This document shows, piece by piece, positions 1-64,000 of a DNA stretch of 64,000 bases. Source of the stretch: Pseudomonas phage HPP-Temi; sequence record PP968062.1. One strand, given 5' to 3'. Below the pieces are notes generated by a model, which saw nothing but the letters and a program-made list of their open reading frames with translations, searched no databases and was not told where the DNA came from. Numbering within the stretch: the stretch's first letter is position 1; each line of letters opens with the position of its first letter. The translations under genes were made by a program, and so were the position numbers.

Positions 1-1263
1 AGGGTCCCATTTAACAGTCTTCAGGGTAGCACTGTGCATCTTCTTCAGAAAGATACTCAGGAAGCGACCACCCACCCCAGCGGCAGCTGCGGGAATACCG
101 TTTGGGTTCTCAGCAAGAGCTTTACCTGCACAAGTAGCACAGATGTTTTTGTCTCGACCAAGAATACCTTTCTCAACGTCGCGACCGGTCTTACAAGTCA
201 TTGGCCCACGAACATCGATAATATCCCCCATCAGTCCATCAATGTTTTCAGATGTAATCAGAATGGATTCCCCATTCTTAACCATCGTGTAACCGACAAG
301 TTCTTTTGCATTGAACTTATCAACACGGGTCGGAACACCGATATGAGTTTTGCAGTCCGGTTCGATAATCCGTACAGTACCAACCATTCGATAAATCGTC
401 TTAGTCGATTCACCACCCAGAGCAGTCTGAGCACCACGGCTATAGGAACCATAACGCAGAGAGTTGTTCATTACAGGCATGTGGTCTGTATCGATACCTT
501 CTTCGAGAGATTTAGAGATCAACTCAACAGAAGTACCATCAGAGAACGGAGATTCACCACCAAATAAATAGTGAACTTTCTTACGGACACCACCGAAGAG
601 CTTAGCGTGTTTAGCATCGTAGAATTCATACGACTCGTCATCAGCCAAATACCCTTCATCCAGCTTGATCAGTTCGTTACCGATCTTAGCCACGATGGCT
701 GGATCAGTAAGCTGGTCTTTATACTGTTCCAGAAGAGCAGCACGGACCTTATCGCGATCAGGGTGGGCAGTCATCGACTTACGAGTTACCGACGTCACAA
801 GGCTGTCTGCATACGCAGGAATAGCCAAGCAATGGTCAGCGAACATTAGATACTGCCAAACATAGATCTTACCGTCAGGAGCACGTTCAGTAACGTTACC
901 ATCCTCACGGTCATCGATCATTCGGTCCAGGAGTTCGTTCTCAATCTTGGACGGACTGAAATAGCCAGTCTGGAATGGGAAGATATCTCCGAAAGGAATT
1001 ACCAAGCAAAGGTAGTTAACGAATACGTTACCATAGGTAGTGCGTACAGGCTCGGTACCTTTATAGTTCTCGATTTCACCCGGTTGAAGGATGAATTCAT
1101 CGCGGAAGTGCAGAGGTGCACGTCCTTCAATGTAATCTTCGATGTAGATCTTTTCATCGCCATTAGGCATGTAGAACCACATCCGCCCTTCACCGAAGTG
1201 GGGCTTGTACGGCATGTCGGGAACGTCGTCATTATTAAGAACAACGTTGAACAAACTGTTCAT
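1..1263 (-). CDS. RNA polymerase beta-prime C-terminal-like subunit (5' part of the gene; it continues past the left window edge)
   Basis: My own translation of the minus strand from the ATG at 1263 is open to position 1. It contains ...TKTIYRMVGTVRIIEPDCKTHIGV... (compare E. coli beta-prime [28 protein letters not shown]) and TCKTGRDVEKGILGRDKNICATCAGK (the second Zn cluster [14 protein letters not shown]). The six-frame track omits it because the stop lies outside the window. The plus-strand ORFs 34..567 and 571..849 are antisense artefacts. Confidence 0.6.
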   Translation of the reverse strand, partial: MNSLFNVVLNNDDVPDMPYKPHFGEGRMWFYMPNGDEKIYIEDYIEGRAPLHFRDEFILQPGEIENYKGTEPVRTTYGNVFVNYLCLVIPFGDIFPFQTGYFSPSKIENELLDRMIDDREDGNVTERAPDGKIYVWQYLMFADHCLAIPAYADSLVTSVTRKSMTAHPDRDKVRAALLEQYKDQLTDPAIVAKIGNELIKLDEGYLADDESYEFYDAKHAKLFGGVRKKVHYLFGGESPFSDGTSVELISKSLEEGIDTDHMPVMNNSLRYGSYSRGAQTALGGESTKTIYRMVGTVRIIEPDCKTHIGVPTRVDKFNAKELVGYTMVKNGESILITSENIDGLMGDIIDVRGPMTCKTGRDVEKGILGRDKNICATCAGKALAENPNGIPAAAAGVGGRFLSIFLKKMHSATLKTVKWDP

Positions 1264-1312
1264 CCAAGCACGCTTCTTACAGAGACCAGCTTTGATCCCT
1301 AAAAGGAAATAG

Positions 1313-2197
1313 TCACGCAGTTTCATTTAGCTGCCCCATTTTGATTTCGATCTCACGGATCTCACGTTCCATAATCATTCGTTCCATGTCGTTCTCAGTG
1401 TATTCATCGAGAGACATCTTGACAGTACGGAAGATACCATCCAGGGGAAGATCGGAGAAGAATGCCAGGCCAACCATTTCATAGGCTGCTGCTTGAGCAC
1501 CTTTATTATCGAGTGAGTCCATGCTACTGGTCAGGAGTTCTAGCCAAGGACGACCGATACGCATACCTGCATTAGAGAGTTCCAGAACCATACTGAACTT
1601 ATCACGACCCAGAGTAGATAGGAGACGGTTCAGTACACGGATACGAGATACAGGTGCGGTATATTCATCGACATGACCACGAGTCATCATTGTATCCTGA
1701 ACGAGTCCTTTCAAAGCCTCAACAAACGATACAGATACTTCTTGAATCAATGGCCACATCTCATCAAAAGATTGACGTTCAAACATTGGTACAAGATGAG
1801 CAAGGATCTCTTCATTATCGAAGTCTCCTTGTAGGATCAATTCAATCTGATCCGGAAGAATATAGTGAGGTATGCCCAAGATGGTACGAACTACAGCAAG
1901 ACGTTGTTCTTGAGTAGCTTCATCCGATACCTTAATTTCATGGGCAGCCAGGACTTGATCATGTGCCACACGAATGATGTCGTCGATACGACCGAGTAAC
2001 ATCATTGTGTCAGCATAGTCATCCGCAATCGAACAGACTGTATGCAGTTCATCCAGAGCTGCCGAGTAATCCATTTCCTCTAGGGAAGCTACACAGTCGA
2101 GCATGATTTCTTTACGTTCTTCCATCACCAGAGGAGTGAGGATACTATCAAGCATTTCTTTCATTGGAATTATCCTGTATAAATGAATATCTAACAT
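1313..2197 (-). CDS. hypothetical protein (294 aa)
   Basis: Long ORF with an acidic, helical-looking composition. It lies directly upstream of the beta-prime C-terminal gene on the same strand. Confidence 0.6.
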   Translation of the reverse strand: MLDIHLYRIIPMKEMLDSILTPLVMEERKEIMLDCVASLEEMDYSAALDELHTVCSIADDYADTMMLLGRIDDIIRVAHDQVLAAHEIKVSDEATQEQRLAVVRTILGIPHYILPDQIELILQGDFDNEEILAHLVPMFERQSFDEMWPLIQEVSVSFVEALKGLVQDTMMTRGHVDEYTAPVSRIRVLNRLLSTLGRDKFSMVLELSNAGMRIGRPWLELLTSSMDSLDNKGAQAAAYEMVGLAFFSDLPLDGIFRTVKMSLDEYTENDMERMIMEREIREIEIKMGQLNETA

Positions 2198-2288
2198 ACG
2201 GTTAGGTTGCTGGTATTCTTTATAAACCGTGAAAAGTTACGTTTCCTGTTACATCTATGTTACTACACTATTTCCCAATGGAGCTTCA

Positions 2289-2885
2289 ATGACTAAGTTT
2301 AGTGAAATGCCGTTTAATCTGATGGACACTGCACATCATCCAAAGCCTACTCCTGAAGATGAAGCGAGACTCTCTGAAGCCCTTGATAAAATCTTTTCCC
2401 GTAATCCGCAAATGGAGCACAATCAAATGACCGCACTAACCCCGAAAGAACAACTGGACCAAGCAGTAGAAGCCTCCGCAGTTGCTGCTCAACAACTGAT
2501 AAAAGAAGATGGCTGGGCTATCCTTCGTGAACTGTATCGCGAGACGGCTATTGCCCTCAACGCTACCTCTATTGTTGTTCTCCCGGCTTTGGACCGTCGT
2601 GAAGAAATCCTGGGCAAACTCAGTGATCCTGAAGGCTTCTCGAAAGACCTGCAAAACTGCATGGCTGACGTTGAGCAGATGATCAACGCCCTGGGAGCTC
2701 TTCGTGTTCTTCATGTAGACAAAACTGGTATTCCGGAACTGGCTGATCTCGATCTGATCGGTAAGCTAACTCTGGGCTATGCAAATCTCCAACACAAGAT
2801 CGAAACAGGTGTTCAGCCTCTGCTGCTGGCTCTGGTCGCCAAAATGCAAGAAGCTGGTGTAGACACTGTTTCCTTCGTGAAATAA
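2289..2885 (+). CDS. hypothetical protein (198 aa)
   Basis: The track ORF begins at a GTG (2229). The more likely start is the ATG at 2289, preceded by GGAG with a 6-nt spacer (aatGGAGcttcaATG). Confidence 0.55.
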   Translation: MTKFSEMPFNLMDTAHHPKPTPEDEARLSEALDKIFSRNPQMEHNQMTALTPKEQLDQAVEASAVAAQQLIKEDGWAILRELYRETAIALNATSIVVLPALDRREEILGKLSDPEGFSKDLQNCMADVEQMINALGALRVLHVDKTGIPELADLDLIGKLTLGYANLQHKIETGVQPLLLALVAKMQEAGVDTVSFVK

Positions 2886-2896
2886 GGTAATACAAA

Positions 2897-4498
2897 ATGC
2901 AAGAGCTTGATATGGATAAAGAAGACAATTACCCAGCTGAGGGTAATTGGGAACAACAAGCTGGTGCAGCAGAACAGGGACCTACGGGTCCCACTCTGCC
3001 AGATGCCCCTGCTTCGGAAGAAGTAGCCTCTACTCCTCCTCCGGAACTTCCTCCTCTGGATATCGATCAGAAGGAAGTAAGTTTTACTGAATCTCGTAAG
3101 TGCTTCAGTGAGGCAATTCCTGGTTCCGCCTCTCTGATGAGTTTCATCCTTGAAAATCCCATCACCTTCAACAAAGTTCTGGAACGCCACAGTGCTCTCC
3201 TGAACGGAATGCAACAAGGTGATCTTACCACTACTAATAGCGATCGCGATTGGCTGATCTCTCTGGTGTCTGGTATGAACCACACCAACCTTGACCCGAC
3301 TCCTATCGGCGGCACTGAACGTCAAGGTTCTCACTGGCAACAAGGTATCTCGGCTCACGATGGTGACAATCTGATTCGTCCGGGTCGTCCTTCTCAGAAG
3401 ATCGATCGTAATAAACGTCACAGCAAAGAAGAGCTCCTGGCTTACCTAGCTAAGAAGTCTGGTCTGGGTGCTACCTACGAAGCATTTATGCCTCGTTCTG
3501 GTATCTGGCTGCGCCTGCGTGCTCCGACTCTCTCTGAAGTCGTAGCTCTGCAAACCGAGATGCAACAAGTTAAACTGCGTCTGGGTATGCAAACCAAAGG
3601 CATGTCGTTCTCGAACGCTGGTTCCGTAATGATGGACGCAATGACTAACCTGGCTCTGTCCTGTGTTATTGCTTCTAACAAGTCTTACGTAACTCCGTCT
3701 GACCTGGAACACGAACTGTCGATCTTCGACGAAGCACTGTTGCACCACGCACTAGCTTCTACCATGTACATCGATGGTTTCAACTACGACGTACCGTGTA
3801 TCGCTGATCCGGATAACTGTACCGCTCGCATCACTGCTAAGCTGAACATGTCTTCGATCGTTTGGTTCGATAACACTGTATTCAGTACTGAACAACGTAA
3901 GTTCATCGCTAAGAAATTTGCACCTGCTACTGATGAAGACTTCAAAGCTTATCGTGAAGGCTTTGGTATCGGTGGTAAGCGAGTGTTCTGGTTCGGTGAC
4001 ATCGGTGTTCGTCTGGCTATCCCGACCATCGCTCAACGTAAGATGGCTGCTTCCCAGTGGTCTCAGACTCTGATCGAAATGTCTCAAGGTACTTTCAACG
4101 AGCCACCTCATGGCATACAGCGTTCTGCTTACATTGATAAGCTGAGCAAAGCTACCATCGCTATGCAATACGCTCACTGGGTCGATGCTATCTACGAGAA
4201 AGACGATGAAGTAGAAGACTTTGACGACCAACTGATTTCCGATGATGAAGAGATCATTAGTGACTATCTGGCGAATACCTTGAGTGACCCTCAGTACTCC
4301 GATGACTTCTTTGAATCGGTTCATGAATACACTAACTCCTGTGTACTCGCAATCGTTGCTCTGCCTTCGCATAACTGCAAGCAGTGCAAAGGTCCTCAAG
4401 GCCAGGCATTCAACGAACGATTCCCGCACCTTGTACCGCTCGATCTGATGGCAATATTTTTCACGTTGGCGGGCCAGAAAGCCAAGCACCTGGAGTAA
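2897..4498 (+). CDS. hypothetical protein (533 aa) with an acidic, Pro-rich N-terminus
   Basis: 533-aa ORF with the SD-like element aagg upstream. The N-terminus DKEDNYPAEGNWEQQAGAAEQGPTGPTLPDAPASEEVASTPPPELPP looks disordered. The opposing minus-strand ORFs (2813..3421, 3752..4489) are Arg-rich and look spurious. Confidence 0.65.
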   Translation: MQELDMDKEDNYPAEGNWEQQAGAAEQGPTGPTLPDAPASEEVASTPPPELPPLDIDQKEVSFTESRKCFSEAIPGSASLMSFILENPITFNKVLERHSALLNGMQQGDLTTTNSDRDWLISLVSGMNHTNLDPTPIGGTERQGSHWQQGISAHDGDNLIRPGRPSQKIDRNKRHSKEELLAYLAKKSGLGATYEAFMPRSGIWLRLRAPTLSEVVALQTEMQQVKLRLGMQTKGMSFSNAGSVMMDAMTNLALSCVIASNKSYVTPSDLEHELSIFDEALLHHALASTMYIDGFNYDVPCIADPDNCTARITAKLNMSSIVWFDNTVFSTEQRKFIAKKFAPATDEDFKAYREGFGIGGKRVFWFGDIGVRLAIPTIAQRKMAASQWSQTLIEMSQGTFNEPPHGIQRSAYIDKLSKATIAMQYAHWVDAIYEKDDEVEDFDDQLISDDEEIISDYLANTLSDPQYSDDFFESVHEYTNSCVLAIVALPSHNCKQCKGPQGQAFNERFPHLVPLDLMAIFFTLAGQKAKHLE

Positions 4499-4563
4499 TC
4501 AACGAGGACCCCCGTCATAGTCGTCTGACAATTAACTTGGATGACTATAACGGGCACGTCACA

Positions 4564-4959
4564 ATGAACTCTTTCGGTCGTAGGACATCTAACGGTAAGA
4601 GTGCATTCGATGAACTCGTGCGGACGCTAGGAGCCGTAAGGCCAGTTATCGCTGAGATGATGACGCGCAAGGCTTATCATAAAGACTATGGTATTTTCGA
4701 TCACGATTCAGATGAAGCAGATCCTTTGGACTTGGTTCGCCTGCATCCTAAAGAAAACATCATTGAAGGTGGACCTGAGCGTACTTGGATTCGTAAATTC
4801 GTTAACTACAAGATCAATGAGATCTACGGAGTGTCGTTATTAGACTTCTTCGAGATTCCATTTAACCATTGCCTGTTTATGGTTGAACTCGCTGAGTCAA
4901 AAGCTCTGCAAGGTAGTATTCAGGCTAGACAGCTTGAGAAAGATCTTGGACTGAAATAA
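4564..4959 (+). CDS. hypothetical protein (131 aa from an internal ATG; the ORF is open from the GTG at 4384)
   Basis: This reading frame is open from 4384 and overlaps the last 115 nt of the 533-aa gene in another frame. The first ATG is at 4564. It ends at TAA 4957-4959, just before an A9 run and the hairpin at 4978. Confidence 0.4.
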   Translation: MNSFGRRTSNGKSAFDELVRTLGAVRPVIAEMMTRKAYHKDYGIFDHDSDEADPLDLVRLHPKENIIEGGPERTWIRKFVNYKINEIYGVSLLDFFEIPFNHCLFMVELAESKALQGSIQARQLEKDLGLK

Positions 4960-4977
4960 AAAAAAAATAAGGCATAC

Positions 4978-4999
4978 GCCCTCTCCCGAAGGAGAGGGC
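4978..4999 (-). terminator. Hairpin gccctctcc-CGAA-ggagagggc. On the minus strand it is followed by a T9 run (the A9 run on plus).
   Basis: Perfect 9-bp stem with a CGAA loop. It lies directly downstream of minus-strand gene 5011..5250. It is a member of the recurring hairpin family. Confidence 0.6.
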
Positions 5000-5010
5000 T
5001 ATATGTCGTC

Positions 5011-5250
5011 TTACACTTGCGCTTCGATCATCATGAAAAGACCACCCAAGAAGAGGGTTAACAACGCAACGATTGCAGCGCCCCACATGAGGACAGTGCA
5101 GATTGTGTTGATACGGTCCAACATGATTCGATCTTTCTTGGGTAGACGAGTACGACGGATATCGTCATCGTCTTTCACCAGTTTGGCTACAAACAAAGAG
5201 CCTGCAATAACTGCAAGCGCGATCCACCAGACGAGCATGATGGCTTCCAT
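5011..5250 (-). CDS. small membrane protein (79 aa, 2 predicted TM segments)
   Basis: Hydrophobic segments WWIALAVIAGSLFVA and LMWGAAIVALLTLFLGGLFMMI. Confidence 0.5.
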   Translation of the reverse strand: MEAIMLVWWIALAVIAGSLFVAKLVKDDDDIRRTRLPKKDRIMLDRINTICTVLMWGAAIVALLTLFLGGLFMMIEAQV

Positions 5251-5263
5251 GATGAACTCCTTG

Positions 5264-5524
5264 TTACTTCATAAACATCCAGGGTGGCATCTGTAGCGTC
5301 GTGTAGACACTAACCAAAGCCGTGAGGAGAAGCACTAGGTAAATAGCAAAGCTAATAGCCCAGCTAACACAGAGGAACATACAGAAGTACTTCCAATTGG
5401 GAAGCCACTTGCATACGCCCATTACGAACAGCCATGACACGATATAACCAATCAGGAACATCAGTCCTGGGAAGCTAATCGTAGCGTAGATAAAGGCAAT
5501 TGGGTTGGTGAACATCAGATCCAT
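5264..5524 (-). CDS. small membrane protein (86 aa)
   Basis: Multiple hydrophobic stretches (FIYATISFPGLMFLIGYIVSWLFVMGV; ISFAIYLVLLLTALVSV). Confidence 0.5.
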   Translation of the reverse strand: MDLMFTNPIAFIYATISFPGLMFLIGYIVSWLFVMGVCKWLPNWKYFCMFLCVSWAISFAIYLVLLLTALVSVYTTLQMPPWMFMK

Positions 5525-5532
5525 GTTGGTCC

Positions 5533-5721
5533 CTATTTAGGAAGCATGTCAAAGAGATGGTATCCTGCGTAGCCTGTAACAGCGATTATGACCATTCCAA
5601 TAAGAACCGTTACGATTCTATCCGACGGGGTCTTACCGCTTGCTACAAGCCCGTAGAACGTCGTTAAGCCTCCTATCAACAACAGGGTGAAGAAGGCAAA
5701 GACTATTACGGTCCAACTCAT
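5533..5721 (-). CDS. small membrane protein (62 aa)
   Basis: VIVFAFFTLLLIGGLTTFYGLVA and VLIGMVIIAVTGYAGY. Confidence 0.5.
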   Translation of the reverse strand: MSWTVIVFAFFTLLLIGGLTTFYGLVASGKTPSDRIVTVLIGMVIIAVTGYAGYHLFDMLPK

Positions 5722-5724
5722 AGG

Positions 5725-5925
5725 TCAACTCAGGAAGATGATGTAGAAGGCAGCGATCACCAGCAAGATTACCGCCAGGATTGCCGCCAGTGGACCGGAG
5801 ATATTGAAAGCTTTCGCCAACTCGATCGGCATGTGGGATGTTTTAACACCCAATGCGTGCTTCAGGCAATACACGGCGAACAGGATAATGATCAGAAAGC
5901 AGAAAACGTTAGACAGAAATGCCAT
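5725..5925 (-). CDS. small membrane protein (66 aa)
   Basis: FCFLIIILFAVYCL and LAAILAVILLVIAAFYIIFL. Confidence 0.5.
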   Translation of the reverse strand: MAFLSNVFCFLIIILFAVYCLKHALGVKTSHMPIELAKAFNISGPLAAILAVILLVIAAFYIIFLS

Positions 5926-5956
5926 GGTATTACTCCTTTAGAGGGGCTATATTCAT

Positions 5957-5998
5957 TGTTGTAATATAGGCTTTAAACCAGTTTAAGTACATACGACA
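5957..5998 (-). promoter_or_regulatory. early-promoter-like element, subfamily B (on minus: ...GCCTATATTACAACA)
   Basis: tgttGTAATATAGGctttaaaccagtttaagtacatacgac. It shares GTAATATAG and TTTAAA..TTT.A..T.CA with the copies at 41151, 53749 and 54525. The CTATATTAC lies ~36 nt upstream of the ATG at 5925. Confidence 0.45.
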
Positions 5999-6302
5999 GG
6001 TTAGCCATAGCAAACAGGGCTACTGTAAAGAACCCAAACCAACCGATGAAGTAGTAACGATAATCACGCCACCACTTGGGAGTATCATAACCATTCGGAT
6101 TGATTACAGCATTACCGATACCCAATACACAGGTCCAGATAGCTGCAACACCAGTAAGGATACTCAGCGTAGTGAACGGTAGATAAATATACGCTGCGAT
6201 AGGGATAGCAATAACCGCAACAAGAATGCAGAACATCAGGTTGGGGAAAGGAAGAGCACCGTGGGGAGCGTTTTCATAAGCGTGTTGAGAGAAAGTAGTC
6301 AT
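5973..6302 (-). CDS. small membrane protein (109 aa, with the start at the internal ATG)
   Basis: The track ORF runs to 6332. The ATG at 6302 has AAGGAAA upstream and avoids overlap with the upstream gene. Hydrophobic stretches include LMFCILVAVIAIPIAAYIYL and FIGWFGFFTVALFAMA. Confidence 0.5.
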   Translation of the reverse strand: MTTFSQHAYENAPHGALPFPNLMFCILVAVIAIPIAAYIYLPFTTLSILTGVAAIWTCVLGIGNAVINPNGYDTPKWWRDYRYYFIGWFGFFTVALFAMANLSYVLKLV

Positions 6303-6312
6303 TTCATTTTCC

Positions 6313-6585
6313 TTAGATGTTGGTAACAGCAATTACAAACAGGATCAGCGTAAAGTAAGTTAATACCAGGTAACATTTCTTTACGAACGTATGGATCAAT
6401 CGGGTCAACGCAATCTCAGAATACTCTATAGACTGCTTTATTAACGTCGGTTTGATGTTCTGTCCGGCTAAACGTAACATGTGTTTATAGTGCGCGGTTC
6501 TGTACTCCTCGCGGAGCTTCAGTTCCAATACATACATCATGACGGCTAATATCGGTGAAACAATAAGCAGGATCACAGGTGACAT
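6313..6585 (-). CDS. small protein with a hydrophobic N-terminus (90 aa)
   Basis: The track ORF starts at 6618. The ATG at 6585 is preceded by GAGGAAATAGAGAA and lies just after the hairpin at 6613-6630. N-terminus MSPVILLIVSPILAVMMYVL. Confidence 0.5.
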   Translation of the reverse strand: MSPVILLIVSPILAVMMYVLELKLREEYRTAHYKHMLRLAGQNIKPTLIKQSIEYSEIALTRLIHTFVKKCYLVLTYFTLILFVIAVTNI

Positions 6586-6612
6586 TTCTCTATTTCCTCT
6601 TCGTGGCATAAA

Positions 6613-6630
6613 GCCCACCCGGAGGTGGGC
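6613..6630 (-). terminator. hairpin gcccacc-CGGA-ggtgggc followed by TTTATG on the minus strand
   Basis: Lies between the stop of 6636..8171 and the start of the next minus-strand gene. Confidence 0.5.
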
Positions 6631-6635
6631 TATGT

Positions 6636-8171
6636 TTAGTGCATGGATATACGCCGTAGCACCATCGACAATGTCTTCCCAGCGAAATGTTCTCCTTTAT
6701 TACGTGCATATCTCACGTGATGCGGTATGTTCTCGCAGACCATGTAGGTCAAACGTGGGACTACGTCAAGGAAATCTTTCAGCTTACGGAGACGACCCAG
6801 AATTTGGATGTTGTCTTTCTTCGAGTCAGTTGCTTGGAGAAGCACTACCTCACGAAGGTTAGGAATGTCTACACCTGTACCGGATGACTTAATAGTAGAC
6901 ACCGTAATGTCGTTATTAAGTAGCTGATCGTAACTACACCCAGAGACATGTCCGTTAACAGTCAAGTCAGGGAACTTAGTCTTCAGGTATTTAACCAGCT
7001 TTTCAATGAAGGCTACAGTTGCACACAGGAGGAGTAGCTTCTGACCAGGTAAGCGGTCTTTCACATACACGCCTTCTGCAATACGACCAACCATCTTGAA
7101 GTATTCATCCATCCGCTTAGGATCTTTCATCATTACTGTTTCGTAACGCGCATGGTTATACGTGTTCTTAAACGGAGTCAGATAATCCTTAGGCTTGATC
7201 TTAGGTTCGGTGTAGAGTAACCCCATGCAGTTGATGTAGACGTCGTAGTTAGGCAACCGACACATCGTCTCGGCAGGCAACATCTTGTCAATCATCTTCG
7301 TCACGTAGGCATTCCCTGTGTAGGGAGTAGCCGACAGATATATCTGCTTATTAATGTTCGAGTAAATATCGATCCGGAAGGTTAGACCTGGATCCTCTTG
7401 AATCTCGTCATTGATTTGGCAGCCTGCTTGGATTGCTTCGTGGAACCGGGGCGGTGGTACATTATACCCGAGCTCATGGAGTCGGTTTCCGTACTTCTCG
7501 AAGTTATCAAGATATGCCCGGTAGGTAGTAGAAGAGATTACAATAACGTCAATCCCTTCAAGATCGTTTTCAACGCCACGATCAATCAGTTTCTGAAGCT
7601 CGGCGGAACCAGAGATTGTGATGTATCTCTGAGCAATGTCTTTGTACGTGTTCTGGAGAGCCTCAATCCAAATACCGAAGTACTTGGGAGGAACCATCAC
7701 AACGCAACGACACATCATCGAGGCAAGGGATGCTAGACTTGTTAGGGTCTTTCCTTTACCTGTTTGTAGGTCAACTCGTGCAGAGTGTAACCAGTCCCGC
7801 AAAATGTCTTCACGGATGATTTCCTGATAATCCCGCAGTACGTATTTTTCGTACATCTCGTAGGTAGCTGCTGCTGCCTTTGGGACAGGGATATCCTCAA
7901 TCTCGACTCGTTCTCTTGGGATACCTTTGTTCTCCAGATAACCGATCAGGTCTTCTAGTGAATTTCGGTGGATATAAGTCTCTGATAGATCTTCGAAACA
8001 ACCATAGTACTTTTTCTTGAGTTCCATGATGATTCGATTACCAGGGATCTTCTTAGGTTCTTTCAAAGAAAGCCCTTCAAGAAACCCCTGCATTTTAGCG
8101 AACGTTTCCCGAGTATACCCAGATAGTCGGACACCATGCGTATAGCGCTCAGCCTTGAGTATCGGTACCAT
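6636..8171 (-). CDS. SF2-type helicase/ATPase (511 aa)
   Basis: Walker A DLQTGKGKTLTS, the DExx-like QINDEIQED, and the helicase-C-like TIKSSGTGVDIPNL. The start ATG lies directly after TTTTTT, with no SD. Confidence 0.55.
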   Translation of the reverse strand: MVPILKAERYTHGVRLSGYTRETFAKMQGFLEGLSLKEPKKIPGNRIIMELKKKYYGCFEDLSETYIHRNSLEDLIGYLENKGIPRERVEIEDIPVPKAAAATYEMYEKYVLRDYQEIIREDILRDWLHSARVDLQTGKGKTLTSLASLASMMCRCVVMVPPKYFGIWIEALQNTYKDIAQRYITISGSAELQKLIDRGVENDLEGIDVIVISSTTYRAYLDNFEKYGNRLHELGYNVPPPRFHEAIQAGCQINDEIQEDPGLTFRIDIYSNINKQIYLSATPYTGNAYVTKMIDKMLPAETMCRLPNYDVYINCMGLLYTEPKIKPKDYLTPFKNTYNHARYETVMMKDPKRMDEYFKMVGRIAEGVYVKDRLPGQKLLLLCATVAFIEKLVKYLKTKFPDLTVNGHVSGCSYDQLLNNDITVSTIKSSGTGVDIPNLREVVLLQATDSKKDNIQILGRLRKLKDFLDVVPRLTYMVCENIPHHVRYARNKGEHFAGKTLSMVLRRISMH

Positions 8172-8191
8172 AAAAAATCAACGAGGGGAAT

Positions 8192-8211
8192 GGGAGAGCC
8201 GAAGCTCTCCC
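8192..8211 (-). terminator. hairpin gggagagc-CGAA-gctctccc
   Basis: 8-bp stem downstream of the beta-prime C-terminal gene. On the minus strand it is followed by ...GATTTTTTATG. Confidence 0.5.
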
Positions 8212-8227
8212 AACCTCGGCCTCCAGC

Positions 8228-10201
8228 TTAGAGCAGTTTGCCTCCCATGACCGCGAGATCGTAGGGATGGTCGTTCCTCAGTGTGTAGAGGAAACTGCCA
8301 GGATTGTTCAACGGCTCATGTTGCTTCTCGAACGACATCGCACCTGCCAACGAACGGGACATCATCAGTTTGTTGTATTTCTCAAACTGACCCGTTATAC
8401 CCGGCTTAGGCAGACGGTAATCGCGATCAGCGATAGAGCGCACCATCATAGCATAAACCAGAACCTCACAGTGAATTGCGTTCAGAGAGAACTTCTCGTT
8501 CAGCAGAGCCACAGTAGCCGCCAATGCATCAACGGGGTCTTTGTAGTTCTTAAGATAAGTCTTGCTAGTAAAACCTACCTTATCTGAACTCAGTTTCGAA
8601 CCTTCGGTATCACTACCGGAGTGCAGGAACGACTGGATACGCTTCATCACTTCGTACATGTTTACGTGCTTGTTCGGCAGCGTCAGGAACGGCAGAGTAA
8701 AGTCAAACCCAGCCATATCGATCACGATGTTATCGCGAGCATCCAGTTCCCAACGTACACGTTTGATGTGTTGTAGCATTTCAGTCGACAGACTAGCTCG
8801 ACGGTTATACAGCGATACCGTCAGAACGTCACCTTCATCCACCCCTTCCACAGTACGAACCAAACCGATGCGTGTCAGTTCAGAAGCACTAGGCGCTGGA
8901 TATGCACTCAGGTCATCAATCATCAGAATGTCGGCGAGGTTTTGTGCCTCGTTACGACCAATCATCAGACGGAAGCCTTTACCCGATAGTTCTTTCTTCA
9001 GGTACAGCGTTTCAGCAGCAGAGCCTGTACGCAGATACTTCGCTTCGATACCACCGATCTGATACTGTTCAACCGCGGAGGTTGCGTCAGTGTGTTTAGT
9101 CGACAATACCGCAGAGGTGATCTTGTCACCCATGGATACAGCAGACACCTGACCAATGACAGTTCCTTTCGGAATGGAGAAGCTCAGTCGACCATAGCAA
9201 CGGGAACATACGCCCTGAGGATCCGGATGCATACAACCCAGGATGGAACGCATCTTGATCTTCTTACCGATCAGATGTTTCTCATCACCTTTCAGCCAAT
9301 CCAGTTGCCCAGTCTGTTCATTCAGATAGTACTTACCACGCAGTGCTTTCAACGTACCCTGCATTACAGGGAAGTCGATCAGATGACCATTACAGTCACC
9401 AGTGTGCAGGTTCTGTACGTACTGAGCAATCAGCTGAGATTTCCGGTTGAAGTACTCGGTTACTCGCAGAAGCTCTTTGTTATACAGCAGAGCTTTTGTA
9501 CCGGAGCGGGATTCGATCATGTTTTCATACAGACCCCAGATACCGTCAATGTAACCAGTGGTACACGGTTCACTGAAGATGTCAGAGTTAATGTCTGTCG
9601 GAAAACCACGAGGACCATATGCCTGGAGCAGCTGTTCCATTTTCTGCGTACCCGAACGCAGGCCTTCGATGATGCTGTTACCACGGAACTGAGTTTCGTC
9701 GTTGAATGCCTCCTTAATCATGCCATAGGAAATATTCTCGATACCATGGGTAGTAGGCTGAACGTTTTCGTTTGCCTTTCGTACGGCCGGGTGGTTGTAC
9801 ACTTCCATGATATCGAAGATCGACAGAGTTGCGATGTAGGCACTCAGTCGAGTAGTGGTTTCGTTATACAGCCAGTTTTTACCTTCGATGGCCAGCTTAG
9901 CCAGAATCTCAGGATCAATCTGTTCACCACTCCAACCGTGAATACCCCAGATCACTTTGTTCAGATACTTCACCAGGGACTTAGAGGTAACCCGAGTGGA
10001 CGCCAGGTGATAGTCTTTCAGAACTGGTGCATCGGGGAAAGCTTTCAGTGGATACCAGAGCAGAACCGATAGCTTGGTGATCCGATCTTTTGCATAGAGT
10101 TTCTCTCCGTCATCAAAGACGATCTCATGCCATTCACTCGGAATGGACCACAGTTCGTCATAGCTCATGTTGAGAAGATCGCGTGCTTTATACTGCTTCA
10201 T
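8228..10201 (-). CDS. RNA polymerase beta-prime C-terminal-like subunit (657 aa)
   Basis: [18 protein letters not shown] matches beta-prime [44 protein letters not shown] matches the trigger-loop region [45 protein letters not shown] matches GARKGLADTALKTANSGYL. AAGAGGT lies 7 nt upstream of the ATG. The gene is immediately downstream of the beta gene. Confidence 0.7.
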   Translation of the reverse strand: [657 protein letters not shown]

Positions 10202-10227
10202 TATTTACCTCTTGGCCTACGGCCTGG

Positions 10228-12339
10228 TTAAACACCAGGCGCGTACTTGAACTGCAACCCACGGCATTCCAGCAAGTGAGACAGGAGTCCCACCGGACGG
10301 GAGTTACCGAACGGGATCTTAGAACGATCAACTGCCTTCTCGATGTTGGACGGCTGGTCCGCAGTCAGGATGGAGTTGATCACAGCAACGTGAGCTTCTG
10401 GGTTGTTGGTTTGGTCCAGCAACTCTACGGTAGGCAATGCACCCACAGTACAGTTATAAGAACGAGTCTCGGATTCACCGAACGAACGAATCGCGCTCTC
10501 ACGACCAGGAGTACTGGAACGATCAGAGTTATTCAGCTTCGACGGTAGACCGAACTGTTGAGTCTTCACAGATGCTACAGCCGACCAGTCTTCACCGATC
10601 TTTTCCAGAAGCATCATGTAAAGCGGACCGAGCAACATTGGATCTTTGGTAGTCACCTCTTTGCCAGTCTGGTCACGATACGTAACCGGAGCATATGTCG
10701 GACAGAACCGGGATTCCAGGATCTTGTTACTTGCAGTCGGCAGATGGACCGGATCGTCTACCGGAGAATACAAATAAGCAAACCCGTCACGCAGAACGTG
10801 TGCTACGTGTTGAATAGGGTTCGGATGATCCTTAACCATTCCATGCATAGTCGGAGTGACGATTGCATAGAAGTCCAGCAGTTCATTGAATGCGTACTTA
10901 ACGAAGTCAGCGTTGTTACGGATGTGGTTAACCACTGCATCCAGTTCATACGAACCATGACGCTCTAGCCCACATTCAATTCGGAGACGTTGAGCCAGAT
11001 CGCGAGATGCTGCACCGAAACCATGTTCATAGATACGACCATAGTTAGAACGACGCATAGTCGAGCCGCCAAAGATAACAACATCTGCAACGTTACCATT
11101 CACGTCACGAGGCATATCTGCTCGCTTCATGATCTTACAAACGACACCTTTTCCGCCATGAAAATCAGTAGCTTTATATGCACCGCCCGGTTCTTTAATC
11201 GATTCATAGGTGATTTCAACACGCCATTCATCAAGTTGATCCAGTCGATACATACGTGTCAGCTTACGTTGACCTTCGGCTTGAGGCAGATAGATCATCG
11301 CTTCTACTACAAGTTGACGAAACTCCTCGGTCATATGGAGGCGATCTTTACGGCGGGCAGACAGACCTTTATATACCTTGATGATCTCACGGTAATACGA
11401 AGCCAGGGCATCGTAGTACTTACGCAGTTGACCATCCATACCACTTGGAGTGAATGAAGGATTCTGGCGATCATCCCAATACACTTTGATGTCTTTAATG
11501 ATCGCACCTGGATCGCCAATTACAGCACGATCGAAAGTGCGGTCCAAAGTACGCAGTGCACGAGGAGTCATTTCAGCTGGAGACAGATCGTCATCAAGAT
11601 CACGTACTGCGAAGATCACACCATCATCACGAATACGTTCACCAATATCCGGGAACAGTTTGATGTTGTTGTCATCACCGTACATATTCAGGAAGAACGC
11701 TTTCTTACCAGCGCCACCAGTTGCAGTTGTGTAAGTGCGAGGAGCCATCTTCTCACGAAGGAACTCATCGCAGAAGACGAAACCGTCCTCAATAGTACCA
11801 GGCATAGAACCGAACATTACAGTTGCGTTCACACCCATGCCCAGCAGACCGTTTTCTTTAACAGTAGTAGATTGAGCGATCACAGTGTCCTTGGCGAACA
11901 TCTCACCTACAGACAGATTATTCCATACGTCTTTCTGCTTCTCCAGTTTGAATCCGAAGTCCTGGTGGAAGCTGAGGTACTCAGGTACATGAATCACACC
12001 GATCCGTTTGAACTCGTCGTAGTACTCCTCGTACACGATCGTAGTCACGGGGTTATGACGAATGGAACCGTTACCTACACCAGTGGGATATTTACGGATT
12101 ACGTTCAGTACCACACAGTCAGTTGGGAACCGAATGTCGAACGTATGTTCAGCGTAACGCATTTCAATGCCCGCCATTACCCGGCGAGGCTCGTTCCCTT
12201 CCACTACAGGCGATTGACCAATGTGGGACAACAGCATCGCGCCACGAGCAGCGGATGTGGTTCCGTAATACGGGTCAATTGCTGCGTGACCGAGCAACCT
12301 CAGGTTGATTTCACGGACAGCGTTTGCGAGACTTTGCAT
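10228..12339 (-). CDS. RNA polymerase beta subunit, C-terminal ~60% (703 aa)
   Basis: [52 protein letters not shown] aligns with E. coli beta [67 protein letters not shown] corresponds to the NFEDS region. A GEMEVWAL-like [17 protein letters not shown] is present. Confidence 0.75.
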   Translation of the reverse strand: [703 protein letters not shown]

Positions 12340-12370
12340 CTATAACTCCTGTTGATTCGTTGGTGCAGAA

Positions 12371-12399
12371 TGATTATATAGATGTGAAAATTATTTTTT
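12371..12399 (-). promoter_or_regulatory. early-promoter-like element, subfamily A variant (on minus: ...ATCTATATAATCA)
   Basis: tgatTATATAGATgtgaaaattattttt, about 32 nt upstream of the beta gene ATG at 12339. Confidence 0.4.
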
Positions 12400-12413
12400 T
12401 GTAGGATTCCTCT

Positions 12414-12776
12414 ATGGCATTTACAATTATGGAACAGACTGACAATGGCGGAGCATCGATGTTTTATGATCCTGCCTTCCGTTTGATTGTCGAAACCCAC
12501 ATTAACATTCTTAGGAATATCAATGCCGTTAGAGTTGAGATCCCTAATGAACTGTACTGGCAGTACGAAGGGAACTTTTACGGTTATCTAACTGAAATCG
12601 GCGTTGAGCCTGAACTCCATTGGATCTATTTGCGTGTTAATGGAATGGAGAATCCGAATCAGTTCGCTGCTGATGTACGTGATCCTCTGGATAAAGCTTA
12701 CAACAACGTTCTGATAAAACCGTCGAATAATGAGATTGGTGCGCTGCAACAGTTCTACACTAGTCGAAAATTTTAA
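12414..12776 (+). CDS. hypothetical protein (120 aa)
   Basis: An isolated plus-strand ORF with AGGA upstream. It ends 5 nt before the hairpin at 12784. Confidence 0.5.
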   Translation: MAFTIMEQTDNGGASMFYDPAFRLIVETHINILRNINAVRVEIPNELYWQYEGNFYGYLTEIGVEPELHWIYLRVNGMENPNQFAADVRDPLDKAYNNVLIKPSNNEIGALQQFYTSRKF

Positions 12777-12783
12777 AGCTAAG

Positions 12784-12807
12784 GCAGGGGACCCGAAGGC
12801 CCCCTGC
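12784..12807. terminator. hairpin gcagggg(a)cc-CGAA-gg(c)cccctgc followed by TTTATGCC, shared by convergent genes
   Basis: Palindrome between the plus-strand gene ending at 12776 and the minus-strand gene ending at 12819. Confidence 0.55.
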
Positions 12808-12818
12808 TTTATGCCGTC

Positions 12819-14159
12819 TTACACCAGACCCAGACCGTTAGTCTGGCGCATGCCAGCTACAGCTTGCAGGTACGGGTTAGCCGGTTGGCCATTGCCCATC
12901 ATCATACCCTGAGGCTGACCACCCATCCATGAAGGGATAGGAGCTGCGGCCTGGATACCACCTTGGTTCATGTTGCCCATGCCGTTGTTCATCATCATGG
13001 GTTGCATCATGGTACCACCCATGTTGTTCATGGGCATCATGCCATTACCTTGCATCATCATGCCGTTGCCCATGGGCATCTGCATCATCATTCCGGGTTG
13101 CTGCATCATCTGCGGTTGCGGATTCTGAGCTGCCATGAATTCACTCATGGAGACAGTATCTTTCTCTACAGGTTTGCTAACAGTAGCGGTCGGACGAGTC
13201 ATCTGCGGGGTAGCAGTTTGAGCAGGAGTAACGGTTGCTACTTGTTTCGATTGTTGAGCTTGACCAACTTCAGCAGTCTCCGGAGTATCTTCATCACGAC
13301 CACCCAGGTTGCCATTCAGCGGGGGAATCAGGTTGTAGATCTTCGGGAACTCGTCGATCAGATCCAGATCAAAGACCGGGATCGGACTAACAGGAATCTG
13401 AAGCGGGATTGCGTAACGATGAATCAGCTGGTTCAGCATCACGATTACTTTGTGATACGCGGTCAGCAGACTGGTGTAATACGGAGCTACACGGCTGGTA
13501 GTACCAAACGCGTATTCTTCCGGATTGTCACCAAACGGAACGACCAGTTTGAACAACGCGGTCAGAACCTTACGCTGCTTCTTGGCCATCTTGACACCGA
13601 GCACATCATCACTTTCGGCTTGCAGATCTTCCAGGATCGGGAAACGCACAATTGCCATGCGGTTCACTTTCTTACCGTCGTAGGTACCACCGTTCTTCAG
13701 GTATACGGCAACCAGACGATTTTTCTTGGTAGCTGCGGGCATCAGCTTCTCGAACAGACCGACAGTTGCTTTGTCAGCATCTGCCAGTTTCTTCAGGAAG
13801 TCAGTTGCATCCGGCGGAAGGTCCTTGTGGGACGACTTATCCGCTGCGATGGTCAGCAGTTGTTCGGCCATTTTGTGGACGACGAAACTGATGTGTGCTT
13901 TTGCTGCACGTTGCAGGTACTGGATCACCGGGGAAGTACCCCGGCGACTCAGCGCTTCACTCAGCGGGTGGAACGGCTGGAAGTCTTCACCGAAGCCCTT
14001 ACGTAGGAACTTGTCGGTCGGGATAACCAGACGCTTACCGTCTACGGTCGAAGGAGAAGCAGTGCCTACCGGATTGCGGAGGCTGATGTAACCTTCTTCA
14101 TCGAACTCGCAGGCGAACGAGGGGAGTACAGATTTATACGAGTCCAAGATCAACGACAT
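12819..14159 (-). CDS. hypothetical protein (446 aa) with a Met/Gln/Gly/Asn-rich low-complexity C-terminal region
   Basis: AAGGAG lies 6 nt before the ATG. The C-terminal ~110 aa are ...QNPQPQMMQQPGMMMQMPMGNGMMMQGNGMMPMNNMGGTMMQPMMMNNGMGNMNQGG...GGQPQGMMMGNGQ. Confidence 0.65.
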   Translation of the reverse strand: MSLILDSYKSVLPSFACEFDEEGYISLRNPVGTASPSTVDGKRLVIPTDKFLRKGFGEDFQPFHPLSEALSRRGTSPVIQYLQRAAKAHISFVVHKMAEQLLTIAADKSSHKDLPPDATDFLKKLADADKATVGLFEKLMPAATKKNRLVAVYLKNGGTYDGKKVNRMAIVRFPILEDLQAESDDVLGVKMAKKQRKVLTALFKLVVPFGDNPEEYAFGTTSRVAPYYTSLLTAYHKVIVMLNQLIHRYAIPLQIPVSPIPVFDLDLIDEFPKIYNLIPPLNGNLGGRDEDTPETAEVGQAQQSKQVATVTPAQTATPQMTRPTATVSKPVEKDTVSMSEFMAAQNPQPQMMQQPGMMMQMPMGNGMMMQGNGMMPMNNMGGTMMQPMMMNNGMGNMNQGGIQAAAPIPSWMGGQPQGMMMGNGQPANPYLQAVAGMRQTNGLGLV

Positions 14160-15768
14160 TGCTAGCTCCTTGGTTAATAGCGTTAGGCATCATGATGGGT
14201 GCAGCTACCGGGTGTTGGTAACCGACAGATTGCAGGGCTTGGTGCTGGGTCGGGTTCGGGATTACTTCTTGAACCAGCCACAGCATGTCACCCGAGAGGT
14301 TGGTTGGATGTTCAGCGTTACGAGTAATCATCGGAGAGAACAAGCTATCCGTGAAAGTCGGTGCAACGAAGCGAGACAGAGCTTGACCACCGATAGCGAT
14401 ATCGATGATAGAGTCCCCTGCCAGGTCCGAGTGCATCGAGATGCGGAACGGTAGTTGGTTACCACGAGTGATGTTGTTCAGGATATCGATCGACAGACGG
14501 CGCTCGAATTCCAGAATGTACTGACGCATGTCCAGGTTATCGATGATAGCCTTGGAGTTCTGAGGATGGAACTCGAACGAATAGTTATTCGGACCAGTAC
14601 CGTTGGTTACAGCGAACGAGCAAGTACGAAGGAAGGTATCCATCATGATCGACGGAATGGTTTGCGCCAGCAAGCTTGCACCGATAGAGGTGTAGTCTGC
14701 ACCACTCCAAACTTCAGAGTCTTCAGCTTGCGCTACTTTACGCATGGCACGACCATCGTTCATCGAGAACTGAGTTACTTGAGAAGTACCGGTCTCAGGG
14801 AACAGACGACGCAGGTCACGGAAAGTGATGTAACCGTTTTCCATGTAGCCAGCATGTTCTTTCAGAAAAGCCAGGAACGTGTTGGTGTGGATCTGTTGGT
14901 TACGGCATTGTGCAGCAGCCTCACCGAACATCACGTCCTTATCAGGAGCACCGAAGAGATCATCTCCTTGGTTTTCCATCGCGTTCTCTTTAACAGCGTG
15001 CTGGTAAGCACTTAGAGTATTCGACAGATAACGAGTCGGAGAAGTATCACGACGTTGACTGTACTTGTAAGCACCGCCTTCGCCTACCATGGTGCGATGA
15101 TCGATAGAACGGTTGATCATGCCATCGAACAGACCCGAGCTTTGCAGCTTTTGAGCAACGTGTGCAGTCTGACCAATACTGAAGATATCTTCAGGCCGGA
15201 TCAGGTGAGCAGTTGCACGAGAGAACATACCGTTCATACCGCCCATCATGTCTACCGGAGAAACGATCTGATTGGAGCCTACGATCGATGCTACGTGTTG
15301 CGGACCATGGATGGTTTGCTGGATCGCCTGAGCGATGATGGTTTCGGAGTTGAAGTAAATCCGCATGTCATCCGGCAGATAATTCTGCGACGCATCTGCA
15401 TGGTCGCTATAGCCGAAGAAAATACGTTGGGTCAGCGTACCTGCGATGAACGGATGTTGCTCGTTCACTTTCATCAGGAAGCGGAACCGGCGAGAACGCC
15501 AGCCATGTGCAATACCGACACTACCTTCTACCGACGCCTGGGGCGTGATAACGGAAGAAGCTACTTCTTGCACTGCACCAACCCGAAGGTTCATACCGCC
15601 ATTGGTGGCTTGTTCCAGTTGACGAGCTACTTCCTGGTTCGCGTTGATCGAGAACGGACGGATGTGTTGCTCTTGATAAGTGCCAGTTTCCACCAGAATA
15701 AAATTCTGTACGTTCAGCTTAGAGTTCACAGCTGCACCAGCGGAAATGCCCATGTTGATTCCGTGCAT
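14134..15768 (-). CDS. hypothetical protein (544 aa)
   Basis: Long ORF with AGAGG upstream. Its 3' end overlaps the next gene's start by 26 nt. Confidence 0.65.
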   Translation of the reverse strand: MHGINMGISAGAAVNSKLNVQNFILVETGTYQEQHIRPFSINANQEVARQLEQATNGGMNLRVGAVQEVASSVITPQASVEGSVGIAHGWRSRRFRFLMKVNEQHPFIAGTLTQRIFFGYSDHADASQNYLPDDMRIYFNSETIIAQAIQQTIHGPQHVASIVGSNQIVSPVDMMGGMNGMFSRATAHLIRPEDIFSIGQTAHVAQKLQSSGLFDGMINRSIDHRTMVGEGGAYKYSQRRDTSPTRYLSNTLSAYQHAVKENAMENQGDDLFGAPDKDVMFGEAAAQCRNQQIHTNTFLAFLKEHAGYMENGYITFRDLRRLFPETGTSQVTQFSMNDGRAMRKVAQAEDSEVWSGADYTSIGASLLAQTIPSIMMDTFLRTCSFAVTNGTGPNNYSFEFHPQNSKAIIDNLDMRQYILEFERRLSIDILNNITRGNQLPFRISMHSDLAGDSIIDIAIGGQALSRFVAPTFTDSLFSPMITRNAEHPTNLSGDMLWLVQEVIPNPTQHQALQSVGYQHPVAAPIMMPNAINQGASNVVDLGLV

Positions 15769-15788
15769 GTATTTTACCTCTTGAATTT

Positions 15789-17366
15789 TTACTGGTTGAT
15801 CTGAGCGAGGTGGAGAACCACTTCGGTGATCGTATGCTTGATGTTCGGAGGCGGAATCAGAACGTTGTTCTGTGCGATCTGACCAGAGAGTTTAAACAGC
15901 TCACTCGGGCCATGATAGATCCACGTGGAAGAACGGATAGACTGGTTGCAGTTGTTAACCGCAATACCGGCCATGTTGTCAGGCTTCGGAATCTCCCCGG
16001 ATTGAGGAACCTTAGCAAGCTTCATGTGCGGGTACAGTTCATCCAGTTGCGCCTTGTACTTCTGTGCGATCCGCGATCCGCTTCGAGTATTGCTAAGTTG
16101 ATTCGTCGAGCCATGTTCACCATGGTAAACAGGTTCAACTTGCATGAAGACTGCTACATCCAGGTAACCCCAGTGCCACAGCAAAGCCTGTGTGGTTGCC
16201 AGCAAGGTGTTCACCGGCAGCTTGGAGATATGGTAGAATGCACGTGCAGGGAAAGCCTTAGCCATTACCCATTGAGCAAGCAATACCTGGTGAGGACGGA
16301 TCTCGTAGTTCGCGACCTGATTCACGCAGCTAATGCACTTCCGCAGTTTCTCCAGATCAATGGTCGGATCTACTGTAGTTGCCAGCAGTTCGTAATCCAT
16401 TGCATCGATGTTGTAAGCTTCGATATCACCAGGGCTCACTCGACCTTTAGTCTTGTGGGCCTCGATGAACGAGGTCTTATCTTCATCATCACCACCACCG
16501 CCTTCCGGGCGCTTTTCGTTAACCCGATCAGTTGGGCTACGTTCAGCAGGGTTCAGGTTGCTACGCACGTAACGGAACGTGTTAGCTACGATGGAGTGGG
16601 ACATTGGATCGTTCAATGGAACAATAGTCAGTCGACGTACCAGAACCTTCGAGCGAAGGTGTACCGGAATCTCAACCGAACTCATACCCCGCCAGAGACT
16701 ACCCAATGTGGTCGGCTCATCTTCAACGCAGAATTTGACGTACCCTTCCAGTTTGTCGAATGCGACATCTACGTCTTCACCCACTTCGTCTTTTTCGAGC
16801 AACGGCCAGTTAGCAATCTCACAACGGCTGATAAGACCAACGACTTCGTTTTCCTTATGGAGTTCTTGATCCGTACCCGAATCAATGTATTCACCCCAGA
16901 TCGGAACCATCGGACGCAGAGCCAATGCAACTGTTGCCAGGTTGATGTAATCATGTTGCAGGTAAGTCTGCTCCCGCTTGGTATAGCGGGATTCATCAGT
17001 GATCGTTTTCTGGATCTCTGGTGGAATATGCAGGTTACCGATAGTCAGCAACCAACGACGGAGTTTGTTCATCGGCAATGCCGAGTACAGTTCGTGGATG
17101 TAATGAATCAGCGTACTGGAGATGTGCGCAGGTTCGAAGTCCATCTTGAACAGATCGTTGATTTTGACATAGCTGTTCCAAATACGATCTTGGTCAGCTT
17201 CATCACAACCTTCAAGGTAATCGTTGAATTCCTTGAACACCCGAGTAGGGTCGTTGAGTTTTACTTTGCTATAAGCTCGTGTACTCCACTTGATTTCGTT
17301 TCCTTTATGGCTCGTAGTCACTTCTACGAAACCGTTCCCTTGTACTCCAGTTACGTCAATACGCAT
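15789..17366 (-). CDS. hypothetical protein (525 aa)
   Basis: Long ORF with the GAGG SD. A subfamily-A promoter-like element lies about 30 nt upstream. Confidence 0.65.
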   Translation of the reverse strand: MRIDVTGVQGNGFVEVTTSHKGNEIKWSTRAYSKVKLNDPTRVFKEFNDYLEGCDEADQDRIWNSYVKINDLFKMDFEPAHISSTLIHYIHELYSALPMNKLRRWLLTIGNLHIPPEIQKTITDESRYTKREQTYLQHDYINLATVALALRPMVPIWGEYIDSGTDQELHKENEVVGLISRCEIANWPLLEKDEVGEDVDVAFDKLEGYVKFCVEDEPTTLGSLWRGMSSVEIPVHLRSKVLVRRLTIVPLNDPMSHSIVANTFRYVRSNLNPAERSPTDRVNEKRPEGGGGDDEDKTSFIEAHKTKGRVSPGDIEAYNIDAMDYELLATTVDPTIDLEKLRKCISCVNQVANYEIRPHQVLLAQWVMAKAFPARAFYHISKLPVNTLLATTQALLWHWGYLDVAVFMQVEPVYHGEHGSTNQLSNTRSGSRIAQKYKAQLDELYPHMKLAKVPQSGEIPKPDNMAGIAVNNCNQSIRSSTWIYHGPSELFKLSGQIAQNNVLIPPPNIKHTITEVVLHLAQINQ

Positions 17367-17397
17367 TTATACCTCATTGATGCTGGTGATACACAAC

Positions 17398-17427
17398 TGT
17401 AATATAGATCTGAGATATTTTTTAATG
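17398..17427 (-). promoter_or_regulatory. early-promoter-like element, subfamily A (on minus: CATTAAAAAATATCTCAGATCTATATTACA)
   Basis: tGTAATATAGATCTgagatattttttaatg. Consensus member. Confidence 0.5.
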
Positions 17428-17445
17428 TCAGGAAATAGAGGGCAT

Positions 17446-17490
17446 ACAGCATCTCTCGGTATTTACCAAAGAGATGCTGTAGTTTTTTAT
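17446..17490 (+). terminator. hairpin acagcatctct...agagatgctgt followed by GTTTTTTATTT on the plus strand
   Basis: 11-bp stem with a 13-nt loop. The T-run is on the plus strand only. It lies between two minus-strand genes. Confidence 0.45.
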
Positions 17491-18243
17491 TTAGAAGTCA
17501 GGAATGGAGTCGTCGAAACCATTATCCTGGAAACCACCACTAGATGGACGGCTGTAACCGGAAGGAGCACCACCGCTATTACCACCACGGTGGCCGCCAT
17601 TGTAACCGCCTTGACGTTGGCCACCGCCTTGACCACCACCGAAGTTAGCCGGGTTGGCTACGTTCTTAGCGTTCGGATCAAAGCTGGATACCATCATTTG
17701 GTAAATGATTGCAGTTGCGGGTTCGAGGAAACCAGTAGCGTAGGCTTCGGACATTTCTTTCGGGCTGATCGGAGAACCGTCGCCATTCAGGATGGTGTGA
17801 TACTTCGAAGGACCGAAGAAGAAGCGAATACGAGGACGCTGTTGTTGCGAGGAGATCAAAGCGATGTAGATTCGACCGGAGCTTTGTTCACGACCAATCA
17901 CCAGAGAAGTAATCGGAATGATCTTGTCGATCTTCTTACCGCCAACGAAGTCATCTTGATGGACGAACTTACGTTCTTGAGGAACTTCTTTACCATCGAC
18001 CAGATCACGTGCGTACTTCATAGCAGCAGCGAAAGTAGCGAGGTCAGTTTTGAACTCGATCTTACCGTTGTTCAGATCGCCGTTGACGTTAGTTTTAACG
18101 GTCAGGCGCGGAACGTTACCAAAGACACCGAAGCGAAGGTTAGGACGTTTCTGAGAACCTTCTACCGGATCGGCGTGCAGCCAGGTGGACATTACAGAGA
18201 AGGGAGAAAGTGCCGGGCCGTTACCTTGGGTTTGTTGAGACAT
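17491..18243 (-). CDS. single-stranded DNA-binding protein-like (250 aa)
   Basis: Gly-rich disordered C-terminal region (GGGQGGGQRQGGYNGGHRGGNSGGAPSGY) ending in the acidic tip NGFDDSIPDF (compare E. coli SSB ...DDDIPF). GGAG SD. Confidence 0.55.
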   Translation of the reverse strand: MSQQTQGNGPALSPFSVMSTWLHADPVEGSQKRPNLRFGVFGNVPRLTVKTNVNGDLNNGKIEFKTDLATFAAAMKYARDLVDGKEVPQERKFVHQDDFVGGKKIDKIIPITSLVIGREQSSGRIYIALISSQQQRPRIRFFFGPSKYHTILNGDGSPISPKEMSEAYATGFLEPATAIIYQMMVSSFDPNAKNVANPANFGGGQGGGQRQGGYNGGHRGGNSGGAPSGYSRPSSGGFQDNGFDDSIPDF

Positions 18244-18326
18244 GATGTGTTAGCTCCAATTGGATTAATTTTACACTTCGCGAAAGTGTTTCTACGTACT
18301 ATATCGGTGACCAGTATTCTTTCTGA

Positions 18327-19154
18327 TCAGCGCAGAAGTGCATAGGATTCTTTGAGTTCTTTACTGCCATGTGTTGTTATGTCATGGTAGATTTTGTCTT
18401 GTGTTGTAACAGGCGACCAACGTCTTGAAGCAGCTAGTTGCTTTAGTTGAGCCTTGATTGCTTTTGACTGCGCTTCGAAAACAACACCATCTCCGAACAC
18501 TTGTAAAGTGAACTTAGTGAAGGGGATCGGTGTATCCTCTTTTATGCCGTTAAGCTTGGTGTACCACAAGTTGTACGGTTTAATTTTCCCTGTGTGGGAT
18601 TCTAGCAGAAGAAGACGATCGAAATATTGTTTCCACAGTAGTTCATGTGGGAAATGCGTAATCAGAGCGATCGTACCCTGGGTTCGCACTGGAGCTCTAT
18701 CGATCTCCATTACTTCTATTCCTGCATCTTTCATTTGGTGCAGGAGTTCAATTGCAGCGTAGCGTTCGTACACTTCATATGCCATTTGCTTTGGCGTCTT
18801 GGCTTCTTTATAGATAGCCTTGGGGTATTCCCATTTGACCGAGTCTTTAGATGCGATATACCAACGCACCTTCACCTTCGATCCATGTTGCCCCAGTGCA
18901 ACCGGTATTGTTGCGATCTCCTGCATTAGGATAGTCACTGCATCAGCAGGGTTAACGCCATGGACTTTATCCGTAGCTACCGCTGAGTTAAGATTACGGG
19001 CCAACGTTCTAAGGTTGACCCAGATCTCTTTTACCGATTTAACGTCAATTGGGTGCTTGGTCTGATTTGGGTGAATTCCCAAGAACCCCTCAAAGGCAAG
19101 AGAAGTCCCGATACTAACGGGTATCTGACCGACGTCTCTTTCGATGAGTTCCAT
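18327..19154 (-). CDS. hypothetical protein (275 aa)
   Basis: Long ORF on the coding strand. Confidence 0.6.
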   Translation of the reverse strand: MELIERDVGQIPVSIGTSLAFEGFLGIHPNQTKHPIDVKSVKEIWVNLRTLARNLNSAVATDKVHGVNPADAVTILMQEIATIPVALGQHGSKVKVRWYIASKDSVKWEYPKAIYKEAKTPKQMAYEVYERYAAIELLHQMKDAGIEVMEIDRAPVRTQGTIALITHFPHELLWKQYFDRLLLLESHTGKIKPYNLWYTKLNGIKEDTPIPFTKFTLQVFGDGVVFEAQSKAIKAQLKQLAASRRWSPVTTQDKIYHDITTHGSKELKESYALLR

Positions 19155-19156
19155 TA

Positions 19157-20302
19157 TTAAGTCCTAACGAACGGGATAAGCCTTTCAAGGCACCGTATTT
19201 GCACTGTTGGATCACTGGTCACTTTCTCAATTTCATCTTTGAGTAGACCCGTGATTGTTTCGGGAGTAATAGCGATAAACTTCGACATGTCAAATTCTTT
19301 CAGACTTGTCGCTACACTATTCTTTTTCTTAGTAGCTTTTTCCACCAAGACCGACCATTCGTAGTTAGGATACTCAATACGGAATGTCTCGATGTCACCA
19401 TTAGCTACGTCCATCGGATCACATCGTAGACGAATAGCTGAGTACTTCGGAAGATCCGCTAAGGTTTCTTTAACTTTGTTCAAGAGTTGCTTGGTATCGA
19501 AACCATGCACTTCAAGAGTTACGTACTTCTTAGCATTTTTGTTCTGTATAAAGGTAGCAGTGAAATCACCGTTATCACGAACCACAAAGTGGAACAAACC
19601 TTTGTCGATCTCATCTCCATGGCAGATTCGATCGAAAGAACCAGCAGCGTAGATCCGTTCATGGATAGTCATGTTGTGTACATGACCAATCAGGATCTGA
19701 TGTTTTACCAGTTTGAGATATTCTGCTTCATCGTGAGTTGGTTCTTCCACGATAGAAGGAAGCTGATAGCTAAATGCCCCGTGCATAATAGCAAAGTCAA
19801 CTTGATCAATTCCTAGTGCAGCCATCTGTTCTTTCACTTGAGAAAGCGTTACAGCGGTAGACGGATGCCACTTGTCTGGGACATAAAGGAAATGAGCATC
19901 GAGCTTCTCATTGTACTCAATCGACAGAGTCTTCGAGTAATGGAGGTCGACTGGAATATCTACGTTGATTTTCTGTTCAACGAAAAACTGGGTTTGTTCA
20001 CGGTCATGGCTTGGTGTACCTTCAACAATTCGTAACATCACATTGTTAGCAGCGCAACGCATCATGAACGTAGTGGCCCAGCGGTTGATCTGGTGCACTG
20101 ACTCGTCGCCATAGTTCAACTGGCGATCAAACAGGTCACCAGTAATGATGACCATGTCAAGATCCTTTAACATCTTATCTGTGATTACCTTATCGAGGTT
20201 CAACAGAATGTGAGATGTAGGAGTTGTCCGATGGCCTAGGTGTACGTCACCTAGGCTTATATAACGGAAGGTGCCGGGGAACTTAGTCTTATCAGTCTTC
20301 AT
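19157..20302 (-). CDS. Mre11/SbcD-like metallophosphoesterase nuclease (381 aa from the internal ATG)
   Basis: Calcineurin-fold motifs LGDVHLGH, VIITGDLFD and IGHVHN. The start is placed at the ATG at 20302 (MKTDK...). This start overlaps the upstream stop (ATGAAGACTGA). Confidence 0.6.
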   Translation of the reverse strand: MKTDKTKFPGTFRYISLGDVHLGHRTTPTSHILLNLDKVITDKMLKDLDMVIITGDLFDRQLNYGDESVHQINRWATTFMMRCAANNVMLRIVEGTPSHDREQTQFFVEQKINVDIPVDLHYSKTLSIEYNEKLDAHFLYVPDKWHPSTAVTLSQVKEQMAALGIDQVDFAIMHGAFSYQLPSIVEEPTHDEAEYLKLVKHQILIGHVHNMTIHERIYAAGSFDRICHGDEIDKGLFHFVVRDNGDFTATFIQNKNAKKYVTLEVHGFDTKQLLNKVKETLADLPKYSAIRLRCDPMDVANGDIETFRIEYPNYEWSVLVEKATKKKNSVATSLKEFDMSKFIAITPETITGLLKDEIEKVTSDPTVQIRCLERLIPFVRT

Positions 20303-20903
20303 AGTCGTCGTCAAATGAGCTGCTTTCAGCCTGTTGACGTACAGCACCATTAGATCCTTTAACAGGAACACCCCCAGCGAGGGCGTACAATGGTTCCCCA
20401 CTTTCATTTTCGAAAGTGCGGTTGTACATCGCCAGGATATTGGCTAAAGGAATGAGAACACTTTTGTCCACGGAAGAAGTGATGGATACGCTACTCAGGA
20501 ATTCAGTGATGTACGGTTCGAGATCTTCAAGAGACCGCTCACGTTCCAGGGCAATGTAATCTACAACATGCGAGATCGATGCTGTAGTTGCATCCGCTGC
20601 CCACGACGTACTAGGTCGAGGATAAAGCGCTGGTACTACAAACAAGATCTTCGGTTCAGCTTCATTTGAAGCGACACGTAAAGGATTAGTTAGCTCCAGT
20701 ACATATCGACGATAACGAATTAGATTATCTGGATCCCAAGGACGAGTGAGCAGAGGGAGAACCTCTTTAATGAAGCGATCCTCCAGAATGATCGGAAGCT
20801 GCATCTCATCATTTGCGATGATCGTATCAAGGCAATCATCGATTGCACGTGTCACGTGGCGACGCCGAATTTCGTCAGCCGTATCAGTTTGCGGGTTGCT
20901 CAT
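20292..20903 (-). CDS. hypothetical protein (203 aa) with an acidic C-terminus
   Basis: Ends ...SSFDDDYED. Confidence 0.55.
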   Translation of the reverse strand: MSNPQTDTADEIRRRHVTRAIDDCLDTIIANDEMQLPIILEDRFIKEVLPLLTRPWDPDNLIRYRRYVLELTNPLRVASNEAEPKILFVVPALYPRPSTSWAADATTASISHVVDYIALERERSLEDLEPYITEFLSSVSITSSVDKSVLIPLANILAMYNRTFENESGEPLYALAGGVPVKGSNGAVRQQAESSSFDDDYED

Positions 20904-21480
20904 TTAGGTCACCTTGAACTTTTTCCAGAGCATCTTTCGAAGTCAGGATGTTAATGACGATAGCTTGTTGACCATCGAAGTATTCATCGTGTTGCTTCAA
21001 ATAGGCTACGAAAGGAGCAGTACCTTCGTTCTGGATTACATCGGGGGTAGAGGCCAGTGCGAAGTCAATACCACCATCTGCACGTTTGGTTGCGATGACA
21101 CTGTGTTCGTGCGGCATTACGTTAACGCCATCAACTACTTCAATGGTGAAACCGTACCGGCGGGCGGCAACTTCCTGAGTCATATGCTCCAGGCTTTCAC
21201 GAAGAGAAGAATTCAGACCACCGAAGAAACCAGCAAGGATCTTAACTACACGAAGTTCATGGAGATCTTCAGATTGAGTAAGGGCTTCCAGAATTTGTTT
21301 GATGGCATTCTCGCTAACACGTAGACGAGATTCCAGCTTCTCTACGGTACGAACCAGAGCTTCTACACGTTGAACCAGAATATCATGATCATCCAGATGC
21401 TCTGTTTCAGTAGCAGTATCCGAATTTTCATCCACCAGAGCATTTGCTGCTTCGAGTTGTACGTCTTCGATGTGTTGCAT
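20884..21480 (-). CDS. hypothetical protein (198 aa)
   Basis: ORF on the coding strand. Confidence 0.55.
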   Translation of the reverse strand: MQHIEDVQLEAANALVDENSDTATETEHLDDHDILVQRVEALVRTVEKLESRLRVSENAIKQILEALTQSEDLHELRVVKILAGFFGGLNSSLRESLEHMTQEVAARRYGFTIEVVDGVNVMPHEHSVIATKRADGGIDFALASTPDVIQNEGTAPFVAYLKQHDEYFDGQQAIVINILTSKDALEKVQGDLNEQPAN

Positions 21481-21485
21481 TTTAT

Positions 21486-21890
21486 TTACCCGTTGTTGAT
21501 ATTTGCGATACTCACGAGATGTGAGTTTTGGAATTGAACCAGCTTACCTACGGTATATTCTTTAACGCCATCTGTGACGATACCAGTAAACTGGATGGAG
21601 AATGCATCAGGATTATCCGGACTAGCCGGAATGATGTTAACGATAGCTTGCGCTGATTCACCAAACACTGTTTGCAGTTTGGTAGTTAGAACATCACGTA
21701 GGGCGAGTTCCAAATTCAGCATGTCGTTGGCATGTTCCTTCAGTAGATATTGGAGCGAAGTATTTTGTGTCCGATGTAGAGTGGACATCGACCTGTTGGT
21801 AGTTAAGAATGTGGAAAGAATGTAGTCAGCTTTAGATTCCAAAGAAGAAATCCAGCCATCAGTACCTAGTGTTGGAAGAGAGATTGTCAT
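21486..21890 (-). CDS. hypothetical protein (134 aa)
   Basis: ORF on the coding strand. Confidence 0.5.
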   Translation of the reverse strand: MTISLPTLGTDGWISSLESKADYILSTFLTTNRSMSTLHRTQNTSLQYLLKEHANDMLNLELALRDVLTTKLQTVFGESAQAIVNIIPASPDNPDAFSIQFTGIVTDGVKEYTVGKLVQFQNSHLVSIANINNG

Positions 21891-21921
21891 GGTAACTCCG
21901 AAAAAAATAATGGAAAAGTAT

Positions 21922-21941
21922 GCGGAGTCCTAAGACTCCGC
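21922..21941 (-). terminator. hairpin gcggagtc-CTAA-gactccgc followed by a T-rich tract on the minus strand
   Basis: On the minus strand: ...hairpin ATACTTTTCCATTATTTTTTTC. Confidence 0.55.
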
Positions 21942-21958
21942 TAACTACATCATTGGAC

Positions 21959-22381
21959 TTAATCGGACTCGACGAACAGGAAGTCAATGAAAGGATGACC
22001 GAAAGGTAATTCAATACGTTTACGGCTATATCCGTGACCAGCCATGTTCAACGCTTGCCAAATGCGTCCTTCGTGGATATCCACGAAGTGTACTTTATCA
22101 TGAGGGTCTTGGGAGATCTGAAGTTGAATCGAAGAAGGGAATCCAGGTGGCCCCATAACAGCGATCTCTTTCTTATCGATTACCTCTACACCTTCTCGTT
22201 CGAATACGCAATACCACTTATCTTGATCACGATGGATTTTGATTTCACGATCAGGATTAGTTGCACAATAAACAGCTAGGTTAGTGAATCCTTTTGGAGC
22301 CTGCATTTTGTGCGAGTAGCTATCCAAAGTAGGACGGCGCGCCTTATTGGGATCGGCCTTAAAGTTTACAGGTTCGATCAT
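21959..22381 (-). CDS. hypothetical protein (140 aa)
   Basis: ORF on the coding strand. Confidence 0.5.
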   Translation of the reverse strand: MIEPVNFKADPNKARRPTLDSYSHKMQAPKGFTNLAVYCATNPDREIKIHRDQDKWYCVFEREGVEVIDKKEIAVMGPPGFPSSIQLQISQDPHDKVHFVDIHEGRIWQALNMAGHGYSRKRIELPFGHPFIDFLFVESD

Positions 22382-22409
22382 GTGAACTTCCTTACTGCCT
22401 CATTATAAA

Positions 22410-22429
22410 GGAGTCCCCGAAGGGACTCC
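22410..22429 (-). terminator. hairpin ggagtccc-CGAA-gggactcc followed by ATTTATG
   Basis: Family member. Confidence 0.5.
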
Positions 22430-22439
22430 ATTTATGTTG

Positions 22440-23054
22440 TTAACCCAGCAAGTTCCCTACGGGACTAGTCGGGTCCATTTCGTTTGCATCTAGAGCCACG
22501 TTTACAAGGTTCCACGAACGGAGAACGTCAACCTTCTCATACAGAGACAGTTCTTTATCGCCTTCCGGGATTTCCTCGTAATACTGTTTAACCAAGGTGT
22601 GGTCATCATTGACAACCATTACTTCGTCCATCACTCGACGATAATCGTAGTGGCGTTCACCAACACGATCACCATGATGGTTAACGTACGACTCAGCGTA
22701 ACCCTCTACCATGTTGTTCAGATACATCCCACGCAGACGTTCCTGTGCCATGATGTACCGTTGCATGATCGGGTTTGCGGTCTGAAGCTGTTCGATCGTG
22801 TACAGTCCATGGATGCTGTTAGACATCCAACTGTTATCCGTCTTAGCAACAATGTTCCGCATTGCCTGCACCGCTGTACTGGTGCTGATCATTTGGTAAA
22901 GGTTTTGTGCTTGGTCAAAGAACGAAGTTGCCATCGAACTCAGGTTACTACGAAGTGTCTGAGAACGTTCACCCAACCAGTTCGTGGTATTTTGATCCAG
23001 ATGGCCACCAGCGACGATGTCCATCAAGTCGACGCCGTATGCCTGTTGTAACAT
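22440..23054 (-). CDS. hypothetical protein (204 aa)
   Basis: AGAGGAG SD. Confidence 0.55.
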   Translation of the reverse strand: MLQQAYGVDLMDIVAGGHLDQNTTNWLGERSQTLRSNLSSMATSFFDQAQNLYQMISTSTAVQAMRNIVAKTDNSWMSNSIHGLYTIEQLQTANPIMQRYIMAQERLRGMYLNNMVEGYAESYVNHHGDRVGERHYDYRRVMDEVMVVNDDHTLVKQYYEEIPEGDKELSLYEKVDVLRSWNLVNVALDANEMDPTSPVGNLLG

Positions 23055-23074
23055 GGATTACTCCTCTTGGATCG

Positions 23075-24541
23075 TTAAGCTGCTTTCGCCAACCATTCCT
23101 CCAAAGACGGAAGATAGTCTTCGTGAGCATAGTTGATGATCGTTTCTACAACCGGACCTTGGAGTTCCAGGTTACCAGAGATCTCGTGTGGATCATCCGG
23201 ACTCAGTACCCAAGTATGCGGTGCGATTCGTTCAGTTGCATCAGCCAGATAGTTATCGGGCATCAGCGTCAAGTTCAGCTGGTCACCATCGAAGTCGGCG
23301 TTAGGTGCTTTCAGGCACAGTACCGACATGCTGATGGAGTTATCTCGAATGTCATTCTTAATAACGGTGATGAAGAACTGCTGTGTCGAACCACGTTGCA
23401 GAGTCGGGTTACGGTGGAACACACACGGAAGACCTTTGTACTTCGATTCTGCAATGATCTCTTTAAACAGCTGATCCAGGACTTCGTTGTACTTCAGGAC
23501 GTTCTCGTAGATGAACGAGTTCGCTTGGCGAGTCGTCATACGGAACTTGCGTTTCAGTTTGTTGATCAGGTGATACTTCAACAACTGACAGCCGACGCCC
23601 CACGGAATGTGAAGTTCATCGTAATCATGCGGGTCACTAATGGAAGTAATTACCGCACGAGCAGTCAGGTTAAGACGACCACCCAATACGTGCCTACGAA
23701 CCAGACCAGGCTTTTGCGCGATCCGTTGTTTGTCGTAGTTCTCATGGAAGATAGCCAGAAGCTTCAGTGCACGAGCTACACGGTTTTGTACAGTGATTGG
23801 TTTCAGCGGGATTGCCGAACTGCCGATACTACTAATAGTCAGTACCGCATCGATTGCTGCGCCGATCGGCTTATCGATGTAAACACCCGAGGTCGTAGAC
23901 TCTACAACGAAACAGAGTTTAGTTGGGATCGGAATGTTCTTCGGGAACAGGTGTTCTTTGTTTTGGTTAACGAATGCAGCCATCTCACCTTTGTTGGTGT
24001 TGATGATACTGCTATCGAGCAAGAACTGGAAGATCGTATCGAAGTTCTGAACGAAGTTGTTCAATCCACGTGGGAACTGGCGAGCCAGCAACTTGTCGAG
24101 TTTCCGTTTGGTTTCTTTCGAACTGATCGTATCGTAATCAAACTGATACTGCGTGTTGGTCAGATACTCCAGGAAGTCGAACTCTTTCATCGACATGTAT
24201 CCTGAAAGCATAATCCACAACTCGGGACTCACCAGACGATCCACCCCTTCCGGTGCCCGAATCCACATCGAAGGAACGATGGGTCGGTTGCTCGTGCTTA
24301 CTACTGGTGTACCACAGTTATCACAGATTACCCCGAGCTTGTATGCTTCCGTGATATGTTCACAGTCACACGATGCCGAGTTCTCGATCGCATCTGCATC
24401 CTGATAATGGGAGAACAGATAACGTTGGAATTCCTCCTTTTGTTCAGCATTGCTGGTATTGAAGTCGTTTGCGAATACTACTTTACCTCTTTGGTTAGCG
24501 AGCATTTCGTCATGATTGACAACCTGAGCATATAGACCCAT
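23075..24541 (-). CDS. RNA polymerase beta-prime N-terminal-like subunit (488 aa)
   Basis: Zn finger SASCDCEHITEAYKLGVICDNCGTPV and the catalytic motif KAPNADFDGDQLNL. AGGAAG SD. Confidence 0.8.
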   Translation of the reverse strand: MGLYAQVVNHDEMLANQRGKVVFANDFNTSNAEQKEEFQRYLFSHYQDADAIENSASCDCEHITEAYKLGVICDNCGTPVVSTSNRPIVPSMWIRAPEGVDRLVSPELWIMLSGYMSMKEFDFLEYLTNTQYQFDYDTISSKETKRKLDKLLARQFPRGLNNFVQNFDTIFQFLLDSSIINTNKGEMAAFVNQNKEHLFPKNIPIPTKLCFVVESTTSGVYIDKPIGAAIDAVLTISSIGSSAIPLKPITVQNRVARALKLLAIFHENYDKQRIAQKPGLVRRHVLGGRLNLTARAVITSISDPHDYDELHIPWGVGCQLLKYHLINKLKRKFRMTTRQANSFIYENVLKYNEVLDQLFKEIIAESKYKGLPCVFHRNPTLQRGSTQQFFITVIKNDIRDNSISMSVLCLKAPNADFDGDQLNLTLMPDNYLADATERIAPHTWVLSPDDPHEISGNLELQGPVVETIINYAHEDYLPSLEEWLAKAA

Positions 24542-24582
24542 ACCTACTTCCTATTGTGTTGCGACAAAAAAAGGAGATAGAA

Positions 24583-24602
24583 GCGGCTCCCGAAGGAGCC
24601 GC
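24583..24602 (-). terminator. hairpin gcggctcc-CGAA-ggagccgc followed on the minus strand by TTCTATCTCCTTTTTTTG
   Basis: Family member. It lies just upstream of the beta-prime N-terminal gene. Confidence 0.55.
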
Positions 24603-24934
24603 CTTATCTACTATCGATGGACCACCAACGGAGCCTGGCACGATCCTAGCATCGTCTACAAAGCTTAACCTCCGCTCTTCTCTGTAGCACTTTGACACTA
24701 GAACCTTTTACCATCCATCGTTGTTTTGATCACACGTTGCCTTTTGAGCAACTCCTTTCGGTTAAGTGATCGATCACGCCCGTGTAGCGAGAGGTCGACC
24801 TAGACTTTACGTCCACTAGACGATTACTTCGCGGAACCTACTCCTAACCGTTATCACCGAAGTGAACCAGGGTCGCAGTATTTGAATCGGGATGCCAGCC
24901 TTCTGACACCCCTATCAACCGGGGGAGTTGTTTC

Positions 24935-26800
24935 TTAGTACAGAGTACCAACCGAACCAGCCATGTTCAGCTGGTAGCCACCACCAACGCCCATGCCGTT
25001 GACAACCTGAGCGGTAGAACCGACAGCGAAGTCTTGAATCATGGTGTTGCCGGTGAAGCGCTGAGCACCGAATACCTGAGCAACGTTGTCCATTGCTACG
25101 GTCAGACCGGCAGCAGCGATCGCCTTATCCAGACCCTCGATGAATTTCGGGTTGAAGATACCGCGATGTGCACGGGTGGTGTAAGTTACAGCGCCCAGGA
25201 ACGCACGGTCGTAGTTCTTGGATTGCTTGTTGCGCAGTTCCGGATGAATGTTCGGGTTGCACTGAGTACCGTACCAGGACATCCACTCTTGCTGGTTGCC
25301 TTCTGCGGCGTTCAGAGCACCGAGAGCGTCGAGGTCACGACGGTCACGTTTCTCATCGCCATCCCAGTAGTAGCCCTTGTTGATTTCGGTACCAGTCGAT
25401 GCAATGATCGGCTGGGTGTTGAAATCGAAGAAGCGCTCGAAGCCGCCACCAACCAGGTTCTGTACAGCGCGAATGATCGCGGCAGTAGCTTTCTGTTGGT
25501 TCGGGCCACCCATGGCATCCAGGAAGATCACGTCCAGAGCCGCGTTGTCGCCCATGCGGTCCAGGTCGATCAGGAAGGACGGGTTCGGACGAACCATGCT
25601 CAGCATCAGATCAGCGAAGTTCTGATCGGTGAAGGTGTCGGACTTGGTATCGATCTTCTTGTTCAGGTTGGACAGCCAACCCAGAGCACCGATGTCACCG
25701 AGGTCCTTCACTTTACCTACCTGAGGCAGGAACTTACGAGCCCAAGCCTGACCAGCAGTTACGCGGAAGGCGTTCGACAGAGCGAAGAGATACAGTTCCA
25801 GAGTGTTTGCCTTGATCCAGTTCGCCTGACGAACGTCAGTGATCAGGATCGCCGGGGAGAACGGCGGCAGCGGTTGGGTCTGTTGACCGAACATCTGGGC
25901 TTGCGGAGTCGGAGTGTACTCCAGGGTTACCTGTACCGACACCTGGTTCAGCATGGTGTCTGCTTCGTAGAACTCGTTCTCTTGCTGACCTTGCTTCTTG
26001 GTGCGGTTCAGGCTAACGAGGATGTCCGACTTGATCGGGTTACCAACGCTGTCCATTACCGGACGACCGGAGAAGTCCATCTTGGCAGCCAGGGTTTCGT
26101 CTTGGCCACGCAGCATGGCGATCTGGAACGGAGTCTCGCCAGCTTTCTTCGCCAGAACGTCATCACACAGGTTGACGGAGCGAATCAGGATGTCTTTCAG
26201 CAGGACTTCATCTTTCAGATCGAATTCAGCCGGGATCGGCAGCGGACCGGCCGGGTGTACTTCAGCCTTCGGACGACCGGTGGTCTGACGAACGAAGTCG
26301 CAGATGCGGTTCCAGTACTGAACGGTGAAGACGTCTTGCACTTCAACGTCAACGTCGAAGCGATCGTGGCTCATGCCGTTTTGAATGGTCACTTGGCGAG
26401 GAGCCAGGGTGATTGCCGAGTTCGGCATGATCAGCGGACGAACAACGATGATGCCGTTGCCACCAGCTGCATGCTTGACGATCAGCAGAGCGGAGTAGCC
26501 AACGCGGTTAGCGTCGCGGTCGAAACGCAGGATCTGGAAATCGTTTTCCAGGTCTTGATGGTCGATGGCATCTTTGCCAACGCGGGTCATTACTTGCAGA
26601 GCTTCGCTCGCACGGGCGTCGCCGCCATCAGTACGACCGGAGCGTTTGAACATGTTCGGCAGGCCGGAGATACCGCCTTGCAGAGTTTGAGGAGCGGATT
26701 GTTGCATGCGAGGAGCTTCCTGTTGTGCGCGCGGAGCAGCTTGAGCCGGACCGTTGTTGGCTTGAGCTTGGGTGTTTTGAGCGTCGGTATCACGAATCAT
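24935..26800 (-). CDS. abundant early protein (621 aa); candidate chimallin (nucleus shell) by size, position and expression signals
   Basis: Extreme codon bias (cgt/ctg/ggt/acc/gaa), which also makes the antisense frame open for 595 aa. Q/A-rich N-terminal tail. An early-promoter-like element lies 65 nt upstream. It is immediately upstream of the beta-prime N-terminal gene, as phiKZ gp54 is to gp55. No sequence motif confirms the call. Confidence 0.45.
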   Translation of the reverse strand: MIRDTDAQNTQAQANNGPAQAAPRAQQEAPRMQQSAPQTLQGGISGLPNMFKRSGRTDGGDARASEALQVMTRVGKDAIDHQDLENDFQILRFDRDANRVGYSALLIVKHAAGGNGIIVVRPLIMPNSAITLAPRQVTIQNGMSHDRFDVDVEVQDVFTVQYWNRICDFVRQTTGRPKAEVHPAGPLPIPAEFDLKDEVLLKDILIRSVNLCDDVLAKKAGETPFQIAMLRGQDETLAAKMDFSGRPVMDSVGNPIKSDILVSLNRTKKQGQQENEFYEADTMLNQVSVQVTLEYTPTPQAQMFGQQTQPLPPFSPAILITDVRQANWIKANTLELYLFALSNAFRVTAGQAWARKFLPQVGKVKDLGDIGALGWLSNLNKKIDTKSDTFTDQNFADLMLSMVRPNPSFLIDLDRMGDNAALDVIFLDAMGGPNQQKATAAIIRAVQNLVGGGFERFFDFNTQPIIASTGTEINKGYYWDGDEKRDRRDLDALGALNAAEGNQQEWMSWYGTQCNPNIHPELRNKQSKNYDRAFLGAVTYTTRAHRGIFNPKFIEGLDKAIAAAGLTVAMDNVAQVFGAQRFTGNTMIQDFAVGSTAQVVNGMGVGGGYQLNMAGSVGTLY

Positions 26801-26867
26801 GATTTGTTCCTATGTTTGTAACGTTTCTTGATCAAGAATGAGATCCAACAGTGTATTGGATTCAAAA

Positions 26868-26898
26868 CTGTTATATAGATCTCAGATTTTTTTTAATG
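26868..26898 (-). promoter_or_regulatory. early-promoter-like element, subfamily A
   Basis: ctGTTATATAGATCTcagattttttttaatg. Confidence 0.5.
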
Positions 26899-27008
26899 CA
26901 TTATAGACCGGAGGACCCGCTATAAAAGCAAGGTCATTTGAGGACAGTCAGTCTTCACATACTGTATTACATATTTGTTTCCTTAAGATTCAAACTCAGT
27001 ATGCTGAG

Positions 27009-27090
27009 TACTGGGGCATAGCTCAAATAGCAGGTCAGGACCTCACGGTCATTTCCTGTATTAAATAACTAGCCCCAGTATTTCTTTTCT
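27009..27090. terminator. long-range hairpin tactggggc...gccccagta (9 bp enclosing 54 nt) followed by TTTCTTTTCT (plus strand); second hairpin ctcag-tatg-ctgag adjacent
   Basis: Lies right after the stop of 27090..28649. It has U-tracts on both strands. Confidence 0.4.
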
Positions 27091-28649
27091 TACTCTTCGG
27101 TTGGAAGGTCAAAGAAGTCGTCTACGTTACCTCGGATACCGTGAACGATTGCGGCTGCTTCTTTACGAGAAGTTGCTTTAGCCAGTTGAGTAGCGTGCCG
27201 AATGAACACGTCCGAATACTCCTTCATCAGGGTGAGTTCCTGAGAACTGAGCTTGTCAGACTTCTTACCCAGTTGCTCTGCGATCTCACGGAGACCCGAA
27301 AGCCCATGACGAGCTTCCAACTTACCATTGACCACGCTATCGCGAACGAAAGCTTTAATGATGTCGAATGCCCAGAGGCGTTCTACGTCATCAGTGATCT
27401 TGGTGAAGTCAATCGACATCGGGTCACGGAAAAATTCCCCGCGACGAATGCTATCAGCAGAAAGAGCGGAAATTCGCATAGAGCGAGTGTTACCACCTTC
27501 CTTATTGATCGCATGCGCTTCTTTGGTAATGCGAGCCGATTCATCGATCAGGAGTTGAGCGATAGACGGACCAGCGAACTCTTCACGCAGTGCTTTGCGG
27601 TCAAGTTCATCTTGAGTCGGTTCAAGACTGGTAGTAAGGCGTTGTGCAATAGAAGGACGAGCCAGATCTTCCGGGCGAAGGACCAGCTTGTCTTCTGCTT
27701 CTGCGTAGTACATGTCAGTCAAACCAGGGTTCTGGAGCTGATTATTGATATTGGTGCTGTGTTCAACACCATTAACAACTTGGTCATAGCTCCGGAAAAT
27801 AGAGGGAACAGAACGCAAACGGGTGTTGAAATCCTTGCTATTAGCAATTGGTTCAAACGGAACATTGGGAGGGGAGTTACGTTGAGTACACTCGATAGCT
27901 TTGTTTTCCATACGACCGCTACTAACAAGCCACTCTTCGAACATGACTCCATTGATCTGACCTTCGGCACAGCACTTCTTATAGAAGCTGATGTACTTTT
28001 GGTAGGTATGTACACGGAGTCGGAATGCTTCTCCGTAATGTTCCATCAAATGGTTAACAAGGGGTTTGATGGTAAACAGAGGTTGAGGGGCATTGCTCTG
28101 GTTTTTGATGTCACCTTTCAAGGCCTTCGCCAACTCACGCAAGAACTTGACGTTGTAAGTGCAGAAGTCAGCGCAGGATTCCGGAGGCAACAGCATACCA
28201 CAGATTTCGGTAATGGCTTCAGCGATCAGTTCTTCATCGGTGTTACCGATGTTCAGGTATTCGTCCCGTTGATCTACACCTTCAACCAGTTCAGTATAAC
28301 GCCCAGATTCCAGAAGCTCGATACCTTTAGTGCGATTGCACCACCAGTCTTCGAACAGAGAATCACGAGTACCGGGAGCCTTCAGGAAAGAATCGTAATG
28401 CTCAATCATTGCTTGGACGCGATCCATGGTAGTCTTGGCGAACTGGGCACGGATGTGGCGATCAAGGGTATACGGAGAGACAGAGATGTCCGGAATGTTT
28501 TCCATCAGTTCGTTGAACATCGCTGTAACGAACTTCGGATTCTGGGTAGCAAAGAGCTGGTGATTCTGGGCACCCATAGTTTGATGGAAGAAGCGATCCA
28601 TTGCGGCGGTAACGATAGCGCGCCGATGGGGAGTATAACGGTTATCCAT
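27090..28649 (-). CDS. hypothetical protein (519 aa)
   Basis: AGAGGA SD. Confidence 0.65.
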   Translation of the reverse strand: MDNRYTPHRRAIVTAAMDRFFHQTMGAQNHQLFATQNPKFVTAMFNELMENIPDISVSPYTLDRHIRAQFAKTTMDRVQAMIEHYDSFLKAPGTRDSLFEDWWCNRTKGIELLESGRYTELVEGVDQRDEYLNIGNTDEELIAEAITEICGMLLPPESCADFCTYNVKFLRELAKALKGDIKNQSNAPQPLFTIKPLVNHLMEHYGEAFRLRVHTYQKYISFYKKCCAEGQINGVMFEEWLVSSGRMENKAIECTQRNSPPNVPFEPIANSKDFNTRLRSVPSIFRSYDQVVNGVEHSTNINNQLQNPGLTDMYYAEAEDKLVLRPEDLARPSIAQRLTTSLEPTQDELDRKALREEFAGPSIAQLLIDESARITKEAHAINKEGGNTRSMRISALSADSIRRGEFFRDPMSIDFTKITDDVERLWAFDIIKAFVRDSVVNGKLEARHGLSGLREIAEQLGKKSDKLSSQELTLMKEYSDVFIRHATQLAKATSRKEAAAIVHGIRGNVDDFFDLPTEE

Positions 28650-28690
28650 TTCATTTTCCTCTTTTGGTATTAGGGTGGATATATCAAAAC

Positions 28691-28720
28691 TATGATATAG
28701 ATTTGAAATTATTTCTAATG
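28691..28720 (-). promoter_or_regulatory. early-promoter-like element, subfamily A variant (TATGATATAGATTTgaaattatttctaatg)
   Basis: Lies 40 nt upstream of the minus-strand start at 28649. It also lies 10 nt upstream of the plus-strand ATG at 28731. Confidence 0.4.
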
Positions 28721-28730
28721 GACGAAAACC

Positions 28731-29816
28731 ATGTACATGCTATTCCGGGACGCCCCAGCGCGGCGCTTAGGGCAAGCAGTTGACCCAAAGATCGTCTATA
28801 TCCGTAGGACGTATCGGGAACTGATCAACGATGTAAAGAACTATTACCGTAAGGCTCCAAAGGCTGTCGGCGCGGCAAACATTTTCGCTAACATGATCCA
28901 ACACTTTATCATTGATTGGAAGATCGATGATGCTGCTTGGGCAAAGAAAGTAGAAGATCAAGCAAAAGGCTTGTCACGTGTATTTGGTCTAACCTCTGCT
29001 ATTAATAGAGGAAAGATCCATGAGAAGGGAATCACGCTAGGTCCAAACTGCGAAGAGATCGCAATCGCCAGCTATGAGAAGTTCGAGAAGGAGGGTCTCG
29101 GAAAGCGCTGGAGAGATCTTACTCCTGTTAAGTATCTTTACCATACCCGGACCGATGTGAATCTCCCGATGATGAACAATACAACTGCTGGTAAAGGTTA
29201 CGGTATCATTACCGTTAACATTCCCATGTTGTTGATTCAGTATCGTTACTGGCTACGTTGGCAACAACAGCGTGGTGTAGAACAGTTAGAGAACGCTTAT
29301 CGCTTTGTTGGGAGTATCGTCCTCCCCAACATGGTAGAGAGCTATTTGGATATTGCTTATTTCAATAGGTTATCTCGTCAAGCACAAGGTATCAAGTGTT
29401 TGAGTTTCCCTGTGTCTCATCCGTTCTATCTTACGGATATGACTCCTCGGATTGATAAGCTTGTTGAGAACGTGAACTTCGAGAACTCTATTAAAGGTAT
29501 CGAACTAGAAGGGCTGGCTTGGATTACTCCAGCAATCGTTAAGACTAACTTGTTCGAAGTCATGGAGATTCCTCGGGAACCCATCACGTATCAAAACGAA
29601 TGGGCTTACACTTTAGCTCGGTTACCTTACGTTAAGTATCTGGTAACTATGCTTAAGAAGAATCCAGGTTACGATCGTTCTCAGATGAACGAAGTGTTAA
29701 TCGATTTGATTGATGCTACAAACGACCAAGTCTTTAAGACTGCTGGTAACACTGAGATGGTTAAAGCATTGCGTCGTGACGTTGCTATCCTCATTGAAGA
29801 AATGAAAAAAACATAA
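28731..29816 (+). CDS. hypothetical protein (361 aa)
   Basis: Plus-strand ORF ending just before the hairpin at 29822. No clear SD. Confidence 0.55.
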   Translation: MYMLFRDAPARRLGQAVDPKIVYIRRTYRELINDVKNYYRKAPKAVGAANIFANMIQHFIIDWKIDDAAWAKKVEDQAKGLSRVFGLTSAINRGKIHEKGITLGPNCEEIAIASYEKFEKEGLGKRWRDLTPVKYLYHTRTDVNLPMMNNTTAGKGYGIITVNIPMLLIQYRYWLRWQQQRGVEQLENAYRFVGSIVLPNMVESYLDIAYFNRLSRQAQGIKCLSFPVSHPFYLTDMTPRIDKLVENVNFENSIKGIELEGLAWITPAIVKTNLFEVMEIPREPITYQNEWAYTLARLPYVKYLVTMLKKNPGYDRSQMNEVLIDLIDATNDQVFKTAGNTEMVKALRRDVAILIEEMKKT

Positions 29817-29821
29817 TAAAC

Positions 29822-29845
29822 AGCCCCTACCCGAAGGTAGGGGCT
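29822..29845. terminator. hairpin agcccctacc-CGAA-ggtaggggct followed by TTTATG
   Basis: Shared by convergent genes. The same 24-nt hairpin is at 40623. Confidence 0.55.
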
Positions 29846-29853
29846 TTATGTCG

Positions 29854-30276
29854 TTACTTAGAATACTCAAGCCACTTGTCATAGAGTTCTTTATCTTTCT
29901 CTCTGACAGCTTCTGCCCGAAGACTCTTCAATTCAGCACGAACAACCTTCTGTTTCACGAACTTATAACCGCTAACCCAAATACTGTCTTTGTCTGGAAT
30001 GTTTTCGCATTCAGCGAATACGTTGTCAAACAAGCGAATGTATTTTTGTTTGCGAAGACTATTGCGAACAACCTGCGATTTCAGTAACGGATACTTGGTT
30101 ACCAGTTGATCCCATGCTACTTTGTTGATGGATATACTGATGTGCGATATGTCGATACCGCGGTTAACGCTAACTGCCAACGCGGCCATACCTGTTACAG
30201 TGAAGTCGTTTGCAGAAAGATTGTAATGGCTTTTAACTCGACGTAATGGACCATGAATATGCGACGTATGATACAT
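29854..30276 (-). CDS. hypothetical protein (140 aa)
   Basis: GGAG lies 7 nt upstream. It was preferred over the overlapping plus-strand 79-aa ORF that starts at the hairpin's TATG. Confidence 0.5.
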   Translation of the reverse strand: MYHTSHIHGPLRRVKSHYNLSANDFTVTGMAALAVSVNRGIDISHISISINKVAWDQLVTKYPLLKSQVVRNSLRKQKYIRLFDNVFAECENIPDKDSIWVSGYKFVKQKVVRAELKSLRAEAVREKDKELYDKWLEYSK

Positions 30277-30293
30277 GTTAACTCCGACATAAA

Positions 30294-30311
30294 GCCCAGC
30301 CGAAGCTGGGC
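30294..30311 (-). terminator. hairpin gcccagc-CGAA-gctgggc
   Basis: On the minus strand it is followed by TTTATGTCGGAGTTAACATG, which is the next gene's start. Confidence 0.5.
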
Positions 30312-30318
30312 GTTTAAG

Positions 30319-31488
30319 TTAAGCCTGTTCACCTTCCGGTACAGAGACTTCTTCAACCGGCTTCAGGGGTTGACCATCAGCACGTTCTTGGAACTTGTCC
30401 AGAAGACGCTTTTGGTAATCCGGGATAGCCTGACCAGATACAGTCTCAACGAAAGAGCTCAGAGTGTGGTTCTTGAGGATCTCGCGTTTAATACCGTCTT
30501 GGGTCTGAGTTTGAATCTGACCCAGCTTAGCCAAGATAGAACCACCCATCAGAGCTTTCACCATACCAGACTTACAGTTGGTGATATGCTTAGAACGCTT
30601 GGCACCTTTCTTTTTCTTACGGCGGGTACGCATGCGGGATTCGATCGAATCGATTTCGGTCGGCTCAGCTTCAACAGTTTCCATTTTGCTCAGGTGTTGT
30701 TCCAGAAGGTCAGTAGACATTGCAGATTCAGTATCAGTAGATTCCAACATGATGTTGTTATGTCCTAGTTCACGAAGTTTATTGTACATGTAGAGACGGC
30801 TATTCGTTTTGGGAATGTCGTCCAATACAGGAGAGGAAATGATTTGGAGTTCGCCCGGTTTGAAGCCCTTGGTGAAAACGTCGTTAATACTCAACCATTC
30901 AGGAGGAGTAACGATACCATCGAACTTTGGCATTTCATTACATTCGGTATCGTAGGTGGGTATCTTTTTCATAAGTACCTCATGTCGTGTACCAGGTAGT
31001 TCACCGTTTTTGCTGATCAGGTTATTGTACTGGGTCCATAGTCTTTGGCTTTGCGAAGTTGTCGATCTTGTACCATGCAATACCCAGCTACGACGAACCA
31101 GGGTCATACCAGCCCAAAGAGTTTCTAGTTGATCCTTAGAGAGTTCTTCATGTTCTTTCATGAAGTTAGCGATAAGATCATCTAATTCTTGGAGTTCATC
31201 CGGTAGATATCCTGCAAGTGTATAACCTGAGTAAGAATCTGTAATCAGTTTGCCTTCCGGAGCGAATGCCTGACGTAGAGCAACATCAAAATGGCAGTAC
31301 ATGTTGTAATCCAACAGTAATGCTTGTTCCATATAGGGGTAGTCTAAGCCAAGTGTACAGATCTTTGCGAAACGGCTAGCTCCAGGTTGAGCAATCTCAC
31401 CACATAGATTACCATCCAGTACATTGTAAGTACCGAAAGGAAAAGATACAACTTCTTTATTTTGCGTTGGATTGGAATTATACATCAT
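30319..31488 (-). CDS. hypothetical protein (389 aa) with a Lys-rich patch (RTRRKKKKGAKRSK)
   Basis: Long ORF. Confidence 0.6.
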   Translation of the reverse strand: MMYNSNPTQNKEVVSFPFGTYNVLDGNLCGEIAQPGASRFAKICTLGLDYPYMEQALLLDYNMYCHFDVALRQAFAPEGKLITDSYSGYTLAGYLPDELQELDDLIANFMKEHEELSKDQLETLWAGMTLVRRSWVLHGTRSTTSQSQRLWTQYNNLISKNGELPGTRHEVLMKKIPTYDTECNEMPKFDGIVTPPEWLSINDVFTKGFKPGELQIISSPVLDDIPKTNSRLYMYNKLRELGHNNIMLESTDTESAMSTDLLEQHLSKMETVEAEPTEIDSIESRMRTRRKKKKGAKRSKHITNCKSGMVKALMGGSILAKLGQIQTQTQDGIKREILKNHTLSSFVETVSGQAIPDYQKRLLDKFQERADGQPLKPVEEVSVPEGEQA

Positions 31489-31517
31489 ATTTTCTCATCT
31501 GTGGATTTACGACATAA

Positions 31518-31537
31518 AGGAGTCCCGAAGGACTCCT
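31518..31537 (-). terminator. hairpin aggagtcc-CGAA-ggactcct
   Basis: Family member. Confidence 0.5.
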
Positions 31538-31542
31538 CTGGT

Positions 31543-31707
31543 TTAAAGTTTTCCGATGTAATCAATAATGATCGGTCCCTTGAACTCAATACCACTACGG
31601 ACTATGCGGTCGTTGCATGGTTGCTTGGCTGTAACGATAACCACATCTTTATTAAACGTGAATTTACGCATACGCTCATACAACGCTTTCATTTCGGGGT
31701 CAACCAT
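31543..31707 (-). CDS. small hypothetical protein (54 aa), not in the ORF track
   Basis: AGGTGA lies 5 nt before the ATG. MVDPEMKALYERMRKFTFNKDVVIVTAKQPCNDRIVRSGIEFKGPIIIDYIGKL. It fills the gap between the hairpin and the polymerase gene. Confidence 0.35.
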   Translation of the reverse strand: MVDPEMKALYERMRKFTFNKDVVIVTAKQPCNDRIVRSGIEFKGPIIIDYIGKL

Positions 31708-31717
31708 AGGTCACCTA

Positions 31718-33898
31718 TTAGTAGAAGTCGGAGATCAAACGGGTGTTACCTTTATCGATCAAGAAGATACCCAGGGATTCAAAAATCAAGTAGAACACAC
31801 CCATGGTGTTGGAGATGATCGTGCGAACATCAGCTACACGGGTAATCTCATCGGGAATACCGCGGTTTTCCACAACTGTCATCGGAACGTGGAAGTTGGC
31901 GATACCAGTCTTGTTGTTTTCCATTGCCCAACGTTTAAGGCGCATGGCAAGACCTTTATCTTCGATAGTCTCAACCCACTCATTAAAGCGAGTCTTGTTA
32001 TCGGTTGTTACAGAGATCTTGACGAAGCTGTACGGAGGTTCTTCGATTTCACCAAACGACGGGCTGCAAACTTCTTTCCAGAAAGTGTGCTTAGCATAGG
32101 TGGCGTTATCTTCAGACTTGTACGCATCGATCTTCTTGCACTTACCGGTGGTGAGGTATTCAGCTTTACCAGAACGAACCGAAGCGATGATGTCACGTTC
32201 CAGGTCTGCTACTTCTTTCAGCATTGCGGGAAGATCAAGTGGCTCTTCTGCTTTAATGGACTTAATGATGTCATCCATCATCCGCTTAGCAGTCTTGTTG
32301 ATCTTCGGTGGAACTTTAGAATCTCGCAGACCTACACCTTTAACTTCCATACGAGCTTTAGCGAACATTACGCCCTCCTGCGCGTCCTGAGACGCGTAAT
32401 AGTGTTTTGAACGTGTGGTCAAGGAAAGTACAGCGAAGTAGTATTCGTTCTTCATAGCCAACAAACGGAGCTTCTCTTTCGATACGCCCATGTTAGCCGA
32501 CTGAATGGCGAGGATGTGTGCAACCACACAGGACACCAGGAACACCAATGCAAACACCAGTCGCTTAGCTTCAGCGGTAAAGGTGATCTTACCAAAGAAC
32601 TCTTCTACCCAGTACTGCATGGTAAACATCGTGGAGTCAGTGTCGGAGATGACAGCTGCGCGGCGGTAAGCAGTTGGGAAAGCATGAATGCTAGAAGGTA
32701 CGTTCTTGGTCAGAAGGAGAGCATCAATCAAACGCTTGTATTTCCACAGCGTATCAGAGATGTTCTTACCTGTTGCATAAATCGTGTCGAATACTTCAGG
32801 GGATTCTTTGCTCAGCTTATCATAGTTCCGACCTTTAACCAGATCGAAGCAAATGAAGTTAGCCAGGAGTTGCAAGTCACCATCGTAAGTGTTGTAAACT
32901 TCTTTGGTAACCTTCTGTTCGTCAGTACCTAGTTGAGCAAGCTCTGTCAGGAAACTACGAATCAAAACTTTGTTGTGTTTGTAGACATGATACAGATCGC
33001 CAACATACATAACAGCCGCACGCTGCAATGGAGTGAAACCAGTAACCAACATCCGAATCTGTTCAGTGTAGTCACGATTCTGCCAGTAGTGCGCTGTGGA
33101 ATACAGAACCATTTCAATTACTTCATCCGGAGTCGGGTAATGCATATTGAAATGATCAATGCAATCTTTCAACTTCTTCATGTCGGTGTTGTTAGCAATC
33201 GACAGAAGGTTGGCTTTGGTAATCTCCGGACTATAGTAGTGGCGATTACCAGTGATGAACTTCTCGTTATTCGCGTTAGCATACGAGGTTGCAGTACGAC
33301 AAGTAGACGTCAAGCTGGAGTGAGTCGACTTGTAATACAGAATCGTTGCCGCGCTTACGGTTGCTCCACTGTAGGAGTTATTGTTAATTTTGAAGTTTTC
33401 TTGTTCGCCTTTGCGAACCTGTGCGAGTTCAGCTGCTTCCGGGGTACCTTCACCCTCAAGACGCATTTGTTCTTTCTTAACACGTTTACGGTTTGCTACA
33501 CCTTCAGCGATATACTGAGAGTGGGTAGACTGGCGCTGAGATTCCGGAAGATACACGGTCATACTCGGCGACAGCAAAAGATTCTGTTTTTCTACACGGC
33601 CTAAGAAACCCATGAAGGTGGTTTCTTTCAAACTACGATCGCCTTGAGGATTCTTGTCTAATATCAAGGTCTTTGGATTGTTCAGGGCAAACTGACCCTG
33701 AGGGCGAGACTGTTCCTTCACAAACTCCAAGCAGGTTTCAAATGGATCCCCCGTCATCGCGGAGATGTACAGAGCTTGATCGTTAAGATAACCTTCGATG
33801 ATGTTCAGGTCACGGGTGTAATCTTCAACCGGCAACAAGAACGGGTTAGGAGTGCTGATCTGGTCCATATTTCCTCTCTTAAAATTTAATCTTTTCAA
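31718..33898 (-). CDS. family-B DNA polymerase, polymerase-domain protein (726 aa)
   Basis: Motif B KINNNSYSGATV (K-x3-NS-x-YG) and motif C VISDTDSTMF (YGDTDS). A degenerate motif A may be SMTVYLPES. AGAGAGGA SD. Confidence 0.6.
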   Translation of the reverse strand: MKRLNFKRGNMDQISTPNPFLLPVEDYTRDLNIIEGYLNDQALYISAMTGDPFETCLEFVKEQSRPQGQFALNNPKTLILDKNPQGDRSLKETTFMGFLGRVEKQNLLLSPSMTVYLPESQRQSTHSQYIAEGVANRKRVKKEQMRLEGEGTPEAAELAQVRKGEQENFKINNNSYSGATVSAATILYYKSTHSSLTSTCRTATSYANANNEKFITGNRHYYSPEITKANLLSIANNTDMKKLKDCIDHFNMHYPTPDEVIEMVLYSTAHYWQNRDYTEQIRMLVTGFTPLQRAAVMYVGDLYHVYKHNKVLIRSFLTELAQLGTDEQKVTKEVYNTYDGDLQLLANFICFDLVKGRNYDKLSKESPEVFDTIYATGKNISDTLWKYKRLIDALLLTKNVPSSIHAFPTAYRRAAVISDTDSTMFTMQYWVEEFFGKITFTAEAKRLVFALVFLVSCVVAHILAIQSANMGVSKEKLRLLAMKNEYYFAVLSLTTRSKHYYASQDAQEGVMFAKARMEVKGVGLRDSKVPPKINKTAKRMMDDIIKSIKAEEPLDLPAMLKEVADLERDIIASVRSGKAEYLTTGKCKKIDAYKSEDNATYAKHTFWKEVCSPSFGEIEEPPYSFVKISVTTDNKTRFNEWVETIEDKGLAMRLKRWAMENNKTGIANFHVPMTVVENRGIPDEITRVADVRTIISNTMGVFYLIFESLGIFLIDKGNTRLISDFY

Positions 33899-34024
33899 GA
33901 GATGGCTACGCTAAAACGGGAAAAAAATTAGGACACCCAATGGATGTCCAAAATTGAGCGGTAGCACATCAAATTACTTTCACATATTGATGTGCCTTAG
34001 GGTAAAACTTCGCAACGACATAAT

Positions 34025-34042
34025 GCCCTCCCGAAGGAGGGC
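34025..34042 (-). terminator. hairpin gccctcc-CGAA-ggagggc; two further hairpins (33950-33981 and 33920-33938) with a T7 run on the minus strand
   Basis: On the minus strand: GGACATccattgggTGTCC TAATTTTTTTCCCG just before the polymerase SD. Confidence 0.55.
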
Positions 34043-34048
34043 GATATG

Positions 34049-34456
34049 TTATTCCAAGACTACCGAGTCCGGAACTTCGTTGTTCATCTTGCAAGCATCA
34101 ACAATGCGTTGCAGGCGACGTTCATCGATGTTCTGGAATACGAGGGTAGCTTTCTTGCCATTGTTAATGACAACGCTACCTTCACGAATCCAAGGGATAC
34201 CGAGGTACTGATGCTGACCACCTTCAAACTCAACACGGATGTAGCTGTATTGGGAAGGGTCATTCGGTGTACCCGCTGGGAGAGTCGGGTAAACGTTTTG
34301 GTGAGCAGCGATCAGATCGAAGCCCAGGATACGTACAAGGTTTGCGTCAAGGAAAGCGGCCAGGGTTACGTTCTTGAAGTTGTTACCGTACTGTGCGGAC
34401 GGGTGAACTTCAAAACTGATCTTCTGGCCAATTGCTACGTCGCGAATGGATGGCAT
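34049..34456 (-). CDS. hypothetical protein (135 aa)
   Basis: GGAG SD. Preferred over the mirror plus-strand ORF 34046..34462. Confidence 0.5.
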   Translation of the reverse strand: MPSIRDVAIGQKISFEVHPSAQYGNNFKNVTLAAFLDANLVRILGFDLIAAHQNVYPTLPAGTPNDPSQYSYIRVEFEGGQHQYLGIPWIREGSVVINNGKKATLVFQNIDERRLQRIVDACKMNNEVPDSVVLE

Positions 34457-34480
34457 GATTGACTCCGTTGGAACTGACTG

Positions 34481-34924
34481 TTAAGCACTCATAGGTTTGC
34501 GCGAAACCACAAATGCAAATGAACCGTTCATATCGATCGGCCACATTGACAGTACATCCAGCAAGGGATTATTCAAGCTGAATTCCTTGAAGACTTTATA
34601 CATCTCCACCACATTGATGTTTTCATCGTCAAGCAGATCATCAGTAGCACCTGCTGATTCGAGGATGTGTTCTCCGAAGTTGTTCATGACTTCACGCTGG
34701 AAGTAGAACAGGATACGCTTCCGAATTTGTTCTACCGGAAGCTTAATATCCTTACCCACGGTACCCGCCAGTTCATCTTCTAGCGAGTCATCCACTTCTT
34801 TCTTATCGCGCTCCACGATCCAACGATCCTGGTAAAAGCGCAAGCCGAACCGCTCTGCATACAGAGCTCCAGCTATGGTTCCTGCAATGACGAGATCATG
34901 CATCATCTTCCGGGCCCAACCCAA
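34481..34924 (-). CDS. hypothetical protein (147 aa)
   Basis: ORF on the coding strand. It slightly overlaps the upstream gene. Confidence 0.5.
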   Translation of the reverse strand: MGWARKMMHDLVIAGTIAGALYAERFGLRFYQDRWIVERDKKEVDDSLEDELAGTVGKDIKLPVEQIRKRILFYFQREVMNNFGEHILESAGATDDLLDDENINVVEMYKVFKEFSLNNPLLDVLSMWPIDMNGSFAFVVSRKPMSA

Positions 34925-35678
34925 TCTGTTCTTTGGTTACGTATAACGGAGAGTTGATCTGCCGTTGATAAGCAGCTCGATCTTCCGGTGGCAACATTGC
35001 CAGTTGGAGTTCCTGTTCTCGTTCAAGTCGGGCTTGTTCACGGAAAGGATTGTCTTCAGGTCTATACGGTTCACGTACATGAGGGCCATCAGCTACATCG
35101 CCAACATAAGGTGTGTCGGGGTTATCTCCCACTAGAACATAATAGCTGTCATACTGACCAACTGCAAAGTTCTCAATCTTATCGATCAGACACCCGTTGT
35201 TTTCGAGGTCGTCGATTGCTGGTTTTAGACACTCTCCTAACATACCGGTAGTCTCAGCAAACTTAGCTTCCAGATAAACCATCGTCGTAGGATCTTGTAC
35301 CAATTGTGCTTTTACACTAGGGAAGTACTCATCGACGTAGTGAGCGAAACCCACGTTATCTTTGGCTGGAGCTGTGAGAATGTACTCAACGTGTTTGTTA
35401 ACGCAATCCTGCATCAAGGCAATGACCGAGTCTTCTTCAGCAACGTGATCGTTTTCGTTCTTCGGAACGTGGGACTGGATCATTTTGTTTCGAACAACAT
35501 CGGTCATCTGAACAATCTGCCGATCAATCACTTTCGAGTTGATCATGATCCCGCAAGTACGGGGACCAGCAGATTCTTGGATCTGGGTTTGAGCGATGTG
35601 ATGGGCTCTATTAGCCACACCAATTAGATCAATGGTGCCGTCCGAATTGAAGACACCGTGCATTGCTTGAACGTTCAT
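34896..35678 (-). CDS. hypothetical protein (260 aa)
   Basis: GGAGG SD. Confidence 0.55.
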   Translation of the reverse strand: MNVQAMHGVFNSDGTIDLIGVANRAHHIAQTQIQESAGPRTCGIMINSKVIDRQIVQMTDVVRNKMIQSHVPKNENDHVAEEDSVIALMQDCVNKHVEYILTAPAKDNVGFAHYVDEYFPSVKAQLVQDPTTMVYLEAKFAETTGMLGECLKPAIDDLENNGCLIDKIENFAVGQYDSYYVLVGDNPDTPYVGDVADGPHVREPYRPEDNPFREQARLEREQELQLAMLPPEDRAAYQRQINSPLYVTKEQIGLGPEDDA

Positions 35679-36127
35679 TTGGGAGCCTCCACTGAAAGCA
35701 CCATTATTGAGAGTTTGTATTTGTCATAACCTACTACGTTCACAGTAGAAATTATCTCTGATTTCTCCAGGAACGAACGGAGGGTTGAAACCATATCGTC
35801 TTTGTAGGTGCTTACGCAGACATCCATCAATTCTCGAAAACGGAGCCGCCAGTCGACTGCTTCACCATCGTCGTTAATCGTCTTTATGATGTCCTGACCA
35901 TCGAAATCTTCGCTAATGAGGGAAAGATATGCATCCTCCAAATAAATCTCGTAGAAGCTCTCCCAGACGGGTAAGTGGAAGTGTCCGACGTACTGCCGAA
36001 CACAGTCGGCAAAATAAGTCAGAACTCGCTTAACTAGAAGCGCGTTTTCTTCCTTTACCAACTGGTCGACTAAAGTCTTCGATTCGAAAACTAGTAACGA
36101 TCGCATGCTGTTGCCACTTACTCCCAT
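35675..36127 (-). CDS. hypothetical protein (150 aa, with the start at the ATG at 36127)
   Basis: GGAG lies 7 nt upstream of the ATG at 36127. The track ORF extends to 36187. The gene overlaps the upstream gene by ~98 nt in another frame. Confidence 0.45.
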   Translation of the reverse strand: MGVSGNSMRSLLVFESKTLVDQLVKEENALLVKRVLTYFADCVRQYVGHFHLPVWESFYEIYLEDAYLSLISEDFDGQDIIKTINDDGEAVDWRLRFRELMDVCVSTYKDDMVSTLRSFLEKSEIISTVNVVGYDKYKLSIMVLSVEAPK

Positions 36128-36515
36128 AGTACTCCAACAGGAACCGAGCAGCTGTACCCTTGAACATAATCGGGAAGATCGTCGCAATCCCTCTTGGCAA
36201 TGAGCGCAGGAAGGTTATCGCGTGTTCTAGGAACAACTCTTGGTATCTCTCTGCCAGTTTACCATTATAGCTAAATTGTGGGATATCTACATCCGTCGGT
36301 ATTACCTCTGGGTTCTGGTTAAGCTTCCTAGAAACCTCTAAGACCCAAACAATCACATCATCCCAAACACCACCGGGGCCGTAACCTTTGAACTCCTTCT
36401 TTTTAAAGATGGTTCTATGAAGACGTTCTAGCTCCTCGTAGTTAGGGAAGAATATCCCCAAGTCCATCGAGAAGACTAGGGACGCGGGTAGCGATGACAT
36501 ACACTGCATCTCCAT
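36030..36515 (-). CDS. hypothetical protein (161 aa)
   Basis: ORF on the coding strand. It has overlaps of 74-98 nt with both neighbours. Confidence 0.45.
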   Translation of the reverse strand: MEMQCMSSLPASLVFSMDLGIFFPNYEELERLHRTIFKKKEFKGYGPGGVWDDVIVWVLEVSRKLNQNPEVIPTDVDIPQFSYNGKLAERYQELFLEHAITFLRSLPRGIATIFPIMFKGTAARFLLEYYGSKWQQHAIVTSFRIEDFSRPVGKGRKRASS

Positions 36516-36822
36516 AGGTTCTTAGGTAACGGAGTTCGATGACATGATCTGGGAGGACTGAAAGGATCTCACTCATCTGCTTGCGGATTGTTCGGACAAG
36601 ATGCTTACCAGTATCTGCGTCCATGAAGACTTCAGTAATAATAGCATCGTCGTCCAGGTCAGTTCCGTGTCCTATCTCCGCTTCAGCCATTAGGATAGCT
36701 AAAGCGTTGATATCGGATACCGTGAAACCAGCCAGATCAGCCCATGATTCAACTTGCCTTGAGCGAGGACCATAGAGTACGTCCATGGATAGCCTCACGA
36801 ATATCGTTTCACGCAACTTCAT
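36442..36822 (-). CDS. hypothetical protein (126 aa)
   Basis: ORF on the coding strand. Confidence 0.45.
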   Translation of the reverse strand: MKLRETIFVRLSMDVLYGPRSRQVESWADLAGFTVSDINALAILMAEAEIGHGTDLDDDAIITEVFMDADTGKHLVRTIRKQMSEILSVLPDHVIELRYLRTYGDAVYVIATRVPSLLDGLGDILP

Positions 36823-37225
36823 ACTCCACTATTAAGTAGACTGTATCGGATTTCTCATCAAAGTAAACTTTTCTATTCCGATAGTCCAGAACCAACGCAT
36901 CCGGAATCATGTAACCAATTGCCTTTACCCGGTTCATCACGAACTGTACGATCTTGTCATCGAGCTCAACTCTTCTCTCTTCCGGTACCTCTTGCAGTGT
37001 ACGATAACCGAATATCAGTAGAATCGAGTCTTCCAGATTGCTTACTTTGTAACGTCCAGTTTCAGGATCAAACCCGATACCATGATCTACTTGCCAACAG
37101 ATCGTACTGGCAATAAGATCCACGATACCATCAGTACCGATATAGTCCCGGATCTCATAGAAGCTCTCGTCGATGAGCCCAATGAAGTCCGAACCTTTGA
37201 AAGTTAATAATAGCTGTTCTTTCAC
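36809..37225 (-). CDS. hypothetical protein (~139 aa from the GTG; the ORF is open to the ATG at 37243)
   Basis: The first ATG (37243) is the TATG of the upstream hairpin tail and has no SD. The GTG at 37225 has GGAG 9 nt upstream. Confidence 0.45.
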   Translation of the reverse strand: MKEQLLLTFKGSDFIGLIDESFYEIRDYIGTDGIVDLIASTICWQVDHGIGFDPETGRYKVSNLEDSILLIFGYRTLQEVPEERRVELDDKIVQFVMNRVKAIGYMIPDALVLDYRNRKVYFDEKSDTVYLIVEYEVA

Positions 37226-37270
37226 GATTTGACACTCCGGCATAAAGCCTCCAATAAAGGAGGCCCTATG

Positions 37271-38290
37271 TTAGTTGTTTTCCAAATACCAGCGTTCTGC
37301 GATAGCACGTTGTTCCGGAGGCAGGTAATCGTTACGGAGGAAAGATGCAACGAGATCCATCATTTCTTTTTCAGTGCGATCAGTGACTTTGGTTTCATAC
37401 AAAGCCAAGATGTTACTGGAGCTGTATTCCAAGCTGTACTTCTTATCACGTTTAACGTAAGTAGAGAAGTAGCTCAGGCCAAATGCTGCAATGACCTTAC
37501 GCACGTAGTTCTGTTTGAAGTCCTCCATGTTGGCAATACCAACCAGAGCAAACATGTCATCGTTCAGTTGGGGACAGATCGGGTCCAGATGAATCATCGG
37601 ATACATCGTGGTCAGGGTATCCAGGAAGACCGCAGCCATTGCACGGTTAGGATTCTGTAGGAAGTCGATTACTCGTTGAACACGAGCAGGTGTACGTTGT
37701 TTACCCATCATTGCAACTGCGCGAGTCAGGGTGTTCGGATCACGCATCACTGCGCCAAATGTACGCATGAACTCGCTATGCAGATACGATACCAACGAGG
37801 TACAGTTCAGAGCGATCTCAGCATGACTATCATCGTTGTGTTGATCAGTCAGTCGATAGTATTCTTGAATACGATGGTCTTCACCTTCAGCCAGGCCGAT
37901 CAAGCCACCAACGCTAACCGGTTTCCACTCAATGTAGGTACGACGATCGATGTGATGTTCGAGTTGTTTATCAATCTCGATATTCACGCCTTCCCAGATT
38001 GCGTCACTAGCGAAAGCCTTATAGACTTCCAATTGTTTCTCATCTAGGGTTCCAGGTTGAACACCAAACAGTGCTCCTGCTTTATAAGCTTCATAGTCGA
38101 TCTCGGTTTCGAATGCACTCCGGCTAGTAAGGATCTCTTTAACAGTCAGGAATACCAACTGAGTTGCGGTACTACGAGTAGGCCGCGGGAGAACCAGTTG
38201 TGGATTGCTTTTAGTAAAGTGTTCGAGATACGCAAACAGGACATCTACCTGTGGTTGAATCTCTAGCACTACAAACCGTTTGGACGACAT
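37271..38290 (-). CDS. hypothetical protein (339 aa)
   Basis: GGAG SD. Confidence 0.6.
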   Translation of the reverse strand: MSSKRFVVLEIQPQVDVLFAYLEHFTKSNPQLVLPRPTRSTATQLVFLTVKEILTSRSAFETEIDYEAYKAGALFGVQPGTLDEKQLEVYKAFASDAIWEGVNIEIDKQLEHHIDRRTYIEWKPVSVGGLIGLAEGEDHRIQEYYRLTDQHNDDSHAEIALNCTSLVSYLHSEFMRTFGAVMRDPNTLTRAVAMMGKQRTPARVQRVIDFLQNPNRAMAAVFLDTLTTMYPMIHLDPICPQLNDDMFALVGIANMEDFKQNYVRKVIAAFGLSYFSTYVKRDKKYSLEYSSSNILALYETKVTDRTEKEMMDLVASFLRNDYLPPEQRAIAERWYLENN

Positions 38291-38306
38291 TGTATTGCTC
38301 CGTTTG

Positions 38307-38711
38307 TTAATTGATAGGTATTGACAAGTAGATTACAGAACCGATTCGTTTGTAACCAACATGCATCCCAGAAGCTTCCACTGGAAGATTGAGTATGTTG
38401 TACAGTAATGATCGTGCATCGGTCTGGGCATTCATCCATTCGATTTCACGTTGGGTGTTCCTATAAGGAGCATACCCCATCACGTAACAACATTGGAAAG
38501 AGTTTATGGAGTTCTGAATGAAATCATCGATCAACCGATTCTTTGCTTCGACTAATAGCCCAGCAATTTCCACAGTATCTAGTCCGACCATCTCACAAGC
38601 TTTGACTCTAGCTAAAGCCATGAAGGGCGGTCTAGTGATCTCATTAATGACTCCGATCAGATCGAAGGCATGTAACTGAACTTGCCGTTGTACTTGAAAG
38701 TTTTGTAACAT
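38307..38711 (-). CDS. hypothetical protein (134 aa)
   Basis: A promoter-like element lies 30 nt upstream. The SD is weak. Confidence 0.5.
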   Translation of the reverse strand: MLQNFQVQRQVQLHAFDLIGVINEITRPPFMALARVKACEMVGLDTVEIAGLLVEAKNRLIDDFIQNSINSFQCCYVMGYAPYRNTQREIEWMNAQTDARSLLYNILNLPVEASGMHVGYKRIGSVIYLSIPIN

Positions 38712-38737
38712 TTTAGTATTCCGGAAATCACTCAGAA

Positions 38738-38768
38738 CTATGATATAGATTTGAAATCTTTTAAAATC
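38738..38768 (-). promoter_or_regulatory. early-promoter-like element, subfamily A variant (cTATGATATAGATTTgaaatcttttaaaatc)
   Basis: Near-identical to the copy at 28691. Confidence 0.4.
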
Positions 38769-38858
38769 GCCACAGAACCCCGTTGTATATGATACCCCTC
38801 CTGGGTATTATCTCCATTAGGGTTTATTCACTGGTGAGCTTCCTAGGGGCGTTAAAAC

Positions 38859-39671
38859 ATGAATGCTATTCAATACGCACTTCGCGATTTGCCTTTCCGG
38901 ATCCCCCGTCAGATTCTAGAGTCTGTTTTCATTGGTAAAGAAGCAGCAGAGAATGCTGCTGTTTGCGGTGAAGTAATTTCTCTAGAAACCCGGATTCGTG
39001 AGGCGGTATTAGAACCACGTGTCTTTGCAGACATGAACTTGATTGGCGGTAGTAAGACTTACATTCCGCTGGACTTCCCTGTTAAGTCCGAGTACGTCGA
39101 TCCGTACACAGTTATTTACTACATCCCCGATGAGTATACCCAACAACGTCCCATTGTTCAGGTATTTAGTATCCACTTCGGTATCCTGGGTTACCAGAAC
39201 TCTGGGTATGCCATGCATTACAACGAATCCACAATCGGTGCTGAATCTCGTAAGGTACTGGACTCTGCTCGTCGTTTGCCTGTAGCTCAGACTGCTTACA
39301 TCAACTTGATCAACCATAACACCGTAATGGTTCGCTTCATCTATTTACCTTCGCACGCTGCCTATCTAGCATGCCGTTTGGGTAACGATGACGAGCTGTT
39401 GAATATTCGTCCTCAAGCAATTCCCGTTTTCTCTAAGCTCGTTGAGTATGCTGTTAAGGCTTACTGCTATAATGAGCTATACATCAGCATGGGCGAGGCT
39501 CAGTTGTCTGGTGGTCAAGAGCTCGGTGTATTCCGTGATAAGGTTTACGAATGGTCTGAAGCAAATGATCTCTATGACGAGCAGCTGAAGAAGTGGAGGA
39601 AGGTATCCCGGAACTTCAATGATCCTGAAGGTAACCGACACCATATCCGTACAATCATGGCGGCGCCTTAA
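38859..39671 (+). CDS. hypothetical protein (270 aa)
   Basis: Plus-strand ORF in a two-gene plus-strand island. The SD is weak (AGGGG). Confidence 0.55.
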
Positions 39672-39689
39672 GAGCGAAGGTGTTTTTAT

Positions 39690-40607
39690 ATGTTCGAGTC
39701 TCTACTCGCTACATTAGTTAAAGCTAATCTTGGGTGGCAGGGGATTCCCGTACAGGGTCCTAACATGCCTGTTACTCGGGTAGGTGCGCCTGCAACTCTA
39801 CTTAATGGTAAAGTGTATATTGCAGGTGGTGGCACGCAAGGTGGGACAAACGGCATATCCACCACGACATTAATGACGTATGATCTCGCCACTGGTACGT
39901 ATGATCAAAACTTCAGTACTGTTCCATCGTCTGTATATTTCTCTGGTATCGTTAATGACGGAACTTATCTATATCACCTAGGTGGGGCTACATTCCCTGG
40001 TAATGCTGTTAATAGCACCTTTGTTAGAATTGATCCAGTTACAAAAGAAAAGCTGGTTTTGAAATCGCCACCGGTGGCACGGTATGATTTCCATATGTTC
40101 TATGAGTCAGGCTTTATTTACACGTATGGCGGTACCCCGTCAAACGACGTGCTAATGAAATATAATATCGCTACTGACACATGGGAAACTGTAACCCAGC
40201 CAACTCTTCGTCCGCCAGCTAGAACTTCTTCTGCTAGTGTTTATTTGAATGGTAAATTCTATCTAATTGGTGGCGTTAGTAATCGTAGCGATTTCTGGGA
40301 ATATACGTTGTCCACAAATACGTGGGTACAACTAAGTAACTTCCCGATCACTACCTGGGTTGGTAGTGGTTTCACTATGGAAGGTCGGATATTCCTGATG
40401 CCTGGTGCACCATTAATCAATAACAGCGCTAATAAAAATATCTACGAATATTTGCCCAATGAGAATAAATGGGTATTGTTCAAGAACGTAGCTAACATTG
40501 TATTCAATTCGAGTATAGTGTCAGATGGAAAGCGTTTGTATTGTTTCGGTGGATCTGGTAACAGTTCTGTTAACGCAGCCAGTAACGCAATGTATTATCT
40601 AAAGTAA
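39690..40607 (+). CDS. Kelch-repeat beta-propeller protein (305 aa)
   Basis: Six repeats of the form hydrophobic-x-GG...Y/W: KVYIAGGGTQGG..TYDLATGTY, YLYHLGGATFPGN, FIYTYGGTPSN..DTWE, KFYLIGGVSNRSD..NTWV, RIFLMPGAP..NKWV and RLYCFGGSGNS. GAAGGTG SD. Confidence 0.6.
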   Translation: MFESLLATLVKANLGWQGIPVQGPNMPVTRVGAPATLLNGKVYIAGGGTQGGTNGISTTTLMTYDLATGTYDQNFSTVPSSVYFSGIVNDGTYLYHLGGATFPGNAVNSTFVRIDPVTKEKLVLKSPPVARYDFHMFYESGFIYTYGGTPSNDVLMKYNIATDTWETVTQPTLRPPARTSSASVYLNGKFYLIGGVSNRSDFWEYTLSTNTWVQLSNFPITTWVGSGFTMEGRIFLMPGAPLINNSANKNIYEYLPNENKWVLFKNVANIVFNSSIVSDGKRLYCFGGSGNSSVNAASNAMYYLK

Positions 40608-40622
40608 AAAAAATAAAGCATA

Positions 40623-40646
40623 GCCCCTACCCGAAGGTAGGGGCTT
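40623..40646. terminator. hairpin agcccctacc-CGAA-ggtaggggct (identical to 29822), with an A8 run before and TTTATG after
   Basis: Bidirectional, between convergent genes. On the minus strand it is followed by TTTATTTTTTTTAC. Confidence 0.6.
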
Positions 40647-40653
40647 TATGCCA

Positions 40654-40884
40654 TTACGATAAACGTTCCAAACAATCCAGAACATCGACCGGATCACACT
40701 TCATGCAGAGGAGATCAGAAACCGAAGCAGAAGACTCGGCTACGAGTTCCAGATTCCCGTCGTTGATGATGACCTTATCACCCTGAACAAAGACATCCCA
40801 ATCACCATAGGTCCAACGACCTTGAGGATTGGCTTCAACAACACGTTTGGTTTCAGCTTGAACTTTATCGAAGAAAGCTTGCAT
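40654..40884 (-). CDS. hypothetical protein (76 aa from the internal ATG)
   Basis: The ATG at 40884 has AAGGA upstream and avoids overlap with 40896..41120. Confidence 0.45.
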   Translation of the reverse strand: MQAFFDKVQAETKRVVEANPQGRWTYGDWDVFVQGDKVIINDGNLELVAESSASVSDLLCMKCDPVDVLDCLERLS

Positions 40885-40895
40885 GTTGATATTCC

Positions 40896-41120
40896 TTATA
40901 CGTTTTTCAGGATGGTTACGATCATCTGTTTCGGAGTTACACCCAGACCCAAGCAATAACGACGGAACGTATCGCAAGGTTGAGTGGCTTTCCGGTCAAT
41001 GACGTTAAGATGGAAGCACATGTTACCACGGGCATCCAAGATGGTTACGAACTTACTATTACTGGTTACTCGGTAATCACGACCGAGAACCTTTACGGTT
41101 TTGTACGCATGGCTATTCAT
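40896..41120 (-). CDS. hypothetical protein (74 aa)
   Basis: AAAGG SD. A subfamily-B promoter-like element lies 34 nt upstream. Confidence 0.45.
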   Translation of the reverse strand: MNSHAYKTVKVLGRDYRVTSNSKFVTILDARGNMCFHLNVIDRKATQPCDTFRRYCLGLGVTPKQMIVTILKNV

Positions 41121-41150
41121 GTCGTGATACCTTTAGGGTTTATTATCACG

Positions 41151-41186
41151 TTTGTAATATAGCCTTTAAATTGGTTTGAATGTAAA
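41151..41186 (-). promoter_or_regulatory. early-promoter-like element, subfamily B (TTTGTAATATAGCCTTTAAATTGGTTTGAATGTAA)
   Basis: Identical over 35 nt to the copy at 54525. Confidence 0.5.
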
Positions 41187-41203
41187 AAGAAAAACGGAAT
41201 AAA

Positions 41204-41223
41204 GCCCACCCCGAAGGGTGGGC
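41204..41223 (-). terminator. hairpin gcccacc-CCGAAG-ggtgggc
   Basis: Family member downstream of 41243..41671. Confidence 0.5.
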
Positions 41224-41242
41224 TATTCTTTAGCAAGTCTAA

Positions 41243-41671
41243 TCACCAGTAGCGGCGAAGGAAGACATCGAGATCTTGTACAGCGCGATGGTCTTTAGCA
41301 CGGATTTTGGGGTCACGTGTTTCCACCTTCTCCAGAGCCTCAAAAGATTCTTTCAGATGGGTCGGATGGAGTACTTGAATCTCGTAGCTGTTAACTACTT
41401 GTTTCTGTTGCTCCGGTGTCATTTTCCGCAAACGGGTGAAATCGTAGAAGATGATGAACTTACCTTGATCATCTTCAGTCTCCTCGTTCCCTGCTTCAAT
41501 CCAACGATTGTACTGAGCGGGGGTCAAGAAGATGTCGATGGTATTGACTTCCTTACGCAGGTTGTAAATAACCATTGCACTGAGGTGACCTAGAGCCATC
41601 TCTTCCGGTGGACACTTGTTGGTAGTTGCCCAGGTTTTCATGATTTCGACAATGTGTTCACGTTGGGACAT
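41243..41671 (-). CDS. hypothetical protein (142 aa from the internal ATG; the track ORF starts at the GTG at 41749)
   Basis: The ATG at 41671 avoids a 52-nt overlap. Confidence 0.45.
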   Translation of the reverse strand: MSQREHIVEIMKTWATTNKCPPEEMALGHLSAMVIYNLRKEVNTIDIFLTPAQYNRWIEAGNEETEDDQGKFIIFYDFTRLRKMTPEQQKQVVNSYEIQVLHPTHLKESFEALEKVETRDPKIRAKDHRAVQDLDVFLRRYW

Positions 41672-41697
41672 GTGGGTTACTCGATAGTGATTACATA

Positions 41698-41946
41698 TCA
41701 GTAGTTTTGGAGTGTCTTTCCAATACAGAACTGAGCCGTGCTGATCCACTGCCGAACCTCACCCTGCGTAGAGGTGAGCTCGATCTCATCTCCTTTCAAT
41801 GTAGCGGTGAGGTACTCTTTAGTATGTCCACGCGACCGACTGGTCAGAGTGATAACGTCACCTTTCTTCTTTACAGCCAGGCGAGTATAGCTGTCACCCG
41901 CAACACAGGTTTCATCCAGCCCGAGATCGAGCCACTCGCGAATCAT
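41698..41946 (-). CDS. hypothetical protein (82 aa from the internal ATG)
   Basis: The ATG at 41946 lies 14 nt after the upstream stop. The longer ORF to 42051 would overlap by 92 nt. Confidence 0.4.
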   Translation of the reverse strand: MIREWLDLGLDETCVAGDSYTRLAVKKKGDVITLTSRSRGHTKEYLTATLKGDEIELTSTQGEVRQWISTAQFCIGKTLQNY

Positions 41947-41959
41947 TTCTTTAAGCTGT

Positions 41960-42526
41960 TCATGTGGGCTTTGCACAAGACTTCTCCATTTCTTTAATTG
42001 CCAGTAGAATACCAGCACGTGATGGAACGGGTTCATCACCAGAGTAATCAAACGTCACTACCTTATTGGTGAGGTCGACCTCTACGGGCCATTGTCTCAG
42101 ACGCGACGCGGTATGACGGATCCACAGAATATCCTTATCGATAGGAGAGCTGTAGAACTCCAGGTTATTATGCACACTGTCCTTCCACGATTCACGGGGA
42201 AGTTTGGACACCCAATCGACTACAGTCTTTTCGAACGAACGATTGACGATGAACTGTAGCGCGTTGTAGATTTCCTCTTGAACACTTTCCTGATCTTCCG
42301 CCCAAAGGCAGTTGATGCGATCAAGACGTTTCGAAAGGGGATCAAGTTCAAACACAACGTCCGGGCACAGGCGTTTACTAGGATCAGTACCCTGCATCAA
42401 AATAGAACGTTGGTCCGGGGAATACCAGAGTTGGAGATGGCGTTTGGTCCGAGTATCGATACATGCAGAACGCTGACGGCCGAGAAGTCTCCAGATCTGG
42501 ATCAGGGTAGCAATATCGTTAAACAT
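41960..42526 (-). CDS. hypothetical protein (188 aa)
   Basis: AGGAGA SD. Confidence 0.55.
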   Translation of the reverse strand: MFNDIATLIQIWRLLGRQRSACIDTRTKRHLQLWYSPDQRSILMQGTDPSKRLCPDVVFELDPLSKRLDRINCLWAEDQESVQEEIYNALQFIVNRSFEKTVVDWVSKLPRESWKDSVHNNLEFYSSPIDKDILWIRHTASRLRQWPVEVDLTNKVVTFDYSGDEPVPSRAGILLAIKEMEKSCAKPT

Positions 42527-42546
42527 TTCTGTCTCCTAAGGACATA

Positions 42547-42568
42547 TGCTCTCCCTTTCACGGGAGAG
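42547..42568 (-). terminator. hairpin gctctccc-TTTCAC-gggagagc followed by ATTTATG
   Basis: Family variant with a 6-nt loop. Confidence 0.45.
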
Positions 42569-42571
42569 CAT

Positions 42572-43069
42572 TTATGCCGCTTTTTCTTTTGATGTTTCGG
42601 TTAGTAACACACCCCATCCGGGATGACTCTTTCGGTTGAACAGTAACGGCTTACTTCGTATATACGGAGCATCCTCTGTTAGAACGGTGAATGTACAATG
42701 ACCGGGGTTGTCATCAATCTTGAAATAGAAGTTATCTTTCAGGTCATCTACCTTAGTAATGTTCAGTGGAATCAACATCCCACCCCCATGAACATACCAA
42801 CGTTTGTAAATCCTTTTAGCAAGCCTATCCTCGACCACGGGATTAGACTGGAACCGAGCTATCCTCAAACGCATTCCATTGACTTCAGACCACGCATCAA
42901 CTTTGTCGTAACATGTAACTCCGTCCTTCTGGAATACAAATACAAAGCCTTCAAGAACGCCGACTAGTGTGACGGCATGGTGTAACATCGCTGTGTAACT
43001 GGAGAGTTCGAGGTCAAGCTCAGCTGCCATTAGCTCATCGAGCTTTTTCGCTGCTGACTTAGCCATCAT
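42572..43069 (-). CDS. hypothetical protein (165 aa)
   Basis: ORF on the coding strand. Confidence 0.55.
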   Translation of the reverse strand: MMAKSAAKKLDELMAAELDLELSSYTAMLHHAVTLVGVLEGFVFVFQKDGVTCYDKVDAWSEVNGMRLRIARFQSNPVVEDRLAKRIYKRWYVHGGGMLIPLNITKVDDLKDNFYFKIDDNPGHCTFTVLTEDAPYIRSKPLLFNRKSHPGWGVLLTETSKEKAA

Positions 43070-43146
43070 TCCTCCTTAGAGGTTCAATCAGGTTTCATTG
43101 GTGATTCCTTACTTCTGTGGGTTAGTACAAAGGATTGTGGTATCAG

Positions 43147-43569
43147 TTAAAGCTTCGCATAACGCTCATAGCGAGCGATACCACGTTCACTGACGTCCTT
43201 ACGCCACTTAACCATTTCAACGGCGTTCTGACGCGCTACAGTGGCCCAGCCGCGTGCATCATCCATACGGGTACGTTGTTGGATAGGGCTGCCCGACAAT
43301 GCTTCGACGAACTCATCGTCAGGAAGATCTTCTTCTTTGTAGAAGGAATCGTCAGCCTGGATGAAATACACCAGATGCTGGAGAGCTGCTCGGGTTTCTG
43401 AATCGCTAACCAATGCCTTCATTGCAGAACGCATGGTGTTGTTATCGACATCACAGTAGATAGCCAGTTCGCCAATGGTAATACGATCACCTTGGGAAAC
43501 CGTACGCATCAGAGCTTCAGTACTATCAACAGCGATCTTTGTAAAACGTTCAGCGGTAAGCTTGATCAT
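43147..43569 (-). CDS. hypothetical protein (140 aa from the ATG; the track ORF starts at the TTG at 43584)
   Basis: AGGGAA SD. The ATGA overlaps the upstream stop. Confidence 0.5.
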   Translation of the reverse strand: MIKLTAERFTKIAVDSTEALMRTVSQGDRITIGELAIYCDVDNNTMRSAMKALVSDSETRAALQHLVYFIQADDSFYKEEDLPDDEFVEALSGSPIQQRTRMDDARGWATVARQNAVEMVKWRKDVSERGIARYERYAKL

Positions 43570-43808
43570 TTTTGTTCCCTGCAAATGAAAACGATTTTGG
43601 TGGAACGGTTCACGTTACTCACATGGAGTTCGTTATTGTCTCCACGATGATAATCCGCGATCCAGTTATTACTGTTATACAAACTGCGGTGTTGCTGAAC
43701 TACCGCTTTACATACATCAAGAGAAGACACAGGTACAGTTGATTCCTTTACCGATGGAAGTTCGCCAACCACGGCAGTAGAAATAACAGTAGCTAGAACC
43801 CAAGACAT
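43566..43808 (-). CDS. small protein with a signal-peptide-like N-terminus (80 aa)
   Basis: MSWVLATVISTAVVGELPS.... GGAG SD. Confidence 0.5.
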   Translation of the reverse strand: MSWVLATVISTAVVGELPSVKESTVPVSSLDVCKAVVQQHRSLYNSNNWIADYHRGDNNELHVSNVNRSTKIVFICREQK

Positions 43809-43823
43809 AATTAATCTCCAAGA

Positions 43824-43841
43824 CGGAATAAAAGGGGAGCC
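43824..43841 (-). terminator. hairpin ggggagc-CGAA-gctcccc
   Basis: Downstream of the PhuZ gene. Confidence 0.5.
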
Positions 43842-43857
43842 GAAGCTCCCCAGTTAT

Positions 43858-44805
43858 TTACAGAACGAAACCGTCATCAGAACGGTTGTCATCGATATCA
43901 ACGATTGCTGCACGCTGGGTATAGCGAACCTGCTGACGATGGTGTTCTTGTTTCTGATCCAGCAGCGATTTGATGCGTTCCTGAATACCTACCGAATTGA
44001 TTACGAAGTGCAGCTGTTCAGACAGAGCATCTTCATCTTCCGGAGAGGCGATACCAACAGTGCGAACGAACGGGTTACCATAGGCAACTTCTTTCGCGGC
44101 ATCGGTGTACAGGGAAGCAACAGAGATCATCTCGGGAACTGCGGCAGCTTCCTGACGAGAAGTGTGGATGTGCAGTTCACACAGTTGCGGCTGGATGTAG
44201 CTGTGCTTGTTGGTGAAACGAGCCCAGTGATCCAGGTCCAGAACATCCAGACGAGCGTGCTTCTGGTTGGACAGGTAGATCAGCGAGTGTACAGCGAACA
44301 CTGCATCTTTGTCGATCTCGGAGTATGCGACGCCATTGACGTTCTCGATCGGACAGATGCTGATCGGAGTATTGGTTGCAGCAGCGATACCTTCCAGGGT
44401 CTTCATGGTGTCGATGTCGTTCTGAAGAACTTCAGTCGATTCAATACCACTGATGACCACAGCTACAACAGTCTCACCAGCTTTTGCCAGAGCCGATACC
44501 AGCAGCGGACCGAGAACCGAACCAGAACCACCACCCATGGAGAACAGAACAACGTTGAAGTCGCCTGCCGGGTAGCGTTCGAGGAAAGGAGCGATCTGAT
44601 GACGAACCTTCGGCATGATGAATGCACGATTCTTACCTGCACCACGGGTACCCTCTGTCAGGTAGACGCGTTCAAGATCGTGATCAGCAGTCACGTTCTT
44701 ATCGCAGGTATCGATGTACACCAGATCCGGATGCCATTGAAGGTTGACGCCAACGTTCAGACCAGCACCACCACAGCAGTATACACGAGTTTTAACTTTA
44801 GTCAT
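43858..44805 (-). CDS. phuZ: PhuZ-like phage tubulin (315 aa)
   Basis: N-terminal GTP-binding loop RVYCCGGAGLNVG. Tubulin/FtsZ signature variant SMGGGSGSVLGPLL. An acidic C-terminal tail ...DIDDNRSDDGFVL. AGAGGA SD. Confidence 0.8.
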   Translation of the reverse strand: MTKVKTRVYCCGGAGLNVGVNLQWHPDLVYIDTCDKNVTADHDLERVYLTEGTRGAGKNRAFIMPKVRHQIAPFLERYPAGDFNVVLFSMGGGSGSVLGPLLVSALAKAGETVVAVVISGIESTEVLQNDIDTMKTLEGIAAATNTPISICPIENVNGVAYSEIDKDAVFAVHSLIYLSNQKHARLDVLDLDHWARFTNKHSYIQPQLCELHIHTSRQEAAAVPEMISVASLYTDAAKEVAYGNPFVRTVGIASPEDEDALSEQLHFVINSVGIQERIKSLLDQKQEHHRQQVRYTQRAAIVDIDDNRSDDGFVL

Positions 44806-44823
44806 TTCGATGTTTCCTCTTGA

Positions 44824-45126
44824 TTAACCTTCTACGATTGAAATCAGTTCGCCACGCTCAGCTTCGTTGAGCTGGGCAAACAGGTATTCACCTACTTCAG
44901 CAGAGAGGGCTCCGAGTTGCCATTGAGCTTTCTCTTCATCGGTAGCTTGAGCAAACACTTCCGGATGGATTTCTTCCAAGAATACCAGAGCGAGTTTATT
45001 GAACTGGCTCAGGGTATTGATGTTGAACTGGATAATGAACTTGTCGACTGCGCGCTTATCATCAAAGCAAACAGTCTTCGTGGTCATTCCAAAGTGAATG
45101 CTACCAAACTCTTCAATTTCACACAT
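44824..45126 (-). CDS. hypothetical protein (100 aa)
   Basis: ORF on the coding strand. Confidence 0.5.
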   Translation of the reverse strand: MCEIEEFGSIHFGMTTKTVCFDDKRAVDKFIIQFNINTLSQFNKLALVFLEEIHPEVFAQATDEEKAQWQLGALSAEVGEYLFAQLNEAERGELISIVEG

Positions 45127-45149
45127 AGTAACCGTAACTCCGGTATTTG

Positions 45150-45914
45150 TTAGCTAAGAACTAACTCTTGGTCTTTGAACGAATTGAGATAGACTTTAAC
45201 CTGAACATCGACTCCAAGATAGTAACCTACCATCAAGGTTACCGTACAGTTATCGTGAACCATGGTGTTAACAATGGATACATTGTCCAGATTAGCAAAA
45301 TTCTTGATTGTCGGCGTTATCCGATAAATCTTCGGAATCGACTCGAAGTCAAACTCGTGTCTTTCGCTAACCTTCAGCGTATTCAGATCCACGAACGTGA
45401 TTGTCTTTGGACGACAATATTCATCAACTTCGACATGTTTAATCGCAGATGGCGTATTCTCAGGAACTAGAAGCTGATATACACGATCATTACTGTAGAA
45501 AGTAATACGACCCATCTCTTGGTTCAGCCATTCAGTCGGCTTATAGAAACTAACTGAGTGCACCGCGGTATCAAAGCTCATGGAGCTCTGTACATCGAAG
45601 AATACGTAGCCATCGGAGATCATGTGCTCTACCAGTTTCTGATAGTGCTCACCCAGACGGTGTAAAGTTTGGCGAGTAGCAATAGAACCGAAGAACGCAC
45701 CCAAGTTCTGGCGGGTATGCTCCAGGTTAGATTCACTCGGAGCGTAAGTCTCCTCGAACTCTTTCTTGGTAACGTTCCATTCGGAGATCTTCAGGAAGAT
45801 GTCATTGGTAACAGGATGAACTGCACCAAAGGTGATTTCATCTACGTTTTCAATAACTAGGAAGTTTTTAAAGATCTCTTTGATCTTGGGGAACTCGGTT
45901 CCAATGGACTTCAT
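45150..45914 (-). CDS. hypothetical protein (254 aa)
   Basis: ORF on the coding strand. Confidence 0.55.
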   Translation of the reverse strand: MKSIGTEFPKIKEIFKNFLVIENVDEITFGAVHPVTNDIFLKISEWNVTKKEFEETYAPSESNLEHTRQNLGAFFGSIATRQTLHRLGEHYQKLVEHMISDGYVFFDVQSSMSFDTAVHSVSFYKPTEWLNQEMGRITFYSNDRVYQLLVPENTPSAIKHVEVDEYCRPKTITFVDLNTLKVSERHEFDFESIPKIYRITPTIKNFANLDNVSIVNTMVHDNCTVTLMVGYYLGVDVQVKVYLNSFKDQELVLS

Positions 45915-46039
45915 TTCTTTTCCTCTTTGGGGTGTACCAGGAAGGTAAAGCCCGATCCATCATTGTGGATCACCAGTTCCAGAGTACCACCCGTGTTGAT
46001 GGCATGTTGCATGAGACGGTTGTAATTGATTGCGCTCAT
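45911..46039 (-). CDS. small hypothetical protein (42 aa), not in the ORF track
   Basis: GAGGAAA SD, then ATG. MSAINYNRLMQHAINTGGTLELVIHNDGSGFTFLVHPKEEKK. Its stop overlaps the next ATG (AAATGAAG). Confidence 0.35.
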   Translation of the reverse strand: MSAINYNRLMQHAINTGGTLELVIHNDGSGFTFLVHPKEEKK

Positions 46040-46049
46040 TTGTATTTCC

Positions 46050-46271
46050 TCAGATGATGATTTCTGAAACGGGTACCACGCGAATATTCAATACAGTCGG
46101 AGATTGATGCTCGCGACTAACCGTTGCCATTATCACAGCGGGATAAGAGCAACGAATTGTGTTGGGGGAGATCATGTCCACTTTGAATTTCTGGTACATG
46201 TGTTTGATAAGTTCATGGACATCGTCATCGTTTTTTACAAGGAACAAAGAATCGGGGATCAATGTTTTCAT
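46050..46271 (-). CDS. hypothetical protein (73 aa)
   Basis: First gene downstream of the promoter-like element at 46308. Confidence 0.45.
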   Translation of the reverse strand: MKTLIPDSLFLVKNDDDVHELIKHMYQKFKVDMISPNTIRCSYPAVIMATVSREHQSPTVLNIRVVPVSEIII

Positions 46272-46307
46272 TTTTGGTTTTCCAAGTTTTGGGATAGTAT
46301 TCCTCTA

Positions 46308-46335
46308 GGTAATATAGATCTAAGATTATTTTTAC
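46308..46335 (-). promoter_or_regulatory. early-promoter-like element, subfamily A (gGTAATATAGATCTaagattatttttac)
   Basis: Lies 35 nt upstream of the ATG at 46271. It would head an operon that ends with phuZ. Confidence 0.5.
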
Positions 46336-46437
46336 TATTGGGTGGATGGGGCTTTGTAGCCCCACGACACCCTCTTCCAAGTTTTGCGACATAGTCGTTT
46401 TTTGTTTCCCTACCCCTGACTAAAGAATAAGGAAATT

Positions 46438-46475
46438 ATATATGGGACCCCCCCAAAGGGTCCCCCCCACATATA
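46438..46475. repeat. palindromic C7/G7 element TATATGGGACCCCCCCAAAGGGTCCCCCCCACATATA (on minus: G3-N1-G3-N7-G3-N1-G3, a potential G-quadruplex)
   Basis: GGGACCC/GGGTCCC form a 7-bp stem. There are two C7 runs (G7 on the minus strand). It is flanked by the TATATG/CATATA arms. Confidence 0.5.
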
Positions 46476-46612
46476 ATTACTATTTATATAAAAATTCTTT
46501 TAGAAGAAAAAGCTTTGAATAATGAAAATACTCTTTATTAAAGAATTCTATTCTTCTACTACAAATTACTTATGCGCGGCCCGGCCCCGCGAAAAAGAAA
46601 AAAAGAAAGCAA

Positions 46613-46632
46613 CCCTCTCCCGAAGGAGAGGG
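46613..46632. terminator. hairpin ccctctcc-CGAA-ggagaggg, bidirectional
   Basis: On the minus strand it is followed by TTGCTTTCTTTTTTTCTTTTT. On the plus strand it is followed by TTTATGCC. Confidence 0.6.
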
Positions 46633-46641
46633 CTTTATGCC

Positions 46642-47427
46642 TTAACGGTTACTTAGCTTGACCATGGAAACAAATTTATCATCCCAGGTCAGTTTGTCCA
46701 TGTCGAAGTAACGTTGAGGGTACATGGTGAAACCAACAGCCGTACCATGGTAGATGCTATCTGGATCATTCACAGCAATCACAGTAGAACGAGTGTACTC
46801 ACCTGCATAATTTTTCATTATGTGGACGAAGGACTTAATGTTCTTATTGCCTGTCAACCAAGTCATGCGACGCTGAGCTACTTCAGCGAAACGAAGAACT
46901 TCAGAACGTACCCACTGAGGATAATGGGTAACGTTGTTGTTCTCTAGAGGAACGACACGATCGACATCTTCCTCAAGATCACCGAAACTAAAACCGCTTA
47001 CCAAACCAACGATCTGGAAAAAGACTGGCTTCTCTGCCATATCGGTGATGGTTTGATACATGCCGTTACTAGTACAGGCGAAGCCACGATCTGCAAACTC
47101 ATCCATTATGTCGGTGTAAGCTCGCTGAATACGAGGTTCGATCCAGCAGCAACGGTCGACGTAATGTTTAATGAGAAGACCCTTGACGTGCTCTTTGTAA
47201 CTTTCTTCATCGAACGAAGAGTTCAGGCCACGCACGTTCAGATAAGAACGATCACGTCCTTCAAACGTAAATGTAGGCTTACTCCAGCCACTGTGGCTTT
47301 CAACGAACACACGGATGGTGTAGCTGTCCAGCGCGCCATTTCCGGTCACGTTGTACCAAATTGTGTCGAGGTGGTTCTTGGTTAAGCCGAGGTCGAGAGC
47401 ATTGAAACTGAAATCGATGTCAGACAT
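46642..47427 (-). CDS. hypothetical protein (261 aa)
   Basis: AGGAG SD. Confidence 0.6.
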   Translation of the reverse strand: MSDIDFSFNALDLGLTKNHLDTIWYNVTGNGALDSYTIRVFVESHSGWSKPTFTFEGRDRSYLNVRGLNSSFDEESYKEHVKGLLIKHYVDRCCWIEPRIQRAYTDIMDEFADRGFACTSNGMYQTITDMAEKPVFFQIVGLVSGFSFGDLEEDVDRVVPLENNNVTHYPQWVRSEVLRFAEVAQRRMTWLTGNKNIKSFVHIMKNYAGEYTRSTVIAVNDPDSIYHGTAVGFTMYPQRYFDMDKLTWDDKFVSMVKLSNR

Positions 47428-47460
47428 TGTAGACTCCTGTTAGGGGATGGAATATCACTA

Positions 47461-47487
47461 CTGTAATGTAGATCTAAAAACAAATAC
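47461..47487 (-). promoter_or_regulatory. early-promoter-like element, subfamily A variant (ctGTAATGTAGATCTaaaaacaaatac)
   Basis: Lies 35 nt upstream of the ATG at 47427 and immediately after the hairpin at 47496. Confidence 0.4.
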
Positions 47488-47495
47488 AACATAAA

Positions 47496-47513
47496 GCCTC
47501 CCCGAAGGGAGGC
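47496..47513 (-). terminator. hairpin gcctccc-CGAA-gggaggc followed by GTTTATA
   Basis: Family member. Confidence 0.5.
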
Positions 47514-47520
47514 GTTTATA

Positions 47521-47826
47521 TTACTCGATTTCAACCCAAGGGCGAAGATCCATTACGGTCGGAGCAGCTTTCTTGATGTAAGCCAGAATAGCAGCTTTAT
47601 CAACAGTAGGCTTCAAAGCAATACCAATTACGATACTGTCTTTGTTACGAACTAGTTTACGGACCTGGTTGCTCTCCAGACGCTGTTCTTCGAAGAACAG
47701 TTTACTGGGGAAGGGTAAGTCATAGGGAAGCTGGAAAAGCTTATGTAGGACCATTGGAACGGTTTCCAGAGGGGTACCTAGTTCAGCTTTGATTTCTTCC
47801 AGAGTAACTTCAAATTGCGTAGCCAT
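47521..47826 (-). CDS. hypothetical protein (101 aa)
   Basis: AAGGA SD. Confidence 0.5.
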   Translation of the reverse strand: MATQFEVTLEEIKAELGTPLETVPMVLHKLFQLPYDLPFPSKLFFEEQRLESNQVRKLVRNKDSIVIGIALKPTVDKAAILAYIKKAAPTVMDLRPWVEIE

Positions 47827-47835
47827 ATCAAATCC

Positions 47836-48603
47836 TTAGATTGTGTAGTATTCGTGATAACGACGAAGCTTATCGTCATCCAGAGCGATCTCTTGATAAC
47901 TGATAGTGATCTTCATGTGGTTCCACGGAGAACGGAATGCACGACCCGTTAGGGATACTTCACGATAGTCATTTACTTTTTCATCGACCACGGATTCCTC
48001 GAATACAACACCGAGCTTACCGAAACGTTTAATGAGCAGTTCAATGGACCGACCCAGTTCACCAGGAACATCAGGGAACTCAGTAGCAGATGCAATACGG
48101 GGCATTACTACCGGACCGTCTTCAACTTCGTAATTAACTTTGAATACAACTACGCCGAGATCGGTTTTGATGGGACGGAAAATCCGATAGCCGTCTTTAT
48201 TTAGACGCAGAGTGTAACCGTCATCAGGATATGCTTCTTGTAAAGCCTCTAGATGATCCTCCAGTGCACGAACGATACTCCGGTTGTACCGTAGCTCCCT
48301 TTCTCGGTAATCGCGTTCAAACGCTTCTTGGGGGCCTTCTTTTGTGAATTCTTTTACGACCGTATATTCGATTGTCTCACCAGTCAAGTGATCAGTGATA
48401 ATAAACAAATAGGTCATCGCATCGACCAGAGAGTGTTGGACACTGTACCGTTTTACGTCACACGGGACTGCGTCTGCACGCTCTTCTTTGAGATAGTCAA
48501 ACATGTCTTTGAGATGAGCCCATACGTCACAATTCGTACCGAGCCCATCGATGTCAATAGACGTATCTGGAACTTCTCTTTTAGCGCAGCAACTCATACG
48601 CAC
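47836..48603 (-). CDS. hypothetical protein (255 aa)
   Basis: AGAGGTG SD. Confidence 0.6.
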   Translation of the reverse strand: MRMSCCAKREVPDTSIDIDGLGTNCDVWAHLKDMFDYLKEERADAVPCDVKRYSVQHSLVDAMTYLFIITDHLTGETIEYTVVKEFTKEGPQEAFERDYRERELRYNRSIVRALEDHLEALQEAYPDDGYTLRLNKDGYRIFRPIKTDLGVVVFKVNYEVEDGPVVMPRIASATEFPDVPGELGRSIELLIKRFGKLGVVFEESVVDEKVNDYREVSLTGRAFRSPWNHMKITISYQEIALDDDKLRRYHEYYTI

Positions 48604-48653
48604 CTCTATAATGGTATTTAGCTTTCACATGATAAAAGAAAAAGGCGACATAT

Positions 48654-48673
48654 AGCCTCTCCCGAAGGAGAGG
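48654..48673 (-). terminator. hairpin gcctctcc-CGAA-ggagaggc
   Basis: Family member. Confidence 0.5.
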
Positions 48674-48684
48674 CCAATGCCAGG

Positions 48685-49032
48685 TTAGGACTTCACCTGT
48701 TCATCCAGGGAAGCAAGAAACTTCTCCCAAGCGGGGTAAACCCCATCAAGGTAGTAGCTATTCTGAGTAGTCTTTTTCAGGGACTCTACGGAACATTCTT
48801 CAGGATCCCATTGATTATCGCCACCGCTACCAGGACTGAGTCCATAGCAGCTGCAATGTGAACCGTGGACTTCGTAGTACTTACCATCGCGCTCAAAGAG
48901 CACGAAGGCATGACCCGTGTAATCCTCGTATTCATACCACGCAAAAAGAATGGTAGCGTTATCAAGTTCACCGTTAATCAGGCCAAACTCAGAAATTACA
49001 TCTTGCTCACTTTCAAAAATACCGAAGTACAT
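48685..49032 (-). CDS. hypothetical protein (115 aa from the internal ATG)
   Basis: AAAGGTGA lies before the ATG at 49032. The track ORF starts at 49110. Confidence 0.45.
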   Translation of the reverse strand: MYFGIFESEQDVISEFGLINGELDNATILFAWYEYEDYTGHAFVLFERDGKYYEVHGSHCSCYGLSPGSGGDNQWDPEECSVESLKKTTQNSYYLDGVYPAWEKFLASLDEQVKS

Positions 49033-49137
49033 GATTTCACCTTTATGTTGTCTTTGCGGAATGCAAACGCTTTGCATCGTTCGTGCAAGATAGACAACAG
49101 GGAAATCCAACCTGTATTAAATACTAGACATCAGTAT

Positions 49138-49524
49138 TTATTCATCATCAAATTCGATGACTAAACCAATTTTCTCGTAGAGTGAGATCGCTGCCTCATT
49201 CTCTTTGTGGACAACTACTTTCTTAGCTTGGGTGTACCGTACCAGCTGTTCGCCATATCCCATGCCTTGAGCTGACTCTGCAATGTACAGACAGTCTAAA
49301 TGCATTTCAGGAATATAGACGATTGCATAACCACGAAGATCACCATCAAACCAAATACCGTAGGCTTTCCTAGACTGAGCGAAAGCCTTATTGGTTAACA
49401 ACGTTCGGATATTGCCTTTGTAATCAAGCAATGATTCCAGATAGTCAGGGAGGACAACTAGTGTCCTCTCGACTTCTATGAACTCACCGATTACCTCATG
49501 TCGAATCTCACCGATCTCTAACAT
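49138..49524 (-). CDS. GNAT-family N-acetyltransferase-like protein (128 aa)
   Basis: Motif A AESAQGMGYGEQLVRY and motif B NEAAISLYEKIGL. Confidence 0.5.
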   Translation of the reverse strand: MLEIGEIRHEVIGEFIEVERTLVVLPDYLESLLDYKGNIRTLLTNKAFAQSRKAYGIWFDGDLRGYAIVYIPEMHLDCLYIAESAQGMGYGEQLVRYTQAKKVVVHKENEAAISLYEKIGLVIEFDDE

Positions 49525-49527
49525 GGA

Positions 49528-50151
49528 TTACCCAAAGATCTTGACGAACGCCTCCGGCCAAAGCATGGTCGGGAAATCAGCGCCGTTCAGTTCAATAACC
49601 AAAAGACCGCGTTCCAGCTTAAGCCGGATGATATCGGTCTCATCCATTTCGCGTTCAGCTACATTTGCCATGTAGGCAAACACAGCTTCGTTCGGAACCA
49701 TGTAAGTCCCATCCACATATGCCTTTACAACCAGCAGGAAGTTCTGGCAACGGATGTAATAGGTTTCACTGAGTTCATCATAGCAGAACCGAGCACGGAA
49801 TGCCTCACGTTGATACATGGAGTTAATCAGTGCCTCGATATGGCCAATTACAGCCATAGCCTTCATCACAGTGAAGTGAGTGTGATTCGTACTCATCCAG
49901 ATCCGATGAACTTCAGTGGGAGTCAGATCAACAGCGGACATCGGAATCTCGACAGCCGAACTATCGTAGACTTCAATACAGTCGTTGGTGTACTCACCAT
50001 TAACCATGAAGCGGAAGACGTTACCGTCAGCTTCATATTCCCACTGCCGACCTTTCGAGCGAACCAATCCATCCAGAGTTTGAGCAACGATATCAGACTT
50101 GCTAGGGGACTTGAAGATTACTTCCGGGAAATGCAGAGCGGGCTGGGACAT
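49528..50151 (-). CDS. hypothetical protein (207 aa)
   Basis: ORF on the coding strand. Confidence 0.55.
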   Translation of the reverse strand: MSQPALHFPEVIFKSPSKSDIVAQTLDGLVRSKGRQWEYEADGNVFRFMVNGEYTNDCIEVYDSSAVEIPMSAVDLTPTEVHRIWMSTNHTHFTVMKAMAVIGHIEALINSMYQREAFRARFCYDELSETYYIRCQNFLLVVKAYVDGTYMVPNEAVFAYMANVAEREMDETDIIRLKLERGLLVIELNGADFPTMLWPEAFVKIFG

Positions 50152-50160
50152 GATAACTCC

Positions 50161-51165
50161 TTAGAAATCGACAGTGATGGTTACTTCGTCTTTGTTATCG
50201 TCAATAGCACGAAGACTGATGATGGTTTCGTTATGACGAACGGAGCGAGAGATCGATACCAGTTTAGTGGCACCGAGGGCATGGAGTGTATCCATGATTT
50301 CTTTGGCGCTAACCAGAGGAGCTTTGTCCATGTAACTGGTCAGCAATACTTCGGTGCGTTCCAGAGTGAGAGGTTCAACGAATGCGGTCTGTTGATCAAT
50401 CGATTGGTAGTAGCCGAATTGACAGATGACGTACTTACGTTTCAGGATACCATCCACCTGACTAACCACGTCTACGCGACGATGCGAGTAGTTATAGTTT
50501 TCCAGAACGTACAGGTTATCCGGATACAGGGGAGCCAGCTTATCAACGAAACCATTTGCAGCTTCACCGATAGTTGAGTCGAGGTGCAACATGACATCAT
50601 CACTAGCGTAGTCGATATTGATCTTAGCGTAAGGCTTGGCATCAACAGTACGATTTGCTTGTTGTTCGGAATGCAGGTAATTCAGTGTATAGCCTTTATC
50701 AGCTACTTCGCTGGATACCTTAGCCAGTAGCGTCAGAAGCTCGCTACCCGCCGGACTCTTTTCAGCGTACTCGGCATAAAGCATAGCCAGCTCTTTGCTC
50801 ACCGATACCTTAGAGAAGTCAACCGAACGAATGATGACGGCATTGCTGGTATTGCGATAAGGTTCGTAATAACCATCCTCTTCACCAAAACCACCGTAGC
50901 CATTACCGTACTTACGAACGATGCCAATGGAACCGATCATCTTGCGAGTGTTGAGATCAAAGATATATTGATTCAGTCTCGGGCACTGGTTTACAGAGAT
51001 AACCGATTGTTCGTAGCCAGTGTTGTACCAGTCGCTCACCAACAGGTTACCATGGATACCAGGTTCGACCAGATCAAGGCCAATGAACTTAGCCGACCAA
51101 TTTGCCCAGGTGAATTTGGGCTCTTCACGTTTTACAGCTTCTTCTTTTACAACAACATTGGACAT
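50161..51165 (-). CDS. hypothetical protein (334 aa)
   Basis: AGAGG SD. A promoter-like element lies 40 nt upstream. Confidence 0.6.
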   Translation of the reverse strand: MSNVVVKEEAVKREEPKFTWANWSAKFIGLDLVEPGIHGNLLVSDWYNTGYEQSVISVNQCPRLNQYIFDLNTRKMIGSIGIVRKYGNGYGGFGEEDGYYEPYRNTSNAVIIRSVDFSKVSVSKELAMLYAEYAEKSPAGSELLTLLAKVSSEVADKGYTLNYLHSEQQANRTVDAKPYAKINIDYASDDVMLHLDSTIGEAANGFVDKLAPLYPDNLYVLENYNYSHRRVDVVSQVDGILKRKYVICQFGYYQSIDQQTAFVEPLTLERTEVLLTSYMDKAPLVSAKEIMDTLHALGATKLVSISRSVRHNETIISLRAIDDNKDEVTITVDF

Positions 51166-51202
51166 AACACAAAACCTCTTTTAACGGATTGATTTAGCTT
51201 GC

Positions 51203-51230
51203 ATGTAATATAGATCTAAGATAATTTTTA
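51203..51230 (-). promoter_or_regulatory. early-promoter-like element, subfamily A (atGTAATATAGATCTaagataattttta)
   Basis: Consensus member. Confidence 0.5.
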
Positions 51231-51264
51231 GCGCAATGATCTGATTAATCCAAGAGGTATAGCC

Positions 51265-52509
51265 ATGGCTCTCACTATCCGTCAAGTTCTTGACAAGCAT
51301 TTCGAAGATGTCAAGTTTGACCGAGACCTCTGTAAACGAATCATCGACTACACAGTCCGTTACATGAACCGTAACGAAGATCACTCGGCCTTCTTTGGTG
51401 GAGTGTTACTAGGTGTTCAGGAAGTTCGCTTCTATGATACTGACCGTGAAATTTGGTTTGATGACGTGCTACGTGTAGATGACGATCTACTCCGTCACGA
51501 CTTCGTTAAAGCAGAAGGGATCGATCCTACTCACATTGTGGCATCTGACCCGTTCAACCATATTCCCGGCTACTTGACTATTCAACTGAATAAACGTAAC
51601 GATATTCCGTTGAACATCAAACAAGAAGCTATTACCTGTGCTTTCATGGTACTGCACTTTAAGTACCTGACTTCGTTGTTGGTCCGTCGTTTCAAATACC
51701 CGGCTAAGCGTGAAGTGGCAGAGGCTACGTTTGCTGCTCTCAACTACAAATTCGACATCAAAGCGATCGGTAGTTGGGGTAAGTTGATTCGCGAGCGTTC
51801 TGAAGGTATCTCCTCGAACGACACGTCTAACATCTACTACTCTTATCTCCACGATAAGCAAGAAGACAAAGACGGTTATATGTCTAAGCGGGTAGTAACC
51901 GATACTCAGTCCCGTATTCGTGAACTGATCAACAAGTACTACGAAGTTTATATCCGTACCCTGCAATCCGGTGCAAAGTTGGTTATGACTTCTGACGTTG
52001 GCGTTAACACTGACGGTGATCAAATCCTTCGTGATAAGATCAACGGTTATTCTGGTTATCTACGTTACATGCATGGCGTGGTTAACAACGAACAGAACTT
52101 CATCCGTCCTGAGCTCTTAGGTGTAATCGAAAACTCGATGGCGGCAATGCCACCTAAGCTACTGGTCGAATCTCTTCAGTACATGTCCCGTAACTACGGT
52201 CAACCCCGTATGGGACACTTGGAGAAACTAGTAGATGAGTGCTTGCTGTATGCATTCGATTACATGCAGTCCATTAAGACCTCTGTACAGCGCAATACAG
52301 ACCTGAACGGCATCATCGTGAAGATCCGTGCCAAACTCATGGCATCGCGCTCTGAGGACCCTCGGGTGCTCTTTATGAGGGATACGGGAGAGGCTATGGT
52401 CAAGGAAGCTACGAAGATTAAGAACCCTGCTGTAATCGCAGCAACCCGTACAGGTATCATGCTGTACATTATCCTTCGTGCAATGACCCGCAACTACTAC
52501 TCCCGATAA
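51265..52509 (+). CDS. hypothetical protein (414 aa)
   Basis: AGAGG SD (caAGAGGtatagccATG). Codon usage matches the phage. The minus-strand ORFs inside it look spurious. Confidence 0.6.
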   Translation: MALTIRQVLDKHFEDVKFDRDLCKRIIDYTVRYMNRNEDHSAFFGGVLLGVQEVRFYDTDREIWFDDVLRVDDDLLRHDFVKAEGIDPTHIVASDPFNHIPGYLTIQLNKRNDIPLNIKQEAITCAFMVLHFKYLTSLLVRRFKYPAKREVAEATFAALNYKFDIKAIGSWGKLIRERSEGISSNDTSNIYYSYLHDKQEDKDGYMSKRVVTDTQSRIRELINKYYEVYIRTLQSGAKLVMTSDVGVNTDGDQILRDKINGYSGYLRYMHGVVNNEQNFIRPELLGVIENSMAAMPPKLLVESLQYMSRNYGQPRMGHLEKLVDECLLYAFDYMQSIKTSVQRNTDLNGIIVKIRAKLMASRSEDPRVLFMRDTGEAMVKEATKIKNPAVIAATRTGIMLYIILRAMTRNYYSR

Positions 52510-52527
52510 AAAGAAAAATGACATATT

Positions 52528-52549
52528 GCCCTCTCCCGAAGGAGAGGGC
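52528..52549. terminator. hairpin gccctctcc-CGAA-ggagagggc (identical stem to 4978)
   Basis: Between convergent genes. On the minus strand it is followed by CAATATGTCATTTTTCTTTTTATC. Confidence 0.55.
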
Positions 52550-52557
52550 TTATGCCG

Positions 52558-52773
52558 CTACTTGAACAAGTGATCTGCCAGGATAATGATAAACAAAGCA
52601 AGGCCAGTGTTACGACCCCCTTTGAATATACGTACCCACCACTTGGACTTCCTCAAAGTAACTTTATCACGCTGATCAACTTTCTCTTGACGATACTGCT
52701 TCTTGGAGAACAGGTATCCGATGTTCAGGATCATGCTAACCATAAACAGTCCAGACAATCCGACAGCAACCAT
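52558..52773 (-). CDS. small membrane protein (71 aa)
   Basis: MVAVGLSGLFMVSMILNIGYLF. Preferred over the mirror plus-strand ORF that starts at the hairpin's TATG. Confidence 0.45.
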   Translation of the reverse strand: MVAVGLSGLFMVSMILNIGYLFSKKQYRQEKVDQRDKVTLRKSKWWVRIFKGGRNTGLALFIIILADHLFK

Positions 52774-52976
52774 TAGTTGTTGTAATCGATTACAGAAGCT
52801 AACAGATCAGCGGCAGTCCGATCGTCAGCGTTCCATAGTTTATCACACCACTCCTTATCTTCAGGGTTGGTGATCTTGTGGAGTTCCATGTGGTTATGGA
52901 ATGCTTGTCCCCAACGTTGAGACTTGTCGGGGTTGGTGAACGTAGCCAGACGGCTATAGGGAATTGTTATTGCCAT
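52773..52976 (-). CDS. hypothetical protein (67 aa)
   Basis: ORF on the coding strand. Confidence 0.45.
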   Translation of the reverse strand: MAITIPYSRLATFTNPDKSQRWGQAFHNHMELHKITNPEDKEWCDKLWNADDRTAADLLASVIDYNN

Positions 52977-52979
52977 AAC

Positions 52980-53345
52980 TCACCGTATGCATTTAAGGGA
53001 ACGTTTGGTCTGTTCACTCAGAGGACCAGAACAATCATTGGTCTTCATGGCGATCAGGGTTTGGTAGAACTCGGTCAGCATCGGACGATAGAAATCGATT
53101 TCCTCCACAGTGAACTTACCCGCGGGGAAAGCGATCGTGTAACCGTCTTTCGGTTGACCGTCATATTCGGTGAACAGATCACCATTGTCAACGTAGTTGC
53201 AGATACCCTGGTTACAGTAGATCAGATCAGAACTGTCTACCATCTCGGCGTACAGTTGAGCATCGTATTCCACCGGATTGAACGGGTTAGCTACAGCAGC
53301 TTGCATTGCGATGGCGGATACTACAGCGATGATCAGTTTACGCAT
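52980..53345 (-). CDS. secreted/periplasmic protein (121 aa) with a signal peptide
   Basis: MRKLIIAVVSAIAMQAAVA followed by NP.... It has 4 Cys. Confidence 0.5.
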   Translation of the reverse strand: MRKLIIAVVSAIAMQAAVANPFNPVEYDAQLYAEMVDSSDLIYCNQGICNYVDNGDLFTEYDGQPKDGYTIAFPAGKFTVEEIDFYRPMLTEFYQTLIAMKTNDCSGPLSEQTKRSLKCIR

Positions 53346-53357
53346 TTTGTTTAGTCC

Positions 53358-53717
53358 TTACTTGGCAGTCTTGAAGTGGTTGATTACAGCGTTGATCAAC
53401 ATCTCTTCGATGTCGACCTTCTTGTACTGAGGTTCCGAGTTCTCGTCTTCTTCCATATCCCAGTAGATAGTGGCACGCAGCAACGCGGGTGCTGTGAAAC
53501 GAATGATCTTACCGGTAGCATCGAACTCTACGCTGAACATGGCGTATTGCTCAGAGGTACCGTCTCTGTAGAAGATGAACGCTCCGCCGAAAGTACGAAT
53601 CTCCAGTTCACCGAACTTGCTGATACGGACTTGTCCATCGAAGTACTCGCTCTTGACGCGCATGTTGTCTTCGATAACGGTGAACAGTTCTTTGAGAAGC
53701 TCCTGGTTGAGTTGCAT
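53358..53717 (-). CDS. hypothetical protein (119 aa)
   Basis: A subfamily-B promoter-like element lies 35 nt upstream. Confidence 0.5.
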   Translation of the reverse strand: MQLNQELLKELFTVIEDNMRVKSEYFDGQVRISKFGELEIRTFGGAFIFYRDGTSEQYAMFSVEFDATGKIIRFTAPALLRATIYWDMEEDENSEPQYKKVDIEEMLINAVINHFKTAK

Positions 53718-53748
53718 TCGTAGACTCCTATTGGGGTATTGAATTCAC

Positions 53749-53787
53749 ATTTGTAATATAGTCTTTAAATAGACTTCAATGTAAGAC
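53749..53787 (-). promoter_or_regulatory. early-promoter-like element, subfamily B (TTTGTAATATAGTCTTTAAATAGACTTCAATGTAAGACG)
   Basis: Contains the internal palindrome AGTCTttaaatAGACT. Confidence 0.45.
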
Positions 53788-53794
53788 GACATAA

Positions 53795-53813
53795 AGCCCA
53801 CCCGAAGGATGGG
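53795..53813 (-). terminator. hairpin gcccacc-CGAAG-gatgggc (one mismatch)
   Basis: Family member. Confidence 0.45.
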
Positions 53814-53821
53814 CTTGTTGA

Positions 53822-54460
53822 TCAACGAGTACTGTAGTACTTGTAGATCAGACTGTAGTTACCGCCCTGCTGCTTGGCAGTGCGATCCAGCGCCTCGCAT
53901 TCGGCTTTGCCGTTGCGATAGACTGCCGAATCATCACTGTAGCTGTAGTACCAGTCGGCCTTCTTGCAGTGTTCTTCGAACACCTGCTCGTCCTCGGTGA
54001 GGACACCCCAGTTCTGGGTGGCTTTGACTGGTTCCACAGGAGCCGGCTTGGGAGCCGCCAGCTCTTGTTGCAGCTTGGCGATATCGTTGGCGTACACACG
54101 CGCAGCGAAATACCCAGCCTTGTCGGACCGACCGCGGGCTTCATAGCGCACCCGCATGCCATCCAGCCCATAGACCCGAATCCCATCCACCGAGGTCACT
54201 CCCATGAAGTGACCCTCGTGCAGAGAGACGCGGTCATTGAACCGGATCATGCGGCGACCATCCACCGTCCCCACGAAGTTCTGGGTGGACTTAGCCACGG
54301 CCTCGAACAGCGTGCTGCCGACATCGAAACACGCATGGTCAACGCTGTCCAGCAACCCGTAGACCAGCAGGGCAGTCGTCTCACAGGCGACTACCTCGCA
54401 TGCAGGGGCATAGGCCAGAACTTCTTGTTGCAGGGCCAGCAGTTCGTGTTTGTAGATCAT
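53822..54460 (-). CDS. hypothetical two-domain protein (212 aa) in a GC-rich (~58-60%), compositionally atypical gene
   Basis: Codons shift to ctg/gcc/ggc/cgc/gtg, unlike its neighbours. A Pro-rich linker AAPKPAPVEPVKA separates an N-terminal domain from a C-terminal ~60-aa domain. The antisense strand carries a 179-aa ORF because of the GC bias. Confidence 0.6.
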   Translation of the reverse strand: MIYKHELLALQQEVLAYAPACEVVACETTALLVYGLLDSVDHACFDVGSTLFEAVAKSTQNFVGTVDGRRMIRFNDRVSLHEGHFMGVTSVDGIRVYGLDGMRVRYEARGRSDKAGYFAARVYANDIAKLQQELAAPKPAPVEPVKATQNWGVLTEDEQVFEEHCKKADWYYSYSDDSAVYRNGKAECEALDRTAKQQGGNYSLIYKYYSTR

Positions 54461-54524
54461 GGTATTCTCCTATTGAGTTTGAAAAGCCAACCATTTGGCC
54501 TTTTCTAATGGGGTATTGATCACC

Positions 54525-54565
54525 TTTGTAATATAGCCTTTAAATTGGTTTGAATGTAAGACGGC
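54525..54565 (-). promoter_or_regulatory. early-promoter-like element, subfamily B
   Basis: Identical over 35 nt to the copy at 41151. It lies ~65 nt upstream of the ATG at 54460. Confidence 0.5.
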
Positions 54566-54570
54566 ATAAA

Positions 54571-54590
54571 AGCTGCCCCTAAGGGCAGCT
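54571..54590 (-). terminator. hairpin agctgccc-CTAA-gggcagct followed on the minus strand by TTTTATGCC
   Basis: 8-bp stem. Confidence 0.55.
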
Positions 54591-54592
54591 AT

Positions 54593-55213
54593 CTATACTT
54601 CAACCAGAATTGGTCGCCAACCCGAGTTAAGGTTAGCTACACTTTTAGTCGAAATGCCGATGTCGGTAATACCGTTTTGGTAACCACGGCGAATACAGTA
54701 AGTAGAACCCGATGCCAAAGACGATTCCTGACAATAATTCGAGCGGCCTTGTGTATCAATGGTTTCATCGATACCCAGATCAGCCTTACTTAAGTTAGCC
54801 TGGATAGTACCGGTAAATCCAGCAGGGCGACTAGCAGCAATGGGGTACATGAATGTGTTCCATTCCCCACCAGGTGTATCTCCAGGGTTAGTGGTTGCAC
54901 CTGTCATCAAGCGCACCGTAAACGCTCTATCACCTACTGGAATATTCTTACCCGTAACCAGACTAAGTCGATTGAGTTCATCCCAGGTAAAGGAAGTACG
55001 AATAGCTTTCTGAGGTATGTAGTATTCTTTACCGTTAAGTTTAAACATCAACCATTGTGCATTTGTATTGATCGCTGTACCCATACCCAGTTGAGTAAGG
55101 GCCGCCACGTTGGCGAATGTGATGAAATTCGCTTGGGAGACCATACCAACATAAAGAGGTTCCCCAGGTAACAGAGTCTTTCGACTTCCCGTAGATAACA
55201 GTATTTCCAACAT
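54593..55213 (-). CDS. hypothetical protein (206 aa), possibly structural
   Basis: AGGTGA SD. Gly/Thr/Asn-rich. Confidence 0.55.
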   Translation of the reverse strand: MLEILLSTGSRKTLLPGEPLYVGMVSQANFITFANVAALTQLGMGTAINTNAQWLMFKLNGKEYYIPQKAIRTSFTWDELNRLSLVTGKNIPVGDRAFTVRLMTGATTNPGDTPGGEWNTFMYPIAASRPAGFTGTIQANLSKADLGIDETIDTQGRSNYCQESSLASGSTYCIRRGYQNGITDIGISTKSVANLNSGWRPILVEV

Positions 55214-55233
55214 AGGTCACCTAATAAACATAA

Positions 55234-55251
55234 AGCCGCCCTCAAGAGCGG
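55234..55251 (-). terminator. hairpin gccgc-CCTCAAGA-gcggc followed on the minus strand by TTTATGTTTATT
   Basis: Lies between 55259..55471 and 54593..55213. Confidence 0.45.
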
Positions 55252-55258
55252 CCGTATG

Positions 55259-55471
55259 TTAAGCGTACTGTGCATTCGCCTCTACGGGCAAACCACGAGC
55301 GACGTTATCTGCATCGGTAGCCACAGATGCGGCTACACGATTCATGCGATGCCAAAGACCATTGTCTTCAGCAGCCACATCCGCAGATATCAGATCGTTG
55401 TACTTCTCAACGGAACCCCCTTGGGCGGGAGCCTGCATCGAAGCATCGTCCAGCTTCAGGGGATTAGCCAT
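55259..55471 (-). CDS. hypothetical protein (70 aa)
   Basis: Its start overlaps the upstream stop (TAATG). Confidence 0.45.
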   Translation of the reverse strand: MANPLKLDDASMQAPAQGGSVEKYNDLISADVAAEDNGLWHRMNRVAASVATDADNVARGLPVEANAQYA

Positions 55472-56346
55472 TAGTCAGCACCATCGTAGGTTACACGGTT
55501 AACAGCGGATTTTTCCAGCTGATCACGCAGACCGATGTTCGCCGCCCGAACGTCAGCGGAGATGGATTCGATCCAGCCGCGTTGTTCGTTCGGGTTCATG
55601 CCTTTAATGTTCAGCGTACGGAACAGTTGACGAGCGTACATGGTCACACCTTCAGATACGTCAGTCATCGCAGAGAACTCGATCGAGAGATCAAGGTTCT
55701 GACCGATCTGAGCAGCATCCTTACGGCTTTCCCATTGGCCAGTCGACAGCGGGAACATGTTAGTGCACAGGTATGCACTCACCACGTCCTGGAAAGTCGG
55801 GTCCGGCTCGATGAACAGGATAGTAGCACCGTAGAAGGTAGCATCGTATTTCTCCGGCGGAACGTTACCTTCAGCAACGATACGCGGGATCTTGGTGTTC
55901 TCGTCACCGATACCATAGGTGATCCACCACTTCAGGTAGCGCTGAATAGCACGACCTTGCAGTTCCCAGCAACCCAGCGACGGAGTCGAACGAGCACGGG
56001 TAACGTTGGTAGCAGCTTGAATAGCTTCACCTGAACCACCCCACGGTGCTTCAGCGGTATCAACAGTAACAGTCTGCTGTAGGCCATCGATAGTACGAAC
56101 ATGGTTCTCTACCAGGGCTTTCAGCGAACGAACCAGTTGACGGCTGTTGCTAGCGTATTGGAAGAAGCGGGGAGCTTCCAGAAGGAACGGGACGAGGTTC
56201 CGGCTAACGTAAGGAGTGTTGCTCGCAAGGTTAGCCAGATCAGGACGGAAGACATCCGTACCAGCCTGAGCCAGGTTGATGGTGTTCTTGGAACCACCTG
56301 CACCGTAGCCGGACTGAGGAGCCATCGGGTCATTATAACGTTTCAT
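55471..56346 (-). CDS. virion structural protein, candidate tail tube (291 aa)
   Basis: GAGGAA SD. Strong codon bias. It lies immediately downstream of the 697-aa candidate sheath gene, with no early-promoter element. The call is an inference from size and order (compare phiKZ gp29 and gp30). Confidence 0.4.
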
Positions 56347-56378
56347 TTCGATTCCTCAAAAATGAGTAGTTACCGAGC

Positions 56379-58472
56379 TTATTGCTGCTCGGTAACGTTC
56401 TCGCGGCGAACGGTTTCCAGTTGGAAGTTCAGCGTGGTGCGCGGGTTGTTAGCCGCAACAGTCACGGTGCAAGTCCAGCTAGTGCCATTGTTCTCATCGA
56501 TACCAGTGATCTCGGTACGCGGGATTACGTCAACACGACCACCGAACAGGTCACGAGTACGATCAAGGATCTCTTGGTCGCAACGTTCAACAAGCTGCTC
56601 TTTAGTCAGGAAGGCGTTACCCGAGAACTTAGCATGGATCTTGTGGATCAGGCGCATGATAACGCAGCAGATGTTCACAGTGATCGGGCTAAGCAGAACC
56701 GAGGTGTCGTCCTGGTATACAGAACGCAGGCACGGGTAGTAGTTCGAACGATGGTCGTACGAAGTGGAATAGGTCGCACCGTTAGCCCACAGGTTAGCCG
56801 AAGTCCGTGCGTTGAAGAACGGTACGTTCAGTTTCTTAACCATGGTTACACGGTTGTTTGGATCTACGTCCATCTCTGCGCCCGGCCGCAGGATGCCGGT
56901 ACCGGCGCCAGCGTAGCGAGCCCACATCATGGCAACGTCTAGCAGTTGCGGTACAAACTTGTTGTAACCACCACCTACCAGCTTACCAGATTGCATTACG
57001 ATCATGGCACGGCAAACAGGAGTACCGTACAGGGTTGCTTCCGGGAAAGCCTTCAGACGAGTCATCAGAGCTTGTACACGGGATACTTCTTCAGAAGCCG
57101 TAGGCATCCGAGTTTCACCTTCTACGAAAGTGGTGAAGAAGTATTGTACGTCGCGGCGAGCTGCTAGTACTTGCATTGCCTTGTACTTCGATGCCATCGG
57201 AAGACCGGTATCGTACAGAACGCCGAACTGATACAGTGCAACGTTTTCGTACTGGTCACCCAGCTTACCGAAGTTGGTGTTTTCAATATCTACCAGCTTG
57301 ACGTATTCATTCAGGTCGGTAGTACCATCTTTACCACCTTGGGCATAGACAGTAGCATTCTTACCGAGCAATACGCCACCTTCGATCGGACCTTCCAGTT
57401 TGATGGATTGGTACGGATCACCGTCTTCGCCGAGCATAGTCAGGAAGTCGATTTGACCAGGATCGGTAACGGTAGCAGCGATAGCCGGGTTTACACGGTT
57501 CTCGGCATCGAAGATGATTTCGCGAACAAGTTCAACGTTATCACGGTAAACGAAGCACTGGGAGAACGGGCTATAAAGCGGGGACATACCCGACTCAATA
57601 CCGTCGTCATTGTACTGGTCGATCAGAACTTCGTCGATAGTCAGATCACGGTCATACTGCTCGGACCAAACGCCTTCGTCGAACGATACGTTAACGTAGT
57701 CTTCGTCGGTCTTAGTCTTAATGATGATCGGAGTGCTGGTACCATCCATGAGTTCAACGAACTGCATGCGATACAGACGAGTCTTGAAGCGTTGGCCAGT
57801 GAATTCATCGTAGCCATCCGGATCCAGTTGGGTCGGAGCCCAAATGCGCATACCCAGGTTGTTACCCGGTTGACCGAAGAACGAAGCAGGAAGTTCGAAC
57901 AGCGGATATACGGTGGATTGGCTACCGTCCATACCCGAAACCATAGTACCCGGCAGAACACGTTGAGTGCCAACCTCAGATTGGTTATCAGGGATCAGAA
58001 CGATACGAGCGCGATAACCTTCGACAGTGTCGGTACCCGAAGCAATCGGACCATTACCTACGTCAGTTACAGCGTCAGGATAGTTAAAGCCACTGAGACG
58101 AGTAACAGAAGCCGGGATCATATCTTGCACCATTTCCAGGGCAACGATGATACGAGCGGAGTTACCAGCGTCTTCAGGTTTTAGGCGCTTAACGTAGAAA
58201 CCGTTACCTTGTCCCAGCAGGTTCAGAGCCAGCAGAGATTGCTGGTTGAAATACTTGCTACGGGGATCAAGAGAGTTTTGACCAAAGATCGAAGCAAAGC
58301 CGTCTTCGGAGTCACCTACATAAGTGGTTTCAGTTGGGCCAGTCTCGGTGAAGAGACGAAGCAGAGGAGTGTGTTGGGCGAAAGTAATCTCGGGACGAAT
58401 GAACGCCCGACGGCTACGATCTCGAATCCCGTTAAACACAACCTTAGGAACAGCGTTGTAGTACGTGGACAT
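56379..58472 (-). CDS. virion structural protein, candidate tail sheath (697 aa)
   Basis: GGGAGA SD. Highly biased codons. Its size matches phiKZ-type sheath proteins (~695 aa). No catalytic motifs. Inferred, not shown. Confidence 0.45.
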
Positions 58473-58603
58473 CTTTATGTTTCTCCCAGATGTGGAGCTT
58501 TAAACTCGATGTTATGAGTGTTAACTAACAGTCAATCATAAATATTGTTCATAGTTGACTGTGCTAGTTATTTTTCCCTACCCATGAAAGGAGTAAAACG
58601 GTA

Positions 58604-59539
58604 ATGTTTTCGCTACCGTATCAAACAACAGTCTGTGGGATCTACCCTAAATACCAACAGGTGATCGCAGCAGCCCGTCGGGCAGAAATCGATATGCCGT
58701 TCCCCCAAGTAGAAACACCTGGTGGGAACATTCTGATGAACTCTGCGTTCGTAACTCCCCGTGAAGAACACGAGAACGTTCCGAACTTCACTCAGATTAT
58801 CAATGTAGGCGAACCTAATAAACCACGGCTTCTTGTAGATAGCCGCCAATACATGAAGTTCGATCAGCGCTCGAATCAGTATTCTCTGATCGCGCAGAAC
58901 GATTGGCAGTTCCAATGTGTTCGTCTAGCTTTGAATAACCGCCTACTTTCTGGCGATGAAGCTTTCTTCAACCGCCTATCGGACCTACCCGCTAAAGTGT
59001 TCCATCGATGGGTTAGCGGAGTATTGATTACTCGCTACAATCTGCCGATTGAATCGCAGATGGCACTCTTCGTTATTACTGCCTACTACTACTACGCAAT
59101 GACCACTCCTGAACTTCGTCAGCCTGGTCAAGCACGCGAGCAGTTTGCATCGATCATTTCTCGGACCACTTCTGTGCCCCCGGACTTTGTACTCGATGTA
59201 GCAGCAACGATGGGTAAACTGGAGAATGCCTCCGACCTCATTCACGAGATGTCGGTTAACTCCCGTCAACAGCGCACCGGTGAACTGAAGTTTGGTGACC
59301 TGTTTGCACTGATCTCTACTTCTTGGTTCGGTGTTAACTCCCGTGAAAACGTGGGTGTAGCACTCGAACATCTACCGACTTTCATTGCTATGCTTTACAT
59401 GGCAATTGCAGAACGCTCATACCGTAAAACAGTAATCACCCAACGAGCAGAATCTCTTGGTCGTGGTAACGAACTGAAGGTCTTCACTGACCTCGTATTT
59501 AAAGCGGTATCCGAGCAATTCACACGTCAGTATCAGTAA
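58604..59539 (+). CDS. hypothetical protein (311 aa)
   Basis: AAGGAG SD (gaAAGGAGtaaaacggtaATG). Confidence 0.6.
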   Translation: MFSLPYQTTVCGIYPKYQQVIAAARRAEIDMPFPQVETPGGNILMNSAFVTPREEHENVPNFTQIINVGEPNKPRLLVDSRQYMKFDQRSNQYSLIAQNDWQFQCVRLALNNRLLSGDEAFFNRLSDLPAKVFHRWVSGVLITRYNLPIESQMALFVITAYYYYAMTTPELRQPGQAREQFASIISRTTSVPPDFVLDVAATMGKLENASDLIHEMSVNSRQQRTGELKFGDLFALISTSWFGVNSRENVGVALEHLPTFIAMLYMAIAERSYRKTVITQRAESLGRGNELKVFTDLVFKAVSEQFTRQYQ

Positions 59540-59549
59540 TGGGTGACTA

Positions 59550-62246
59550 ATGAACGACTATCTATTGCGCTACGCAATTGAGAACGTTTGGTGTAACCCC
59601 ACTCAGGATCGACAGTTCGTTTATAAGCTTCGTCAACTTACCCCGCGCTACGGTGTGCGGGGGAGTTACGTAGTTGAACATGAACGCTATAAACTTCCCC
59701 AAGTCTCCACTCGCGACTTCTGGCATGTCTATCAGATCGGCCAAGTTATTCCCCGACACCTTGGTGTACCCAAGCTGTTGAATAATTGGATTAGTCTCGA
59801 ACAACTGGGTAAAGAGGTTCATACCCTCGCAGAAGTTTATGTCAGTAACGGTATTCAGTTCCCTCGGTCTGAAACCTACGTCCTGGTTACTCAAACGCAA
59901 AACCTGCTTGTAGCAATCCGTCGCAATGATCGGTTCCCCGATCTGGATGAACCAGAGAATAACCCATACCTGCACGTCTACCATAACGCTTACTTCAACT
60001 CTAAGCGTAGTGATGTGGCTGCAAAGCGTTACATTGATGTCCTGACTATTACCCCCAGTTCTAACGAAGAACTCCGTCAGTTCCAGATTAAGATCATGGA
60101 CCTGGTTGCACTGAAAGGTGGTTTCCCGCAATACTTCGTTAATGGTCGGTTTGTTCAAGAGATCTCTCTCGTAACTGCTGGTCCTGGTGACTACTGTGAG
60201 TTCATTCTTGACCCCACTATCAAACGTGTGGTTGATCTTGATCTGCGTAACCTCAAAACTTTCAATTCAACTCTTGACAAAGAGCGTAAATATATCCTTC
60301 ACTACGACGACAAGACTGTCAATCAGATTGAGTTCTATGATGACCTTGATGTCTATCTGTGTAAGCGTGGTACCCAAGCTGGTCGCTTCAGTGGTGTGAT
60401 GTATCATCACAATGAAGGTAACTGGCTGCGGATGTTAACCCATAAAGACTACTCTGCTCCCGTAGATCGGATTCAGTCCTTTATCACTAATCATCCAGAA
60501 GATCCGCGTCATGCGAGTGATCCTACTCGTTGGCCTTCTGATCTGTGGACTGGTATCAACGATAAGTTTCTTCGTTTGTATATTCGTCACTCTGGTTATG
60601 AACGTCCTCTAGTTGCAGATGTAGGTCGTATCCAAGAACTGTATCGACTGAGCTCTGCTAACATCCTCCGTGCAATGACTGGTGCTGATGCTACCTGTCC
60701 ACTATGGCGGGCTGAGAATCTTGAGAAGTCTGCATACGTACAGTTCATGTCCGCTGATCCGAATGTGATCTATCCGATCGCTTTCCAAGATCCCGACGAA
60801 ACCTCTCAAGGTAAGATCGATGCACAGAACTTTGCAGGTGATGTTTTCGGTTACCACAAAGCTGCTGATATCCAAGCGCATAACCCAACTAAGGTCCACA
60901 CGGATCAAGGAACGGTTTACGCTAAACTCCCGTACAACTACTGGGAGAATGCCACCATCTTCGAATATGATGCCAAAGGTATCCTGCTCGGTTATTACCA
61001 CCACGTTGCTGGTCGACGCTGGCGTGTAATGAACCAAGTTGAATGTAAGATGGTTGAGTGCATCACAGGTAAAGGTGATACAAACCTCCACGGTATTTAT
61101 GGTAACGGTACAGTTGACCTTTCCGAAGGTTATAACTTCCGTCTATATGCCTGTAAGGTTTGGGCCGGTGTTCCGACTAACGAGTGGATTGACATCACTG
61201 ATCTGCCAAACCGAAATGACTGGGGCTTCCACGATACAACAGATCTGAAACACCCGAAATGGACTTGGACTGCTAAGCCGAACGAGTGGTATGGTTACGT
61301 CCGTATGGACAACTATTTCTACTTGAAGGAAATGCGGTTCACCAAAGACCAAGGCATTATCCGATTCGGTATCGATAACTGGGAAGAGCACAGCGGTGAG
61401 CTTGTCAATAAGCTCATGGAAATCCCGTTTGGTCAACTTGATATCTTCTTGAACAATCGTCCGATCATCAGTGGTTTGGATTATTTCGATAAGGGTATCA
61501 TGACAGTACTGAACAACCACGAATATCTAGTGGACGGTGTTAACACTGTTCTGGTCCGTGGTACGGGTTATTGTACTGCTGATCTCCAGCGTTATCAACC
61601 GAGTGAAGTAGGTTGGGTAGAATACAACGTTCTATCTAACAACGGGATCTACGATATCCATACGCACAAGATGCAACGGATCATTGTTGATGGTCACTAT
61701 CGTGCCCGTGAAGATCTGGTATTCGAGGAAGATAACAATTCCCTAGTCATCAAAGATGAAAGGAACGGTGCTCCCTTCCAGATCCAAACTCCGCAATCCA
61801 CTTTCCGTGATGTATACGACACTGATCATAAAGCACGAGTTGCAGATGACGAACGAGACAAACAAGTCTCTGACTACATGACTGCGTATTTCCCGAAAAG
61901 GACTCGTACTAAGGTTGACTCGATTCCCCGTCGTTATGTAGTTTACTCTTCGTTCTCGACGAAGATACTGCATGATATCGTTAAGGGAACACTGAAGCCT
62001 CCGTTGGTCAATGGTCGTTACAGCGAGATGGATATTGCTCGTGTAATGGCGCCCTATGAGTGGTTGGTTCCGTTTGATATTCTAAACACCGACTACAACA
62101 CCAACCATGTGGTAGTTTATCCACATTGGCACAAAGATCCGATTGGACTTGATACTGATCAATACGAGTTTTATAAACGTGTTCTGAAGATGTATCTGCA
62201 ACGTCCTATGGACATCGCGCCATTCGTATACCTAACGAGGACTTAA
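59550..62246 (+). CDS. hypothetical large protein (898 aa), probably a virion component
   Basis: Long, well-biased ORF. It is divergent from the candidate sheath gene. Confidence 0.65.
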
Positions 62247-62247
62247 C

Positions 62248-63912
62248 ATGCTTCCTGTACCTTACGGGAATTCCGACTACCTCGACCCTAATCGGGGTTG
62301 GTGGGTTTGGAATCGCAAAGATATCGTCCAGAAACCTGGGCAAGTAAATAAGTGGGTCCCCAATATCGGGGACCTCGTTTGGGACCGCGAGAATGGTTGG
62401 TTCACGGTTGAGGATGTCGAAGAGGGTACACACGTACCGACTCTGAAAGAATGGTATCCGCCAACTAAGGTCGACCCTGACGGTGAAGAGAACGTACTGG
62501 TTGGCGTAGGTCCCGGCTATAGCTCCGAAAGCTATCGTTTGTTCCTAGATACCAGTGTTATTCCTCACACCCTCGCTCCTGATAAGCGGCTGCACTTCTA
62601 CGGTTCGATGGTCTCCAGTTACAAAGTCTTCCTGGGTAGTGATATCTCGGAAGAGTTCGGTAAGATCATTTCTGCTTTCTATACCCCGTCTGGTGATTAC
62701 ACTGGTCCACTTATACCCGTTGAGACGGTACCGGTCCCTGGTGGCTCTCAGAACGTCATTAAAGCGCCTATGGTTGGTTTCACAGCCGAGGAGATGGATG
62801 ACGGTCAGCGTTGCACCTTGGTGGCCTACGACGACCTGGGTGGGGTTGTATCGGTAGCTCAGCTTCTGGTACAGAACACGAAAGCAATCCGTCAGTCCGA
62901 TGCATCCAAGAAATACATCGCCGGTATTGAGATCGACAGTCCGTTCCTGTCTGCTGCTGATCCGAAGGTTATTGAATTCCCGCTTAACGTTAACGTTGAG
63001 TCTCTCCCGATGGTTGGTGTTATCAACTACCGTGGTGGTTCTCGTGTACGTCGCGGTATTGATAACTCCACAATGTTCCTGTTCGGTATGGAGAACTACA
63101 TCGCAACTGAAATCGGTCAAGAGTTCCCGTTGACTCTGGCTTATCAGTTAGCTGACGATGAAATCTCCTATGCCCTGACTCCGACTGCAAACCGTCGGAT
63201 CACTGAGAACTACATTGCTCGGACTACTGCTGCTGATGGTGCTTACGAATGTCGTCTGTTCGTATACCCGGTATGGCAAAACGTTACTGCTGGCTATCGT
63301 TTGGAGTTCTGGCTCTACAACCTGGATCGTCAACGTTTCTACAACGTTACTTCCCTGGTCGAATTGGGTGTTAACTCTGCTCCGTTCAACCCGAAAGGTT
63401 ACGGTAACCTTCAGACGCTGACTTACGCTGTTAACCTGAATAAGGTTGATGGTCGTTTCGCTCCGCATCGTTTCGTTACTACATTCCAAGTTGCCCTGTT
63501 GACCTCCGGTGAGAACCGTGACGCTAACTGGGAAATCTACACTCGTCCTGATGTAGAAGCTGCTTATGGTCGTGGCCTGAAAGCAGACCTGGAATACATC
63601 CAAACTAACGCTTGGGATCTGCGCCTGCAAAATGGTGCTAACACCAAGGAAGCTTGGCTACGGAAAATGTACGAAGCTGCTGAGCCTCTGATTAACCCGA
63701 ACTCTGAAGTCGTTGCTCCGACTCCGACCCACTTCGTTCTACATTTCCTGCACAACAAGTACGAGTTCAGTGTTGAACAGTGGAAAGATAAGCTGCGTGT
63801 TAACAACGATCTGCAAGATGGTGAGCTTCTCTACATCCAATGGATTCGTCGTGAATACGACACTGATCTTCAGTTGGCAATGACCGGTATTCCGATTCTG
63901 AAACGCGGTTAA
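62248..63912 (+). CDS. hypothetical protein (554 aa)
   Basis: Its start lies 1 nt after the upstream stop. It is followed by the hairpin at 63921. Confidence 0.65.
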
Positions 63913-63920
63913 AGACATAC

Positions 63921-63941
63921 GGCCTTCCCTCCGGGGAAGGC
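63921..63941 (+). terminator. hairpin ggccttccc-TCCG-gggaaggc followed by TTTATGC
   Basis: Family variant with a TCCG loop. Confidence 0.5.
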
Positions 63942-64000
63942 TTTATGCTGTAAAATATACCCTAAAGGTATGAACACTTTGTTTCTTTAAGGAAACGGTC

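Follow-up and report, generated by a model that had tools for sequence, protein, structure and literature searches.

The early promoters of phage phiKZ are the closest described parallel to the repeats analysed here. Their published consensus spans 38 nt, tatattaaaaaaaatttaagatgtatattacaaatgtg (PMC12676376 supplementary file 1), in which TATATTAC is followed by 6 nt and then by G (PMC12676376); the start has likewise been stated to lie 6 nt past the consensus (PMC5312081). Counts of 28 and 32 such promoters are given for phiKZ (Ceyssens 2014 as cited in PMC8244752, PMC10914365, PMC7598289). PHIKZ054 and PHIKZ260 have mapped primary start sites, and that of PHIKZ054 was tied to the early motif by dRNA-seq (PMC8244752). 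In 201phi2-1, ONT-cappable-seq yielded an AT-rich early motif about 10 bp before the start, conserved at -10/-20/-30 (PMC11512511). The 41 early promoters of Bacillus phage AR9, AAATATATATTAT-(6N)-G+1, are read by an injected multisubunit virion RNAP (PMC5312081). According to a review, a motif of this kind precedes the early operons in all jumbo phages that encode an RNAP (PMC7598289).

The stretch of DNA analysed here (the window, 64 kb) originates from a Pseudomonas jumbo phage to which PA1C, PS119XW and HHBS36_1 are 82–86% identical; this phage is phiKZ-like (Chimalliviridae). Its genes in the window include one for a vRNAP subunit (PHIKZ080 homologue, 1326-1), four for nvRNAP subunit homologues, the chimallin gene (26800-24938), whose operon extends to the PHIKZ055 nvRNAP homologue, and phuZ (44805-43861), which closes its operon with a terminator (43851-43834) just beyond. 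A sequence-only reading of this DNA had placed a repeated element before a candidate chimallin gene, a beta/beta-prime operon and an operon ending in phuZ. These identities were borne out: chimallin is homologous to PHIKZ054, the beta/beta-prime pair corresponds to PHIKZ071-074, i.e. to nvRNAP subunits, and the third operon does end after phuZ. A 42-nt matrix (the core with 24 nt before it and 9 nt after it) recovered exactly 12 copies of the element in the window, all on the minus strand:

5952-5993, minus strand: candidate early-promoter element, class B; core CTATATTAC at 5969-5961; predicted start G 5954; 36.6 bits (22.8 once excluded from training); 35 nt before the ATG of a 66-aa membrane ORF (5925-5725), followed by a 62-aa ORF.
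12364-12405, minus strand: candidate early-promoter element, class A; core CTATATAAT (plus-strand reading ATTATATAG at 12373); predicted start G 12366; 35.5 bits (21.5 when left out); 33 nt before the gene for nvRNAP beta (homologous to PHIKZ071-073; 12339-10228), behind which lie the PHIKZ074 homologue and a helicase gene.
17390-17431, minus strand: candidate early-promoter element, class A; exact core; predicted start G 17392; 50.1 bits; 32 nt before the gene at 17366-15789, which encodes the PHIKZ068 homologue (promoter-specificity subunit of nvRNAP) and is followed by gp069-like and gp070-like genes.
26861-26902, minus strand: candidate early-promoter element, class A; core CTATATAAC (plus-strand reading GTTATATAG at 26870); predicted start G 26863; 46.7 bits; 69 nt before the chimallin gene.
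28683-28724, minus strand: candidate early-promoter element, class A; core CTATATCAT (plus-strand reading ATGATATAG at 28692); predicted start G 28685; 46.4 bits; 42 nt before a 519-aa ORF (28649-27090).
38731-38772, minus strand: candidate early-promoter element, class A; core CTATATCAT (plus-strand reading ATGATATAG at 38740); predicted start G 38733; 37.4 bits; 28 nt before a 134-aa ORF (38711-38307) heading a gene run of ~9 kb that includes DNA polymerase.
41145-41186, minus strand: candidate early-promoter element, class B; exact core; predicted start G 41147; 48.7 bits; 33 nt before a 74-aa ORF (41120-40899).
46300-46341, minus strand: candidate early-promoter element, class A; exact core; predicted start G 46302; 38.3 bits; 37 nt before a small ORF (46271), the first of the phuZ-ending operon.
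47454-47495, minus strand: candidate early-promoter element, class A; core CTACATTAC (plus-strand reading GTAATGTAG at 47463); predicted start G 47456; 37.2 bits; 35 nt before a 261-aa ORF (47427-46642).
51196-51237, minus strand: candidate early-promoter element, class A; exact core; predicted start G 51198; 37.4 bits; 39 nt before ATG 51165 of a 334-aa ORF.
53744-53785, minus strand: candidate early-promoter element, class B; exact core; predicted start G 53746; 46.0 bits; 35 nt before a 119-aa minus-strand ORF (53717-53358).
54519-54560, minus strand: candidate early-promoter element, class B; exact core; predicted start G 54521; 49.4 bits; 67 nt before a 212-aa ORF (54460-53822), which is preceded by AGGAGA.

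The copies score 35–50 bits (21–44 bits with each left out of training), no further site above 8 bits was found with this matrix on either strand of the 64 kb, and the top score in 50 shuffles was 13.8 bits. The count of twelve given in the sequence-only reading is thus correct, and its coordinates mark the starts of the strings it printed, 1–4 nt left of the 9-mer. The shared core that it described on the coding strand is CTATATTAC in exact form in 7 of the 12 copies, while the other five have 1–2 mismatches in the 9-mer; these five are clear members of the longer element. Exact GTAATATAG occurs seven times in the window, always on the plus strand, against 0.33 expected (at least seven in 0 of 100 shuffles). 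G is found seven bases past the core in 12/12 copies. All 12 have the core on the minus strand and precede a minus-strand start codon, as had been claimed, at 28–69 nt rather than the suggested 30–65 nt; since ~5% of window positions qualify by this distance, 12/12 would arise by chance with a probability of ~3e-16. Neither the sheath gene (58472-56382) nor the tube gene (56346-55474) has an element upstream in the 42-nt matrix scan, in agreement with the sequence-only reading; these two and the plus-strand genes of the window are virion genes, all of them without the element.

The division into two subfamilies is real and recurs in phiKZ and HHBS36_1; as suggested in the sequence-only reading, it may reflect different promoter strengths, different timing or an operator overlay. 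Eight copies belong to class A and four to class B (5952, 41145, 53744 and 54519); the -20 block is T-rich and then AGAT in class A, and TTTAAA in class B. The class B copies at 41145 and 54519 (41154 and 54528 by core; 41151 and 54525 as first listed) are identical over 35 nt, as had been noticed. The BglII-like AGATCT described as conserved in class A did not hold up: it is present in only 5 of the 8 copies, and with 31 occurrences in the window (17 expected) it is not a special site. A restriction-site effect found no support as an explanation of the element.

The phiKZ 38-nt consensus matches the 12 copies at 24–30 of 38 positions (30/38 for the 17390 copy), all within the top 13 of the window, where an AT-rich chance match at 46470 ties at 24/38. 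Its TATATTAC, the core of tatattaaaaaaaatttaagatgtatattacaaatgtg, is the signal that the sequence-only reading had correctly named as the phiKZ early (virion-RNAP) promoter consensus (PMC12676376). Conversely, the window-trained matrix found 29 sites of at least 24.5 bits and one of 18.4 bits in phiKZ, all on the plus strand (top shuffle score 21.5 bits), including those upstream of PHIKZ054 and PHIKZ260. HHBS36_1 has 34 sites, each with a co-oriented ORF start 26–120 nt downstream. Sites are thus confined to one strand in the window, phiKZ and HHBS36_1 alike (12, 29–30 and 34).

Orthologous sites extend across four genera; those of phiKZ, phiPA3 and 201phi2-1 are found at the phuZ operon, at nvRNAP subunit genes and at chimallin, and most orthologous loci retain the same subfamily. 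Conservation is confined to the motif, in which 17–25 of 42 columns are identical as compared with 0–10 of 50 upstream and 1–2 of 75 downstream; at the chimallin site, which has class A counterparts in phiPA3, 201phi2-1 and phiKZ, the values are 23/42 within the motif and 2/75 downstream. In HHBS36_1, phiKZ (70314) and 201phi2-1 (77890), the 5952 copy has class B counterparts in the equivalent position behind the helicase gene, and the 17390 copy has orthologous sites in phiPA3 (48654), 201phi2-1 (66616) and phiKZ (57959); an early promoter was reported upstream of 201phi2-1 gp124 (PMC11512511), to which the window gene at 17366 is orthologous. The core variant CTATATCAT recurs at the site syntenic to 28683 in HHBS36_1, phiPA3 and phiKZ (44897), and at that of 38731 it is retained in 5/5 phages compared. 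The 74-aa ORF behind 41145 is homologous to phiKZ gp041.3 (34626-34847), which has a class B site at 34559 with 34/42 identical columns. A syntenic class A site of phiPA3 matches the 46300 copy (20276), and phiPA3 also has syntenic sites for 47454 (19135) and 51196 (16218) and a class B site for 53744 (13697). The 119-aa ORF at the last of these has minus-strand homologues in HHBS36_1 (87% identity) and phiKZ (gp281, 54%). The 54519 copy lies within an insertion absent from HHBS36_1 and therefore lacks a syntenic counterpart there. In the HHBS36_1 homologue of the 334-aa ORF (ATG 51165), the annotated start would put the element within the ORF. What was observed directly is the motif with its number, strand and position, together with its orthology to early promoters of phiKZ and 201phi2-1.

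The likeness to phiKZ comprises the core TATATTAC, the G six bases on, the A-rich and T-rich upstream blocks, a similar number per genome on one strand only, and orthologous downstream genes (chimallin, gp68, gp71-74, gp041.3 and gp076). Unlike phiKZ (37% G+C), however, the present phage is of a PA1C/PS119XW-like lineage with 47% G+C, its class B reads (G/C)CTATATTAC where that of phiKZ reads CAGTATATTAC, and its promoters are predicted from sequence. With G as +1, the blocks of conservation come to lie near -10, -20 and -30, matching the descriptions for 201phi2-1 and phiKZ; in 201phi2-1, however, only six early promoters were recovered experimentally (PMC11512511), and its own sites score a weaker 10–34 bits with the window matrix. 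AR9 shares the AT-rich TATATTA-type element, six unspecified bases and the G start (PMC5312081), but has TATTAT instead of TATTAC, different upstream blocks, uracil-containing DNA, no nucleus and a Gram-positive host.

We consider it highly probable (about 0.9) that the 12 elements are early promoters of a phiKZ-like phage read by the vRNAP, with the enzyme, exact start and timing carried over from phiKZ and 201phi2-1. On infection, the multisubunit virion RNA polymerase (vRNAP) would come in along with the DNA and recognise an AT-rich signal of ~40 bp with conserved blocks near -30 (cATT and then an A-run), -20 and -10 ((C)TATATTAC). Transcription would start at the invariant G, six unspecified bases past TATATTAC, giving 5' leaders of ~22–63 nt before the first gene. 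The transcripts would encode a second RNA polymerase, the non-virion nvRNAP (homologues of phiKZ gp55, gp68, gp71-73 and gp74), and the nuclear-shell protein chimallin, as well as the PhuZ tubulin operon, the DNA-polymerase operon and several small proteins without an assigned role. Terminator hairpins adjoin most copies, lying immediately upstream of those at 17390, 41145, 53744 and 54519 and at 47513-47496 for 47454; such intrinsic terminators would insulate each unit. As one mismatch can inactivate a predicted AR9 early promoter (PMC5312081) and 5/12 cores are degenerate, not all copies need be active.

It is very improbable that the elements, or one class of them, are of the middle type, read by nvRNAP or dependent on a phage-made factor. 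PHIKZ054 of phiKZ does have both early and middle-type start sites (PMC8244752), and the 12364 copy is atypical: it is the most deviant copy and lacks the cATT block. It is identical in HHBS36_1 (42/42) and has a class A site in phiKZ at 63038, but no counterpart above 10 bits was found with the window matrix before the nvRNAP beta genes of 201phi2-1, and a middle promoter is assigned to their products gp129/130 (PMC11512511); given its deviant core as well, this copy may work differently. The published middle motif (TACT ~22 nt upstream with an A-run before it) and late motif (TATG at the start site) differ from the element, however (PMC7598289, PMC8244752). Moreover, the published early consensus is a blend of both classes (PMC12676376), together the two reproduce the published phiKZ early-promoter number, and nvRNAP genes themselves sit downstream of elements, so that nvRNAP cannot be what reads them first.

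Host sigma-70 promoters, with TATATT as -10 and TTTACA or CTGACA as -35, are a still less credible identity. TATATT resembles TATAAT, as an AT-rich hexamer before the start, and four copies (17390, 41145, 53744 and 54519) have 4–5 of 6 upstream matches to TTGACA. Yet these hexamers stand at a 19-nt spacer, outside the usual 16–18 nt, the other eight copies have at most 3/6 matches, and the element's hexamer lies at -14 to -9 as opposed to -12 to -7 for sigma-70. A sigma-70 scan of 38–57 kb gave 21 sites, fewer than the 29.7 of shuffles, and called no element at TATATT, its sole overlapping call (41170-41142) having shifted hexamers. The C preceding TATAT, the TAC following it, G at +7 and the -20/-30 blocks are not features of sigma-70 promoters, and transcription in the phiKZ group is reported to be rifampicin-insensitive and independent of host RNAP (PMC8244752).

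An equally slim chance is left to the repeats serving chiefly as modules of recombination or mobility, in the form of terminator-plus-promoter cassettes by which small genes are shuffled, with their similarity owed to copying and not to selection on promoter function. Promoter-early stem-loop (PeSL) cassettes of T4-type phages, reportedly described by Arbiol et al. 2010, likewise combine an early promoter and a hairpin flanking small accessory genes. The adjoining hairpins fit such a cassette, the window-specific insertion at ~53.8–55.26 kb has its own class B copy, and phiKZ class B sites 2640, 4141 and 4491 also share 5' leader sequence. Unlike in PeSL cassettes, however, the evidence for mobility is limited to that one insertion, and within-class similarity does not reach past the 42-nt motif, the flanks being 25–38% identical, as at random (HHBS36_1, phiKZ). 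Copies are kept at orthologous loci in four genera despite diverged flanks, and recent duplication found no support as their source. Mobility is compatible with promoter function and would at most add to it.

As early promoters, the elements represent a signal type already known from phiKZ, and the finding is real but ordinary; what sets the element apart is its clean split into two ancient versions, which the published phiKZ early consensus blends. The twelve repeats are most likely the start signals by which the phage switches on its first genes, using an RNA polymerase packed in its particle.

The 9-nt core at the centre of the element, in the form GTAATATAG, occurs seven times in the window, on the plus strand only, against 0.33 expected, and the remaining five copies carry one or two changes within this core. 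All twelve can be aligned without gaps over ~42 nt, and the minus-strand consensus tacATT.aAA...aTtT.A.at-CTATATtAc-A....TGa. was obtained from the alignment. A weight matrix trained on the twelve copies, spanning 24 nt upstream, the core and 9 nt downstream, gave them scores of 35–50 bits (21–44 bits in leave-one-out) and detected no further site above 8 bits on either strand of the window (best score in shuffled sequence, 13.8 bits). The number of copies in the window is therefore exactly twelve, every one of them on the minus strand; twelve is also the number counted in the sequence-only reading. That reading also placed every copy just upstream of a minus-strand gene start, and rightly so: the distance to the downstream minus-strand start codon is 28–69 nt in 12/12 cases and, since ~5% of window positions qualify, the probability of such an arrangement by chance is ~3e-16. 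A strong GC-rich hairpin is found within a few bases upstream of seven copies, with the form of a typical terminator in six of them; terminator-like sites are enriched in the 38–57 kb region (32 versus 15.2 expected). The matrix scan of the window also agrees with the remark that the sheath and tube genes lack the element; plus-strand genes (homologues of phiKZ structural proteins) lack it as well. Copies are named below by their left coordinate; eight belong to class A and four (5952, 41145, 53744 and 54519) to class B, the two subfamilies considered further on.

The window is 82–86% identical, over nearly its full length, to PA1C, PS119XW, HHBS36_1, BRkr, phiLBG22 and phiHQ (all Pseudomonas aeruginosa jumbo phages); phiPA3, 201phi2-1 and phiKZ are more remote relatives. 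Its plus strand is colinear with HHBS36_1 (PQ287642.1) from 238.5 kb to the genome end at 302 kb. The genes of HHBS36_1 were mapped onto the window by tblastn, and key genes were then matched to phiKZ; the DNA polymerase, sheath and tube genes were likewise identified. Both RNA polymerases are represented, the virion enzyme (vRNAP) by a homologue of PHIKZ080 and the non-virion enzyme (nvRNAP) by homologues of PHIKZ055, 068, 071-073 and 074.

Key genes of the window, with the basis of their identification
26800-24938, minus strand: chimallin (nuclear-shell protein), PHIKZ054 homologue; match to phiKZ
24541-23078, minus strand: nvRNAP subunit, PHIKZ055 homologue; match to phiKZ
17366-15789, minus strand: nvRNAP subunit, PHIKZ068 homologue; match to phiKZ
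12339-10228, minus strand: nvRNAP subunit, PHIKZ071-073 homologue; match to phiKZ
10201-8228, minus strand: nvRNAP subunit, PHIKZ074 homologue; match to phiKZ
1326-1, minus strand: vRNAP subunit, PHIKZ080 homologue; match to phiKZ
44805-43861, minus strand: PhuZ; transfer from HHBS36_1 and match to phiKZ

Three regions of this map deserve separate mention. Directly after the phuZ terminator (43851-43834), a minus-strand run of six genes (43808-41246) has no early-promoter element upstream; its expression must depend on read-through or on a promoter of another type. An unusually long AT-rich non-coding stretch (46395-46610, minus strand, ~215 nt) is found between the promoter at 46300 and the terminator at 46634-46611. 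It includes a G-rich hairpin, GGGGGGGACCCTTTGGGGGGGTCCC, around 46443-46470, and the only ORFs annotated there in HHBS36_1 are of 32 aa. Finally, ~53800-55260 is an insertion without counterpart in HHBS36_1. It contains an ORF (54460-53822, 212 aa) that has its own class B promoter and no tblastn match to HHBS36_1 or phiKZ, and a second one (55213-54593, 206 aa) that is a paralogue of virion structural proteins (26–35% identity), including the phiKZ gp083 region.

Three lines of evidence, (i) the published phiKZ consensus, (ii) genome-wide counts in relatives and (iii) orthology, identify the element, at the level of sequence, as a phiKZ-type early promoter. The 'consensus early promoter' of phiKZ, tatattaaaaaaaatttaagatgtatattacaaatgtg, ends with TATATTAC-aaatgt-G (PMC12676376) and provides a probe independent of the window. 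The twelve sites match it at 24–30 of 38 positions and are all among its top thirteen matches in the window; the consensus named in the sequence-only reading is the correct one. The sole interloper (46470-46507, 24/38) is AT-rich, has no core and stays under 8 bits when scored with the matrix; it was rejected as a thirteenth copy. An AT-rich element of ~10 nt with TATATTAC is present near -10 in every copy (seven exact, five with one or two changes). The core is preceded by tacATT.aAA...aTtT.A.at, with a T-rich stretch upstream of -19, near -20/-30. At core+7, the same place as in the phiKZ consensus, a G is found in 12/12 copies and is the predicted start site (minus-strand positions 5954, 12366, 17392, 26863, 28685, 38733, 41147, 46302, 47456, 51198, 53746 and 54521). 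Early promoters of AR9 read AAATATATATTAT-(6N)-G+1, and phiKZ transcripts start 6 nt past the consensus (PMC5312081). With +1 set there, conserved blocks are located around -10, -20 and -30, and blocks at these positions have been described for the early motifs of 201phi2-1 and phiKZ (PMC8244752, PMC11512511). The downstream genes include homologues of PHIKZ054, 055, 068, 071-074 and phuZ; according to a review (PMC7598289), such a motif precedes the early operons of all jumbo phages that encode an RNAP.

The window matrix was then applied to whole genomes. In phiKZ it detected 29 sites at or above 24.5 bits and one at 18.4 bits, all on the plus strand (best shuffle score, 21.5 bits), to be compared with the 28 and 32 early promoters of published counts. 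The 302-kb genome of HHBS36_1, joined from seven pieces and scanned with a cut-off of 19 bits, has 34 sites at or above that value, on one strand only. For 30 of these, an annotated start in the same orientation follows at 26–120 nt; for the remaining four, an ORF that is likewise co-oriented and has a ribosome-binding site starts 29–72 nt downstream, at places where the record annotates the opposite strand or sets the start too far upstream. The element is strand-biased and present in some tens of copies per genome (12 in the 64-kb window, 34 in HHBS36_1, 29-30 in phiKZ). Pattern scans of IMG/VR were uninformative: a class B 17-mer gave 8 matches, 3 of them in phiPA3, and for a class A pattern of 14 bases there were over 120, mostly single and unspecific. 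An exact 42-mer had no match in that database.

The sites in relatives also bear on gene annotation. Two HHBS36_1 genes, CDS0412 (292195-292542) and CDS0342 (244234-244488), have been placed by the annotation on the non-promoter strand; on the promoter strand, both loci encode conserved proteins, 87% and 62% identical to the window ORFs at 53717-53358 and 5925-5725, respectively, and the protein at the CDS0412 locus has gp281 as its phiKZ homologue. Promoters are also overlapped by the starts of CDS0407 and CDS0125, by gene CDS0112 and by the 30–32-aa ORFs CDS0386 and CDS0399. These observations correct the HHBS36_1 record as to the strand of two genes and the annotated start of at least one more, which crosses a promoter. 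At 45011-45102 of the same genome, a tandem class B pair, 50 nt apart, precedes the single gene CDS0083; such a tandem duplication is absent among the window copies. In phiKZ (NC_004629.1), a homologue of window ORF 38711-38307 (31% identity, E 9e-15) is encoded at 35938-36324, in the PHIKZ042-PHIKZ043 gap where RefSeq has no gene, with a class A site just upstream at 35851.

With regard to orthology, the motif is found at corresponding places in phiPA3, 201phi2-1 and phiKZ: upstream of chimallin, of the gp68 homologue and of a gp053-like gene, before the gene upstream of gp043, and after the helicase gene; in phiKZ it is additionally found before the gp041.3 homologue. PHIKZ054 and PHIKZ260, both preceded by a matrix site, are named as genes with mapped primary start sites (PMC8244752), and the site upstream of 201phi2-1 gp124 corresponds to the early promoter reported there (PMC11512511). 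Since HHBS36_1 is too close to separate the motif (92% identity to the window) from its flanks (82–88%), which makes that comparison uninformative on conservation, the comparison had to be extended to more distant genera. In five phages representing four genera, 17–25 of 42 columns are identical in the motif, 0–10 of 50 upstream and 1–2 of 75 downstream; in these alignments conservation is confined to the motif, which stands out as a clear footprint.

A separate feature was noticed in the chimallin 5' leader (window ~26822-26840, minus strand): downstream of the early promoter and ahead of the start codon there is a perfect palindrome of 14 nt, TTCTTGATCAAGAA. The identical palindrome is present in the phiKZ chimallin leader (~25610-25625). 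In phiPA3 (~39530) it reads TACTTGATCAAGTA, a two-sided change that keeps the symmetry, and in 201phi2-1 (~53575) a 10-nt core, CTTGATCAAG, is kept; the rest of the leader has diverged around it. It may form a hairpin in the RNA or be bound by a protein.

Three other explanations of the elements were considered. First, they might be promoters of the middle type, used by nvRNAP; the position of the nvRNAP genes themselves behind elements, and the difference between the element and the published middle and late motifs, make this unlikely. Copy 12364 (12364-12405) may nevertheless be an exception to the early reading. Standing ahead of the nvRNAP beta/beta-prime genes, it has the core CTATATAAT and no cATT block, which makes it the most deviant of the twelve, and it is identical in HHBS36_1 at 42/42 positions. 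At the orthologous place in 201phi2-1 (71.3–71.9 kb) the matrix scan detected no copy, in line with the middle promoter assigned to gp129/130 of that phage (PMC11512511). The elements might alternatively be mobile promoter/stem-loop cassettes resembling the PeSLs of T4, and a class B copy is indeed carried by one insertion specific to the window. For such cassettes, similarity between copies is expected to reach into the flanks, and copies are expected at breakpoints of gene gain or loss; the flanks of same-class copies are at random identity, and hence there is little support for this explanation. Host sigma-70 promoters, in which the -35 hexamer TTGACA is located 16–18 nt upstream of the -10 hexamer TATAAT, fail as an explanation: a -35 match of at least 4/6 is present in only 4/12 copies, with a spacer of 19 nt every time, and a sigma-70 consensus scan calls no element at its TATATT, the sole overlapping call having shifted hexamers.

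The identification as a phiKZ-type early promoter thus supports the first interpretation of the repeats, whose observation is confirmed; the type of element is already well known. Its subdivision is the only part that might be new.

Architecture of the two promoter classes
Class A: A-run, T.T.AGAT, CTATAT
Class B: ATTcAAA, 4-5 nt, TTTAAA, two bases, TATATTACAAATGTGAt

The 30 phiKZ sites divide into 18 of class A and 12 of class B, and the silhouette of this division is 0.288 (null maximum, 0.228). Summed column dependence exceeds the null in phiKZ (91.8 versus 62.4 ± 1.5) and in HHBS36_1 (93.9 versus 75.2 ± 1.5), where a few sites are intermediate. Average-linkage clustering of the HHBS36_1 sites gave no A/B split because of one outlier, and the two classes are shown by the column-dependence test and by phiKZ clustering. 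The division into two subfamilies made in the sequence-only reading is therefore upheld; the conserved AGATCT that it attributed to class A is not, being present in 5/8 class A copies and in 31 places in the window (17 expected). A restriction-related role for AGATCT as a BglII-like site was rejected on these counts and because neither HHBS36_1 nor phiKZ shows depletion of the hexamer.

Class agrees between phages at most of the orthologous loci examined, in up to four genera: class A at the chimallin, gp68, gp053-like and upstream-of-gp043 loci, class B at the after-helicase and gp041.3-homologue loci. The core variant CTATATCAT is retained at two loci, in four and five of the phages compared. 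The syntenic pair formed by window copy 53744 (class B) and a similarly placed phiKZ site at 23560 (class A) is uncertain as to orthology. Judging from these comparisons, the two subfamilies are real and old. Pairwise identity is higher within class B (0.75–0.76) than within class A (0.63–0.67); recent duplication as the source of this uniformity was mostly rejected, flanks being random except in one phiKZ paralogue cluster. In the window and at the other sites checked, class A precedes recognisable core genes (nvRNAP subunits, chimallin, the phuZ operon) and class B precedes only small ORFs of unassigned function. The published phiKZ consensus blends features of both. Retention of class and of core variants at most orthologous loci suggests that the classes are functionally distinct. 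We tentatively propose, giving it about one chance in three, that phiKZ-like early promoters comprise two discrete, ancient and functionally distinct architectures. These could correspond to immediate-early and delayed-early regulons, to a difference in strength or to a differing dependence on a co-injected factor. No description of the split was found in the literature searched, to which neither the original Ceyssens 2014 text nor the promoter supplements to Wicke 2020, Putzeys 2024 and the 201phi2-1 paper belonged, and a search for an immediate-early/delayed-early subdivision of phiKZ early promoters returned nothing relevant.

By homology with phiKZ and AR9, the injected vRNAP would most likely bind the element, and transcription would most likely start at the G seven bases past the core. 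The resulting transcripts would have 5' leaders of ~22–63 nt, and the first products would include four nvRNAP subunit homologues, chimallin and the PhuZ operon. Enzyme, start site and timing at these elements are what we infer by analogy with those systems. How vRNAP recognizes promoters was not found explained in the literature searched; jumbo-phage RNAPs have no sigma homologue, and a specificity subunit, gp68, is named only for nvRNAP (2026 review).

For this phage, the analysis maps twelve predicted early transcription units within 64 kb. As in phiKZ, the genes for the nucleus shell, the PhuZ spindle and the second RNA polymerase all lie downstream of the same predicted signal for the injected polymerase. 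Defined early promoters are useful as engineering parts for such phages, as in PMC12676376. From the sequence comparison, the two upstream architectures would already have existed side by side before the divergence of phiKZ, phiPA3, 201phi2-1 and the PA1C group, and they can serve as paired templates in experiments in vitro or resolved in time.

Follow-up and report, generated by a model that had tools for sequence, protein, structure and literature searches.

The window analyzed here, the whole 64,000-nucleotide stretch from Pseudomonas phage HPP-Temi (PP968062.1), carries genes for a shell protein, a tubulin spindle and the phage's own RNA polymerase, as judged from homology of the encoded proteins. 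The protein-coding genes concerned are:

8228..10201 (-), beta-prime C-terminal subunit of the nonvirion RNA polymerase (nvRNAP), phiKZ gp74 homolog (PDB 7ogp chain D, 1078.8 bits; phrog_3015, 1.6e-230)
10228..12339 (-), intron-less beta C-terminal nvRNAP subunit, phiKZ gp71-73 homolog (PDB 7ogp chain C, 1065 bits; PF00562)
12819..14159 (-), homolog of phiKZ gp70/PhiPA3 gp64 (48% identical to PHIKZ070, 61% to PhiPA3 gp064)
14134..15768 (-), PicA/Imp1 homolog (phiKZ gp69), core nuclear protein importer (tblastn, 50% to PHIKZ069 over 526 aa and 67% to PhiPA3 gp063; phrog_3141, 9e-163)
15789..17416 (-) with its promoter, gene at 15789-17366, fifth nvRNAP subunit, phiKZ gp68 homolog (PDB 7ogp chain B, 7.7e-205)
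17491..18243 (-), ChmC/Imp6 homolog (phiKZ gp67, PhiPA3 gp61), nucleus-associated RNA-binding protein (54% to PHIKZ067, 71% to PhiPA3 gp061)
22440..23054 (-), Imp3 homolog (phiKZ gp59), import factor (61% to PHIKZ059 over all 204 aa)
23075..24541 (-), intron-less beta-prime N-terminal nvRNAP subunit, phiKZ gp55 homolog (PDB 7ogp chain A, 1.1e-238; PF00623)
24935..26800 (-), ChmA, nuclear shell protein, 621 aa
27090..28649 (-), orphan gene of 519 aa that evolves fast and sits immediately upstream of chmA
31718..33898 (-), divergent family B DNA polymerase, phiKZ gp50 homolog (PF20286, 1041 bits; phrog_2927, 8e-297; tblastn, 68% to phiKZ gp50 and 84% to PhiPA3 gp047)
34896..35678 (-), Imp2 homolog (phiKZ gp47), cargo-specific import factor (tblastn, 29% to PHIKZ047 over 146 aa and 42% to PhiPA3 gp044)
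39690-40607 (+), Kelch-repeat gene
43858..44805 (-), PhuZ, spindle-forming phage tubulin, 315 aa

A sequence-only reading of this DNA had proposed, from gene context, that the 621-aa ORF encodes chimallin, and homology places this beyond reasonable doubt: The protein matches the Pfam family Chimallin_Phikzvirus (PF25677) from end to end with 1086.5 bits (cut-off 27), the PHROG family "nuclear shell protein" (3.9e-199) and the solved chimallins of PhiPA3 (PDB 8fne, E=5e-262) and 201phi2-1 (PDB 7sqq, 2.7e-202), rather than a capsid or other fold, and its identity to the proteins annotated as shell proteins in PS119XW, phiHQ and BRkr is 97%. All three lattice-forming tails (NTS, CTS1, and CTS2) are present in a gap-free alignment with an invariant C-terminal Tyr; these assembly tails, like the functional residues of PhuZ, were defined previously (bioRxiv 10.1101/2022.02.14.480162 and 10.1101/311498). 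The codon bias of chmA, described as extreme in that reading, is the strongest among the window's 42 ORFs with 150 aa or more (Nc 33.5 vs. a median of 44.8; GC3 0.66), but the term is fair in a relative sense only, given the Nc of 34.6 for PhuZ.

The tubulin-like 315-aa protein, from homology, is PhuZ. It contains the CCGGAGLNVG and GGGSGSVLG motifs and the acidic tail IVDIDDNRSDDGFVL that had been picked out from the letters, and it matches the PHROG family "tubulin PhuZ" (phrog_4733, 6e-105), Pfam PF22334 (139 bits), the 201phi2-1 PhuZ structures (PDB 3r4v/3rb8/3j5v, about 5e-90) and the phiKZ gp39 structure (PDB 3zbp, 1e-61), and not a protein lacking a GTPase fold. Every characterized catalytic and filament-contact residue is kept (G12/G13, K36, R54, K58, D82, GGGSGS 91-96, D187, D190, R217, D303, and D305), the last five at the same numbering as in 201phi2-1.

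Four of the five nvRNAP subunits are encoded in the window, the beta-prime N-terminal subunit at 23075-24541 and three further down, and their matches to the solved phiKZ enzyme bear out the split multisubunit polymerase proposed earlier. The catalytic NADFDGD lies at residues 414-420 of the beta-prime N-terminal subunit, and residues 383-455 of the beta C-terminal subunit align to 1061-1129 of Escherichia coli beta. Within the 64 kb, we saw no homolog of the remaining nvRNAP subunit gp123, no virion RNA polymerase genes and no ChmB. Among the other products, PicA/Imp1 has a published role as core importer (PMC11087766; bioRxiv 10.1101/2024.03.27.586873), the assignments of orf47 as Imp2 and gp59 as Imp3 follow the latter study, ChmC/Imp6 function has been described there and in PMC11077065, and shell association was reported for the phiKZ gp70/PhiPA3 gp64 protein (PMC11077065).

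The earlier suggestion that gene order differs from phiKZ proved wrong. By tblastn, 48 window ORFs are strictly collinear with phiKZ and PhiPA3, the window merely being inverted; the phiKZ order matched is gp74 to gp55, gp54, gp52 (opposite strand), gp50, gp42 (opposite strand), gp41, and gp39 to gp32. As noted before, PhuZ lies 17 kb from chimallin (17.06 kb, vs. 12.7 kb in phiKZ and a similar 16.4 kb in PhiPA3), and the 621-aa ORF sits directly upstream of the beta-prime N-terminal gene, at a spacing of 393 bp.

The closest relatives are the Pawinskivirus phages (PS119XW, that is vB_PaeM_PS119XW and classified as Pawinskivirus, PA1C, HHBS36_1, BRkr, phiHQ, and phiLBG22), in which gene content and order are the same across the 64 kb, both spacers flanking chmA are 96-98% identical to the window, and amino acid identity is 97% for ChmA, 99% for the beta-prime N-terminal subunit and 94% for PhuZ. 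They differ in the orphan before chmA (only 42% identical), in the 100-aa ORF preceding PhuZ, mostly missing from HHBS36_1, and in an insertion of ~330 bp in the PS119XW gp55 homolog that the window lacks. DNA identity to PS119XW, PA1C, and HHBS36_1 is ~84-85%, under the species limit as usually taken (95%), and a collection of 15 billion sequences has no exact copy of its ChmA, PhuZ, or orphan protein; the window, judged on 64 kb out of ~300 kb of genome, therefore probably comes from a sister species not yet sequenced. It is very improbable that the DNA belongs to a known isolate or is an artifact of assembly or chimerism, and not from a new species of free-living phage: Nothing speaks for this except that 64 kb were seen, whereas identity to the closest genomes is even over all three window thirds (83.5-85.6%, about 84-86%, covering 90-99% of each third) with no breakpoints, and divergence falls mostly at third codon positions (82-83% identity vs. 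98-99% at positions 1 and 2), the mark of real evolution under purifying selection; the missing exact proteins also argue against it.

In phiKZ (Phikzvirus), the type nucleus-forming phage (gp39 PhuZ, gp54 ChmA, gp55/68/71-73/74/123 nvRNAP, gp69 Imp1/PicA, gp59 Imp3, and gp67 ChmC/Imp6), proteins are far more diverged than in Pawinskivirus (ChmA 48%, PhuZ 37%, and gp55 67% identical to the window). Its gp55 and gp71-73 carry HNH-containing inserts not present in the window; it has a small gp53 in the slot of the orphan and no Kelch-repeat gene, which is extra in the window. PhiPA3 (Miltoncavirus; gp028 PhuZ, gp053 ChmA/PhuN, gp054 RNAP, and gp061 ChmC) is, among phages whose ChmA structure has been solved, the closest to the window, at 67% identity for ChmA, 69% for PhuZ, and 85% for the gp55 homolog; before chmA it has gp052 (550 aa), with no similarity to the window's orphan. 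201phi2-1 (Serwervirus), from which the reference structures of ChmA and PhuZ come, has a ChmA 53% identical to that of the window, with NTS, CTS1, and CTS2 aligned. The hallmarks of phiKZ-like nucleus-forming phages are borne out by the homology of ChmA, PhuZ, and the nvRNAP subunits, and no result speaks against these gene identities. We regard it as almost certain that the window belongs to the genome of a nucleus-forming jumbo phage of the phiKZ type from Pseudomonas aeruginosa, probably a sister species of the Pawinskivirus group, and that the region is a conserved block of early genes for building and running the phage nucleus.

The predicted control elements and the transcription unit ending in PhuZ are:

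17416-17398 (-), early promoter of the gp68-like gene, exact match to the recurrent motif ATCTnAGATCTATATTACA
24576..24923 (-), conserved structured RNA element, helices 1-18, in the 393-bp chmA-RNAP spacer
24608-24576 (-), intrinsic terminator closing the spacer RNA, then a U7 run at 24572-24566
26801..27089 (-), chmA control region (conserved blocks, motif statistics)
26838-26825 (-), palindrome TTCTTGATCAAGAA, among the chmA leader hairpins
26887-26869 (-), proximal early promoter of chmA, copy of the ATCTnAGATCTATATTACA motif
27084-27054 (-), distal conserved block AAATACTG...ATTTAATACAGGA upstream of chmA
43834..43851 (-), intrinsic terminator of the PhuZ unit (terminator scan), GGGGAGC-UUCG-GCUCCCC then UUUUAUU
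44824..46271 (-), small and medium ORFs before PhuZ
44824-45126 (-), 100-aa ORF weakly similar to PhiPA3 gp027
45150-45914 (-), 254-aa ORF with no match in Pfam or PHROG
46050-46271 (-), 73-aa ORF weakly similar to PhiPA3 gp024
46308..46326 (-), early-promoter motif ATCTTAGATCTATATTACC heading the PhuZ unit, one mismatch to the recurrent motif

The early-promoter-like element noticed before chmA is confirmed: The motif occurs five times on the minus strand versus 0.04 copies expected by chance. The blocks of the chmA control region are kept in HHBS36_1, PhiPA3, and phiKZ, where the same promoter block precedes chmA, and the promoter motif before chmA is kept in four lineages. Identity of the control region to HHBS36_1 is 97.9%, versus ~82% at third codon positions of neighboring genes. 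The claim of a long leader stands insofar as the core-to-ATG distance is 68 nt for chmA versus 31 nt in the case of the gp68-like gene. The distal block, together with the published phiKZ orf53-chmA transcript, suggests that there may be a second leader of about 250 nt. In phiKZ, gene 54 has an early primary and a middle secondary transcription start site and heads a six-gene operon (PMC8244752). PhuZ was correctly described as last in its own unit, which would run from the motif at 46326-46308, 37 nt upstream of the ORF starting at 46271, to the strong terminator at 43851-43834, 7 nt past the PhuZ stop. What we say of promoter use, start sites, and the efficiency of the terminators with phage polymerases is drawn from the sequence together with data on phiKZ and 201phi2-1.

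More interesting than the gene identities are two unplanned observations, the orphan and the folded spacer. The orphan is 42% identical to its Pawinskivirus ortholog while its two neighbors are at ~97%; it has no match in Pfam or PHROG, its homologs form one cluster only in each of two large protein libraries, and its AF2 model has a pLDDT of 47.8.

The chmA-RNAP spacer is 83-86% identical to that of phiKZ, where the same structure and terminator lie between chmA and gp55, compared with 56% and 64% in the coding DNA on either side, and 96.7% identical to HHBS36_1 versus about 82% at third codon positions. It has no conserved reading frame and is not coding, its fold has a z-score of -4.0, and no Rfam family corresponds to it. 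The consensus fold, which was derived from and scored on the same sequences, has 117 pairs with compensatory changes in 14, versus 6.6 +/- 1.5 in shuffles (0/500 reaching 14) and 1-2 in controls with slid partners; 96.6% of paired cells can pair, versus 35-45% in slid controls. Changes are half as frequent in paired as in unpaired columns, many pairs are G-U and the fold is therefore sense-strand specific, and in PhiPA3, whose spacer of 515 bp has a strongly diverged 3' half, both block insertions sit in hairpin loops. These observations tip the balance modestly toward a functional RNA in its own right, more than a terminator-bearing 3' UTR, since selection on the RNA would explain the conservation; it might be a processed noncoding RNA or a cis-acting element that controls the chmA transcript (its stability, export, or localization) or allows read-through into the polymerase gene under certain conditions. 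Against this, the fold was scored on its own source sequences, just three deep lineages carry the element, so that independent compensatory events are few, and recombination between genera, seen in the mosaic SL2 spacer with its Pawinskivirus-type segment, could inflate apparent conservation. The RNA may also already be among 17 phiKZ 5'UTR-derived noncoding RNA candidates (PMC10914365).

Conservation through recent horizontal exchange among P. aeruginosa jumbo phages without functional selection, for example of a remnant mobile element or intron, appears improbable to us. The SL2 mosaic, the confinement to phages of one host species, and the mobile introns and HNH genes that do occur in neighboring RNAP genes of these genomes are in its favor, but each of the 56 P. 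aeruginosa jumbo-phage records that carry the element has it in one and the same place, flanked by chmA and the polymerase gene; it matches neither group I nor group II introns in Rfam even with E values up to 10 allowed, shows compensatory substitutions and a concentration of changes at unpaired sites unlike neutral drift after transfer, and is far more diverged in PhiPA3, as vertical descent predicts. D6 and Noxifer lack the element, and 201phi2-1 and Phabio have a small ORF in its place (in 201phi2-1 the 189-aa gp106, a covariance model finding no copy there), a further point against the functional-RNA reading; nucleus-forming phages in general therefore do not need it.

By analogy with published close relatives, the injected virion RNA polymerase would read the AT-rich early promoters before chmA, the PhuZ unit, and the gp68-like gene. 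ChmA, strongly codon optimized and presumably made in bulk, would self-assemble through its N- and C-terminal tails into a square lattice around the replicating phage DNA; Imp proteins would license protein import, nvRNAP would transcribe middle and late genes inside the shell, and PhuZ would polymerize into dynamic GTP-dependent filaments that center and rotate the nucleus. This nucleus-building system is already well known and the phage otherwise ordinary: The cluster has been termed highly conserved (PMC11077065). In phiKZ, chmA, orf55, the imp genes, and chmC accept no transposon insertions (PMC12676376). The only possibly new item is the conserved folded RNA between shell gene and polymerase gene. 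The two genes appear to form one transcription unit; for the beta-prime gene of 201phi2-1, a promoter was not found and the nearest early promoter is about 3 kb upstream (PMC11512511). With ~330 nt of folded RNA and a strong terminator between the genes, most transcripts would stop after chmA and only read-through transcripts would reach the polymerase gene, which would give a high ratio of shell protein to polymerase.

The window encodes the shell protein chimallin (ChmA), the phage tubulin PhuZ and the split non-virion RNA polymerase (nvRNAP), as the sequence-only reading had proposed in describing it as the toolkit of a nucleus-forming phage; the genes are found at the coordinates given there, all on the minus strand. 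This observation is real, and its interpretation is correct except for a remark on gene order. The main genes are listed here; gp numbers without a phage name refer to phiKZ genes or their homologues.

8228-10201 (-), nvRNAP beta-prime C-terminal subunit (7ogp_D, 1079 bits)
10228-12339 (-), nvRNAP beta C-terminal subunit (7ogp_C, 1065 bits)
12819-14159 (-), gp70 homologue (tblastn to phiKZ)
14134-15768 (-), gp69 homologue PicA/Imp1 (tblastn to phiKZ)
15789-17366 (-), nvRNAP gp68-type fifth subunit (7ogp_B, 7.7e-205)
17491-18243 (-), gp67 homologue ChmC/Imp6 (tblastn to phiKZ)
22440-23054 (-), gp59 homologue Imp3 (tblastn to phiKZ)
23075-24541 (-), nvRNAP beta-prime N-terminal subunit (PDB 7ogp chain A, 1.1e-238)
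24935-26800 (-), ChmA, 621 aa
27090-28649 (-), 519-aa ORF directly upstream of chmA, here called the orphan
31718-33898 (-), divergent family B DNA polymerase, gp50 homologue (Pfam match)
34896-35678 (-), gp47 homologue Imp2 (tblastn to phiKZ)
43858-44805 (-), PhuZ, 315 aa

The identity of the 621-aa ORF as chimallin, previously a conjecture, is established by its matches to Pfam, PHROG, solved structures and, in tblastn, known shell proteins; the assembly of a shell itself is predicted from this homology. The protein aligns end to end with Pfam PF25677 (Chimallin_Phikzvirus; 1086.5 bits against a cut-off of 27, residues 1-621 on profile positions 1-627 of 627), matches phrog_4795 "nuclear shell protein" (3.9e-199), and in phmmer searches of the PDB retrieves the chimallins of PhiPA3 (8fne/8fv5, E = 5.2e-262), 201phi2-1 (7sqq and 8igg, ~2.7e-202) and Goslar (7sqt, 1.6e-15). 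In tblastn, its identity reaches 97% with the shell proteins of PS119XW, phiHQ and BRkr, 53% with 201phi2-1 gp105 and 48% with phiKZ gp54. In the 201phi2-1 lattice, the segments NTS (48-61), CTS1 (590-611) and CTS2 (622-631) dock on neighboring protomers, and deleting them abolishes assembly (bioRxiv 10.1101/2022.02.14.480162). All three are gap-free for the window ChmA in a five-genus alignment, and the invariant residues include R56, S57, G58, Q590, R591, F592, G594, V603, A607, Q608, V609 and the C-terminal Y631. The gene immediately precedes that of the nvRNAP beta-prime N-terminal subunit, inside the conserved early block and in the same context as gp54 and gp55 in phiKZ; the strong codon bias ascribed to it was also found, its Nc of 33.5 being the lowest among 42 ORFs of at least 150 aa (median 44.8), with PhuZ second at 34.6.

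Four of the five nvRNAP subunits (the gp55, gp68, gp71-73 and gp74 types) are encoded in the window, each matching its own 7ogp chain at E <= 1e-204, and the 488-aa beta-prime N-terminal subunit carries the sequence PNADFDGDQ, with the catalytic NADFDGD at residues 414-420. No homologue of the remaining gp123 was found among the ORFs scanned in the 64 kb, an absence that is uninformative because phiKZ gp123 sits far from this block. The 64 kb likewise showed no virion RNAP genes and no chmB; tail sheath and virion proteins occupy 55-64 kb. The Chimalliviridae core is represented by homologues of gp54, gp55, gp59, gp67, gp68, gp69, gp71-73 and gp74 in the phiKZ order; chmA, the nvRNAP genes, imp1/picA, imp3 and chmC/imp6 have been described as core genes of this family (PMC12676376, PMC11077065). 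Import and RNA-binding roles of the Imp and ChmC homologues are putative here, being taken over from the literature. Both split RNAP genes at 23075-24541 and 10228-12339 are uninterrupted: The window copies lack the HNH-containing inserts gp56 and gp72 of phiKZ, the gp55 homologue of PS119XW has a gap of ~330 bp where the window gene is unbroken, and the unbroken 10228-12339 corresponds in PhiPA3 to an annotated 4.6-kb interrupted gp71-like feature.

The remark that gene order differs from phiKZ is refuted by a tblastn comparison of 48 window ORFs with phiKZ 25,738-67,489 and PhiPA3 12,187-54,291, in which rising window coordinates correspond to a monotonic fall in phiKZ coordinates. The order begins with gp74, gp71-73, gp70, gp69, gp68, gp67, gp66, gp65 ... 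gp59, gp55 and gp54, and continues with gp52, gp50 ... gp43, gp42, gp41.3, gp41, gp39, gp34 and gp32; gp52 and gp42 are oppositely oriented in the window and in phiKZ alike. On these alignments, the window is merely inverted, the reverse complement of the phiKZ convention. The reported distance of 17 kb between PhuZ and chimallin was measured as 17.06 kb, with 16.4 kb in PhiPA3 and 12.7 kb in phiKZ. Adjoining the gp42-like gene is a gene for a 305-aa Kelch-repeat beta-propeller protein (39690-40607, +), which is 96% identical in HHBS36_1 and without counterpart at that position in phiKZ or PhiPA3.

Aligned over 90-99% of its length, each third of the window is 83.5-85.6% identical to PS119XW, which is classified as Pawinskivirus, and to PA1C, HHBS36_1, BRkr, phiLBG22 and phiHQ. 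Under ICTV practice, genera are delimited at ~70% and species at ~95% nucleotide identity over the genome; the values fit a new species of Pawinskivirus, judged on about one fifth of a ~300-kb genome. In the comparison with HHBS36_1, third codon positions are 82-83% identical and positions 1 and 2 98-99%. A collection of 15 billion sequences contains no exact copy of the ChmA, PhuZ or orphan protein. The window looks like part of a real, hitherto unsequenced sister species of the Pawinskivirus group. The gene inventory adds little in itself, since a phage nucleus, a PhuZ spindle and split RNA polymerases belong to the textbook picture of phiKZ-like phages and the block has been described earlier as a conserved cluster (PMC11077065). 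The window is one more species-level Pawinskivirus relative; at ~84% identity, its synonymous sites differ enough from those of its relatives to expose selection, which gives it value in comparative studies.

The protein for which a tubulin signature (GGGSGS), a P-loop region and an acidic tail had been noted is, by homology, PhuZ. It matches PHROG 4733 "tubulin PhuZ" (6e-105), its C-terminal domain covers PF22334 completely (139.4 bits against a cut-off of 27, profile 1-88 of 88), and it aligns over residues 4-314, including the tubulin/FtsZ GTPase domain, with solved structures of 201phi2-1 PhuZ (~5e-90); the match to phiKZ gp39 has an E-value of 1e-61. The generic Pfam Tubulin model scores 25.9 bits, below its cut-off of 33, as is usual for PhuZ. 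G12/G13 of the T1 loop and the T4 GGGSGS (91-96) are present, and D187 (T7 loop), D190 (H8), K36 and K58 are all kept with unchanged numbering, as are D82 and R54; D187 and D190 are catalytic, with K36 and K58 as their partners (bioRxiv 10.1101/311498). The three-stranded PhuZ filament is held together by an acidic knuckle (D303/D305) and the basic R217/R238: D303, D305 and also D306 are kept, as is the lateral-contact R217, and position 238 is conservatively Lys rather than Arg. GTP-dependent polymerization with dynamic instability is predicted.

PhuZ had also been placed last in its own operon, which holds at the sequence level because a strong terminator (43851-43834) starts 7 nt past its stop. 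Just upstream of PhuZ, a 100-aa ORF (44824-45126, -) matches HHBS36_1 over 25 aa only, where a 105-bp ORF is annotated, and is 33% identical to PhiPA3 gp027, indicating that close relatives differ here by the local loss or replacement of a gene. A conserved noncoding block (46423-46543, -) lies between a terminator and the promoter of the PhuZ unit; its core (46444-46468), GGGGGGGACCC-TTT-GGGGGGGTCCC, is within an inverted repeat, with TATG ahead of it, and does not vary between the window, HHBS36_1, PhiPA3 and the gp37-gp38 spacer of phiKZ. The 121 nt of the block are 81% identical to phiKZ, and it is a candidate for a late or middle promoter or for a small RNA.

The orphan departs from the conservation of its surroundings: It is 42% identical to its Pawinskivirus orthologue, where the genes on both sides are ~97% identical, and is the lowest among 37 full-length matches, the rest of which range from 54% to 99%. 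It has no Pfam or PHROG match; its homologues form one cluster among 5.8 billion proteins, and a profile search of 1.84 billion representatives returned the known orthologue only. An AF2 model built from a two-sequence alignment (pLDDT 47.8, pTM 0.29) was on account of these scores unusable for a fold search. PhiPA3 has an unrelated 550-aa gene in this slot and phiKZ the small orf53, which tolerates transposon insertions (PMC12676376); on this comparison, the slot upstream of chmA is variable. Such rapid diversification beside chmA is what genes engaged in conflict with host defences typically show.

A de novo k-mer search revealed a minus-strand motif with the core CTATATTACA, the extended form of which, ATCTnAGATCTATATTACA, has 5 copies in the window against 0.04 expected by chance. 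Three of its positions bear on the units discussed here.

17416-17398 (-), early-promoter-like motif before the gp68-like gene
26887-26869 (-), early-promoter-like motif before chmA, with one mismatch
46326-46308 (-), early-promoter-like motif before the first ORF of the PhuZ unit

The early promoters of jumbo phages are AT-rich motifs of ~10 nt centered near -10 (PMC7598289), a description which the ATCTnAGATCTATATTACA motif fits. The early-promoter-like element seen before the 621-aa gene was thereby recovered, and the promoter block upstream of chmA is kept in HHBS36_1, PhiPA3 and phiKZ. The "long leader" assigned to the same gene stands in part: At 68 nt from the end of the promoter core to the ATG, against 31 nt for the gp68-like gene, it is longer than usual, but not extreme. 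A distal conserved block, AAATACTG...ATTTAATACAGGA (27084-27054), resembles the described TACT motif of phiKZ middle promoters and may be a second chmA promoter, with which the leader would extend to ~250 nt. In phiKZ, gene 54 has an early primary and a middle secondary transcription start site (PMC8244752) and is cotranscribed with orf53 (PMC10914365; PMC12676376). A perfect palindrome, TTCTTGATCAAGAA (26825-26838, -), lies in the chmA leader, identical in phiKZ and with both halves changed in its PhiPA3 counterpart, ACTTGATCAAGT; a second hairpin, TCCAA-TACACTG-TTGGA (26844-26860, -), lies just upstream of it.

Elsewhere in the window, the 9-mer GGCTTTATG, often lengthened to GGGCTTTATG, has 10 occurrences spread over both strands (among them 30296, 37249, 47498 and 53798 on the minus and 29842, 40642 and 46631 on the plus strand). 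It forms the 3' end of a terminator hairpin leading directly into TATG, the core of phiKZ late promoters, an arrangement that suggests back-to-back terminator-promoter junctions. In scans of 22500-48000, sigma-70-type promoters were not enriched (7 vs. 14.7 expected and 21 vs. 23.7 expected), and terminator-like hairpins with UUCG loops were about twice as frequent as in shuffles. These counts are consistent with host-independent transcription by phage polymerases.

The 393-bp spacer between chmA and the nvRNAP beta-prime N-terminal gene (24934-24542) contains an element of ~330 nt (24923-24576, -), the phiKZ counterpart of which lies at 47,538-47,899; no other DNA in the region compared is as well conserved between the window and phiKZ. 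The spacer is 83-86% identical to that of phiKZ, against 56% for the coding DNA of the flanking chmA and 64% for that of gp55; its identity to HHBS36_1 is 96.7%, well over the level of synonymous sites. Searches with blastn found the spacer in 56 records, all of Pseudomonas aeruginosa jumbo phages and invariably between the same two genes; it is left without annotation in nearly all of them, and some mark two tiny ORFs. A coding function was rejected: There is no conserved frame, indels are of 1-2 nt and mismatches lack a 3-nt periodicity.

Conservation of an RNA fold is indicated by several measures. The fold energy beats 100 of 100 shuffles (z = -4.0), and RNAalifold on an 11-sequence alignment gave 117 pairs, of which 14 show compensatory double changes, against 6.6 +/- 1.5 pairs on shuffling (0 of 500 reach 14) and 1-2 with slid partners; these values come from an element carried by three deep lineages only, with the structure derived from the same sequences as were scored. 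The covarying pairs include the long-range closing helix (UA to CG), one pair with three types (UA, CG and AU) and a single UA-to-GC exchange inside Phikzvirus. Paired cells amount to 96.6%, compared with 35-45% in slid controls, paired columns change at a rate of 10% and unpaired columns at 20%, and both PhiPA3 insertions fall inside hairpin loops. G-U pairs are numerous, which ties the fold to the sense strand. The last helix, with 13 pairs and a U7 run after it (24608-24566), forms an intrinsic terminator, and from its end ~25 nt remain to the polymerase gene's ribosome-binding site. In SL2 (Phikzvirus; 215-373, alignment columns 370-430), helices 15-16 have Pawinskivirus-type sequence, indicating recombination between genera inside the element.

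Known RNA classes did not account for the fold. Group I and II introns, tRNA, tmRNA and known riboswitches were rejected by Rfam and ARAGORN searches: Rfam had zero matches in the window at gathering thresholds and, at E-values up to 10, only terminator-like sRNAs (12.9-22.3 bits against cut-offs of 42-55), and ARAGORN found no tRNA or tmRNA. An antiterminator, in which GGCUCC of helix 18 would pair with the 3' arm of the terminator, was dropped because this segment is deleted in PhiPA3. Scans of IMG/VR for diverged copies gave only PA7 and PhiPA3 as real, the 37 other stretches of the first scan having no nhmmer match, and a metagenome scan for such copies gave nothing. Neither 201phi2-1 and Phabio, which have a small ORF where the window has the element, nor D6 and Noxifer, in which the chmA-RNAP spacer is ~85 nt, yielded a copy in a search with a covariance model. 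Across these genomes, the element is not universal among nucleus-forming phages.

On the preferred reading, chmA and the beta-prime gene would form one transcription unit, and between them a selected RNA fold would precede an internal attenuating terminator. Read-through into the beta-prime gene would agree with 201phi2-1, where no promoter was found for this gene and the nearest early promoter is ~3 kb upstream (PMC11512511). The fold may stabilize the 3' end of chmA or do more. A further reading, possible though somewhat doubtful, is that the element is an undescribed structured RNA of the phiKZ-like phages of P. aeruginosa (Phikzvirus, Pawinskivirus and, in diverged form, PhiPA3), acting in cis on the most abundant early message. 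The role in cis could be to set the ratio of shell to polymerase via regulated termination, or could concern the stability, localization or export of chmA mRNA. The element might also be processed into a stable noncoding RNA. It may already be in the supplementary list of ncRNA candidates of PMC10914365. The comparative by-products, chiefly this spacer RNA, with the orphan as the other candidate, are what might repay experiment. The folded RNA and its terminator may tune the amounts of polymerase relative to shell protein, or the handling of the chmA message.

Follow-up and report, generated by a model that had tools for sequence, protein, structure and literature searches.

What keeps a short stretch of intergenic DNA nearly unchanged across giant Pseudomonas phages while the genes around it are replaced? 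The question is raised by a locus in Pseudomonas phage HPP-Temi (PP968062.1), of which a stretch of 64,000 nucleotides, here called the window, was analysed. A sequence-only reading of the window had singled out the 370-nt region 46272-46641 as a candidate origin or regulatory hub. We confirm that this region is an intergenic gap, flanked by the minus-strand genes 46050..46271 and 46642..47427. The former lies in the same operon as the gene of the tubulin PhuZ (44805..43858, minus strand). A gap of ~370 nt is likewise found in PA1C, PS119XW, phiHQ and BRkr. The upstream gene shows no homology to phiKZ Dip (gp37), the downstream genes show none to phiKZ gp38, and neither side could be assigned to a PHROG family.

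Organization of the intergenic gap

The gap is predicted to fold far more stably than shuffled sequence on both strands (z = -4.6 for the plus and -5.9 for the minus strand). Its ends carry ordinary jumbo-phage punctuation, a terminator hairpin on one side and an early promoter on the other (Table 1).

Table 1 Features of the gap and of its central element.
Feature	Position	Strand	Remarks
Main element, long bulged hairpin	46434..46478	-	arms and core
5' arm AATTATATGT	46478-46469	sense (minus)	main element
Core GGGGGGGACCCTTTGGGGGGGTCCC	46468-46444	sense (minus)	main element
3' arm ATATATAATT	46443-46434	sense (minus)	main element
Conserved tail TCCTTATTCTTTAG	46420..46433	- (sense)	directly after main hairpin
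AT-rich block	46479..46573	-	most AT-rich DNA in window
Terminator hairpin	46611..46634	.	CCCTCTCC-cgaa-GGAGAGGG, extended
GC-only hairpin CGCGG-CCCGGCC-CCGCG	46575..46591	.	kept in PA1C group
Hairpin GCGAC-ATA-GTCG then T6	46386..46404	+	identical in PA1C group
Nested hairpin GGGTG-GAT-GGGGC-TTTGTA-GCCCC-ACGA-CACCC	46340..46372	.	
phiKZ-type early (virion RNA polymerase) promoter TAAAAATAATCTTAGATCTATATTAC	46309..46334	-	motif match

The terminator hairpin, which had been placed at 46613, has its first base 7 nt past the stop codon that closes the minus-strand gene 46642..47427. On the minus strand a long T-run (46593-46610) comes next, and on the plus strand TTTATGCC, the phiKZ-type terminator tail. 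Near-identical copies are found at 4978, 52528, 48655 and 40623. Judged by the published motif (BCCYCCCCHWWDGGGRRGGBYTTATKYYGT; Putzeys et al. 2024, PMC10914365), the hairpin is a plain member of the phiKZ-type terminator family. Its orientation was considered as proof of a plus-strand transcript and is ambiguous, because the terminators of the window are generally palindromic (CATAAAG...CTTTATG).

The GC-only hairpin and the hairpin followed by T6 are both present as described in the sequence-only reading. The former occurs in a longer form in phiPA3. The latter is terminator-like for plus-strand (antisense) transcription that would otherwise enter the element from the left. The nested hairpin also exists, offset by ~6 nt from the 46346-46378 originally given for it. 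On the sense strand the early promoter comes right after this hairpin, whose structure is kept in phiPA3 with a GGGGC/GCCCC to GGGAC/GTCCC change.

What had been noted as a promoter-like element at 46308 is indeed a promoter motif of the phiKZ early type, located on the minus strand. Further copies are present in the window at 51205, 17399, 26873 and 47463, and the consensus ...AAAAAAAnTTTnAGATCTATATTAC is common to the window and phiKZ. Within the gap, the early-promoter features (A-run, TTTnAGAT, CTATATTAC) are found together only at 46334->46309 (minus). By its motif, this is the promoter predicted to drive the operon that runs from 46271..46050 to PhuZ. The gap supports the view of a regulatory hub, since it holds a terminator and an early promoter as well as several other hairpins and a centre that is deeply conserved.

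The claim that the region has no ORF on either strand does not hold literally. Mechanical ORFs overlap the gap on both strands (46104..46394 and 46522..46656 on the plus strand, 46225..46392 on the minus strand), though they are not conserved. Small plus-strand ORFs across the core are annotated in PA1C, phiPA3 and D6. We rejected such an ORF (MGPPQRVPP...), as its reading frame is not kept and its ATG is lost in L016, 201phi2-1 and Noxifer; the frame shifts among relatives because the C-run is 6, 7 or 9 nt long. The Rfam 15 covariance models gave no relevant match at E<=1 in 45500-47500 and nothing at the gathering score in the whole 64-kb window. No sigma-70 promoter was detected within the central element.

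A structured element at the centre of the gap

The exceptional part of the gap is its centre (~46420-46545). Here GGGACCCCCCCAAAGGGTCCCCCCC stands between two complementary 10-bp AT arms, adjoined by a tail and by AT-rich DNA. The inverted repeats of the element are GGGACCC/GGGTCCC and the 10-nt AT arms (46434-46443 and 46469-46478). The label of a C7/G7 palindrome was therefore mistaken, since both runs are C7 on the plus strand. These two runs, 14 nt apart, are the only G/C runs of at least 6 in the 64 kb, where ~10 would be expected, and the G runs of the element are the only runs of at least 7 in the 280-kb phiKZ genome. TATG occurs at 46473-46470 on the sense strand (G = 46470) and at 46443-46446 on the plus strand.

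RNAalifold places 19 pairs in the element, 6 of them with compensatory changes. The arms form 7-10 bp in each of 13 distinct lineages, with AT, TA and GC switches at the same positions, and the core ranges from 22 to 32 nt in length. These changes in arm sequence and core length rule out a rigid dimeric protein site and favour a fold. The core is invariant in 6 lineages, and the loop (UUUGGGG) and the bulge nucleotides are invariant even though they are unpaired. In every lineage the fold is 5-13 kcal/mol more stable on the sense strand. The second pair of the element is G·U on this strand versus A·C on the other, and tandem G·A pairs are found on it in the 201phi2-1-type elements. This uneven distribution of non-Watson-Crick pairs suggests that folding takes place on a single strand, namely that of the gene sense (minus). 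A scan for the architecture (AT arms, G-run, C-run) shows that the element is unique in the window and in phiKZ; the other hits are ordinary terminators.

The tail that follows the hairpin is kept even in Noxifer-type phages. It contains CTTATTCT, which fits the terminator tail YTTATKYY, and the full hairpin (46478-46434, sense) followed by T-CCTTATTCT combines a GC-rich hairpin with such a tail. The same tail is found after ordinary terminator hairpins at 21914 in the window and at 196077 in phiKZ.

On the other side of the hairpin lies the AT-rich block, which had been put at about 85% AT. The value is 82.4% for 46481-46565 and 84.7% for 46471-46555, the top 85-nt stretch of the 64-kb window; the best elsewhere reaches 72.9%. 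The 8-bp inverted repeat TAGAAGAA (46501-46508) / TTCTTCTA (46551-46558) is present, with 42 rather than 45 nt between its halves, and constitutes a longer-range pairing. AGAATTCT, also noted before, is located at 46543-46550. The block further contains a small hairpin (HP-A, 46532-46544), which reads CTTC-GATA-GAAG, CTCC-GATA-GGAG or CTTT-AAT-AAAG depending on the lineage. Next to HP-A in the sense direction comes GTATTTTCATTATTC, which nearly repeats the tail of the main hairpin.

Conservation across giant Pseudomonas phages

Each of 57 Pseudomonas jumbo-phage records contains the element once (BLAST, one place per genome), and a BLAST search for second or divergent copies found none. Host mimicry was rejected, as none of 185,579 bacterial and archaeal species genomes contains the 24-nt core. 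Over the 121-nt centre, identity is 81% with phiKZ, 86-89% with Psa21, D6, phiPA3 and RVTF4, and 95-96% with the PA1C group. Coding DNA of the window is 63-70% identical to phiKZ, the PhuZ protein 37%, and the flanking proteins have no similarity to phiKZ. Conservation falls off with distance from the core; the AT block nearest to it, to ~46545, is conserved as far as phiKZ.

The element lies consistently 1-5 genes upstream of PhuZ in every lineage examined, and this position upstream of the PhuZ operon is seen in phiKZ, phiPA3, Psa21, D6, RVTF4, PA1C-like phages, 201phi2-1, Viktualia and Noxifer. In the 201phi2-1-type and Noxifer-type phages the GC core differs, while the arms, the 5' G-run and the tail are kept. 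Comparison with related genomes, which had been proposed as a check on the locus, thus finds both position and structure preserved, the latter with compensatory changes.

The element has outlasted the turnover of every neighbouring gene in at least 8 named lineages and with three core variants. Because it stays nearly unchanged while the surrounding genes are replaced, its function must, judging from these comparisons, be an important one, hitherto undescribed. In phiKZ, where the element lies between gp037 and gp038, per-gene Tn-seq counts indicate that gp036-041 tolerate transposon insertions and are dispensable (PMC12676376). The element is also a handy marker for this phage group in metagenomes. 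A metagenome scan with the tail motif gave only chance matches among the matches listed. Phage EL is too divergent for alignment, and large structured gaps are present upstream of its PhuZ gene too.

A possible transcription control module at the head of the PhuZ operon

The reading that we favour, tentatively and at somewhat less than an even chance, is that the terminator-like hairpin and the TATG start site it overlaps form a transcription control module heading the PhuZ operon. RNA arriving from upstream would carry both AT-rich arms and the G-rich/C-rich core, and would fold into a ~45-nt hairpin followed by UCCUUAUUCUUUAG. AU arms, GC core and YUUAUKYY tail would give it the architecture that ends other transcripts in these phages, whose ordinary terminators likewise have AU arms around a GC stem; a hairpin that shares this architecture would stop or attenuate read-through. 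The TATG inside the 5' arm would be a start motif for the non-virion RNA polymerase. Transcripts started there would lack the 5' arm and could not form the full terminator; they would carry a G-rich hairpin leader at the 5' end and continue into the PhuZ operon. In the window lineage, the canonical terminator 46611-46634 additionally brackets the module, and the separate early promoter 46334->46309 follows it. We infer that termination and initiation occur at these sites and that a phage factor, itself conserved, reads the invariant core. With a size of ~45-120 nt, the element is a concrete, mutable target.

TATG is the late-promoter consensus, with G at +1 (PMC7618050, PMC12809450). The sense-strand TATG is present at the arm/core junction in 13 of the 18 homologous sequences. 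It is absent from UViG L016 and from all four Noxifer-type sequences, where the hairpin is still kept. The -10..+1 sequence GTAATTATATG is identical at 10 of 11 positions to the region upstream of the gp054 secondary start in phiKZ. Between the element and PhuZ, no early-promoter motif was found in phiKZ and Psa21. Other promoter types were tried and rejected for the element itself: neither strand fits the well-defined early consensus, the middle promoter (A-rich-TACT-N13-15-TATG) is not present, and the -20..+1 sequence has no other occurrence in either the window or phiKZ, which excludes a recurrent promoter class.

The polarity of the stem is opposite to the published terminator consensus. 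On the sense strand the G-rich side of the element is 5' and the C-rich side 3', whereas that consensus (BCCYCCCC...GGGRRGG) has a C-rich 5' arm and a G-rich 3' arm. PhuZ is reported to be an early gene of phiKZ (PMC13282480); if so, the early polymerase must read through the element, which would then not be a strong unconditional terminator. The extreme AT-richness and the unique G7 runs are not called for by this reading. An ordinary terminator or promoter for insertion-tolerant genes has no obvious need for a 25-nt core that is invariant across genera.

Alternative functions

By analogy with T4 oriF/oriG, ColE1 and mitochondrial CSB II, the element might instead be a replication origin or a priming site, which we consider unlikely. 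The non-virion RNA polymerase would start at the sense TATG and at once transcribe G7-ACCCTTT-G7. The G-rich RNA would persist as a hybrid with the C-rich template, the displaced G-rich strand would fold (hairpin or G-quadruplex), the adjoining >80% AT block would melt, and the RNA, or primase on the folded strand, would prime DNA synthesis. Put specifically, and with the same doubt, the element would be the primary origin or an essential priming/loading site of phiKZ-like nucleus-forming phages, fired via a stable G-rich RNA:DNA hybrid by their own nuclear RNA polymerase and read by a phage factor co-evolving with the three core variants. The initiation of DNA replication in these phages is not defined in the accessible literature, nor is an origin described, in agreement with the sequence-only reading. 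The element is single-copy, syntenic and better conserved than any neighbouring gene. Its flanking genes gp036-041 are dispensable in the phiKZ Tn-seq data, which makes their expression an unlikely sole reason for its conservation. It also adjoins the 85-nt stretch with the highest AT content in the window, as expected of an unwinding stretch. Its G-runs, the only ones of such length in phiKZ, lie on the non-template strand just past the TATG motif, with one immediately past the 5' arm whichever of the three core types is present, and the window lineage has terminators on both flanks that face the element. The AT-rich stretch, the single copy and the conservation are compatible with an origin, yet the tests made here lend it no positive backing: a skew switch, iterons and an adjacent replication gene are missing. 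The cumulative GC and AT skews of phiKZ follow gene orientation, with extremes at ~0 and ~265 kb and nothing at ~31.2 kb, where the element lies; the cumulative AT skew of the window has its minimum at 46410, but within a flat trough at 42-48 kb. Instead of an iteron array there is a single imperfect 12-nt direct repeat (AGAATAAGGAAAT / TGAATAATGAAAAT) that is decayed in D6 and RVTF4, and no initiator, helicase or polymerase gene is adjacent. The AT-rich block is upstream of the TATG, unlike the downstream location in T4 origins, and 5 of 18 sequences lack the TATG itself. Neither the G6 lineages nor the 201phi2-1-type core could form a three-tetrad G-quadruplex. An origin also leaves the conserved terminator-like tail unexplained, and the non-Watson-Crick asymmetry points to one folded strand, that of the genes.

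A gene for a small non-coding RNA that acts in trans or as a decoy would account for the invariance of the unpaired loop and bulge, which would bind a conserved phage or host protein; this we consider quite unlikely. The RNA could be a sense-strand species of ~50-130 nt with its 3' end at the tail, or a plus-strand species of ~195 nt running from the plus-strand TATG (G at 46446) to the plus-oriented terminator 46611-46641. Two covarying hairpins lie inside ~130 nt, 11 of 14 aligned sequences have the plus-strand TATG, and the downstream hairpin with TTTATGCC is laid out on the plus strand like the convergent-gene terminator at 40623. Short RNAs from early termination are common in phiKZ and 201phi2-1 (PMC10914365, PMC11512511). 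Against such a gene, Rfam gives no match, conservation decays from the core outward and covers no defined RNA body with a terminator, and the plus-strand fold is weaker, with A·C mismatches. The accessible published searches for phiKZ non-coding RNAs report none at this locus. Still less probable is another cis-acting DNA site for a conserved phage protein. Such a site might serve to initiate packaging (pac), or it might belong to the PhuZ operon as an operator or a centromere-like site, in the way that tubC lies upstream of tubR-tubZ. The single copy with its invariant 25-bp core, the constant place upstream of the tubulin operon across all lineages examined and two near-identical 11-nt units in the element (GGGACCCCCCC and GGGTCCCCCCC, 14 bp apart) are consistent with such a site. 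Tubulin centromeres are direct-repeat arrays bound by TubR. Neither a direct-repeat array nor a TubR-like gene is seen here. As for a pac site, phiKZ is described as circularly permuted with arbitrary ends (PMC12676376), and the large terminase gene is ~17 kb from the element. In addition, the 201phi2-1-type and Noxifer-type phages have other core sequences but retain the fold, which argues for recognition of a structure rather than of a duplex sequence.

Comparison with known systems

R-loop origins (T4 oriF/oriG, ColE1 RNA II, mitochondrial LSP/CSB II) combine a promoter, a G-rich non-template strand near the start and an AT-rich stretch prone to unwinding. The element has a putative promoter, a G-rich non-template strand and an AT-rich stretch, and is single-copy like these origins. 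It differs in that its AT-rich block is upstream of the putative start, in the absence of a skew signal and in the terminator-like tail. The hairpin promoters of the phage N4 virion RNA polymerase, a single-subunit enzyme, have stems of 5-7 bp and 3-nt loops. They share with the element an inverted repeat at a start site, putative in the element, and the conservation of a fold instead of a duplex sequence. In contrast, the early promoters of the present phage group are a well-defined linear motif that the element does not match.

The phiKZ-type intrinsic terminators (PMC10914365) resemble the element in their GC-rich stem, AU-rich arms and YTTATKYY-type tail (CTTATTCT in the element), as well as in their location between transcription units. 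Besides its reversed polarity with a G-rich 5' arm, the element is set apart by the 10-bp arms, the G-run bulge and the 7-nt loop. The terminators exist as many interchangeable copies, whereas the element has no second copy in the genome, keeps its synteny and hardly varies between genera. The promoters of the phiKZ non-virion RNA polymerase (PMC7618050, PMC12809450) have a possible counterpart in the TATG, which in most lineages lies in an AT-rich context at the arm/core junction, and in the likeness of the -10..+1 sequence to the gp054 secondary start. Unlike the element, the known promoters have no conserved hairpin or flanking consensus, and 5 of the 18 homologous elements lack the TATG. 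Middle promoters differ from it by their A-rich-TACT upstream motif.

A further parallel is a 5'UTR-derived small RNA upstream of a tail gene (201phi2-1 sRNA005 / phiKZ gp182; PMC11512511). It differs from the element in locus, sequence and structure, and the element is not mentioned in that study. Both are non-coding, structured and conserved in position across giant Pseudomonas phage genera, and in phiKZ the small RNA ends at a hairpin followed by TTCCTTATT.

Conservation and genomic setting

The window belongs to a phiKZ-like, nucleus-forming jumbo phage of Pseudomonas. PA1C (84% identity over the 60 kb that aligns), PS119XW (Pawinskivirus), phiHQ, BRkr, HHBS36_1 and phiLBG22, all P. aeruginosa phages, are the nearest relatives in the database, and all close relatives share the ~370-nt gap. 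The gap is flanked by two minus-strand genes, 46642..47427 (261 aa) and 46050..46271 (73 aa), and the operon downstream of it extends to the tubulin gene PhuZ (44805..43858).

The gap is ~90% identical to that of PA1C-like phages, with ~98% identity at 46321-46492 and ~80% in the flanks. At its centre, the 121-nt stretch 46423-46543 is 81% identical to phiKZ and 86-89% identical to Psa21, D6, phiPA3 and RVTF4. In the window's coding DNA, identity to phiKZ reaches only 63-70% where an alignment is possible, and PhuZ shares 37% protein identity. The stretch occurs in exactly one copy in each of 57 genome records, and IMG/VR contains further copies of the element, among them a divergent one in the uncultivated phage sequence L016. 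The comparative alignment proposed in the sequence-only reading places the element in a gap 1–5 genes upstream of PhuZ in every genome examined.

The proteins encoded on either side of the element show no resemblance to Dip (gp37) and gp38, which take their place in phiKZ, and no PHROG family matches them. The surrounding genes (window 46642-47427 and 45150-46271; phiKZ gp036-gp041) are lineage-specific, and phiKZ gp036-041 all tolerate transposon insertions in Tn-seq (PMC12676376). The element therefore resides in a zone of rapid gene turnover. It is worth following up, as in phiKZ, a model phage, it marks out a target of ~45-120 nt (31,150-31,260) that is directly mutable.

Positions of the central element and of the features around it
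Feature	Position	Strand	Remarks
Early (virion RNA polymerase) promoter	46334->46309	minus	TAAAAATAATCTTAGATCTATATTAC, matches consensus ...AAAAAAAnTTTnAGATCTATATTAC
Nested hairpin	46340-46372	+	terminator-like
GCGAC-ATA-GTCG hairpin, then T6	46386-46404	+	terminator-like
Central repeat	46434-46478		GGGACCC pairs with GGGTCCC, plus two 10-nt AT arms
AT-rich block	46471-46555		84.7% AT
Terminator hairpin	46611-46634		member of near-identical terminator family
phiKZ element	between gp037 / gp038
phiPA3 element	between 022 / 024
Psa21 element	between gp024 / gp025
RVTF4 and D6 elements	in equivalent gaps

A unique element that probably folds on the sense strand

All features listed in the sequence-only reading were confirmed, with minor corrections. 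The central repeat had been described as a C7/G7 palindrome. The repeat is real; the label is inaccurate, as both C7 runs lie on the + strand. The AT-rich block is the most AT-rich 85 nt of the window (next-best stretch elsewhere in the 64 kb, 72.9%). The inverted repeat TAGAAGAA/TTCTTCTA, the palindrome AGAATTCT and the GC hairpin CGCGG...CCGCG are all present in the gap. Contrary to the claim that neither strand carries an ORF, mechanical ORFs do run across the gap, and small + strand ORFs over the core are annotated in three GenBank records. We rejected the core ORF as a gene because it is not conserved: the C-run is 6, 7 or 9 nt long and the ATG is missing in some lineages.

The two runs of the element are the only G/C runs of at least 6 nt in the window, where a first-order Markov model predicts ~10, and the only runs of at least 7 nt in the whole 280-kb phiKZ genome. 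Throughout both sequences, G or C homopolymer runs are much rarer than expected (runs of at least 5 nt in the window: 21 versus 47 expected), and the element has the only long ones. A scan for the architecture of AT arms, G-run and C-run found no second copy, matching only ordinary, shorter terminators, and a search of 185,579 bacterial and archaeal species genomes found no copy of the 24-nt core.

Folding of the whole gap far exceeds that of shuffled sequence (z = -4.6 for the + strand, -5.9 for the minus strand). RNAalifold, applied to 14 sense-strand sequences, yields a single long hairpin with bulges; of its 19 pairs, 6 have compensatory double changes. The arms pair over 7–10 bp in 13 distinct lineages despite differing sequences; arm position 6 is A-T, T-A or G-C by lineage, with switches at positions 1-4, 7 and 8 as well. 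A small hairpin ~55 nt upstream on the sense strand covaries as well (CTTC-GATA-GAAG, CTCC-GATA-GGAG or CTTT-AAT-AAAG).

The non-Watson-Crick pairs are informative as to which strand folds and point to the sense strand. All phiKZ-type elements except that of L016 have G·U at pair position 2 (A·C on the other strand), and 201phi2-1-type elements have a tandem G·A there, which becomes U·C on the other strand. The sense fold of the element is the more stable in every lineage tested (-35 to -43 versus -28 to -36 kcal/mol), as is that of the whole gap (-114 versus -97 kcal/mol).

Three core types share one architecture

BLAST with the element did not match 201phi2-1. Read directly, the syntenic gap of this phage (gp53/gp54) contains a homologue of the element whose GC core differs: on the sense strand the sequence is AAATAGTAATATTATGA-GGGGGGTGCCTCGGTGGCCCCC-GAATAATATTTCATTATTCTTAGTA. 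The Viktualia element is of the same type. A third core, GGGGGAGGGAGTCGG-ACGA-CCGACCCC, is found between AT arms in Noxifer and three uncultivated relatives, followed by the tail TCCTTATTCTTTAGTA, which is shared with the other types. All three types keep the two AT-rich arms, the G-run directly after the 5' arm on the gene-sense strand, the C-run preceding the 3' arm, the tail after the hairpin and the AT-rich stretch upstream.

In two uncultivated contigs of the Noxifer type (L030 8134-8260, L037 2512-2640), the unpaired G-rich segment GGGGGAGGG is exactly complementary to CCCTCCCCC, located ~20 nt downstream of the tail. CCCTCCCCC in turn forms the 5' arm of CCCCC-tgttt-GGGGG-TCTTATTCC, a canonical terminator. 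Judged from sequence, the layout in these contigs looks like an attenuator with alternative pairings.

Punctuation at the gap ends

Using phiKZ as a key, together with repeats inside the window, we typed both ends of the gap. Both are standard punctuation of the phage group: one is an early promoter, the other a phiKZ-type terminator, and both classes are known. By motif, the promoter-like element noticed earlier is a promoter of the early type on the minus strand; the window has ~12 occurrences of its consensus, and phiKZ has 15. The terminator hairpin was confirmed; a long T-run borders it on the gene-sense side, and the published TTTATG-type tail (PMC10914365) lies on the opposite side. Since terminators here are generally palindromic (CATAAAG...CTTTATG), its orientation is no proof of antisense transcription.

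In the left half of the gap (46340-46404), two + strand terminator-like hairpins face the central element. The nested one had been placed at 46346-46378, six nucleotides off its true position; the T6 hairpin is as described. The block is 100% identical within the PA1C group, and phiPA3 retains the nested structure via a compensatory change. Together with a possible start near 46340, these hairpins could give a + strand RNA of ~65 nt.

Function of the central element

The features relevant to mechanism mostly favour transcription. The earlier suggestion of a regulatory hub is supported. The post-hairpin tail (T)TCCTTATTCTTT agrees with YTTATKYY, the terminator tail in the literature; it recurs after ordinary terminator hairpins at window 21914 and phiKZ 196077, and a near-copy lies 3' of the small upstream hairpin. 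In these genomes, ordinary terminators likewise have a GC stem enclosed by AU arms. Start sites of the non-virion polymerase have the consensus TATG, with G at +1 (PMC7618050, PMC12809450); in 13 of 18 sequences this motif occurs within the sense-strand 5' arm, and the window's -10..+1 region matches the phiKZ gp054 secondary start at 10 of 11 positions. This suggests a combined terminator-promoter module. RNA started upstream would carry both arms, form the complete fold and stop or pause at the tail; RNA started at TATG would lack the 5' arm and read on into the PhuZ operon. From the element to PhuZ, phiKZ and Psa21 contain no early-promoter motif. Such a motif has been gained by the window lineage and by phiPA3, both of which also have a canonical terminator upstream of the element.

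Several observations run against this reading. Although architecture and tail resemble a phiKZ-type terminator, the stem polarity, a defining terminator feature, is the reverse of the consensus. The start motif is that of a TATG promoter, but TATG is missing in L016 and the Noxifer type. Nor does the element belong to a repeated class; it is unique and syntenic. PhuZ is reported to be early in phiKZ (PMC13282480), where the early polymerase must therefore get past the element. A terminator for dispensable genes should also not need a 25-nt core that stays unchanged from genus to genus. Our preferred reading is a transcription punctuation element, with a real chance of something more.

T4 oriF, ColE1 and mitochondrial CSB II are transcription-primed replication origins. 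The element could be of this kind, as it is single-copy, is conserved more strongly than its dispensable neighbours, adjoins the most AT-rich DNA of the window and has G-clusters on the non-template strand just past a possible start site. The origin proposed in the sequence-only reading nevertheless gained no support from the tests run and is unlikely: phiKZ skews track gene orientation, with extremes at ~0 and ~265 kb, the window's cumulative AT-skew minimum at 46410 falls inside a flat trough, and the element has neither iterons nor adjoining replication genes. As had been noted, the accessible literature defines no origin for phiKZ-like phages. A trans-acting or decoy small RNA seems quite improbable; the element matches no Rfam family, and the non-coding RNAs of phiKZ and 201phi2-1 in the accessible literature (PHIKZ298/297, p40 leader, PHIKZ221, PHIKZ302, gp182 leader) do not include it. 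Some other DNA site, such as a pac site or an operator of the tubulin operon, is very doubtful. The inter-arm distance varies from 22 to 32 nt, a range that a rigid dimeric protein bound to duplex DNA could not accommodate and that is expected of a hairpin.

Other large gaps

Just upstream of PhuZ, phage EL has very large non-coding gaps (17009-17658 and 18208-18713; 650 and 500 nt) with G-rich inverted repeats, e.g. GGGGGTAAGATTCTTTAG...TAAAGAATCTTGGGGG. These gaps, which are not alignable with the element, may be its distant counterpart. A 393-nt gap of normal GC lies at window 24542-24934, between a homologue of chimallin (nuclear shell) and a non-virion RNA polymerase beta-like gene. It matches no Rfam family at gathering score and is partly conserved at the nucleotide level with a same-size phiKZ gap (47529-47922, gp054/gp055); it looks like a conserved structured leader or non-coding RNA.
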